A DNA stretch of 32,000 nucleotides from Candidatus Saccharimonadota bacterium. GTDB lineage: Bacteria; Patescibacteriota; Gracilibacteria; Absconditabacterales; Absconditicoccaceae. The position numbers and the translations under genes are program-made. The notes below the pieces were generated by a model, which was not told the origin of the DNA, made no database searches, and saw only the letters and a program-made list of their open reading frames with translations. Where the stretch lies: NCBI GenBank assembly GCA_965231145.1, contig OZ246420.1, forward strand, positions 750,001 to 782,000. Direction: 5' to 3'. Within the stretch, counting starts at the first letter, position 1, and the number at the start of each line of letters is the position of its first letter. Of the stretch, positions 1 through 32,000 are shown piece by piece.

Positions 1-1265
1 GAATGTGCTTTGCCGGCGTCTCGGCTGCAGGTTACTGTACTCTGGAGTTTGGGCGAGGCACACCAGAGGGGGATTACATTGCAAGAGTACTTTTAACAGG
101 TAACAGTAATGTATTGGATAATGTAACTGTGGGTGCATCATCTCCTTTTTATACTCATTATAATACATGAGTAACTCTTACGGGAGGACAATCATATAGC
201 ATAACCATAAGAGTAGGAACTTTCCCTTGATCTACTCAATCAGTAGCTGCTTGGATAGATTACGATCAAAATGATGTATTTGAAGCAAGCGAAAAACTAT
301 GAGAAACAACATCTATGGGGCCAGATACTTATACCACTTTTTCTTTTTCAGTACCAATGACATGAGTCAATGGGACAACAAGAATGCGCGTATTGGAGTC
401 GTCATACGGTACAAATCTTGATCCATGTGCACCAGCATGGCTCTATGGAGAAACAGAAGATTATGACATCACTCTCATATGAATGGCAACAGCGGCTCCC
501 ATCGGTGGTGAAGGTTATAGAAAACTCCCTATAGACAATTGTCCGGATAAAGATATTTCGCCTACACCCTACGATGGGTTATGCGCGGGCATGAGTCCGT
601 TCATTGGTGGGATACTGGCCGACTCAATTAATACTGCTACAGCAACTGGATCAAATAACATGACCGGAGAGGTGTCGTTCTCTACAGGAGATATAAACAA
701 CGATGCGACAACTGGAACCCATGAACTTATAGAGGATCCTTCTTCTATGAATGCGGCAGCCAGATGTACAGATAGTGAAGAACAAAGTGCATATGAGTTT
801 TGAATGAGTCATGCGATAACATCAAAAGAGACATGCCTTTCGGCTGATATGAATGGAGGGCTCATCAGGATCGATGCAGCAAAAATGATAGTAAATTTCG
901 CTATGAATGTACTCGACAGAAGACCAGATTCGACCAAAAAATGTGTATTTAATGATATGACTGATCAATCAGTAGAGACACAAGAATATGCATTAAAAGC
1001 CTGCCAGCTTGGTCTTATGGGGCTTAAGGGAAATGGGACTCCTGCTGCGATGTTTCACCCAAATGAACTCGTTAATAAGGCTCAGTTCGTCTCTGCCCTT
1101 TCAAGATTACTCTATGGAGAAGCTCACAACTCAAAAAGAACATGTCGATATTGTATGCATGCACAGGCACTCAAGGATGCTTCTATTATAAATCTCACCA
1201 ACGATCTTATGCAGCCTATCAAAAGAGGTCGAGCAATAATCATGTTCATGAGAGTAACAAAATAA
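1..1265 (+). CDS. Surface protein, 5'-truncated by the window: GEVED domain + Cys motif + SLH-like C-terminal module
   Basis: The frame starting at nt 3 is open to TAA 1263-1265 if six in-frame TGAs are read as Gly. This joins track ORFs 483..803 and 804..1265. GEVED-like signature: AAWIDYDQNDVF...GTTRMRV...DPCAPAWLYGETEDYDITL. Followed by DNCPDKDISPTPYDGLCAG and an SLH-like tail (ACQLGLMGLKGNG..FHPNELVNKAQFVSALSRLLYG). Confidence 0.8.
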
Positions 1266-1267
1266 AG

Positions 1268-1288
1268 CAGCCGCCACAGGCTGTTTTT
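1268..1288 (+). terminator. Rho-independent terminator-like hairpin
   Basis: cagcc-gccaca-ggctg stem-loop followed by TTTTT, directly after the TAA of the surface-protein gene. Confidence 0.55.
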
Positions 1289-1342
1289 CTCTATTTACTA
1301 AAGTAATGCGATTTACTATAATGTGTAAACTATCATATTCAT

Positions 1343-1627
1343 ATGAAGAAAACTCTCAGAACGTGTCCACAGTGACACCAATACTATAAAAGTTCGGACT
1401 GCCCAACATGTCCGTTTTGTGCAAATGAAAAGAAGCCTACAAGAGGTTTTCTTACAGAGCTGTCTGCACCTGCAAGGCGCGCATTACAATCTGCAGGTAT
1501 TCGTACTATAGAGCAACTGGCAGCTCATACAGAAAAGGATCTACTCACACTCCATGGGTTTTGACCTGCATCGCTCCCCATACTCAGAAAGATATTACAT
1601 GCGCATAAACTCTCTTTTAAAAAGTAG
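1343..1627 (+). CDS. Small zinc-ribbon + helix-hairpin-helix (RpoA-CTD-like) protein, 94 aa
   Basis: ATG 1343 to TAG 1625-1627 with two in-frame TGAs. CPQ-G-HQYYKSSDCPTCPFC is a four-Cys ribbon. The C-terminal half, LSAPARRALQSAGIRTIEQLAAHTEKDLLTLHGFGPASL, is HhH-like. Absent from the standard-code track. Confidence 0.7.
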
Positions 1628-1672
1628 CATGATTGCTATTATCCGATCATATTTAGTTCATATATCTCTCTC

Positions 1673-2545
1673 ATGCAAAAAATCACTCCTTTCCTCTGGT
1701 TCGATAAACAGGCTGAAGAAGCTGCACAATTTTATACTTCTCTTTTTAAAAATGGTTCCGTGGGAACTATCGCTCGCTATCCTGAAGGCGTGCCAGGGTG
1801 ACAAGCCGGTTCAGTTATGACAGTATCTTTCTCGATAGATGGAACAGAATTTGCTGCGATCAATGCGTGACCTATCTTTACGCTCAACCCTTCCGTATCA
1901 TTTTTTGTAACGTGTCAATCCGCTGAGGAGGTAGAGATGTATTGGAACAAGCTTATAGAAGGTGGAAAAGCACTTATGGAGCTTGGAAGTTATCCGTTTA
2001 GCGAAAAGTATGGATGGGTACAGGACAAGTTTGGCGTGTCATGGCAGTTATTTATGTGACCGGAAGCAAAGCCGATCAGACCATGTATGATGTTTGCGAA
2101 CGCTATCTATGGAAAAGCGGAAGAAGCTATGAGTCTTTATACTTCACTTTTTGACAACTCTCAAATTGTGTTTACTGCACCTTACGAGGCGCCACAAAAA
2201 GGAGTGATGCATGCTGTATTTATGCTCGACGGTCAGGAAATTATCGCTATGGATGCCCATGGAGTACATGGATTTGATTTTAATGAGGCGATCTCATTTG
2301 TTATCAACTGCGATGGCCAGGAAGAAGTAGATCACTTCTGGAACAAGCTCATCGCTGATGGCGGACAAGAAAGCCAGTGTGGATGGCTTAAAGACAAATA
2401 TGGGTTCTCATGGCAGATAGTACCAAAACAACTTTATGAATATCTTGGTGGATCAGATACTGCCGGCGCACAAAGAGCAACACAAGCTATGCTGCAGATG
2501 AGAAAACTAGATATTGCGACATTGAAGCAAGCGTATGAAGGGTAA
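1673..2545 (+). CDS. VOC-superfamily protein with two tandem PF06983-like (3-demethylubiquinone-9 3-methyltransferase-like/PhnB-like) domains
   Basis: ATG 1673 to TAA 2543-2545 with three in-frame TGAs. The family pattern occurs twice: ITPFLWFDKQAEEAAQFY...GSVMTVSFSIDG...VSFFVTCQSAEEVEMYWNKL...YGWVQDKFGVSWQ, and again in track ORF 2087..2545 (...ISFVINCDGQEEVDHFWNKL..CGWLKDKYGFSWQIVP). Confidence 0.85.
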
Positions 2546-2573
2546 AAAAAACAGCCATTGAGGCTGTTTTTTT
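2544..2573. terminator. Bidirectional terminator hairpin between convergent genes
   Basis: A-run, acagcc-attga-ggctgt, T-run. Lies between the + gene ending at 2545 and the - gene ending at 2572. Confidence 0.65.
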
Positions 2574-2814
2574 ATGAGTTGAAATATCTTCTAATCATAC
2601 TTCTTCATGGTTTTCCTGTTACTTTACGAATAATGAGTTCATAATACACGGTATCCACGATAAGGATAAGCGCTATTCCATAAATAGTTGGTGCTGGCAC
2701 GTCCGTACTCGGCTGCAGTTCGATAATCGCTATAATGATGAATAGCACAAAGATGAGGAACAATGCTCTGTAAAGCTTATGCCACCATTTACTGGTATAT
2801 ATTATCATTTCCAT
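2572..2814 (-). CDS. Small two-TM membrane protein (80 aa)
   Basis: Track ORF 2605..2814 ends in TGA. Read as Gly it runs to TAA (2572-2574). Two hydrophobic segments (LFLIFVLFIIIAII, IYGIALILIVDTVYY). No family recognised. Confidence 0.5.
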
Positions 2815-2946
2815 ATCGCTTTAAAAAACGAGATAAATGTATGGCCTTTTTTAGAGAATAGTGCATGAAATTGCAATCTAAGAGCAAGTATGGCACCACC
2901 ATGCCATAAAAAAACGTTAAAGGGCCTTTTTATCGCCCCAAATTTG

Positions 2947-2974
2947 TTGACTTATCTCGCATTATACATACAAT
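2947..2974 (+). promoter_or_regulatory. Candidate sigma70-type promoter (TTGACT-N16-TACAAT), 6 nt upstream of ATG 2981
   Basis: TTGACT at 2947-2952 and TACAAT at 2969-2974. No Shine-Dalgarno between the -10 box and the ATG, which would give a leaderless or near-leaderless mRNA. Confidence 0.3.
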
Positions 2975-2980
2975 CTGCTC

Positions 2981-4684
2981 ATGCATTGAACAGACACAAA
3001 CACTCCTAAAGAAGTCTGGGATAGATACAGCTCACATCAGTGGGTATATTTTGCAGAAGAAATAAAACAGAGAATTTCATTTTTTCTCTCTGATAGACTA
3101 TGGGGTAAAAATCTTGAACTTGGTGGTGGCTGGTATTTGACTCACCCCGGTTCTACCGTAGTAGATATCTCTCCCAAGGCATTGGAGTACAATCCAGCCA
3201 ACGAAAAAATAGAATTTGACTTAGATGATATCCAACTTGGAAGGAAATTACCTTTTCCGGATCATAGTTTTGATCATGCTACGATGATTAGCGTCTATCA
3301 GTACCTCAAGGGAGGAAAAAAGTTCAGAGATGAATTAATGAGAGTATTGAAGCCTGGTGCTGAACTCTATATTATCAATATGAATGGCTGAGGGTCAGGC
3401 CTCTGAGATGGAGTCGTACAAGGCTCTACTCATATCGGTCCCATAAAAGAAGAATTTTCCAAGGCAGGATTTGACACACTCGTAGAAAATATTCCTTTCC
3501 GTGCTGACATCGCAAAGGTGCAATCACTGTGTGTTGCCATGCCTGATATAGATTTATTTGGACCAACCCATGGACAAATTCGCGATCGTTATGGGAGAGA
3601 ACGTATAAATGCGATCTACTCTCATTATAAACCATTTTCTTGGAGGCTACATAGCCATGATGAAGATGAAGATATCAATGATGACACAAGAAGCATTGAT
3701 CATTTCACGCAAGTATATACCAAGCGAGAACTCAGAAAAATGAATGATCTGTTTTATAAAATCGCTACATATCCGCTAACCGCCTTTAGTGTAGAGTATA
3801 GAAAATCCCTGCAAGCATTTACTGACGAGTGCTTAGCGAAAACAAACTGTATTCCGATCATCACTTCTTATAGCTATAATGAGATCAATATTGATATGGC
3901 GACAAAGGATCGTCCTCTCTACTTATCCTTTCATATCATGGGGAAGACAGGAAAAGTTTCCTATGAAGAAAGGGAAGAAGTAATGAAAATAGCAGAAAAG
4001 CATCGTATACAAGGCTCAAATACATCAGGTCGTTTTAAAGGTAATACTCCGGATGAAATTATTGCCAACTACGAAAAGCAAGACTATGAGACACAATACA
4101 GCACCTTATACGATAATTATAGGAAGCAACCTTTTTCAGATACTGATCAACAGACAGTTATTTCGTTTCTTGCTGAGATACCTCTCAATAGTGTCACTAA
4201 AGAACTACAAGATCGTCTCTATGCGCTGGTAAAATCATGGTGAGCGAGAGATGAACTCATCCTGGCTGAGAAAGACAAGCAAAATATGATTGGCTGGAAT
4301 CATGACATTGCGCAGTGGAGAATCGATATGAAGGAACGAAAAGCTCGTCAAAAGAATATAAAAGATGATTATAATGATGACGAGGATGAACAACCAGACA
4401 AACCTCGGAAACCAGAGCTTCTTACCAGACCATGGTATTGCCAGATAGATACACTTATCACTAAAAAGAAAGCCCAAGGCTATATGGGCATGTTAATTCC
4501 TCGCAAACAAAGGAGAGAAGTTGATAGACTGCTAAAGCTGAAAGAACAGTGCGCTACAGGAGAAGTTGATATGGCAGAACGAAAGCACATTGATTATCTT
4601 GCTGTTATGCCTTATTTTCCAGAAATATTTGAACAGCGGGATACAGATGCATATAAAGGAAGTAAGATGAGCTCTGAAGATTAA
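2981..4684 (+). CDS. Class I SAM-methyltransferase-like N-domain fused to a large uncharacterised charged C-terminal region (567 aa)
   Basis: One frame joins 2981.., 3137..3391, 3518..4243 and 4286..4684 through four TGAs, ending at TAA 4682-4684. Motif I-like LELGGGWYLTHPGSTVVDISP, then FPDHSFDHATMISVYQYL...VLKPGAELYIIN. The rest is unrecognised and includes an acidic stretch HDEDEDINDD. Confidence 0.7.
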
Positions 4685-4749
4685 GGCTTTCTATTTATCA
4701 AAAATATCCTATACTCTTACCATAAGTTTTTTGCTTGATACCCTTTCTC

Positions 4750-5382
4750 ATGAACACCCAAATCATTTCTGCAAGATTTATCATTAGTAGTCCAAACCTT
4801 GCTTTGTGTCCCGATACCCAGATGCCAGAATATGCATTTATCGGCAGAAGTAATGTTGGAAAGTCGAGCTTGATCAACGCGCTCTGTGAGAAAAAAGAGT
4901 TAGCAAGGACGAGTCCGAAGCCAGGGAAGACACAGCTGATAAACTACTTTACCATAGAAAGCAAAGATGAAGCAAATGGTATGCAAACCTGGAATCTGGT
5001 CGATTTGCCTGGTTACGGATATGCAAAAGTAGCAAAAGATGTTCGTAAAGAATGGGAACACATCATAGAGCATTATATGGTGAAAAGAAAAAATCTTGCA
5101 CATGTCTTTGTACTTATCGATAGCAGACATACTCCTCAAAAATCAGATCTCGATTTCGCCTATGGATTATATTCGTTTCATATACCTTTTTCTTTGGTCT
5201 TCACGAAGATAGACAAAGTTTCTCAAAAAGAGCTTTCGGCACATATCAAACTTTTTACACAAGAACTCAGCAAACTTATTGGTATCACCCCACCATGCTT
5301 CACTACCAGCGCAGAAAAAAAACAATCTGTTCAATTGCTTCTCAGTGCTATCCATGAGATGAACTCACAACTTCCTCGCTAA
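4750..5382 (+). CDS. engB: Ribosome-biogenesis GTPase EngB/YsxC (YihA)
   Basis: G1 motif GRSNVGKSSLINAL, G3 motif DLPGYGYAKV, G4-like FTKIDK. ATG 4750 is preferred over the TTG at 4735. Stop is TAA. No TGA inside. Confidence 0.9.
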   Translation: MNTQIISARFIISSPNLALCPDTQMPEYAFIGRSNVGKSSLINALCEKKELARTSPKPGKTQLINYFTIESKDEANGMQTWNLVDLPGYGYAKVAKDVRKEWEHIIEHYMVKRKNLAHVFVLIDSRHTPQKSDLDFAYGLYSFHIPFSLVFTKIDKVSQKELSAHIKLFTQELSKLIGITPPCFTTSAEKKQSVQLLLSAIHEMNSQLPR

Positions 5383-5384
5383 TG

Positions 5385-5411
5385 ACTCTCCTCTTCCGGA
5401 GAGTTTTTTTA
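5385..5411 (+). terminator. Rho-independent terminator of engB
   Basis: actctcc-tcttcc-ggagagt stem followed by a T-run. Confidence 0.6.
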
Positions 5412-5434
5412 TATGAAATAAATATATAGACTAT

Positions 5435-5465
5435 TAAAAAAACTTCCATGGATAACCCACGGAAG
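5435..5465 (-). terminator. Rho-independent terminator (minus strand) after 5495..5953
   Basis: On the minus strand: cttccgtgg-gttat-ccatggaag (one mismatch) followed by TTTTTTT. Confidence 0.55.
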
Positions 5466-5494
5466 CTTGTAACATTTTTTTGGTGGCATGAGCA

Positions 5495-5953
5495 TTAGTT
5501 GTAGTAGGAGTGGCGATGACGGTTATTACGCTCCTTCTCTTCGCATGGTTTACACGGCGTCGTGGTTGAATAAGTGGGTTCCTCATTAACAACTTTCCGG
5601 GTATACAGTTCAGGTTTTACAGGTTCCCTCTTAAGCTTTCTTGAAACTATAATAGGTTGTTCCTCCTTCACTTTTGGCGGCGTAGGTTTTGGGTCAACCA
5701 TAACTTCTGCTGGTCTCTTACGAAGAGACGATTGTTCTACAACAGAAGGCGTATCCTTCTTTTTTATAGTCTTATAGACAGGCCCCGTCTCCTTTTTTAC
5801 GGGAGGCACTGATTTTACGATAGGTATATCAGTTTTTGACTCTCTATAAGAACTCTGAGGAATATGTTTCTCTGCCGTAATGCTATTAGACTGAGCAAAA
5901 GAAGTGGAGCTTGCGCTCAATACAACGATAATACTTAACAGTGCTTTTTTCAT
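5495..5953 (-). CDS. Secreted Lys/Pro/Glu-rich basic protein (152 aa), orphan
   Basis: Signal peptide MKKALLSIIVVLSASSTSFAQS. Extended P/K/E/V-rich low-complexity body. C-terminus CKPCEEKERNNRHRHSYYN. TAA stop. Confidence 0.6.
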   Translation of the reverse strand: MKKALLSIIVVLSASSTSFAQSNSITAEKHIPQSSYRESKTDIPIVKSVPPVKKETGPVYKTIKKKDTPSVVEQSSLRKRPAEVMVDPKPTPPKVKEEQPIIVSRKLKREPVKPELYTRKVVNEEPTYSTTTPCKPCEEKERNNRHRHSYYN

Positions 5954-6081
5954 GATCCTTCGTTTTTGATGTGTTCAATTTTGTTTAACTATTTTATTAT
6001 ATACGACAAAACAGATAAGTCAATATTTTAAGCTCATTAGGTCATAATAGCAAAATAAGCGCTCTTTTGGGATTTTCCTAT

Positions 6082-6106
6082 AAAAAAAGCCCCGGAAAAC
6101 CGGGGC
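6082..6106 (-). terminator. Rho-independent terminator (minus strand) after 6139..6414
   Basis: gccccgg-aaaa-ccggggc perfect 7-bp GC stem. On the minus strand it is followed by TTTTTTT. Confidence 0.75.
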
Positions 6107-6138
6107 ATGTGTAACATTTGCAAGACTAAGAAGGCTTT

Positions 6139-6414
6139 TTAGTGATAGCAACTACGGCGGTAATAGGTTTTACCCATTGACTGCTCGCGGTAACCGCAGC
6201 CGTTGTAGTAGCGACCATATGCATCCCTATATGGATTCTTATGGAAGTGCTTCCTGTGCATCCGTTGGCGCACAATACGGTATGGTCGCTTCCATTGGCT
6301 TCCGCCAACATAACGGATAGTTACTCCCCCACCGGGACGGCACGATTGAGCACCCGCGTCTTCTGCGCAGAATAGCACTGCAATAATTGCAATTAAGATG
6401 AATTTCAGTTTCAT
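6139..6414 (-). CDS. Small secreted, very basic Arg/Tyr/His/Gly-rich protein (91 aa), orphan
   Basis: Start taken at the internal ATG (6412-6414), giving signal peptide MKLKFILIAIIAVLFCAEDAGAQS. Mature part is rich in R/Y/H/G with 4 Cys and ends YYRRSCYH. TAA stop. Confidence 0.55.
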   Translation of the reverse strand: MKLKFILIAIIAVLFCAEDAGAQSCRPGGGVTIRYVGGSQWKRPYRIVRQRMHRKHFHKNPYRDAYGRYYNGCGYREQSMGKTYYRRSCYH

Positions 6415-6599
6415 GATTTTTTTATGTTTTGTTATGCTCTTATTGTAATCCAGAAAAAACATAAGTCAAGTCTTGATCCATCTTATGTTACATAGCAAAA
6501 GATCTGTTGTTGGAACAGAACAACAGATAATGAAGCCAGAAAATTGACTTATATCATAAAGCATATAAGATAGTGTCACTTTATAGTTTATATATAGAT

Positions 6600-7409
6600 A
6601 TGCACAATCCATCCCTACACAATGCATCTGAGAAACCTGTTTCACAAGAAATAGAAAGAACTCATACCCATGAAATAGCAGACAACTTGTGATCAAATGA
6701 TATAAGCAACAAACTAGCATCCATTGAGAGTGTTGTATGAGTCGAACAAGCTAAAAATTTTAAGCAAGCTCTTGATATATGCGATCTAGAAGCAAAAGGC
6801 AGCATAGATACTGAAGTCGCGGAGAAATGGCTTTGAATAAAAAACAAACTCCTTACAGAGGTAAGCTATGAAAAGATACATGGAAAAAATTGTATTATCA
6901 TTCCTGTTCTGCCCAAACCTTGGTGCATAGAAGATGCGACTGCGATTGATTTTAAAGAAAAGTTCGGGCTTGATGTTTGCCCCTCTACATCTGATGGTCG
7001 TAGATTTTATAGCATGACATGAACTTGACTGGATAAGATTCCTCTTGATAAAAGAAAAATCCACATTCCTGATGATGAGATGTATAAGATACTTATAAAA
7101 TGGCTCAATAACGACCTACCACGAGATAGGACAAAAAATTCTTTTCTTGCCGACTGATATACCGGAAAAATCTTAGAGAAAATATGCAATCTTGGATATC
7201 CTGGTATGTATGGTAGTTTCGCTGTATGAGGATTTTGACAAGGATCGGAAGAGAAAACAGTGCTTGTAGGATTTACCGGAGAAATCATGTCTGCAGACGC
7301 CACGCCAATTATGTGACATTATCACACACTGGACTATAATAACAAAGGAGATCTACGCGTTTCAGAGGTAGTAAATCATATCAAGCCGCTTGTTCGTTTT
7401 TATGAGTAA
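6600..7409 (+). CDS. Hypothetical protein (269 aa), visible only under code 25; C-terminal half is weakly FISUMP/TIGR02145-like
   Basis: ATG 6600 to TAA 7407-7409 is open if nine in-frame TGAs are Gly. The standard-code track shows no + strand ORF here, only short antisense ORFs. C-terminal pattern ...HIPDDEMYKILIKWL...FLADGYTGK...GSFAVGGFGQGSEEK...MGHYHTLDYNNKGDLRVSEV..HIKPLVRFYE resembles the Fibrobacter paralogous-domain layout (low confidence). Confidence 0.65.
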
Positions 7410-7430
7410 AGATTTTTTTTAGACTATAAT

Positions 7431-7456
7431 AAAAACAGCTCGCTTGAGCTGTTTTT
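7431..7456. terminator. Bidirectional terminator hairpin
   Basis: AAAAA-cagctc-gctt-gagctg-TTTTT, between the + gene ending at 7409 and the - gene ending at 7542. Confidence 0.65.
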
Positions 7457-7541
7457 ATATTATCCATGATATGTTTTTTCTAATGTAGGCATATCAGGTT
7501 TTTTTCATCTGAAGTATAGCCTACATTGCTCTTTGTATTAG

Positions 7542-9704
7542 CTATTTCGTAGGAATATAGTTCATACGTGCACTAATCACATATGATGAATCAGTCTCAT
7601 CCTTAGAAAACGCCTGATCCTTATATGCTCTAAACAACATGAGTCCAGCATCATGTCTTGAAACAGGATCAAGTCCAGCTCCATTTTTAATGATACCAAG
7701 TTTTGTTGCTACATCATTGTAAACTGCGTACCAAACACCCTGATCTTCAGGAAGATAACTCTTAAGGATCAGTCTTGTAAGCACTGCATTGAGTTCTGCT
7801 TTTGTAATGAAATCTGTTGGTCTGAACTGCCCATCAGCCCCTCACTTCATAAGACCAAGTTGATATGCGAGAGTGATATATTTCGCAAGACTTGGATCAG
7901 CAGTGTTTACATCGCTATAGTTGATAGTATCAGCTGTTGGCTTTCTACAAAGGACATTGATCGCAAAGTTTGAGAACATCTTTGCTGCTTGTTGTCTTGT
8001 CATAAAACCAAATGGCTCAAATGCATCCATGCTATTGAACATAGTCATATCATACGCATTGAGGAACATAAACGCTGTTTTGAACTCCTCTGTCGTCACG
8101 ATACCTGTTGAATCTATGATATTAGTAATCTCTTCTCTTTCAAAGCATTCATTATTAGGTATGTCAGGATTGAATACCTTAGCTGGCTCGATAGAGATTA
8201 CATTTGTATTCTTAACTGGTTGATTCACAACTATTGGTTTGACAGGCTCTGTCACTTTTACTGTCCCTACTAAAGGGATAGTAGCATACGGTGTTGGCGA
8301 ATTTCTTGCAGGACCAACCATTGATCATCCACCTCATCCTCCGCCTCCTCAACCAAATCATACGTTAGCAACCGGCGCTGTAGTCGTAGCAGTTGTCTCT
8401 TCACAGACAGAAAGGAAATCTCCTCCACCCATGTCATACACAGCACAGATCGTAATAGTATAAGCTGTTCCGTTACTCAATCCTGAAAGCGTATAGCCCG
8501 AAAGAGTTTTATCAATACCTGTCATCTCACCATTACCCGGAGAGTATGAAATAGTATATGAGTCAAGATTACTGAGATTTCCACTCATAGGCTCACTCCA
8601 CGAAAGATCTACGACACCCAGACCTCCTGTTGCAAGTAGATTAACGACAGGATATTTACATGAACCATCATCAGAGCTTGCTCCTGAAAGATAGTTTATA
8701 GCATCTGCATCGGTACATCCAGGTCAAAGATCGACCGTAGAACCTTCTACCATACCTCATTCCATGTAAAAGATGAAACGTCCTGGAATTTCACTGTTAA
8801 GACTAAGAGTATTGAGTGCATAATCACCCTCATCCCAAAGCTGATCTGTGGTCATGCCATTGAGTACGAGTCAACTATTATCAACGATAGAGTTATAGAT
8901 CGTTGCACTTCAGCTCACATTACCAAGCCCTATCGCAACACGGTTTCCATCATATCCTTCATCATTTTGATTTCTTATACTTCCATAGTTCACGATCACA
9001 TTGACGTCATCGTTCGTGTCATCCACATCGACAAGCATAATCTGAAATGTATTCCAGAGTCCTTCATTATCACTAGAACTATATGTTGGGATATTAATCC
9101 ATGTGGCAACGAACGCAGGACGCCCTTCGAATATCGTACGTCACCAGTAGGTGAAATCAGTATGACGGGCTCCGCTATTCCACAGAGCAATCACTTCACC
9201 TAACTGTTCATCATTTTCCAAGTCCAGACAGTATGCACATACTCATGGCTTTGAACCAAGAATCTCATTGAGAGGTTGGTCATATTCATACGATCCCTGC
9301 CCAAATGAAAGCGAACCATTTGAATTAACAAAAACTGCGTCATACATGGTACCATACCAGTTGATATCAAAACCAATAGGTATACCTTCACTTCCATTCA
9401 TACCATCAATTCCCATCCAACAGTCATCACATCCATACCCAAGACGAGTATCAAACTGAGGACGTTGCGTTTGAAACCATGTATTCCACCCAGACCACGA
9501 TCCGAGAGGAATAAGGTCTGAATCTCCTGAAGCGGGCTGCTGACAACCGATAACAAACCCACTTGCATCCAATACCACTGGTCAAAGATATGAAGCGCCG
9601 CTATAGTTTAGACACCCCAAGCCCGATGCTTCTGTCGAAGATCATAAAGAAAGAGCTCATGCTCACAATAAAATCCCAAATACCAAGAACAGTATCTTTT
9701 TCAT
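7542..9704 (-). CDS. Secreted surface protein (720 aa): signal peptide, NIDO (nidogen)-like domain, FN3 domain, poly-Gly linker, tandem SLH-like C-terminal module
   Basis: One frame joins 9243..9578, 8358..8588, 7842..8321 and 7542..7784 plus the unlisted stretches, through about 15 TGAs. Start ATG 9702-9704 (MKKILFLVFGILLGAGALSLG). NIDO-like: IGFDINWYGTMYDAVFVNSNGSLSF...VIALWN...NTFQIMLVDV..VNVIVNYGSI. FN3: VVDLSWSEP...YTISYSP...LSGLSNGTAYTITICAV. SLH-like: AYQLGLMKGGADGQFRPTDFITKAELNAVLTRL. TAG stop. Confidence 0.85.
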
Positions 9705-9870
9705 ATATGTATATATACGGCGAAATAAAACTCTTTTTGTGTACACAAATGGGAGCCTATTTACAATCAGATCTCACTCCCATACATTATTTAATCATCT
9801 CAATATATAAAAAGAGTATATAATTATAACAATATGATAATCTCTATAAGTTGTCAGAACAGAAATCAAT

Positions 9871-9895
9871 AAAAAAACAAGGACATGATCCTTGT
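9871..9895 (-). terminator. Rho-independent terminator (minus strand) after the VOC gene
   Basis: acaagga-catga-tccttgt stem. On the minus strand it is followed by TTTTTTT. Confidence 0.6.
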
Positions 9896-9916
9896 TTCTT
9901 AGGCACTGATTACTAA

Positions 9917-10327
9917 TTATGCTTGCTGAGGCATTTTGCTTTGATCCATGAAAAAGATTTCCCAGTGGTGGCCATCAAGATCGAGAAATCATTTCTGATA
10001 CATCCACCCCATGTCCTGACTCTTCTGTTCAGTAGCTCCAGCTGCAATCGCGCTATTTCGCATAGCATCAACCGCTTCTCTACTTCCACAGTCCAGAGAA
10101 AGAATTACCTCACTCGTCTTCCTAGCATCAGCAATCTCTTTTGTAATGAACCCCTTATACATCTCATGCGTGATAAGCATGGCATAAATATGTCCATCAT
10201 CAACAATCATGCATGTCGCATGTGCGTCAGTAAACTGCGGATTGAAAGTAAATCCAAGCTTCGTAAAAAACTCCACTGATTTATTGAGGTCTTGTATAGG
10301 AAGGTTGATGAATATCTGCTTAGACAT
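9917..10327 (-). CDS. Glyoxalase/bleomycin-resistance (VOC) family protein (136 aa)
   Basis: ATG 10325-10327 (MSKQIFINLPIQDLNKSVEFFTKLGFTFNPQF). The TGA at 9989-9991 read as Gly extends the protein to ...MGWMYQKGFLDLDGHHWEIFFMD...TAA 9917-9919, restoring the family-typical ...F.D.DGH.WE... C-terminus. Confidence 0.85.
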
Positions 10328-10400
10328 GGCTGATAAGATAAGATAATATACTAAAAGACGCCTACCCATTCATAGTAATAAAGCGACTAAAGTATGCAAG

Positions 10401-11360
10401 TTAGTCTATGGATTGTACAGAGGTAAATTCCCCCTTTACTACGATTTTTTTATCATATAGCAACTCAAACGAACGCACAGAGAGGACACTTTCAGTTCAG
10501 ATCTTTCTTGGTTCACCTACTAGTGATATACGTATCCCATATGTACCGAGAAAAAAATCATCGAGAGAAAAGTCTGATAAAAGAGTAAGTTTATCATAAG
10601 AAACAATCTTACCACCTTTTTTATCTTTATACACACATATCGTATTGAGAATGTCTGTTATGGTAGATCGAACAAATCACTCATTATTTTCCATAATACC
10701 TTTATAGTAAGGGATATGTTCCCTGTATTGCTCTGCCAATGCTATTAGTTTAAAAACATCGCCGTAATTATAGTTAACGCACTTGTTTTTTAAGGCAATT
10801 CTTGAAGTAATGGGTCCAACAGACTCTCCGACGAGTAAATGATCAGGAATTGTATTTACTCTATATGGCAATGAAAATGCCTCGAATGGAGATAGTATGG
10901 TATAAAAATAGTAATGACCATCTGCATTATCAGTAAATTCACCATGAACAGAAGATGTTCTTTCCTGCACTTTATCCTTTTGTGTCTCTATGTTAAATAT
11001 AAGGTTACCAATGGTCTCATTTCTAAATTTTACATTGATAAAATCACCAAATTTTCTTCCTTGTTTTGCAAGATACGTTGAAAATCATTCTACCATAGCA
11101 GGAAACATATCTGCTCCGTGTAAAAAGTCTTCTGACCATTCAGATGTATTAAATCTGCTAATAAATTCTTTTCCTCCGCGACCTACACACGGCTGGGTAT
11201 GATCTCTTTCTGTGAAAAAATCACCAGGTTGAGCCTGATACCTTATACTGGAAAGCGCGGCATACAAATGTGAACATGTATTATACCCGCGACCTATAGC
11301 CGGATCCCCCGGTAGTCCATAATGTTCGGGCTCACACCCTCCTCTATTATTTCCGTTCAT
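10401..11360 (-). CDS. Hypothetical protein (319 aa), orphan
   Basis: Joins track ORFs 11085..11363 and 10677..10970 plus downstream sequence through three TGAs, ending at TAA 10401-10403. ATG 11358-11360. The N-terminus has scattered Cys/His (GGCEPEHYG...YNTCSH...QPCVGRGG). No family recognised. Confidence 0.6.
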
Positions 11361-11460
11361 CAAATAGCATATAGTATAAATGCTTCCGATTTTACTTACA
11401 AAAAGCCATATGTCAATCCTTTATAGATGCTTGTATTTGTCTTACAGAAGCGGTTCTAAT

Positions 11461-11497
11461 ACAGAAAATCGACCATATGAAATAGTCGATTTTCTGT
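11461..11497 (-). terminator. Perfect 12-bp hairpin downstream of the DoxX-like gene (possible terminator)
   Basis: acagaaaatcga-N13-tcgattttctgt. There is no clean T-run after it on either strand, so its function is uncertain. Confidence 0.4.
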
Positions 11498-11518
11498 ATA
11501 TTATAATACGGCAAAATA

Positions 11519-11911
11519 TTAGTTCTTTGCGTATACTTTATGATACGTGATATATGATGCGATGAGAATGGCAAGGGTGATGAGTGGTGTGAACGTGATG
11601 AATACAAGACCATCGACGACCATATGCCCAATAAACGCTGAGATATAGGTGATAGCAAGGCCAAAGTATGCCCACTCCTTTATACGGGTTGGAACCTTTG
11701 GAATGATGAGTACAAGTCCTGCGAGAAAGACTGCGATAGCAGACTCAATTCTAAACCACTCTGGGAATGGACCGATATGAGTAATTCCTTCCAGCGCCAT
11801 AGGAGTATTTATAAAGAATATTCCAGGAAGGATGAAAAGTGCTAGCACGATAGTCGTGATCCAGTAGATAATTTTAGCACCTTTGTGCGAAGAACGATGA
11901 AACAAATTCAT
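11519..11911 (-). CDS. DoxX-like family membrane protein (130 aa)
   Basis: Intact ORF with TAA stop. Four hydrophobic helices (IIYWITTIVLALFILPGIFF..., AIAVFLAGLVLII, WAYFGLAITYISAFIGHMV, FITFTPLITLAILIASY), typical of small DoxX_2-type proteins. Confidence 0.65.
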   Translation of the reverse strand: MNLFHRSSHKGAKIIYWITTIVLALFILPGIFFINTPMALEGITHIGPFPEWFRIESAIAVFLAGLVLIIPKVPTRIKEWAYFGLAITYISAFIGHMVVDGLVFITFTPLITLAILIASYITYHKVYAKN

Positions 11912-11982
11912 GGACGGCTTACGAAAAAAATAAAAAGTGTAACCGGAGGTATATATAGGAAAGTTGATATATATTGCAATAT

Positions 11983-12726
11983 TTACTCAGGGCGGACGAG
12001 AAAAGATCTCGATTTCCTATTATATGAACAGATGCTTTTAGCTTTTATAGAAATATGTTTTTCTAAGAACTCATTGAAAGCAGCATACTCGCCCATTCAT
12101 TTTATATCGAGATCATTGAGTTTCCGATCATCAAAACAAATGATGAGCGGTTCAGTAATCAATGGCCTTATAAAATCGAGCACTGTTTTCGTAGAGCTAT
12201 AGGTATCGCAATCTATAAAAACAATACCTAACTTCTTAATAGCATATTGCTCTATCGTCTGCGCATTAAGCACCTCATCATATCGGCCTTTTATTCGATG
12301 GATAGTTGCAGGGTCTATATTTCTTTTTCTCATACATAACTGCATTTCTTCAAATGAGCACGAATAGAATCATTGTTTCCATACACTATTATCTTCATGT
12401 TCAGCGCCTGCAGGCAATCACTCAAACGAGTCAAAACCATAGAAATTCATGGGTATATTGGTTTTCTTGCTCGCTGTATATATACTAGACAAAGAAGAAC
12501 CATTGAAGACACCAAATTCAAGATAGTCTCATACTGTATTTCATTTTATCTTTTTCAGCATACATAAGGCACGACGGAAGAAACTATTGAGCCTATGAGG
12601 AGGAACAAGATGGATTGAGCATATATCTTTCACCTCCCCTAACGTATAAGCAGATTTCTGTACAGGAAAAAATCGCCTATAGATTTTTTTACAAAAAATC
12701 TGTAACTTATTGTATCTGAAACTCAT
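11983..12726 (-). CDS. TylF/Methyltransf_24-like class I SAM-dependent methyltransferase (247 aa)
   Basis: Same frame joins 12541..12768 (from the internal ATG 12724-12726) and 12097..12345 plus downstream sequence through five TGAs, ending at TAA 11983-11985. Motifs: GDYLEFGVFNGSSL, YGFDSFEGLP, IVFIDCDTYSSTKTVLDFI.P....PLIICFDD, GEYAAFNEFL. Confidence 0.75.
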
Positions 12727-12758
12727 AGCAATAATGTGAAGAATGTAATGCGTGATAA

Positions 12759-14621
12759 TTATTGTCACATATCAACAGACTGCAAAAAGCGCATAATATC
12801 TATCCTCTTACTGCTATCAGGCTGTGAAGATGATTGTCCAAGATATCTACCGATAACGATACCAAACTCCTCTGCTGAAAGAGTGTCGAATGGTCTAAAT
12901 GAATCCAAAAGATTTGTTTTGTCTCACTTCCACCCCATGAGTCCAAGATTACAGATGGTATGGATAACATCTTTCATCTCTGCATCAAACATACTGTAAT
13001 CAGCAAAGTTTTCTATAGTACACTGAGCATTTTTTTCGACTGATTTCTTTTCTACATTGACTGCGAAATGCGCTATCATCTTTGCTGCTTCATATCTAAG
13101 AATTCCATCATTGAGCCTTGCTTTTGTCAGAGGTAATGTAGTTATATGATGTTCATATGCCCACTTGTATACATCGAACGAGGTTGGTTTATTTGATGCT
13201 ACAGACGCCGTTTTTGATGGAGTTATTATAACTGGTGTTACTTGTGGAGCAACTATACTCGGTGTTATTGCTGGCGTTGATGATGAAGAGCTTCCTCCAC
13301 CACCTCCTCCAGCACTGACTCCACCATTTGAAGGGCTCAATCCTGAACAAAGTCCATCGTATACGGTTGGTGATGCATCTCCCTGAGGACAATTATCAGT
13401 TGGTATAACTATGGGCGTTCCTCCTCCTGGTATGCCTCTATATCCCCGTGCAGCATAATGATCGTGAAGGAACCACAAGGTATTGAGATCTAAAGTGTTT
13501 TCATTGAGTACATTTCCACTAAGATATAATTCCAATGCACCCGAGTACAATCCTCTTGAGGTTATGGTAAGTGATGCCAAAGGATTGTTAGATGTATCTA
13601 ATATGCGAAGTCATGTATTATGAGAAATATCAATTCCTGTAAACACTCCTCCAGTTTGGCCTCCTATATAGAAATAGGTTAGATTACGGTTGGTAGAAAG
13701 ATCTACTGATGGGATCGCATTTCCGTACAAACCTACAGATTCAAGTCTCGTGAGTCCGGAGAAATTGATACCCGTCAGATTACTATTATTTGCAGCAAAC
13801 CTTACAAGTCCTGTATTAGTTGAAAGATCGATATTGCTTATACCTGCGTAGTCGAGATACAATGTATGAAGATAGATAAGACCGGAAACATTTACCATTT
13901 GGATAGTAGGAGTCCAGTTATATGACGCTAGGATCTCTTCAAGAAGCGGATTATTTCTAAAATCAAGACCAGTAAACAAATTAAGACCAAATGCTACTCC
14001 GGTAAGTAAGGTATTGTGAGAAAGATCAATCCATGTCAGACTAGTATAAGCAACATACAATGATCTTAGATTGATATTTTGAGAAAGATTGAGAGAGGTC
14101 ATGCCGGAAGAACCTATATTCAAACTCTGCAAACCTGTAAGTAAAGTAAGACTGATACCGGTAAAAGCATTATTAGAGATATTCAAGCTGAGCAATCCAC
14201 TACTTTGAGAAAAATTGATAGCAGTGATTCCGTTGCTGTAAGCGCTAAATCCCGTAAGATATGGCAAAAGCTGCAATCCTGTAACGATAGCACCACTCAA
14301 ACGACCAGTATCCAAATTGAGAATTTTTAGGCGGCCGCCGCCTATCGTAATAGCTCCAGTAAGAAATCCACTTGGATGTGCCCAGGTAGTGAGATCTATA
14401 TTGGAAAACCAATTACCAGTAGCAATCCAGTTATCACCGCTCGTTTCGTGATAGAGCCAGGCAAGGCCATTACACTCACCATGTGAAATGGCAATACTCC
14501 CTGAATTGGTATCACACCAGATTAAATTGGTAGCAAGATTTGCAGCAGAGACAGTCGATGCTATGACCATACCTATAAACAAGGATCATACAGCTATGAC
14601 CGCTTTTGATATGAATTTCAT
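12759..14621 (-). CDS. Secreted leucine-rich-repeat surface protein (620 aa) with Cys motif, Gly/Ser linker and SLH-like C-terminal module
   Basis: Joins 13611..14582 and 12924..13580 plus both flanks through four TGAs. ATG 14619-14621 (MKFISKAVIAVGSLFIGMVIASTVSAA). N-cap ECNGLAWLYHETSGDNW..GNW. More than 10 LRR units of about 23-24 aa (L..L.L..N.LTGIDLS.N..L). DNCPQGDASPTVYDGLCSGLSP, then GGGGGGSSSSS, then ICNLGLMGWKGDKTNLLDSFRPFDTLSAEEFGIVIGRYL. TAA 12759-12761. Confidence 0.85.
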
Positions 14622-14795
14622 GCAGGATGTAAAAATGTAAAAAGTATTTCTTTGAGGTTTACAAAAACATCCAGTGAAATCAATGGCTGTTCTTTCAGGA
14701 ATACATACACATAAATATTAGAAAGAATTGGACTATATCTGAGGAGAAAAATCTATATATTATCGCCTGTAATGAATAGTTTATTTTATTTTATA

Positions 14796-15017
14796 ATGCA
14801 GACGTATAATATGGATGTAAAAGATTGTAATGGCAATATATTAACTGCCGGCGATTCAGTGATCGTCACCAAAGACCTGAGCGGAAAATGATTTGCAACG
14901 ATCAAAAGATGATCTGTCATAAAAAATATTCGTCTCTCAGATGATACAGAAAATATTGAAGGCAAGATAAACTGAACTTCTATGGTAATCAAAACAATGT
15001 TTGTAAAGAAAAAATAG
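14796..15017 (+). CDS. PhnA/YjdM C-terminal-domain protein (73 aa)
   Basis: VKDCNGNILTAGDSVIVTKDLSGK-G-FATIKR-G-SVIKNIRLSD..ENIEGKIN-G-TSMVIKTMFVKKK parallels E. coli YjdM ...VKDSNGN.L.DGDSV..IKDLKVKGSS..LK.GTKVKNIRLV......KIDGFG.M.LKSEFVKK. All three TGAs fall on its glycines. An alternative start is ATG 14811. TAG stop. Not in the standard-code track. Confidence 0.8.
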
Positions 15018-15036
15018 CTCCTAGGAGCTATTTTTT
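15009..15036. terminator. Bidirectional terminator (18-nt perfect palindrome)
   Basis: AAAAAA-atagctcctaggagctat-TTTTT. Overlaps the TAG of the + gene and abuts the TAA (15038-15040) of rluD. Confidence 0.7.
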
Positions 15037-15037
15037 A

Positions 15038-15997
15038 TTATTTTCGCCACTGTGTTAATTGCAGATCGACATTTTCTCATTCATTATCGGTAAACGCCAA
15101 CCTATATGCTTGCAGATGCATCGGTACTCATTCATCCGTTCCGTAGAGATAATCACCGACTATCGGCAATCCATGTGTTGAAAGATGATAGCGAATCTGA
15201 TGGGTACGCCCAGTGAGTATTTCTATATCAAGATCTACCACCCTTCTATTCTCAGTTCTCAATTCTCAGTTCTCAATTTTACTGAGCATTGAGAATTCAA
15301 CATTGAGAATTTTTGTTATCCCAAGTTTTGGCTCATAGTGTGGCACTTTTGGACGCACCACTTCTGAGATAATATGAGGCATACCGATCGATGCTAAAAA
15401 TCTTTCGCCCTCAGGCGTCACATACGCACGCGCACGATAACATTTTTTCAAAGGAACTTTTTCTTTGTCTTCTATCGAATGTGCAAGCGATTTTGCCTGA
15501 AATAATTTTTTGAAATATGCAAGTCACTCCTCTGTTTTGGCAACAAGCATGAGACCATCAGTCTCTTTATCAAGGCGATGTAAAAGCCCTGCACGGATAA
15601 AATTACCCATCGACGGAATTTCTTTATAACGATGGTATAAAGCACCTACTACCGATGCATTTTCAACTCCCCATACGCTGTTTGGATGAGATAATATTCC
15701 TGCTTTTTTATGCACAACAACATAATCTTTTTTTTCCAATACAATTGGAAGCTCTACTTCCGGCGAGGTTGCTAACACTGACGCTTCCATATATCTTTCC
15801 GGATGAGTGATACTGATCGTATCACCTGCTTTCAGCAGAAGTGACTTTTTAACAAGAGGCTTTCCATTGATGATAATATCTCCACGCGCTATGAGGCGAT
15901 GAAAAAAATTGCGAGTGTATCCATGTACACGCACGAGATAAGCGTCAACACGCTCTCCATCTCACTCATAGACAAATTCTTTCTTCTTTTCTGACAT
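15038..15997 (-). CDS. rluD: RluA-family 23S rRNA pseudouridine synthase (RluD-like, S4 domain + catalytic domain), 319 aa
   Basis: Joins 15524..15934 and 15266..15451 plus both flanks through five TGAs. ATG 15995-15997. S4-like RVDAYLVRV..TRNFFHRLIARGDIIINGK. Catalytic HRLDKETDGLMLVAKT. C-terminal LTGRTHQIRYHLSTHGLPIVGDYLYG. TAA stop. Confidence 0.9.
15248..15310. repeat. Perfect 14-bp tandem duplication plus imperfect inverted copies, inside the rluD coding sequence
   Basis: attctcagttctca occurs at 15248-15261 and again at 15262-15275. Inverted attgagaat units lie at 15288-15296 and 15302-15310. The segment encodes ...EFSMLSKIENGELRTENRR..., which looks like extra sequence between the conserved RluA blocks. 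Confidence 0.6.
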
Positions 15998-16190
15998 ACT
16001 TACTTACATACTATTTTACATTTTGTATTCTATATTTTATATTAATACAAAATTCAAAATATAAAATTTAAAATAATTATAGGAAGTGTATGGATATAGA
16101 TTTGTTTTTAAAGTTATAAAAAGCAAGTTGCAAATAGCAGAAGAAATGATATATGTAAAGAAATTTTACTTTTTTACTGCACGAACTAGC

Positions 16191-17219
16191 ATGAGATTTC
16201 TGCATATTCTTCTCTTTTTGCTTGGAGTACAGTTAATGATCAATGGAGCTTTTTTTTCTTCGCCTTTGCTCACTGCTCTTGGAGCTAGCTCTGTCTCACT
16301 GTTCTTGCTGATATGAGCGAGAAGACATCATCATCAGAGCAATGATATCTGACCTACCTATCATCAGGTAGCTACCCCACATAGCAAAGAAACATATTTT
16401 GCTCCTCTTGCTCTCATTGCACTTATCGGTGGCGCTCTTGCATACTTATTTCTTCCTATAGCAGATATCTATCATAAAACATCTGTGACACTTGCAGGTA
16501 CATGACTCGTCTATCTCCTTCTGGCAACATTTGCACATGGATGGCATATGACCATAAAAAATATATTGGGAAAACTTTTTTCAGGTTTACTTATCCTTGG
16601 CATAGCGGGCATTATTGCATTACGACGAGGTTCTATTGCATCATCTGCTAGCCGGGCATTATCTCAAGTAAAAAATATTTCGTTTACACGTTCATCTATC
16701 TCAACAGGAGACACGCAGGATCTCTCCGGGATGAATAATGAAGAAATAACTCTTACTGGAGAAGTAGTCAGCACCTGAAGCATCGAAAACACAGGAAATG
16801 TTTCTATTTTTCCATGAGATAGTTCAACCCCTGCACCGACACAAACATCGACGGACAGCGAACCTCAAACAACAAATACTATATTGACCTATGGACACCT
16901 TATCCCTTATCTCGTCTATAAGTATCAGCTCAGTGCCGCAAATAAACCCAATGTCACATTTACGTATATCCCGCAGAGTGATGAGAGATATCAGGCATTT
17001 AAGGCGGCCTATTATGCAAAGTTTTTTAGCAGGTCAGTAAACCCAGATAAGCAGGTAAGTTGTGAAAATTATGCGGTATTTGTTTGACTTGCAGATCAGT
17101 GGCCTCTTAGTTATACTGCAGAAAATGTATATTCTGTTTTCCGAGCTGAGGCTGGTAAAAGATGAGCTCTCAACGGATGTAAACCATGAGCATATGTTAA
17201 GCGAGGAAATCTCGATTAA
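16191..17219 (+). CDS. Multi-TM membrane protein with extracytoplasmic C-terminal domain (about 342 aa), orphan
   Basis: One frame joins 16086..16316, 16548..16778 and 16884..17087 plus gaps through about eight TGAs, ending at TAA 17217-17219. The start is uncertain: ATG 16191 (MRFLHILLFLLG) or ATG 16146. TM segments, then a Ser/Thr-rich linker, then LTYGHLIPYLVYKYQL...YQAFKAAYYAKFF. Confidence 0.6.
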
Positions 17220-17254
17220 TAGAAAAGATTTAGCTTTATAGTATATACGATAGT

Positions 17255-18010
17255 ATGACTGAAAATATACAAACCACTCCTACTCCAGCAGCAACTCCGA
17301 CACCTGCAGCTGTATCAGCACCTGCTGCTACGACTGAAAAAAAAGGGTTTTTCAGCAAAGTGGGAGCTTGGCTTAAGGATGGTTTTAGCGATGGAATAGC
17401 AGTTGTAAAACCAAGAGTAAAAGATGTTGCAAGCGCAGTAGGAAATAAGCTTGAAGCAGGAGCAACAAAACTTGTTGATAAAATCAAAGGTAAGAAGAAA
17501 GATGATAAGTCCGCAAGTCCTGTTACGCCAGTACCAGTACCAGTCCCTCCACCAGCACCTGTTCCAGCTCCGGCAACTACTCCTGAAACAAAGCCAGCTG
17601 AAGAGAAAAAATCAACTACTCTTCTTGGAGAGATAGGACAAAAAATTCAGGAAACAGCTGAAAGCGGCATAGAAAAAGCAAAAGATGCTGCAAATAAAGC
17701 ATGAGATAAGTTACATAGTGGCGTAGATAAGGTAGAAGAAAAGATCAAAGAAGGGGTTAATAAAGTAGATGAAGCAGCTGACAAGGCGAAAGAAAAAGTA
17801 AAGGAAACTGCTACCAAAGTGGAAACAAAGACGACTGAAACGATAGATAAAGCGAAGGAAAAAGTAAAAAATATCGGCGAGAAAAAGGAAGAGACAGCAA
17901 CAAGTACTGAAAAGCCTGCTGACGCTTCTCCAGTAGCACCAGCTACCGCGCCAGAACAAACGAGCGCTGAAACTACTCCTCCACCAGCGCCAGCAGCACC
18001 TAGTGCATAA
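17255..18010 (+). CDS. Low-complexity protein (251 aa): Pro/Ala/Thr-rich segments flanking Lys/Glu/Ala amphipathic repeats
   Basis: 17255..17704 and 17819..18010 lie in the same frame and are joined through one TGA (17702-17704). PTPAATPTPAAVSAPAATT..., PVPVPVPPPAPVPAPATTPE..., the central KAKDAANKAGDKLHSGVDKVEEKIKEGVNKVDEAADKAKEKVKETATKVE, and ...TTPPPAPAAPSA. TAA stop. Confidence 0.65.
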
Positions 18011-18040
18011 TCAATACTTATTTGATATAAAAGAGAAAAA

Positions 18041-18069
18041 AGTTTCTGCTTAATGCAGAAACTTTTTTT
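18041..18069 (+). terminator. Strong Rho-independent terminator
   Basis: agtttctgc-ttaat-gcagaaact, a 9-bp perfect stem, followed by TTTTTTT. Confidence 0.8.
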
Positions 18070-18506
18070 AACCGTCCTCGTATAAACAAGAATCAGGAGA
18101 AAGAGATGGTAGGTGCTTACATTCAACAGAGTAAGACAAATGCGCCAACGCACTGGAACACGCCCTCACAGGGAGAGCCCTATTCATCGTCCCCGATCCT
18201 TGTTTATAGGAGAGAAGCTATTATCTTAACCTCTTCCTTGTATAAATCGCCTGAACTAACGTCGATATGTAACCATTTGTACAAGACAAACGCATGTGTA
18301 ATCAAAATCCTATGATTTATGAAGACACCGATCTCGGCAATGAGAGTAGCAGACGACTTATAGAGGGAAGAAGCCATATTTAAAGACCTTTTACATTCCT
18401 CAACAGTTCTATTTTACATAGAAAGAGTTTTTTGTCAAATTTTGTGTCACTTTTTTGCCTCATTTGTCGTTTTTAGGTATAATAGAGTTAGTTTTATACA
18501 ATACAT

Positions 18507-18992
18507 ATGCCATATATGGCTCATAGAGCACCTACATTATCCCCTACCCCACATAGCATTTTATTGGACTGTAATCATGAATTACATGCCATTTCTCATA
18601 GATATGAAAGCATTCTTGCAAAAAAAGGAATGGAAAAAAAACTTATTGAAAGTTTTACGGAAGCTATTCGTGACTATAGCGAATATTTTAATATGCAATC
18701 AGAAAACACTCTTGAAGCATACGCTGACTATCTTTTACATCTCACTGCCGTTCTGGAAAATATCGGTAAAATGACGAAGAAACCATGGAATATATTTACC
18801 GAAACTCTTACTAAATGGATAGAGAGGTTGAACTTATATAGAACAACTGCAAGCGAGATGGATTATCAACTGTTTAGGGCGACTGGGTTCAATAGATTAT
18901 TTTCACAATTGGGCGACCCTTCGGTAAAAAGAAAAGCCACGATACGTATGTTTAAAGAAGCTATTAAAGAAAATTTCATGAGTACAGCATAG
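18507..18992 (+). CDS. Hypothetical protein (161 aa), predicted helical, orphan
   Basis: Intact ORF with TAG stop and no TGA. No recognisable motif. Confidence 0.55.
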   Translation: MPYMAHRAPTLSPTPHSILLDCNHELHAISHRYESILAKKGMEKKLIESFTEAIRDYSEYFNMQSENTLEAYADYLLHLTAVLENIGKMTKKPWNIFTETLTKWIERLNLYRTTASEMDYQLFRATGFNRLFSQLGDPSVKRKATIRMFKEAIKENFMSTA

Positions 18993-19053
18993 TACGTTTA
19001 TCTCAATTACAGTTACTGCATTATATTACTAGTTATATAACCTACATCTCCCC

Positions 19054-19557
19054 ATGAACATACCACTTCCAAAACCAGAGCCAGCAGCAGATGAGCCAAA
19101 AGTGCTGACCGAAGCAGAACAAAAAAAACAAGAAATGCATGCCACACATGGTATATGGGCATTGAGTATTATGCTTTTTAACAAAGCTCCTCATCTTTCC
19201 TATGGTGATTCTGCACAACTAAAAATGATCGGCCATTTTCTTATGGAAAGCATCAACGACTATGAAATGACGATGAATCAATTTGAAGAAGAGTATAATA
19301 GAGAGATTCAGATGCTCAATACATACCTTGTAAAGACAGTAAATAGTAATGTAGAAATAGCTGAAAAACTAAGCAAAATCATATGCCTACATCTTGATAA
19401 GATGCCTATTCATCCAAGTATAGATGAGGGAATCCTTACATATAAAGCTATTATTGATGACTGTCTTGCAACATTTGCTCCATTTATATCACAAAAAAAG
19501 AGTATCATTATAGATACTCAAAAAGATATTACTGATACGCTCGAACAAACTGCTTAA
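19054..19557 (+). CDS. Hypothetical protein (167 aa), predicted helical, orphan
   Basis: Intact ORF with TAA stop and no TGA. No recognisable motif. Confidence 0.55.
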   Translation: MNIPLPKPEPAADEPKVLTEAEQKKQEMHATHGIWALSIMLFNKAPHLSYGDSAQLKMIGHFLMESINDYEMTMNQFEEEYNREIQMLNTYLVKTVNSNVEIAEKLSKIICLHLDKMPIHPSIDEGILTYKAIIDDCLATFAPFISQKKSIIIDTQKDITDTLEQTA

Positions 19558-19568
19558 GTAAAAGCGTA

Positions 19569-20123
19569 CTATTGCCCTACTATTACTTTTGCAGCCTTAA
19601 TTACTTTCTTTGTTTCACCCTGCCTAATAGTGTAGCCAGCTTCGTACTCTTTGATGATTTTTCATTTCAATGCTGCGTCTGTTGTTTCTTCTACGCTCAA
19701 AGGCTCATGTAAATCGCTATCCGGATCCTGTCCTATGGTAGCGATTTTTTCAATTCAGAGAGATTGCAATGTTTTCATAGCATTATCATAGATAAGCTTT
19801 ACTCCATCCGCCCAGGTATTGCTTTTCATATCTTCCGGCATGTGTTCTACCGAATACGATAGTTGATCAATAATAGGCAATATCTTTTTCATAATATCCA
19901 CTATGCTCTCTGCTCTTTGATTTTTGCTCTCCTGTTCAATTCTGCGTTGATAACTATCAAAATCATATTTGAGCATCACATAATCATATTGTGCTTTCTT
20001 AGCGACTTCTTCTAAATTCTTTATTTTTGCTGACACGTCTTCATCTTTATTATCATTTGTCGCCGTCTCTGTATCAGTTGACTGTATCTGTTCCTCATGT
20101 GTTTGATCTTCTGCTTTTGTCAT
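19569..20123 (-). CDS. grpE: Nucleotide exchange factor GrpE (184 aa)
   Basis: Track ORF 19755..20123 has an acidic N-terminus and the coiled coil KNLEEVAKKAQYDYVMLKYDFDSYQRRIEQE. It continues through two TGAs to ...IEKIATIGQDPDSDLHEPLSVEE...GYTIRQGETKKVIKAAKVIVGQ, the GrpE C-terminal beta-domain pattern. TAG 19569-19571. Confidence 0.85.
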
Positions 20124-20190
20124 TGGTAGTGAGTATTACAATCTAAAACCAGTTTCATAGTAACGATCTTTTACAAAAAAACAATATAAC

Positions 20191-20211
20191 AAAAAACTGG
20201 TTTCTTACCAG
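20191..20211 (-). terminator. Small Rho-independent terminator (minus strand)
   Basis: On the minus strand: ctggt-aagaa-accag followed by TTTTTT, 28 nt after the TAA of 20239..20520. Confidence 0.45.
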
Positions 20212-20238
20212 TCTTTATATCATATTATGCTCTTATAA

Positions 20239-20520
20239 TTAGTTTGCTCACGACTGCGAAATATCTCATGATGCACCCATCTTCATCATACCTTTTTCCT
20301 CTTTGATCTGATTGATCATATCTCTGATTCATTGTTTTCTCATATCTGCAGGATTATTCATCTGATGCAGCTTGTACGAGTAATGCATAGGCATTCTTCT
20401 TACTGCAGCGCAGAAAAAAGCCATAGTTACTAGCAAGTTAAAGATACAGAAGACAAAAAGCCATCCTACAAGAGTAAGACCACAATATCTTTTTTCAGAA
20501 GAGTGCATATTCATAAGCAT
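20239..20520 (-). CDS. Small single-pass membrane protein (about 93 aa), orphan
   Basis: Track ORF 20329..20592 continues through three TGAs to TAA 20239-20241. The first ATG is at 20518-20520; other ATGs lie at 20514 and 20508. TM segment LTLVGWLFVFCIFNLLVTMAFFCAAV. Confidence 0.5.
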
Positions 20521-20704
20521 ACGAGTTAGAAATAATAAAGCGCTTTTTCTATCAAAAAAGCGAGTTATCAGGAAAGCCGTATTCACTAACAACTCGCCCG
20601 AACACTATACTCATCTACCTTAGAGAAACCTTAAGAAAAAACCAGAGATCTTTTATGCTATAAGCAAAGATAGTTTGACAAGTTAAGGTTTTATTTTTTT
20701 GTAT

Positions 20705-20729
20705 AAGAAAAGACGCAATTGTTTGCGTC
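20705..20729 (-). terminator. Rho-independent terminator of secA (minus strand)
   Basis: gacgcaa-ttgt-ttgcgtc stem. On the minus strand it is followed by TTTTCTT. Lies 41 nt after the secA TAA. Confidence 0.6.
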
Positions 20730-20769
20730 CTTCCTCCTTATTTAATTAGTAATTCGTAATTAGTAATTG

Positions 20770-23700
20770 TTAATTTTTGATATGTCGTCCTTTTGCCAAC
20801 AACTCCTCTGCTTTCTTATATTTCATCTCTTCTTCTTTTCCCTCTGGAGAAACGACAGTAACAAGGTCATTTCTTCCATATTTCTTTCCACTAGCAGCTG
20901 GAGCCTGATGACTAGGAGCTTGCTCAATAACTTCTACCCCGTCATCCTCTTTAAAGGCATGCGCATAAAGCTGTTGCTTCGCCTGCTGATAGTTTTGAGG
21001 CTGCGCTTGTCTTTTTGCATACGGTGTAAACTCAGGAAGATCTTGCGATGCCTCTTGGAGTCTATTGAGCATAGCATGAGACTGTTGTTCCTCCGTAGCA
21101 AGGATAGTTTGTCCCTGCCCTGCTCTAAAGTCAGTGCGGAAGATAATTGCTATCGTCTCCTGTTTAATATTAAACATGAGCTGTTCAAATTTATCGAACG
21201 CTTCTTTCTTATAGATGATCAGCGGATCCTGCTGTGCATAACCGTAAAGACCAACCTTATCGCGAAGGTATTGCATATCATCGATATGAGCGATCCAGTA
21301 CTTATCTATCATCGCCAAGTAGATCATACGCAGCGTCTCATCTGTTACGCGTGGATCCACACCAGCAAGCTTTTTATCAAAATATGTCTCAAATGAAGTA
21401 ATAAGCTCATTACGAAGACTTGTGAGATTACGAACTTTGTCTGCATTAACAGGAAGCTGATCAAATGCAAAATCCTGTTTGATCGTTTCTATAACCTCTT
21501 GGATTTCCATTTGTGTTTTTTCGTATTTTCCAATCAACCCATCAACGATCTGTTCAATAAACCCTCTGATTTCTGCAACGGTTGATGTCTTATTTTCCTT
21601 AGTTTCTACTACGATATAAGGAAGCATTGATGGCTCTTCTTTCGAATCGAAGTGCTCTTCTTCTGCGTCCACAAATACTGGTTTCACATGTAACTCCTTA
21701 CCAAGAAGCTCCGCTTGTTCTCTTGGCACACATGTATCTTTATTATCATGAATCACCACTATTTCTTCTGCAAGTGATCTGATTTTTTCAAAATCAAATG
21801 TTCGATCAAAGCTTGGGAAATATGCATCTAGCTCATCCGTATTGAGCTTCGGCTGAGCAAATCCAGCCATAAGGACTAACTTCTTTATCTTCACACCTCT
21901 TCTTTCAAGCGCTTTCAATGCTACCGCAACTCCGAGACTATGCCCGACCAGCACAGTATGACTATTGAACTGAGCATTATCAGTGATAAATGTAATTTGT
22001 TCTTCAATATTCGGTTGGTCAGGATTTGGTAATGCTGGAATGATAACAACACCTCCCTTCGCTTCCAGTTCCTTCTTGAGCCATGGCTTAAAGTTTCCGT
22101 CTGGCCTTCCTTCAAATCCGTGGAGTATCATATAGTTTACTGTCTGTTGCTGGAGTGTGAGCATCTCATCACGCTTAGTATAGATCCTTTGTCTCTGACG
22201 ATTGATCACTGAATCGTAGTCGAAGAGATGTTTACGGATAGAAAAGTTCCATCCTTCCATCTGTTTCTGCGCACGGATGATTGATGAGCTAAATTGTTTT
22301 TGTGTAAGCTCAAGATTTTCAAGGTCGTCTTTCTTCATGAGAAATCCTGCTACTGCCTGTATCTTTTCACCCCCCATCTTACGCATAATCTCATCATCGA
22401 GCGCAACAAAGAAGACTGAAAGACCTGGATCTCACTGACGTCCTGCACGACCTCTGAGCTGATTATCAATGCGGCGTGACTCATGTTTTTCTGTACCAAG
22501 GATGAAAAGCCCATAGTGAAACTCTCTTTCTACTACCGTCCCCTCCCCTTCTATTGGTTTGATAGTAATCTTTGCAAACCACTGGTCTGGCTCTTTCTTT
22601 GCTTTATTAAAGTCGATACTGAGTAATGCACCTTCTATTTGGATCATTCCCTTTTCTGCTGAGCGAATTTGTTCATCCGAAAGATTCCAGGCTTGTTTAA
22701 TTGCCTCTATAGTATAGTTGAACTCTTTTTCAGAAAACACTGTTGCGACTGCTGCTTGCGGAGGGATTTTACTAAATGTATTTCCTTTGAGTGTTGATTG
22801 GATCCACTTCACATAGTTTGCGGCAACTTTTTCATGGAGTCATTTTTCCAATTTAATGTCTGTTCCACGTCCTGCCATGTTTGTTGCTACTACCACAGAG
22901 CTCATCTTACCTGCATTCGCCACTATTTCTGCTTCCTGCTGGTGAAATTTGGCGTTCAGCACGTAGTGCTGGATTTGTATCTGACGTAAGATGTTTGATA
23001 CGAGCTCTGACGTGTGGATGCTCGATGTTCCGATAAGGATAGGTATTCCTGCTTCATGGTAAAATTTGATATAGTCCACGACCGCTTTCCATTTTGCGTT
23101 TTGGTTGAAGTAGACCTTATCTGTCTGATCGACACGAATCACCTGTCTGTTAGTTGGTATGCTCAGTACTTCCAATTCGTAAATCTTTTCAAACTCCTCT
23201 CCTTCTGTTGTTGCAGTACCAGTCATACCTGCAAGCTTTTCGTAGATCTTGAAAAAATTCTGGTAAGTAATCGTTGCCAAAGTCTGTGATTCACGTTGGA
23301 TGTTCACATTTTCCTTTGCTTCGATGGCCTGGTGGAGACCTTCCGAATAACGTCTTCCCGGCATCGTACGACCGGTATGTTCATCGACGATGAGAATTTC
23401 TCCTTCATGCACGATATAGTCCTTATTGTCATGATAACATGCCTGCGCCTTGAGCGCATTTTCAATATGATGAATCTCATCAAATCCAAAATCTTTATAC
23501 AGGTTCTCTACGTTGAGGATCTTCTCAAGCTTCGCGATACCCTGCCCCGACAACGTCACATTTTTATTTTTCTCATCTATGTAGTAGTCTCCATCTTCTT
23601 CCTGCTTATCTTCCTTTTGGAGTACTTCCGCAAGAAATCCTTTCGGCGTTTTTTTCTTGTGCGCAGAAGGTGTGAGAAGACGTACGATCTTCGCATAGTA

Positions 23701-24456
23701 TGCATATTTCTCTGTTGGCTCAGCAGAAGGCTGAGAAATAATAAGCGGTGTTCTTGCTTCGTCAATAAGGATCGAGTCTACCTCGTCGACGATAGCAAAA
23801 AAGAGCGGACGCCATACCACGTTACGTTCTGAGAGCGTACGAGTTAAGTTGTCACGTAAGTAATCAAATCCAAGTTCACTATTTTCCACATAGGTAATAT
23901 CTTTTCCATACTCTTCACGACGAAGATGGATAGGTGTTCCTTTTACCACTGATCCACATGAAAGTCCGAGCCATCCATAGAGATACGCCATCCACTGGCT
24001 GTCACGAGACGCAAGATAATCATTGACTGTTACGACATGTACTCCTTTTCCTGCGAGCGCATTGAGATACGTTGGTAATGTTGCCACGAGCGTCTTACCT
24101 TCACCCGTTTTCATTTCCGAAATCTTTCCTTGGTGAAGCACAATACCACCTATAAGCTGCACATCATATGGTACCATATCCCACACAACAATCTGTCCTT
24201 TCACATCACACTCTGTTCATTTCATCCTTTTACATGCTTGCTTCACTGTTGCAAATGCCTCAGGAAGGATATCATCAAGCGTTTCACCTGCTTCAAGTCT
24301 TTTCTTAAATTCCGGAGTCTTAGCCTTAATTTGCTCATCAGTGAGCGAATCCCACTCTTTATCTAATTCATTTATCTTTTTTACCAATGGCTGAATCTTA
24401 TTCAACTGACGCTGATTGTAATCACCGGCGATAGCGCCTAATATACTAGTAAACAT
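20770..24456 (-). CDS. secA: Preprotein translocase ATPase SecA (1228 aa) with an embedded alpha/beta-hydrolase domain
   Basis: Four same-frame track ORFs (24217..24456, 22840..24204, 22432..22812, 20770..22386) are separated only by TGA. Walker [13 protein letters not shown]-like [64 protein letters not shown] motifs [38 protein letters not shown] stop. The C-terminal tail has no Cys-rich zinc motif. Confidence 0.95.
21607..22140 (-). other. In-frame YdeN/RBBP9-type (Ser_hydrolase-like) alpha/beta-hydrolase domain inserted in SecA (about aa 773-950)
   Basis: [42 protein letters not shown]..., nucleophile elbow VLVGHSLG (Ser codon 21937-21939), [28 protein letters not shown]. Flanked by the SecA scaffold helix (..[13 protein letters not shown]) and the wing domain. 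Confidence 0.7.
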
Positions 24457-24503
24457 ATCTTATATACTAATAAACTAAAAAAAATCATACCTTATCAGAT
24501 AGA

Positions 24504-24565
24504 TAGTAGATATTAGATAGTGGCAAAATATTGTATTGCTGATATCTTTTATCTTCTATCTACTA
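24504..24565 (-). promoter_or_regulatory. Imperfect 62-nt hairpin in the spacer between the small upstream ORF and secA
   Basis: tagtagata (24504-24512) pairs with tatctacta (24557-24565). After a 2-nt internal loop there are 5-6 further pairs. The loop is about 28 nt. The hairpin sits 23-85 nt after the upstream stop and 48 nt before the secA ATG. Confidence 0.4.
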
Positions 24566-24587
24566 GAATGTAAGTTGATTAGTTAGT

Positions 24588-24929
24588 TTACAAGACGTCA
24601 TCCCATGAAAATCTGAGTTCCTTTTCTTTATGTGGTGAAAATCGGGCGGTTGCTTGAGCGTACTGAAAACGATACGCTGAAGAAGCAGGGATAGCTACTG
24701 TTAAGAGCCCTGCGATGAAAAGTCCCGATGCAAGTAGTGCAAGAAGCGCATCGAGCAGGTCGCTTTGGCGAATAATAGACGCATGGTTCTCTCACTTATT
24801 TTTAACAAACTCCTGTACCGAAGCAATAATCTGCTGCTCCTGTACTGCATATTGTCATTGTGCAAAAATTACTCCTGAACTCCCCAGAAGCATACTCAAC
24901 AACGCTATAGCAAGTAGTTTGCGTTTCAT
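24588..24929 (-). CDS. Small secreted/membrane protein (113 aa) immediately upstream of secA, orphan
   Basis: ATG 24927-24929 to TAA 24588-24590 with two TGAs. Signal peptide MKRKLLAIALLSMLLGSSGVIFAQ. Second hydrophobic segment LLDALLALLASGLFIAGLLTVAI at about aa 58-80. 33-aa tail ...SAYRFQYAQATARFSPHKEKELRFSWDDVL. Not in the standard-code track, where an antisense ORF 24715..24957 is listed instead. Confidence 0.6.
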
Positions 24930-25077
24930 ATTTTCAGTATATATATGTAACAAATAAAATCAATGTAAGAAAACATACGGCCACAGACATAGCGCGCGAC
25001 AACTTATTACAAATAAGTCAATACATTATGGCTTTTGAGCCTTGAGATCTGGTTTTTTGATTGCAAAAACCCCTGAC

Positions 25078-27285
25078 ATGAATATAGGTAATAAATGGTT
25101 TTTACGAACTAATAGTTTTAACGTGGCGAGAAGAAAAAAGAAAGTAGCGAGGAAAAGAAGCACTTTCGTCTTAGATAGAAAAAGATTGGGTATTATCATG
25201 ATAGTGGTATGAGCACTGTATTTCTTTTCAGTCTCATTTGCGAAAGATTCTCCAATATTGGGATTGTTCAATAGAATTGTCACACTGCTTGTAGGAGAAA
25301 TTGGTATACATATTTTTTTCTGACTGGCGATACTCGCGGGTATTATGACCCTTATCAAAGAAGGACTCACAAGAACTATTGTGAAACAGTTCTTTGTCCT
25401 TAGCATGATCATATCAGCGATCCTCAATTTTCCGGTGATCGAAGAACAAAGTATCGCCTACCAAGAGTACGGAGGATATATCGGCTGGCCGATCCTGTGG
25501 ATCTTGCAACGCATCTTTGGGGAAAATCCTTTCGCTATTAAGGCTCTCATTGTCCTGTTAGCAATAGGTGTTATCATATGGATCATCTGGGCGTTTAATA
25601 TTCCAGTGCCAAGACTTCCATCGGTATCTCTCAGAAGCAGTAACACAGGAAAACCAGCGATGGCGAAGAAAGCAAAGAAAGTCGAAGAAGACGAGGAAGA
25701 AGAGTACGAATACGAGGAAGAAGAAGAGGAAGGGACACTCCCTGTCGTCACGAAGAAAGGATCTGCTATCGGCGATAGCTTGAAATCAATGCTCAAAGAT
25801 AAGATACAGAACAAGATCAAAGAAAAAGAGCAGAAAGTTATTAAGTTTCCTAAAGATAAACCGACTTTTGACATCAGCCTTCTTCCGGAAGGAGCCACCA
25901 GTACATTCGACGTCGATCAATCATATCTCGAACAAAAAGCCATCGCCATTAAGGGTAAACTCGAAGAGTTCGATATACCTATCGATATTAAGTGATTCAA
26001 TGTTGGACCCTCGGTCGTACAGGTAAAAGTTGCACCACAGGAAGGTATTAGAGTATCATCTATTGAAAGTTATCAAAAAGATATCGCGCTTGCACTGAAA
26101 ACGAAGTCATTGCGTATACTCGCACCTATCCCGGGAACTGACGTAGTTGGTATCGAGATACCAAATCCAAAACCACAGATGATTAGACTCAGACAGATCC
26201 TCGGAAGCCCAGGGTTTGCAGAAAATATGAATAAGAACCTCACGAACTTAGTACTCGGAATTGGAATCGATGGAAAGAATATGACAAAGCCGCTTGAAGA
26301 CATGCCGCATCTCCTCGTAGCAGGAGCGACAGGTTCAGGTAAGTCGGTGGGAGTTAATACGTTTATTCTCTCGCTTATCTACCAAAATAGTCCATCGGAA
26401 TTGAAGTTCCTCATGGTCGATCCTAAGCAGGTAGAACTTGGTATGTACGATGGTATCCCATATCTTCTTGCTCCGGTAGAAACAAATCCGGATAAAGCAC
26501 TAAAGATATTGAAATGGGCAGTCAATGAGATGGAAAGAAGATATACGTTACTCAAAGAATATAAGGTGAAAAAACTCGATGAGTATAATAAGAAGATGCC
26601 TGCAGATGCGATGCCTCGTATCGTTGTAGTCATAGATGAGTTGGCTGATCTTATGATGAATAGAAATACGAAGAAAGATACAGAAGCATGTATTACAAGA
26701 ATTGCACAGAAAGCACGTGCGGTGGGAATCCATCTTATTGTTGCGACACAAAGACCATCGGTCGATGTCGTAACAGGACTTATTAAAGCGAACATACCAA
26801 CACGTATAGCATTTAGTGTGGTATCACAGATTGACTCAAGAACTATTCTCGATACGAAATGAGCGGAAGAACTACTCGGAAGAGGAGACATGCTCTTCAT
26901 GAGTGTGGATAGCAATACGCCAGTTCGTTTACAATGACCATTTGTCGATACGCCAGAGATCGAAGAGATCGTACAGGCCATCAAAGATAAATATATGAAA
27001 TGATTTACTGAAGATGATATCTACAACCAGGAACTCATGAATATCCTCTCAGGAAAAAATGTTGGTTCAGGTATGGGCGGATGAATGGGTGATGCAGGAG
27101 ACGATGAAGAACTCGTCAATCAAGCCACTCAGATCATCTTACAAACAAGAAAAGCATCTGCTACTCTCCTCCAGCGTAAACTCTGAGTAGGATTCGCACG
27201 TGCAGCCCGTATCATGGATATCCTTGAAGAACGCGGTGTTGTTGGTCCTCAAGAAGGAGCGAAACCGAGAGATATATATATGTAA
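25078..27285 (+). CDS. ftsK: DNA translocase FtsK/SpoIIIE (735 aa)
   Basis: One frame from ATG 25078 through about eight TGAs to TAA 27283-27285. N-terminal TM helices, acidic linker [47 protein letters not shown], Walker [13 protein letters not shown], Walker [25 protein letters not shown], winged-helix gamma domain [31 protein letters not shown]. Confidence 0.9.
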
Positions 27286-27389
27286 ACTTAATATAGCAGT
27301 TAGATGTTGGATTTTAGATTATAGCACCTTGCTAATATCTAAAATCTATAATCTAATTGCTCCCCTAGAAAACATTTACTTTCGACTTA

Positions 27390-28457
27390 ATGGGCATGCT
27401 ACTTAAGTTAAACTCGATCATCCTCTATACACTCATCGCTTTCGTCTTAGCGTTACTCTTGTATCCGACATACATTAAGCTACTCAAACGCATGAAAGCG
27501 GGGAAGCTTCTTCGTGAAACAGCAGCGGGCGGTGGTATCGCAGAGATCTTCCAGAAACTCCACGGACACAAAGCTGGAACTCCAACCATGGGATGAGGCA
27601 TGTTTCTGATCATCATGTTTGTGTTAGTTGCACTCTCATTTGTGCTCCAACAACTAGGATACATTAACAATACGCTCTTCACCAGACAAGAAACCTATAT
27701 CATTCTCTTTGGTTTCTTTGGTATGGGTATCTGGGGACTTATTGATGATCGGCTCAATATCAAGGGTATAGGAAAAGGGAAAGGCCTTCCCGCAAAGCTT
27801 AAGCTCGTAGGTATGATTGCACTTGCGGCATGGATCAGTTACTGGTTCTTCGTAAAACTCGGTATTTCACATGTAAATCTCTGGCCGATACTACCAAATA
27901 CATTCATCGATATCGGTATTTGGTATCCTATTGGAACATTCATTCTCACACTTGCTATCACCAATGCCATCAACATTACCGATGGGCTCGATGGGCTCGC
28001 AGGAGGAATGATGGTCATTGTACTCGGCATACTTGCTATCGTAACATTCTTCTACGGATGGTATCTAGCAACAACAGTTATCGGCATACTTACTGGAGTC
28101 CTACTCGCATTTCTCATGTTCAATATCAACCCGGCAAGGGTCTTCATGGGTGATAGCTGAGCGCTCGCTCTCTGAGGAATCGTTTCATCGCTCCTCTACC
28201 TGCTCAATCTTAAAGAAGGGTTTTTCATCGCATTTATCATCCTCTTCGGTATCTTCTGGCTAGAACTTATCTCAAGTGGATTACAAATATTTTGGAAAAA
28301 GGTGTTTAAAAAGAAACTCTTCTCTATAGCTCCATTTCATCACTTACTGGAGCACTCAGGACAAAAAGAATACACTATCGTCATGAGGTTTTGGATCATC
28401 CAAGGACTTCTTGCAAGTGTTACTCTCATTCTTGTCTTCTATCAACTCTACAAATAA
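27390..28457 (+). CDS. mraY: Phospho-N-acetylmuramoyl-pentapeptide transferase MraY (355 aa)
   Basis: 27390..27596 and 27600..28160 plus the tail are joined through three TGAs. HKAGTPTMG-G-G, GLIDD, NAINITDGLDGLAGG, NPARVFMGDS-G-ALAL-G-G, APFHHLLE. TAA 28455-28457. Confidence 0.95.
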
Positions 28458-28517
28458 CTTAAAACTAAAAACATAAAACTACAAAATATTCTTCTAATTT
28501 ATGTTTTAGGTTTTAAG
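28458..28517. repeat. AT-rich 20-bp inverted repeat (18/20 match) directly after the mraY stop
   Basis: cttaaaactaaaaacataaa (28458-28477) versus tttatgttttaggttttaag (28498-28517). No T-run follows. It overlaps the shared 13-mer gttttaagatttg (28510-28522). Confidence 0.5.
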
Positions 28518-28530
28518 ATTTGAGTTAATC

Positions 28531-29868
28531 ATGAACAAACTGCAACGCACGCTTATCATAGGTCTAAAGATATTTCTCCTATGACTGATCCTCCATTTCT
28601 TCGTTTATAACATCATTACCTATATTGCGGGCCTCTCCGGAACAGTAATGGAAGTTATCTGGCTCTGGAAAGAGATCTTTACGGTAGGTTTTTTCGGATT
28701 ACTGGTCTACTATGTGATCAAATATAAAGAGCTCCATATCTTCAAAAAAGATAAGATGCTCTGGCGGCTCCAGTGGATATTTGTCGCGCTCCTTGTACTT
28801 TCATTTGTATTCACGCTTATAAGGGGGCTTAGCATCAGTATGTTTGTCCTCGCGTTCAAATATGATTTCATCGGCTACTTCATTTTCTTCACTTGTTATC
28901 ATCTCTATAGACATCTTCCAGAAAATACCGCCGAGAAACTAAGCAAATGGTATATCGCCATCATCAAAGTATTGCTTGTCTTTGCATTACTCTGGTGGTG
29001 TATTCTACTTATCAAACCGGGAGTACTCAAAATATTTGGTTATACAACACAGTCTATCGAAGGAAAAGTCGGTCAGCAACCACCTGCGGTGTATCGGACT
29101 GGCGAACATTCTGGATATCCAAGAAACCAGTTCCTCTTTGAAAGACCTATCAGCTGGGGATTTTTCCTCACGGCATTCTTCCCGCTTTTCTATATGTTCG
29201 TCCTTCAAAGAAAATCACTTCGCAAAACCCGGTTCTGGTGGGGTGTCTTTGCGCTAAACGTAATACTCACATTTTCAAGAGCCGCATGGGGTGCATGGAT
29301 TATAGAATTGATTATATTGGGAATATTAAATTATAGAAAAAATATTAAAAAATATCTCTTAAAAGTAGTTATCCCGATGATCGTCGTGCTTGCTGCGATA
29401 GCGTATATCGGAAGAGCACAAATTATCGACAGAAGTTTTTCAAACACCGGCCACATCCAACTGTTTGTACAGGGCCGGAAAATGTTTGTTGATAGTCCTA
29501 TTATCGGAGAAGGAGCAGCATATGTAGGACCTGGATCTCACCGGGACGGTGGTCTTGCTTTCAATCCTGAAAATCAGTACCTCCAGATACTTATTGAGTT
29601 TGGTATAGTAGGTTTCCTTTTATGGATAGCAATCTATATCTATCTCAACCGAGTTGGATTTAAAGATTTTTTCAAGCTTTGGAAAAGCAAAGATAAGACC
29701 ATACCTCAACATTATCGAATGACTCTTTCGATGAGTGTCGGCATGATCGGCCTTTCTATCTCATGACTTGTTCTTCATAGCTTCACTGACAGGATGATCG
29801 TCTACCCTATGATGGCACTTTTCGGACTCATTCTTGCCAATCACCACAAACTTAATTCTAAGAAATAA
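28531..29868 (+). CDS. O-antigen ligase/polymerase (Wzy_C) family polytopic membrane protein (445 aa)
   Basis: ATG 28531 is joined to track ORF 28648..29766 and the tail through two TGAs, ending at TAA 29866-29868. More than 10 TM segments. Family-like LTFSRAAWGAWIIELI and the periplasmic loop ...GEGAAYVGPGSHRDGGLAFNPENQYLQILIEFGIVGFLLW. Confidence 0.75.
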
Positions 29869-29871
29869 TGG

Positions 29872-30312
29872 ATGGATAAAATTTCTGACATTACGACATT
29901 GCGTAAAGAAGTCTTAAGCGCCACCTCTCCTCGTCTAGCCGAAGAATTGCTTTTGGTTTTATGACAAAAAGATCCTAAAGCGGAACAAGAGCTGAGGGAA
30001 CTTGTTGCAGGACTAAACAATGATGTTCTTTCAGCAGAAGAATATGAACAAGCAAGGAACATTGCTATCAGTTATCATATTCCATTTTCGATGGATAATA
30101 AAGCAAATGAACACATCCGAGGACAGAAAAAAGTAGTCAGCAAAATCTTTCTTCATAAAATATATCACAAAGACATTATTGCTGCGCTAATGGCAATCTC
30201 TTCCCATATAGTGTTTAATGGATGAACTTATCCTCACATGGATCAGTTACCTGCAGGATTGAATGAAAAAGATTCATATGATGTGTGGCGAGGAAAGCTT
30301 ATAAACGCATAA
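29872..30312 (+). CDS. Hypothetical protein (146 aa), orphan
   Basis: ATG 29872 to TAA 30310-30312 with two TGAs. Not in the standard-code track (only antisense 29841..30062 is listed). No motif recognised. Confidence 0.55.
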
Positions 30313-30357
30313 ATAATGTAGTTTTAAGATTTGTATTTTTAGTTTTACGTCGATAAA

Positions 30358-32000
30358 ATGTTCGTACGAAAATATCTGAAGCCATATTGGAAACTTCTTG
30401 CTTTAGTATTGGCTTTAGCCACTATTAACCAAGTATTTTCACTGTTAGATCCTCAAGTAAATCGCTGGTTGCTTGATAATTTTATCCTTAAATATAAGGA
30501 ACTCACACAACATGAGTTTGTGAGAGGAATAATGATAGGACTAGGATGACTTATTGGAGTTGCTATGGTTAGCAGAATAGCAAAAAACTTCCAGGATTAT
30601 TTTGTCAATGTCATGACGCAAAAGATCGGGATGCAGATCTATCAGGAAACTATTCGCCATGCATTTTCACTTCCTTACTCTGTATTTGAAGATCAGTCAT
30701 CAGGACAGCTATTGCAGAAGCTTCTTAAAGCACGTACTGACATAGAGAACTTTATTAAAAATCTCATTAATATTGTATTTGTGACGTTCGTGGTGATGGT
30801 CTTTGTCTTGATCTATTCGTATAGTGTTCATTGGGTTATAGGAGCAATTTATACCGCTCTCGTACCTTTAATGGCGTTTACATCTACAGCGCTTTCAAAA
30901 CGTATCAAGAAAGCACAGTCAAGCATCGTGAAAGAGTCTGCTTTGTTGGCGGGAACGACAACGGAAGCTATTCGCAATGTATCACTCATCAAGCTCCTAG
31001 GGCTCGAGAAGCAAGAGATGAATAGATTGGAAACTGCAAATACTGGTATACTGGGACTTGAATTGAAAAAGATCAAGATCGTAAGAACGATAGAGTTCCT
31101 CCAAGGAACACTTATCAATGCTATTCGTGTCGGAGTGATGGGAACGATGTTCCGGCTCATCTTTAAAGAGCAGATGACCTATGGTGAGTTCTTAGCCTTA
31201 CTATTCTACAGTTTCTGGATTATCAATGGTATGACGCAGTTTGGTGAGGTTATCAAGACCTACCAGGAAGCAAAAGCAAGTATGGAAACTCTTGATGATA
31301 TCATGCATATGGCGCCAGCGCCAGTACCTGAAAATCCTGAAGCACTCCCTGTCATCAGTTCTATGGCATTTGATCATGTAAGCTTTGGATACAGCGCGGA
31401 AAAAGAAGTACTTCACGATATAGACTGGAACGTACAAGCAGGGAAAACAGTTGCATTTGTTGGTCCATCTGGATCAGGTAAATCAACTATCATCAAGCTT
31501 CTTTGCTGACTCTATCCTGCAACCGCCTGAACAGTACGTATTAATGATGTACATATTAATACATTGGACGCTCACGTATTTGCACAACATCTTGGTATAG
31601 TCACACAGGATACTCAACTCTTCAACGGAACTATCAGAGACAACCTTCTCTTTGTCGCCCCAGATGCGACAGATGAAGATTGTATGAATGTACTGAGATG
31701 AGCTCGTGTTGAAGATATTATCACAAGCAATAAAGAGGGCTTGAATACAAGGATCGGCGAAGGATGACTCAAGCTTTCCGGAGGCCAAAGACAACGTCTC
31801 GCAATTGCCAGAGCGCTCCTACGTAATCCTGATGTATTAATATTTGATGAGGCAACAAGTTCGCTTGATAGTCTGATAGAAGCAGAAATTACTGAGACTA
31901 TAAAAGAGGTATCTCATCATAAGAAAGGACTTATCACCGTTCTTATCGCTCATCGTCTTTCGACAGTAATGCATGCAGATGTAATCTACGTCATGGAAAA
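30358..32000 (+). CDS. ABC transporter, fused permease/ATPase (MsbA/exporter type), 3'-truncated by the window
   Basis: 30358..30549 and 30565..31509 plus the tail are joined through five TGAs. Six-TM exporter domain. Walker [16 protein letters not shown]-loop GIVTQD. Signature [21 protein letters not shown]. Walker [14 protein letters not shown]-loop IAHRLST. Confidence 0.9.

Follow-up and report, generated by a model that had tools for sequence, protein, structure and literature searches.

A probable three-codon genetic code, with UGA read as glycine and CGA and CGG as tryptophan, in a relative of the Absconditabacteria

In NCBI table 25, which is defined for the Absconditabacteria/SR1 lineage, UGA encodes glycine. 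In table 4 it encodes tryptophan, as in Mycoplasmatales, Hodgkinia, Zinderia, Nasuia and some Eggerthellaceae, with several insect endosymbionts among its users. Table 25, the Candidate Division SR1 and Gracilibacteria code (Campbell et al. 2013; Rinke et al. 2013; both cited in PMC8629427), is accompanied by a tRNA-Gly(UCA) and by loss of release factor 2, and the change of UGA to glycine is known in the Absconditabacteria/BD1-5 clade (PMC8629427). For Absconditabacteria, CGA and CGG have also been predicted to encode tryptophan by Shulgina and Eddy (2021, eLife, PMC8629427), who used Codetta and reported Trp-type tRNAs. In Anaerococcus and RFN20 Bacilli only CGG has passed to tryptophan, without a tRNA(UCG) (PMC8629427).

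The window, by which we mean the whole 32-kb stretch of DNA analysed here, is best explained by the three-codon code: with a probability of roughly 0.88, its sequence would come from a CPR bacterium of the Absconditabacterales/BD1-5 clade that reads UGA as glycine and both CGA and CGG as tryptophan. The support for all three codon meanings comes from sequence comparison. The phenomenon is already known, and the window adds one member of the lineage. The source would be an uncultured member of the CPR in GTDB class JAEDAM01, with Absconditabacteria/SR1 as its nearest neighbours; among named organisms the best MraY matches come from Ca. Vampirococcus lugosii (64%), Absconditicoccaceae (63%) and SR1 HOT-345 (61%), and JAEDAM01 has been assigned table 25 (bioRxiv 10.64898/2026.05.24.727570). 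With table 25 the window shares glycine at UGA, UAA and UAG as sole stops, a small AT-leaning genome of CPR type and SR1/Absconditabacteria as nearest named relatives, but CGA and CGG, arginine in that table, are Trp-like here. With the Codetta variant it shares all three reassignments, the rarity of CGA and CGG with CGA the more frequent, and arginine written mostly as AGA, although CGT is also often used here. CGA and CGG are still rare in the window, at 28 and 14 per 10,000, the latter against less than 7 in all but one of the published species, an approximate comparison because that study counts aligned Pfam domains; GC content (39%) lies just above the published 0.26-0.38 (PMC8629427), and the case made here draws on codons exchanged between relatives, in contrast to Pfam-column inference there. 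The window resembles table 4 genomes in having UGA reassigned from stop, a reduced AT-leaning genome and fragmented table-11 calls, but UGA is glycine here and tryptophan there, and the lineages are unrelated. As in Anaerococcus and RFN20 Bacilli, tryptophan would have captured an arginine CGN codon in a low-GC lineage, but in the window the change would extend to CGA as well as CGG, with UGA reassigned too.

Reading frames and stop codons

Genes in the window were re-called with TAA and TAG as the only stops, giving 26 credible genes, of which 20 end in TAA and 5 in TAG while one exits the window end; the sequence-only reading had likewise found that re-joined genes stop at TAA or TAG. They contain 95 in-frame TGA codons (a greedy ORF set, in which a few ORFs are spurious, gives 108), close to an earlier hand count of roughly 100. 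The 16 Pfam-supported genes have 66 in-frame TGA, 0 TAA and 0 TAG in 6,572 codons, and in their +1 and +2 frames TAA plus TAG (465) outnumber TGA (415); the TGAs lie inside the Pfam domain matches. Table 11 shatters these genes, splitting SecA into 538, 126, 454 and 79 aa and MraY into 68, 186 and 51 aa, and the public Logan gene calls on the same DNA are fragmented likewise, as anticipated for any table-11 annotation.

A standard code with TAA, TAG and TGA as stops was rejected, with 95 TGA against 0 TAA/TAG and no frameshifts in the 26 genes. Pseudogenes, sequencing errors, selenocysteine or programmed read-through under that code have nothing in their favour beyond the presence of in-frame TGA and are refuted: the essential secA, ftsK, mraY and grpE carry TGA without TAA/TAG or frameshift, three sequencing runs yielded the identical sequence in independent assemblies, TGA sites are kept or swapped with GGN in relatives, and cysteine is the partner of TGA in only 1 of 79 pairings. 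In addition, an Rfam search of the window returned no family at the gathering threshold, SECIS elements included.

Five genes had been proposed as missed entirely by table 11, and the proposed frame ranks first of six by codon-usage scoring in all of them; in four of them no in-frame table-11 ORF reaches 40 aa, and two have Pfam matches. A small RNA-polymerase-alpha-CTD/HhH-like protein (1343..1627, plus strand; TGA at 1373 and 1562; stop TAG; Pfam RNA_pol_A_CTD 1.6e-5) also has no gene called on the Logan contig. The hypothetical protein at 6600..7409 (plus strand; 9 TGA in 270 codons; CGA at 7122) has neither a plus-strand table-11 ORF nor a Pfam match, a small hypothetical secreted/membrane protein (24588..24929, minus strand; 2 TGA; CGA at 24642) is 47% identical to its homologue in relative L004, and the hypothetical protein at 29872..30312 (plus strand; 2 TGA, 2 CGA) has a single in-frame table-11 ORF, of 44 aa. 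The fifth is the PhnA/YjdM-domain protein (14772..15017, plus strand; start possibly 14796 or 14811; TGA at 14889, 14910 and 14973; stop TAG), identified by Pfam YjdM.

Surface proteins are also rich in TGA. A GEVED-domain protein (3..1265, plus strand; stop TAA; 5' end possibly outside the window) has six TGAs (168, 228, 300, 363, 480, 801), with a Pfam GEVED match (2.3e-18) that extends across TGAs, and has CGA at 54, 1146 and 1230. A protein with Pfam NIDO, fn3 and SLH domains (7542..9704, minus strand) has 15 TGA, and its codons at 8307..8372 read V A N V tga F G tga G G G G tga G G tga S M V G, the poly-Gly linker of mixed GGN and TGA codons reported from sequence alone. Codon usage supports a repeat-rich, LRR-like surface protein with an SLH-like C-terminus (12759..14621, minus strand; 4 TGA; CGG at 13446) and the frame of a hypothetical protein (10401..11360, minus strand; 3 TGA; CGA at 10668). 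The EngB/YihA GTPase (4750..5382, plus strand; Pfam MMR_HSR1) has no TGA, CGA or CGG and matches a Logan ERR4405440 contig exactly.

Glycine at UGA positions

All TGA positions cited by the sequence-only reading are real, in frame and in the context given. TGA occupies invariant glycine columns in standard-code homologues of SecA, MraY, FtsK, ABC, GrpE and PhnA. In SecA, which has an inserted serine-hydrolase domain (20770..24456, minus strand; Pfam SecA domains; TGA at 24217, 22840 and 22432), the TGA at 22432..22434 (aa 675) falls on the invariant glycine of the GRAGRQGDPG motif in 3 of 3 solved SecA. The three TGA columns of MraY (27390..28457, plus strand; TGA at 27594, 28158 and 28173; aa 69, 257 and 262) are all glycine in 3 of 3 solved MraY. 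In the ABC exporter (30358..31998, plus strand, exiting the window end; TGA at 30547, 31507, 31528, 31699 and 31765), 31528 and 31765 (aa 391 and 470) are glycine in all solved ABCB domains shown. GrpE (19569..20123, minus strand; Pfam GrpE; TGA at 19755 and 19662; stop TAG) has glycine in 3/3 and 2/3 of the PDB GrpE at its two columns, aa 123 among them, and FtsK (25078..27285, plus strand; Pfam; TGA at 25210, 25321, 25993, 26860, 26935, 27001, 27082 and 27184) has glycine in 35/35 (aa 595) and 28/35 (aa 620) standard-code homologues. All three PhnA TGAs had been assigned to invariant glycines, which stands for 14889 and 14910 (aa 40 and 47, glycine in PDB 2akk/2akl) but not for 14973, where one of two solved homologues has glycine and the other lysine. 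Overall, about 12 of 25 assessable TGA columns are Gly-dominated and none is tryptophan (P ~6e-8 against a 7.5% Gly background). Several TGA columns (ABC 384/448, FtsK 82/306/642, RluD 158/290) lie in variable regions in which homologues lack glycine, and these count against the reading.

Pfam scores agree with these columns, since reading TGA as glycine gains about 59 bits over tryptophan, summed over 11 domains. The two-domain PhnB-like/3-dmu-9_3-mt protein (1673..2545, plus strand; TGA at 1799, 1868 and 2057; stop TAA; Pfam 3e-82, PDB alignments) scores 276.3 against 270.7 bits, the TylF-like O-methyltransferase (11983..12726, minus strand; Pfam TylF; TGA at 12541, 12529, 12418, 12370 and 12097) 36.7 against 27.7, YjdM 81.7 against 70.2, GrpE 99.3 against 92.0, MraY 106.2 against 97.1 and ABC_tran 121.6 against 110.8.

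We also compared codon pairs with relatives (L004, L005, L042-L067), where counts are site-by-relative pairs and not independent events. Window TGAs are opposite 45 Gly codons, 22 TGA, 12 others and no Trp codon, and the relatives' TGAs are opposite 109 window Gly codons. In the RluD-like pseudouridine synthase (15038..15997, minus strand; Pfam PseudoU_synth_2; TGA at 15962, 15524, 15266, 15128 and 15077; CGA at 15044), the TGAs at aa 12 and 158 face GGN or TGA in up to 25 metagenomic relatives. In the all-codon pairing table TGA, CGA and CGG are the only codons that depart from the standard code. Three independent lines, standard-code columns, Pfam scores and TGA/GGN interchange, thus strongly support glycine at UGA, as proposed. 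Table 4 would place tryptophan at 95 glycine positions and is refuted by the homologue columns together with the codon pairs: 16-18 of 120 MraY database translations do show tryptophan at TGA columns, which reflects the gene-calling table and is not evidence, whereas no standard-code homologue has tryptophan at any TGA column, TGA is never opposite TGG in relatives, and the lineage is Absconditabacteria-like. Within the 16 Pfam-supported genes UGA would account for ~13% of the Gly codons, with termination at UAA and UAG only.

Tryptophan at CGA and CGG positions

The label "genetic code 25" given by the sequence-only reading is right for UGA but not for the 39 CGA/CGG codons of the 26 genes, which behave as tryptophan. 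Several genes are rich in them: a methyltransferase-domain protein (2981..4684, plus strand; Pfam Methyltransf_11; TGA at 2987, 3389, 3404 and 4241) has five (3725, 4337, 4406, 4580, 4637), the TylF-like protein four (12673, 12295, 12283, 12124), a hypothetical membrane protein supported by codon usage (16146..17219, plus strand; 8 TGA; L042 homologue 53% identical) six, and a Wzy_C/O-antigen-ligase-like membrane protein (28531..29868, plus strand; Pfam Wzy_C; TGA at 28582 and 29764) seven (28765, 29095, 29230, 29476, 29542, 29650, 29716). FtsK (CGA at 25105) and the ABC exporter (30367, 31153) have fewer.

In conserved context, 16 pairings at 15 sites place window CGA/CGG opposite 6 TGG, 5 CGA/CGG, 2 Tyr, 3 others and no Arg or Lys, while true Arg codons face Arg/Lys in 82% (P ~1e-12 for the contrast, pairings treated as independent). 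In the other direction, window TGG faces 20 of the 22 CGA and 8 of the 11 CGG of the relatives (28 of 33 together). Both SecA CGAs (21802, 20785) and four CGGs of the Wzy_C protein face TGG in L004. The MraY CGG (27750..27752, plus strand; LIDD[?]L) falls in an aromatic column that is Y/W/Y in PDB, F/Y/W/'R' in 120 relatives and TAT in L004. Furthermore, Pfam favours tryptophan over arginine by a net 12.9 bits, with gains in TylF (46.2 against 36.7, +9.5) and Wzy_C (63.6 against 58.8, +4.8).

These data weigh against plain table 25, in which CGA and CGG remain arginine and the Trp pairings are coincidence or real Arg/Trp substitutions. Current pipelines assume that table for the clade, two Pfam domains marginally favour arginine (Glycos_transf_4 and Ser_hydrolase, 1.3 bits and one CGA/CGG position each), and a few window CGAs are opposite Pro or Gln instead of Trp. 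However, substitution of Trp for Arg is very rare elsewhere, yet in database translations of the MraY and Wzy families the Trp columns mix Trp with 'Arg' and contain no Lys; many of these columns belong to the membrane protein Wzy_C. We regard plain table 25 as disfavoured and very improbable.

Ambiguous or transitional decoding of CGA/CGG, and possibly of UGA, appears very improbable; examples would be CGA/CGG yielding Arg in some instances and Trp in others, or a meaning of CGA different from that of CGG. The rarity of both codons would fit it, only experiments exclude ambiguous translation according to the source paper (PMC8629427), and the partners of window CGA are more mixed than those of CGG (2 TGG, 3 CGA/CGG, 2 Pro, 1 Tyr and 1 Gln among 9 aligned, a thinner direct support). 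Against it, Arg/Lys partners are entirely absent, Trp-class pairing of CGA (87%) and CGG (94%) is as consistent as that of TGG with itself (87%), and relatives have CGA/CGG opposite conserved window Trp, as at FtsK W480, which is Trp in 33 of 35 standard-code homologues and CGA in L005.

Under the three-codon code, a tRNA-Gly(UCA) would decode UGA, release factor 2 would have been lost, and CGA and CGG would be read by tRNA(UCG) and tRNA(CCG) carrying Trp identity elements. This machinery is inferred from the literature and was not seen, because the 32-kb window contains no tRNA genes, the related loci examined contain no tRNA(UCA), tRNA(UCG) or tRNA(CCG), including the Trp-type ones of the published variant, and prfB lies in none of this DNA. 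Arginine would be written with AGA, AGG, CGU and CGC only. As CGA and CGG would represent ~27% of the Trp codons here, table 25 joins the genes correctly yet places arginine at 39 Trp positions, mistranslating ~27% of them.

Open reading frames and stop codons

When TAA and TAG were taken as the sole stops, open reading frames (ORFs) of at least 100 aa in the window (32,000 bases, GC 39%) became about twice as long, and dropping TAG or TAA as a stop instead lengthened them far less. A greedy set of non-overlapping ORFs ending in TAA or TAG covered 91% of the window and held 108 in-frame TGAs. Removal of the ORFs that failed on codon usage, together with the trimming of one N-terminal extension, left 26 genes, which end in TAA (20) or TAG (5), one gene running past the window end, and which contain 95 in-frame TGAs distributed among 22 genes. 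Pfam supports 16 of the 26, with domain matches that cross TGAs: GEVED, PhnB-like, two methyltransferases, EngB, NIDO/fn3/SLH, DoxX, PhnA/YjdM, RluD, GrpE, SecA, FtsK, MraY, Wzy_C, an ABC exporter and a small alpha-CTD-like protein. These 16 genes (6,572 codons) carry 66 in-frame TGAs and not a single TAA or TAG, and in their +1 and +2 frames TAA and TAG together (465) are more frequent than TGA (415). Thus, in-frame UGA in conserved genes and termination by UAA and UAG only, both features of table 25 (UGA as Gly), are found here. Under table 11, the standard bacterial code, the genes are shattered as the sequence-only reading had described, SecA into pieces of 538, 126, 454 and 79 aa and MraY into pieces of 68, 186 and 51 aa. 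The sole public gene calls for this DNA, from the Logan assembly of ERR4405440, are broken up likewise and omit the genes at 1343-1627, 6600-7409 and 14772-15017, so that table-11 calling, including that of a public assembly, yields both broken and missing genes.

Several ORFs of the greedy set, 6126-6311 (-), 9948-10187 (+), 2779-3009 (+) and 18106-18363 (+), are probably spurious, as they were not the best frame or had a negative codon-usage score, and the N-terminal extension of 7542-9992 is probably spurious on the same codon-usage grounds. Four long gaps of ~500-700 bases (5954-6599, 9705-10400, 18011-18506 and 20124-20769) contain no convincing gene whichever code was applied; the small ORFs in them (6126-6311, 9948-10187, 18106-18363 and 20239-20520) had poor or ambiguous codon-usage scores, and Rfam matched no family in the four gaps. 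The hypothetical gene at 6600-7409 (+) has the highest TGA density of the window, 9 in 270 codons (UGA >3%); it matched no Pfam family and no homologue in the related loci examined, its support being codon usage and the absence of TAA and TAG only. In addition, three large putative surface proteins, of GEVED (3-1265, +), NIDO/fn3 (7542-9704, -) and LRR-like repeat type (12759-14621, -), share a similar C-terminal SLH-like module, and the GEVED and LRR-like proteins have in common a DNCPxxDxSPxxYDGLC motif directly ahead of it.

UGA as glycine

On comparative evidence UGA is glycine, as the sequence-only reading had claimed, and three independent tests, namely homologue columns, Pfam rescoring and codon interchange, all agree on this. 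Solved structures have Gly in 3/3 cases at the TGA column of the SecA motif GRQ[x]DPG and at each of the three TGA columns of MraY, in 2/2 at two TGA positions of PhnA, in 3/3 and 2/3 at aa 123 and aa 154 of GrpE, and in all domains shown at the TGA positions of the ABC protein (before the Q-loop region; GE[R/G]G[x]LSGGQ). For FtsK, the genes of 35 standard-code genomes have Gly at aa 595 (35/35) and aa 620 (28/35). Altogether, ~12 of the ~25 assessable TGA columns were dominated by Gly and none by Trp (P ~6e-8 against a Gly background of 7.5%), the others falling in variable regions. The solved structures aligned to RluD covered just two TGA columns, where the residues vary (Ala, Arg), and the TylF-like protein had weak matches in the PDB, where DSFE[tga]LP aligned to Gly below significance. 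All proteins retrieved from the database with MraY as query belong to close relatives; since the annotators chose the translation table, these sequences are of no use as an independent test for Gly.

When the proteins were rescored in Pfam with either Gly or Trp at the TGA positions, Gly was favored by +11.5 bits for YjdM, +10.8 for ABC_tran, +9.1 for Glycos_transf_4, +9.0 for TylF and +7.3 for GrpE, with further differences of +5.6, +4.5, +2.0, +1.1, -0.3 and -1.5 (total ~+59). Furthermore, codon-by-codon alignments were made to L004, a relative with a GTDB genome (FtsK identity 83%, synteny from secA to the ABC gene), to the more distant L005 (FtsK identity 61%) and to 26 metagenomic relatives (L042-L067), counting sites with conserved neighbors. 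TGAs of the window were paired with GGN 45 times, with TGA 22 times, with other codons 12 times and never with TGG, and TGAs of the relatives stood opposite a GGN of the window in 109 pairings. Gly columns in standard-code homologues and UGA/GGN interchange are thus both present, as table 25 implies. In the 16 genes with Pfam support, ~13% of the Gly codons are TGA, and a read-out of the Gly-rich linker at 8307-8372 confirmed that it alternates GGN and TGA; every codon coordinate cited in the sequence-only reading was also correct.

Other meanings of the in-frame TGAs were rejected. Table 4, in which UGA is Trp, would put Trp at columns of which none assessed has it, finds no TGA-TGG pairing and costs 59 bits in Pfam. 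Selenocysteine would have to be spread over 95 TGAs in 22 ordinary genes, Cys occurred in 1/79 pairings, and Rfam gave no match, SECIS elements included, over the whole window. Pseudogenes were likewise considered and rejected as a source of in-frame TGAs. UGA as Gly is textbook knowledge for this clade, so this part of the result matters for annotation only; the window simply adds another case of a code already known, in a lineage where it would be expected.

CGA and CGG as tryptophan

Calling the code of the window 'code 25' was right on UGA but incomplete. The window and table 25 have UGA = Gly in common, but the rule that the other 63 codons are standard fails in the window, since CGA and CGG behave as Trp. 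In the 26 genes CGA occurs 26 times, CGG 13 and TGG 107; per 10,000 codons the values are 28 for CGA, 14 for CGG, 160 for AGA, 97 for CGT and 117 for TGG. CGA and CGG are therefore rare, Arg being written with AGA, AGG, CGU and CGC, as in the extended code, and the two would make up 27% of Trp codons. At 15 sites of conserved context, which gave 16 pairings, CGA or CGG of the window stood opposite TGG (6), CGA/CGG (5), Tyr (2) and other codons (3), never opposite Arg or Lys (0/16; P ~1e-12 if the pairings are treated as independent). AGA, AGG, CGT and CGC, by contrast, were opposite Arg or Lys in 82% of pairings and never opposite CGA or CGG. In the reverse direction, 20/22 CGA and 8/11 CGG codons of the relatives fell opposite a TGG of the window. 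A pairing table of all 64 codons placed each mainly in its standard class except TGA (86% Gly), CGA (87% Trp) and CGG (94% Trp), values that match the same-class pairing of the reference codons GGN (88-91%) and TGG (87%).

Additionally, evidence independent of the clade points in the same direction. The CGG at 27750 in MraY falls in a column that is Y/W/Y in solved MraYs, and W480 of FtsK is Trp in 33/35 standard-code homologues, the codon of L005 at this position being CGA; the two codons are thus found at Trp (aromatic/hydrophobic) rather than Arg positions, as in the extended code. In Pfam, Trp scored over Arg by +9.5 bits for TylF and +4.8 for Wzy_C, the other differences being +1.2, -1.3 and -1.3 (net +12.9). 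In the database translations of MraY and Wzy proteins, Trp and 'Arg' occur mixed in columns from which Lys is absent, and many such columns lie in Wzy_C, a membrane protein; mistranslated CGA and CGG would give this pattern. Column 335 of MraY has R in 89 and W in 31 of the 120 database proteins compared. The Wzy columns were obtained with a TGA-free Wzy_C fragment as query (Wzy-like proteins P0121-P0270), and as most of its matches apparently belong to the clade of the window, they show the mixing of Trp and 'Arg' rather than a clean standard-code test. For the membrane domain of the ABC protein, the PDB gave five BmrA variants, all with Met at the CGG column, an uninformative comparison.

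Reading of CGA and CGG as Trp in Absconditabacteria, in addition to UGA as Gly, was predicted by Shulgina and Eddy in 2021 (PMC8629427). As judged from these comparisons, the window fits their three-codon variant, and our DNA-level comparison provides independent support for the prediction, which seems to have been taken up hardly at all in openly accessible papers. CGG reaches 14 per 10,000 codons in the window versus <7 in most Absconditabacteria (PMC8629427), an approximate comparison since the paper counts aligned Pfam domains, and the GC content (39%) compares with 0.26-0.38 given there for most of them. The higher CGG usage together with the 27% share of Trp codons suggests that the reassignment is at a relatively advanced stage in this lineage, and the position of GC and CGG above the published ranges hints at a lineage in which use of the reassigned codons has begun to rise again.

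Decoding, lineage and consequences for annotation

Comparative evidence shows what the three codons mean; the machinery that would read them comes from the literature. A tRNA-Gly(UCA) would read UGA, with RF2 lost, Trp-type tRNA(UCG) and tRNA(CCG) would read CGA and CGG, and tRNA-Arg(GCG) would serve CGU and CGC, as inferred from PMC8629427. The expected identity elements are G1:C72, C2:G71, G3:C70 and U73 for tRNA-Gly(UCA), and G73 without A20 for the two Trp-type tRNAs. ARAGORN and Rfam found no tRNA in the window; in the sizeable related loci (L001-L005 and L042-L065) ARAGORN likewise found no tRNA(UCA), tRNA(UCG), tRNA(CCG) or tRNA-Arg(GCG), nor did Rfam in the tRNA cluster gap of L058. 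No prfB-like gene is present among the 26 genes of the 32-kb window, which does not by itself show its absence from the genome. Just upstream of the window (1-2.3 kb; positions 372-721 and 1659-1743 of locus L001) lie a tmRNA, with the tag ANSNMRLSAFNYAYAA, and tRNA-Leu(CAG). The same pair adjoins rluD in L042 (8493-8955), a 77%-identical relative, indicating that gene order was rearranged between the two organisms.

The best 120 MraY matches in a collection of 5.8 billion proteins come from close relatives throughout; those that carry a name are Ca. Vampirococcus lugosii (64%), Absconditicoccaceae (63%), SR1 oral taxon HOT-345 (61%) and 'Gracilibacteria' (61%). These best hits, rather than a phylogeny, place the organism in Absconditabacterales/BD1-5 (GTDB class JAEDAM01), the clade for which table 25 is defined (PMC8629427) and the class given table 25 in the gTranslate preprint (bioRxiv 10.64898/2026.05.24.727570). 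We give about even odds (roughly 0.5) to the three-codon code being fixed and well advanced in this lineage, present also in relatives with ~61% FtsK identity, including L005, and the working code of a broad part of JAEDAM01. Ambiguous decoding, under which the reassigned codons would not have one fixed meaning, is an unlikely alternative.

If the fixed three-codon code is real, Arg stands systematically in place of Trp in all table-25 proteomes of these organisms, which would justify a translation table of their own. Current table-prediction tools choose among tables 11, 4 and 25 only (bioRxiv 10.64898/2026.05.24.727570), so that even 'correct' table-25 proteomes would carry Arg at ~1/4 of Trp positions, with many of the misplaced residues in membrane proteins such as Wzy_C. 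Such errors make homology searches and structure prediction less reliable and also harm the matching of peptides in metaproteomics, the last because trypsin sites are mispredicted. The main value of this analysis lies in the independent support for CGA and CGG as Trp and in this warning on table-25 annotation.

Public translations of the clade are also inconsistent, since Trp fills the three TGA columns in 16-18 of the 120 MraY proteins, a result of table-4 calling. In this regard, the record of L005 (CAYOFF010000001.1) is titled 'uncultured Candidatus Peribacteria bacterium', yet in its FtsK (9185-11521) TGA occurs in frame at columns of Gly (Walker A GAT[tga]SGKS) and CGA at a conserved Trp column; this genome has probably been given either a wrong taxonomic label or a wrong code.

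Lastly, the SecA of the window contains an inserted alpha/beta serine-hydrolase domain (21622-22134, -; aa 775-945; Pfam Ser_hydrolase, 1.9e-9; GHSLG nucleophile elbow), which interrupts the wing/scaffold domain. The insert had only five short fragments from close relatives as matches among 5.8 billion proteins, one of which joins SecA_SW and Ser_hydrolase, and it is kept in L004, whose SecA is 76% identical over the full 1,229 aa.

What the first reader, a model, noticed from the sequence alone, without database searches (positions are those of the whole stretch)
21607..22140. SecA carries an in-frame serine-hydrolase (YdeN/RBBP9-like alpha/beta-hydrolase) domain at the scaffold-helix/wing-domain junction
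Seen in sequence: the re-joined SecA is 1228 aa with all motor elements collinear. About 175 extra residues sit between the end of the long scaffold helix (...[27 protein letters not shown]) and the helical wing domain (...[17 protein letters not shown]...[35 protein letters not shown]).

These residues read like a complete small alpha/beta hydrolase:
- [35 protein letters not shown], the N-terminal HG....W.PWLK pattern of the YdeN/RBBP9 Ser_hydrolase family as I recall it.
- GxSxG nucleophile elbow VLVGHSLG.
- LVLMAGFA.
- Acid candidate in [12 protein letters not shown].
- His in EEEHF.

There is no stop, start or frame change at either boundary, so it is an insertion and not a neighbouring gene.

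Inference: a catalytic Ser-Asp-His triad appears intact, so this would be a hydrolase physically mounted on the translocation motor. I know of no described SecA with an embedded enzyme domain. Known SecA size variation sits in the NBD2 VAR region and PPXD; this SecA also has a long VAR-like insert, about 22432..22812. The tail also lacks the usual Cys-rich zinc-binding motif.

Possible roles are speculative: esterase or lipase activity on lipids or lipoprotein precursors at the channel, deacylation of a substrate, or a degenerate fold used as a docking platform.
Basis: partly seen in the sequence, partly recalled or inferred. Interest (0 to 1): 0.85.

Follow-up and report, generated by a model that had tools for sequence, protein, structure and literature searches.

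The report
Serine hydrolase domain nested inside SecA
The protein-export motor SecA of this uncultured SR1/Absconditabacteria bacterium really does carry a complete, conserved serine-hydrolase enzyme domain spliced into one of its surface loops, and the same kind of domain turns out to be nested in several other essential proteins of related tiny bacteria, an architecture found in none of the literature searches run here.

Summary
Read with UGA = Gly (code 25), window 24456..20770 (minus strand) encodes one 1228-aa SecA.

- **Position.** Residues 772-959 (window 21580-22143) sit between the long scaffold helix and the first wing-domain helix.
- **Identity.** They form a full-length PF06821 (YdeN/RBBP9) domain at 38-43 bits against a cut-off of 22. 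The AlphaFold model has pTM 0.83, and its best PDB matches are YdeN and RBBP9 (TM 0.75-0.8).
- **Catalytic residues.** The triad Ser840-Asp907-His935 and the HG oxyanion motif are intact.
- **Not an artefact.** At least eight independent relatives (59-86% identical) from NCBI, JGI, ENA and Logan carry the same insert, with the triad conserved. dN/dS is about 0.22. In a sister genome, UGA-Gly codons lie inside the insert.
- **Second lineage.** Another SR1 SecA lineage has a distantly related PF06821 domain at the same site, probably acquired independently.
- **Other hosts.** The closest relatives of the insert are standalone CPR proteins and domains nested in LeuRS (dozens), ValRS, AlaRS, TsaD, EngA and UvrA.

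Best reading: a catalytically competent hydrolase carried as a passenger on an otherwise intact SecA. Its substrate is unknown. No published description was found. I rate it a new variant of a known kind, interest about 0.65.

The parts
20770..24456 (-). secA coding sequence: 1228 codons plus TAA stop (20770-20772), read with genetic code 25.
   Evidence: Pfam finds SecA_DEAD, PP_bind, P-loop_SecA and SecA_SW. Walker A MKTGEGKT is at aa 115, DEVD at 224, GRAGRQGDPG at 669, and the finger-tip LYGYAQ at 1070.
24217..24219 (-). In-frame TGA, codon 80, read as Gly.
   Evidence: Homologues have G here (KRMKG).
22840..22842 (-). In-frame TGA, codon 539, read as Gly.
   Evidence: Homologues have KLEKG.
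22432..22434 (-). In-frame TGA, codon 675, the Gly of the universal SecA motif GRAGRQ-G-DPG.
22144..22302 (-). Long scaffold helix of the HSD (aa 719-771). It runs almost directly into the first beta strand of the insert.
   Evidence: AlphaFold model of aa 676-1228: helix at model residues 44-96, then strand 99-104 after a 2-residue linker. The alignment to PDB SecA chains ends here.
21580..22143 (-). Nested PF06821 (YdeN/RBBP9-type) serine hydrolase domain with its linkers, aa 772-959.
   Evidence: Pfam. PDB sequence search: 1uxo, E = 3e-14. AlphaFold pLDDT 83, pTM 0.83. Foldseek: 1uxo TM 0.76/0.81, RBBP9 0.75/0.8. The segment is absent from insert-less relatives.
22117..22122 (-). His779-Gly780, the HG oxyanion-hole motif.
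   Evidence: H in 138 of 144 and G in 135 of 144 aligned family domains.
21937..21939 (-). Ser840, the nucleophile in the GHSLG elbow.
   Evidence: Aligns with the YdeN HSLG serine and with RBBP9 Ser75. Ser is present in 68 of 68 embedded domains and in all group A orthologues.
21736..21738 (-). Asp907, the triad acid (NKD-T).
   Evidence: Aligns with RBBP9 Asp138. D or E in 59 of 68 embedded domains. Conserved in group A.
21652..21654 (-). His935, the triad base (EEH-F).
   Evidence: Aligns with RBBP9 His165. H in 68 of 68 embedded domains. Conserved in group A.
21136..21579 (-). Helical wing domain and the IRA1 two-helix finger (aa 960-1107), intact downstream of the insert.
   Evidence: Second SecA_SW stretch, aa 961-1108. 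Helices have pLDDT mostly above 90. Foldseek matches to E. coli and B. subtilis SecA.
20773..20889 (-). Cys-less C-terminal mini-domain (aa about 1190-1228) that takes the place of the zinc-binding SEC-C motif.
   Evidence: No Cys after aa 1100. No PF02810 hit. Predicted beta-beta-alpha fold with pLDDT about 96. Conserved in P0001-P0010.

Best explanation
The window encodes the SecA translocation ATPase of an Absconditabacteria (SR1, code 25) bacterium. A complete YdeN/RBBP9-family serine hydrolase domain (PF06821, about 175 net extra residues) is nested in the short loop between the long scaffold helix and the wing domain.

**Shown**
- The domain is in frame and folds as an autonomous alpha/beta hydrolase.
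- It keeps the Ser840-Asp907-His935 triad and the HG oxyanion motif.
- It is under purifying selection.
- It is shared by a small clade of SecA orthologues.
- All SecA motor elements are retained: both NBDs, PPXD, the scaffold helix, the wing domain and the two-helix finger.
- The domain belongs to a CPR-specific PF06821 subclade. Its members are either small standalone proteins or domains nested in other large essential proteins, mostly LeuRS, and also ValRS, AlaRS, TsaD, EngA/Der and UvrA.

**Inferred**
- The module is a catalytically active hydrolase that uses SecA as a carrier. SecA gives it constitutive co-expression, and perhaps a location near the ribosome or membrane. It is not a part of the translocation mechanism.
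- It entered a structurally permissive hinge loop by domain transfer from a standalone or LeuRS-nested copy.
- By analogy with RBBP9, the only family member with a defined activity, it may cleave an aminoacyl amide or ester bond. RBBP9 is an aminopeptidase that needs a free alpha-amine. The residues that set RBBP9 specificity are not conserved here, so the substrate is unknown.
For: **Single gene under code 25:**

**Domain identity**
- Pfam PF06821 at 38-43 bits against a cut-off of 22, nearly full length.
- YdeN 1uxo at E = 3e-14 and RBBP9 at 2e-6 by sequence.
- AlphaFold pLDDT 83, pTM 0.83.
- Foldseek top hits 1uxo and RBBP9, TM 0.75-0.81.

**Architecture**
- The alignment shows the insert replacing a 12-15-aa linker.
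- The model of aa 676-1228 keeps the scaffold helix, wing domain and IRA1 at high pLDDT. It matches both hydrolases and SecA structures.

**Conservation and selection**
- Window against GCA_030429145.1: insert 62% identical with dN/dS about 0.22, against 0.06-0.09 for the motor.
- The triad is conserved in all group A sequences and in 68 of 68 (Ser, His) embedded domains of other hosts.
- UGA-Gly codons lie inside the insert in sister genomes, including the first Gly of GHSLG.

**Passenger-module reading**
- The best hits of the insert are standalone proteins of about 180 aa and domains nested in LeuRS, ValRS, AlaRS, TsaD, EngA and UvrA.
- Named hosts are CPR: Uhrbacteria and Minisyncoccia.
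- A second SecA lineage carries a distant PF06821 domain at the same site. It scores 37-40 bits against the window insert, while LeuRS inserts score 130-143.

**RBBP9 chemistry:** PMC8866121.
Against: - No activity data exist for any bacterial member of PF06821. Catalytic competence rests only on conserved residues and a predicted fold.
- The very short, conserved 2-residue N-terminal linker in group A fixes the domain rigidly to the end of the scaffold helix. That could indicate functional coupling to SecA rather than a mere passenger role.
- Most hosts bind tRNA or the ribosome (aaRSs, TsaD, EngA, SecA). This hints at a shared, host-relevant function.
- I could not obtain coordinates or a full-length model, so the position of the active site relative to the clamp or to SecY is unknown.
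- Whether this is the only secA in the genome was not testable from 32 kb.
Confidence: 0.6

Rival explanations
1. **Host-coupled enzyme.** The hydrolase acts on SecA's own clients or surroundings. It might trim N-terminal residues of preproteins or nascent chains held by SecA, in the manner of an RBBP9-like aminopeptidase. Or it might cleave an ester or lipid at the translocon. In that case its position on the motor is the point of the fusion.
For: - RBBP9 removes N-terminal hydrophobic or aromatic residues and needs a free alpha-amine (PMC8866121).
- Group A has a rigid, conserved 2-residue N-terminal linker.
- The same site was used twice in SecA.
- Most other hosts handle aminoacyl-tRNA or ribosomes. 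In those hosts an aminoacyl-ester hydrolase would make sense.
Against: - The host range includes UvrA and TsaD. No single host-specific substrate fits all hosts.
- The RBBP9 alpha-amine anchor (Glu108) and Tyr99 positions are not conserved in this subclade.
- The cap loop is the least confident and most variable part of the model.
- Insert-less sister lineages of SecA function without it.
Confidence: 0.2
2. **Non-catalytic module.** The fold is kept as a spacer, a docking platform or a regulator of wing-domain or PPXD movement. The hydrolase chemistry is irrelevant.
For: - The site tolerates unrelated length variation. P0014 has a Thr-rich linker of about 45 aa there.
- dN/dS of the insert (about 0.22) is higher than that of the motor.
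- The closest standalone relative, P0122, has Asp in place of the nucleophile Ser.
Against: - Ser and His are invariant in 68 of 68 embedded copies. The HG motif is nearly invariant.
- The triad is kept in all group A and group B SecA inserts despite 60-70% overall divergence.

A pure scaffold would not be expected to hold these residues.
Confidence: 0.07
3. **Selfish in-frame element.** The domain is an intein-like or otherwise mobile cassette that colonises essential genes because it cannot easily be lost. It gives the host no benefit.
For: - Patchy distribution.
- Repeated appearance in many essential, conserved proteins at different sites.
- Two independent SecA acquisitions.
Against: - No Hint or intein domain and no homing-endonuclease domain.
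- The junctions lack the Cys/Ser/Thr ... His-Asn-Cys/Ser/Thr splice residues.
- No flanking direct or inverted repeats, and no compositional break.
- Purifying selection on the insert and on its catalytic residues.
- UGA-Gly codons inside the insert show long residence in the lineage.
Confidence: 0.05
4. **Artefact.** A chimeric assembly, or a neighbouring gene wrongly joined by reading through stops.
For: The gene appears fragmented under the standard code. Public databases hold it mostly as fragments.
Against: - The three TGA codons lie on conserved glycines.
- There is no stop or frameshift at the insert boundaries.
- The same architecture is found in a 937-kb NCBI contig, a 250-kb JGI contig and several ENA and Logan contigs, at 59-86% identity.
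Confidence: 0.01

Closest known systems
Canonical bacterial SecA (E. coli 2fsf, B. subtilis 1m6n, T. maritima 3din), including lineage-specific length variation such as the NBD2 VAR region
   Same: All defining domains and motifs are present and collinear. The HSD, HWD and IRA1 regions match solved SecA structures by sequence and by fold. The protein also has an NBD2 insertion, as long SecAs do.
   Different: A complete, apparently catalytic enzyme domain of an unrelated superfamily is nested at the HSD/HWD junction. The usual Cys-rich zinc-binding tail is replaced by a Cys-less mini-domain. No SecA in the PDB search carries such a domain.
YdeN (B. subtilis, PDB 1uxo) and RBBP9 (human, 2qs9/7oex), Pfam PF06821 Ser_hydrolase
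   Same: Same family by HMM score and by fold. Same order of HG motif, GHSxG elbow, Asp and His. Same size, about 180 aa.
   Different: Those proteins are free-standing, while this one is nested in a host protein. The RBBP9 substrate-anchoring residues (Tyr99, Glu108) are not conserved, so its aromatic aminopeptidase specificity (PMC8866121) cannot be transferred.
PF06821 domains nested in CPR LeuRS, ValRS, AlaRS, TsaD, EngA and UvrA (e.g. MBI4272991.1 from Candidatus Uhrbacteria, MFZ2594052.1 from Minisyncoccia). These exist as database entries. No description turned up in the literature searches run here.
   Same: They are the closest sequence relatives of the SecA insert (33-45% identity, 85-143 bits). 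The triad is conserved. They are also placed at inter-domain hinges of large essential proteins.
   Different: The host protein and the host phylum-level lineage differ. Several LeuRS hosts also carry nested NUDIX or GNAT domains, which this SecA does not.
CP1 editing domain of LeuRS/IleRS/ValRS, the textbook case of a hydrolytic domain nested in a host enzyme
   Same: A hydrolase inserted into a surface loop of a larger ATP-using enzyme. Both parts remain folded and functional (established knowledge; PMC13114784).
   Different: CP1 is ancient, universal and mechanistically coupled to its host. The SecA insert is recent, confined to small clades, and has no demonstrated coupling.
SecA-domain fusions in giant Omnitrophota and Actinobacteriota proteins (bioRxiv 10.1101/2023.11.21.568195)
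   Same: An unusual architecture involving SecA modules in ultra-small or predatory bacteria.
   Different: In that case SecA_DEAD and PPXD modules are embedded in giant proteins and lack the scaffold and wing domains. Here a complete housekeeping-type SecA is the host.

Membership tests
SecA preprotein translocase ATPase | DEAD-like motor: NBD1 and NBD2 with Walker A, Walker B and motif VI | tested here: met
   PF07517 at 395 bits and PF21090 at 225 bits. MKTGEGKT at aa 115, DEVD at 224, GRAGRQGDPG at 669.
SecA preprotein translocase ATPase | Preprotein cross-linking domain inserted in NBD1 | tested here: met
   PF01043 at 122 bits, aa 281-379.
SecA preprotein translocase ATPase | Helical scaffold, wing domain and two-helix finger | tested here: met
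   PF07516 at 148 bits, in two stretches flanking the insert. Helices are modelled at high pLDDT. Foldseek matches to SecA structures. The finger-tip LYGYAQ is conserved.
SecA preprotein translocase ATPase | C-terminal zinc-binding SEC-C motif (common but not universal) | tested here: not met
   No PF02810 hit. No Cys after aa 1100. The same holds for the nearest relatives P0001-P0010.
SecA preprotein translocase ATPase | ATP-driven translocation through SecYEG; sole housekeeping copy in the genome | not testable with these tools
   Needs biochemistry and the whole genome. Only 32 kb is available.
PF06821 Ser_hydrolase (YdeN/RBBP9) | HMM score above the Pfam gathering threshold over most of the model | tested here: met
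   38.1 bits in the whole protein and 43.1 bits for the insert alone, against a cut-off of 22. Model positions 1-164 of 172.
PF06821 Ser_hydrolase (YdeN/RBBP9) | Compact alpha/beta-hydrolase fold of about 180 aa resembling 1uxo and 2qs9 | tested here: met
   AlphaFold pLDDT 83, pTM 0.83. Foldseek: 1uxo at E = 8e-13 with TM 0.76/0.81; RBBP9 TM 0.75/0.8.
PF06821 Ser_hydrolase (YdeN/RBBP9) | Ser-Asp-His triad with Ser in a G-H-S-x-G elbow, plus the HG oxyanion motif | tested here: met
   Ser840, Asp907 and His935 align with RBBP9 Ser75, Asp138 and His165. They are conserved in orthologues.
PF06821 Ser_hydrolase (YdeN/RBBP9) | Hydrolytic activity that depends on the serine | not testable with these tools
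   Requires activity-based probe labelling or enzyme assays of wild type against S840A.
RBBP9-type aromatic aminopeptidase (functional subclass) | Alpha-amine anchoring residue (Glu108) and pocket residue Tyr99 | tested here: inconclusive
   The window has Asp877 and Phe866 at the aligned positions. The columns are not conserved across the subclade: R, P, E, K or a gap at the Glu108 position. The loop is poorly modelled.
Intein or other self-excising in-frame element | Hint fold, N-terminal Cys/Ser/Thr and C-terminal His-Asn followed by Cys/Ser/Thr at the junctions, often with a homing endonuclease | tested here: not met
   No intein, Hint or endonuclease Pfam hit. The junctions read ...LQQQ|TVNY... 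and ...KTST|VAEI..., with no His-Asn. No flanking repeats.

The most novel reading that the evidence does not exclude
A CPR-specific subfamily of YdeN/RBBP9 serine hydrolases may have become an insertion-competent module. It has repeatedly been built into proteins that handle aminoacyl-tRNA, ribosomes or nascent chains: LeuRS, ValRS, AlaRS, TsaD, EngA and, twice independently, SecA. In this reading it works in cis as an aminoacyl or N-terminal hydrolase. In SecA that would put a processing enzyme directly on the export motor, an activity never ascribed to the Sec machinery. In the synthetases it would add a second, non-CP1 deacylase.
Probability: 0.15. Interest if true: 0.85.

Novelty: new variant of a known kind. 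Interest (0 to 1): 0.65.

Why it matters
SecA is one of the best-studied molecular motors. Its known size variation consists of non-enzymatic loops, so a conserved, apparently active enzyme domain on the motor is a new architecture for the Sec system. It also gives a defined, testable construct: wild type, S840A and an insert deletion.

The same hydrolase subfamily is nested in at least seven different essential proteins of candidate-phyla-radiation bacteria. This points to an unreported pattern in how these minimal genomes package accessory enzymes. It also offers a handle on the unknown function of the bacterial YdeN family.

There is a practical lesson for annotation. Standard-code gene calling breaks these genes into pieces. 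At least one LeuRS that carries the insert (MFZ2594052.1) is named in NCBI simply as 'alpha/beta fold hydrolase'.

Tried and rejected
1. **Full-length structure.** I therefore modelled only aa 766-965 and aa 676-1228. No coordinates are returned, so the orientation of the active site relative to the clamp, SecY or the ribosome could not be assessed.
2. **GTDB genome scan with the insert**. It found only two distant standalone homologues. The window's lineage was not recovered with exact peptide patterns.
3. **Word-indexed searches with the insert and with a junction profile**. They returned few hits, mostly fragments. They did not even re-find P0001, P0106 or P0114, so they give no true census.
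4. **Mobile-element signatures.** No meaningful flanking repeats and no GC break. No intein motifs. Rejected.
5. **Transfer of RBBP9 aminopeptidase specificity.** The anchoring residues are not conserved, so I did not adopt it as the function.
6. **A single ancestral SecA insertion shared by groups A and B.** Rejected as the preferred reading. The two inserts score only 37-40 bits against each other, while group A scores 130-160 bits against LeuRS-nested and standalone copies. The SecA tree also places insert-less lineages between them. An ancient insertion followed by replacement is not strictly excluded.
7. **Literature.** Eight searches found no description of the architecture.
8. **NCBIfam scan of the insert.** It gave only a sub-threshold partial hit to an unrelated lipase-box-containing model.
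Full report
**1. The gene.** Under the standard code the region is a string of ORF fragments. The minus-strand frame from 24456 to 20770 contains only three internal stops, all TGA (24217-19, 22840-42, 22432-34), and ends at TAA. Each TGA sits where homologues have glycine. The clearest case is the universal SecA motif GRAGRQ-G-DPG. Read with code 25 the product is a 1228-aa SecA.

Its closest database relatives are named Absconditabacteria, SR1 or Gracilibacteria. Neighbouring genes are ordinary chromosomal genes that also need UGA = Gly: GrpE, FtsK, MraY-type transferase, RluA-type pseudouridine synthase and cell-surface proteins.

**2. The observation.** Pfam finds the four SecA families. 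The scaffold/wing family is split into two stretches. Between them lies PF06821 Ser_hydrolase, covering model positions 1-163 of 172. It scores 38 bits in the whole protein and 43 bits for the insert alone, against a cut-off of 22.

Sequence search of the PDB gives B. subtilis YdeN (1uxo, E = 3e-14) and human RBBP9 (E = 2e-6). The alignments place the query's GHSLG serine, NKD aspartate and EEH histidine on the catalytic residues: RBBP9 Ser75, Asp138 and His165. In SecA numbering these are Ser840, Asp907 and His935, with the HG oxyanion motif at 779-780.

An alignment with insert-less close relatives shows a 12-15-residue linker where this protein has residues 772-959.

**3. Fold.**
- An AlphaFold model of aa 766-965, built with 29 homologues, has pLDDT 83 and pTM 0.83.
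- Foldseek against the PDB ranks YdeN first (E = 8e-13, TM 0.76/0.81 over the whole 186-residue chain) and RBBP9 next (TM 0.75/0.8).
- A model of aa 676-1228 keeps the long scaffold helix (aa 719-771). The helix runs into the first beta strand of the hydrolase after only two residues. A linker of about 10 residues leads back into the first wing helix.
- In that model the wing domain and the two-helix finger are at pLDDT above 90.
- The model matches both YdeN/RBBP9 and E. coli, B. subtilis and T. maritima SecA structures.

**4. Not an artefact, and under selection.** A 937-kb NCBI contig (GCA_030429145.1; P0001, locus L001) encodes a 1231-aa SecA with the same insert. Further group A members are:
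- P0380/P0309, P0271, P0272, P0273 with P0349, P0274, P0310 and P0198, from ENA and Logan;
- a 250-kb JGI contig, L004, 73% identical.

Every sequence that covers a triad position conserves it.

Between the window and L001 the insert is 62% identical, with dN/dS about 0.22. The motor domains give 0.06-0.09, and the variable NBD2 segment gives a similar 0.23. dS is near saturation, so these ratios are rough.

In L001 three UGA-Gly codons lie inside the insert, one of them the first glycine of G-H-S-L-G. L004 has three others. The insert is therefore translated as part of the protein and has evolved inside a code-25 lineage. GC content shows no break, and there are no flanking repeats.

**5. Distribution in SecA.** Among the 120 best SecA hits only P0001, P0106 and P0114 carry PF06821. 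The nearest other relatives (P0002-P0010) are about 1040 aa and lack it.

P0106, P0114, P0302, P0303 and P0308 form a second lineage, group B. Their PF06821 domain sits in the same loop and keeps the triad. Group B inserts score only 37-40 bits against the window insert. In a neighbour-joining tree of insert-masked SecA, group A is sister to the insert-less P0002-P0009 clade, and group B lies on a separate branch.

Another relative, P0014, has a Thr-rich low-complexity linker at this site. The loop is therefore a permissive hot-spot. The two SecA lineages most likely acquired their hydrolase domains independently.

**6. Where the domain comes from.** An exhaustive HMMER scan of 1.84 billion representative proteins with the insert gave 1849 hits. 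Of the best 150, 65 are 260 aa or longer.

| Host of the nested domain | Examples | Position of the domain |
|---|---|---|
| LeuRS (about 45 proteins) | P0124, P0132, P0142, P0158 and others | about 240, 430-450 or 610-650 |
| ValRS | P0219, P0234 | about 650 (P0219) |
| AlaRS | P0184 | 413-605 |
| TsaD | P0166 | 183-365 |
| EngA/Der | P0176 | 183-363 |
| UvrA | P0188 | 199-378 |

There is also a NUDIX fusion (P0207) and a tandem form (P0123). Some LeuRS hosts carry nested NUDIX or GNAT domains as well. Named hosts are CPR bacteria: Candidatus Uhrbacteria and Minisyncoccia.

In a distance tree the nested domains, including SecA group A, cluster together with a few genuine standalone proteins of about 180 aa. 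They sit apart from the bulk of standalone PF06821 proteins. Ser and His are invariant in 68 of 68 nested copies, and the acid is D or E in 59 of 68. Catalysis therefore appears to be under selection wherever the module is nested.

**7. Mechanism.**

Shown:
- an intact SecA motor;
- a rigidly attached, autonomously folding PF06821 domain;
- conserved catalytic residues.

Inferred:
- The domain is an active hydrolase that rides on SecA.
- The host range argues that the fusion is not specific to translocation. More likely a useful small enzyme has been packaged into constitutively expressed essential proteins at hinge loops.

The only family member with a defined activity is RBBP9. It is an aminopeptidase for N-terminal aromatic or hydrophobic residues. 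It needs a free alpha-amine and forms Leu/Ile/Phe/Tyr/Trp acyl-enzymes (PMC8866121). Comparable aminoacyl-bond chemistry would be attractive for aaRS hosts and for SecA-bound N-termini. However, the RBBP9 anchoring residues are not conserved here, so this remains a hypothesis.

Rivals and my estimates of their probability:
- host-coupled processing enzyme, about 0.2;
- non-catalytic spacer, about 0.07;
- selfish in-frame element, about 0.05;
- artefact, about 0.01.

**8. Comparison with what is known, and novelty.** The protein passes the membership tests for SecA, except for the optional zinc-finger tail. The insert passes the tests for PF06821. It fails the tests for an intein.

Eight full-text searches found no description of a SecA with an embedded enzyme domain, nor of PF06821 nested in CPR synthetases. 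The nearest published items are:
- generic surveys of domain insertion (PMC13114784);
- SecA-module fusions in giant Omnitrophota proteins.

I classify the finding as a new variant of a known kind: known parts in an undescribed, conserved architecture that belongs to a wider unreported pattern. Interest is 0.65.

Noticed in passing
Public proteins P0124-P0242 (not in the window); e.g. P0132 = MBI4272991.1, P0154 = MFZ2594052.1: The closest relatives of the SecA insert are PF06821 domains nested in frame in CPR proteins. The hosts are LeuRS (about 45 of the best 150 representatives, at three different positions), ValRS, AlaRS, TsaD, EngA/Der and UvrA. Some LeuRS hosts also carry nested NUDIX or GNAT domains. 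At least one such LeuRS is named only 'alpha/beta fold hydrolase' in NCBI.
   Followed up: partly
P0106, P0114, P0302, P0303, P0308 (SecA of a second SR1 lineage): A distantly related PF06821 domain, with an extra segment of about 30 aa and a low-complexity N-terminal linker, sits in the same HSD/HWD loop. This lineage keeps the canonical Cys-rich zinc-finger tail. The acquisition is probably independent.
   Followed up: partly
window 20773-20889 (-), SecA aa about 1190-1228: The C-terminal tail has no cysteines. It still ends in a conserved segment of about 35 aa ([33 protein letters not shown]), predicted as a beta-beta-alpha mini-domain at pLDDT about 96. This looks like a zinc-free replacement of the SEC-C metal-binding domain. 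The nearest relatives P0001-P0010 share it.
   Followed up: partly
window about 22477-22824 (-), SecA aa about 545-660: There is a long insertion in NBD2, shared by all SR1/Absconditabacteria SecAs retrieved. With the hydrolase insert, it is the fastest-evolving part of the protein (61% identity to the sister genome, dN/dS about 0.23).
   Followed up: partly
whole window; e.g. grpE 19569-20123 (-), ftsK 25042-27285 (+): UGA is read as a sense codon (Gly, code 25) throughout. Standard-code ORF calling splits grpE, secA and other genes. Public databases hold many of these proteins only as fragments, or with W at UGA positions.
   Followed up: partly
window 3-1265 (+), 7542-10007 (-), 12759-14621 (-): Three large predicted surface or secreted proteins are present: one with a GEVED domain, one with NIDO + fn3 + SLH, and one leucine-rich-repeat-like protein with no Pfam hit. 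Two of them share a Cys-containing motif (P-x-DNCP-x-x-D-x-SPT-x-YDGLC-x-G) followed by a similar C-terminal region. This may be a lineage-specific cell-surface anchoring module.
   Followed up: no
L001 9781-12600 compared with window 20124-20769: Gene order is FtsK ... SecA ... GrpE in both the window and the sister genome. The sister genome has an extra 939-aa DEAD/ResIII helicase gene between secA and grpE. That gene is absent from the window.
   Followed up: no
P0122 (183 aa, ENA): The best-scoring standalone relative of the insert (43% identity) has Asp instead of the nucleophile Ser (GFDLG). It may be an inactivated or mechanistically altered copy.
   Followed up: no
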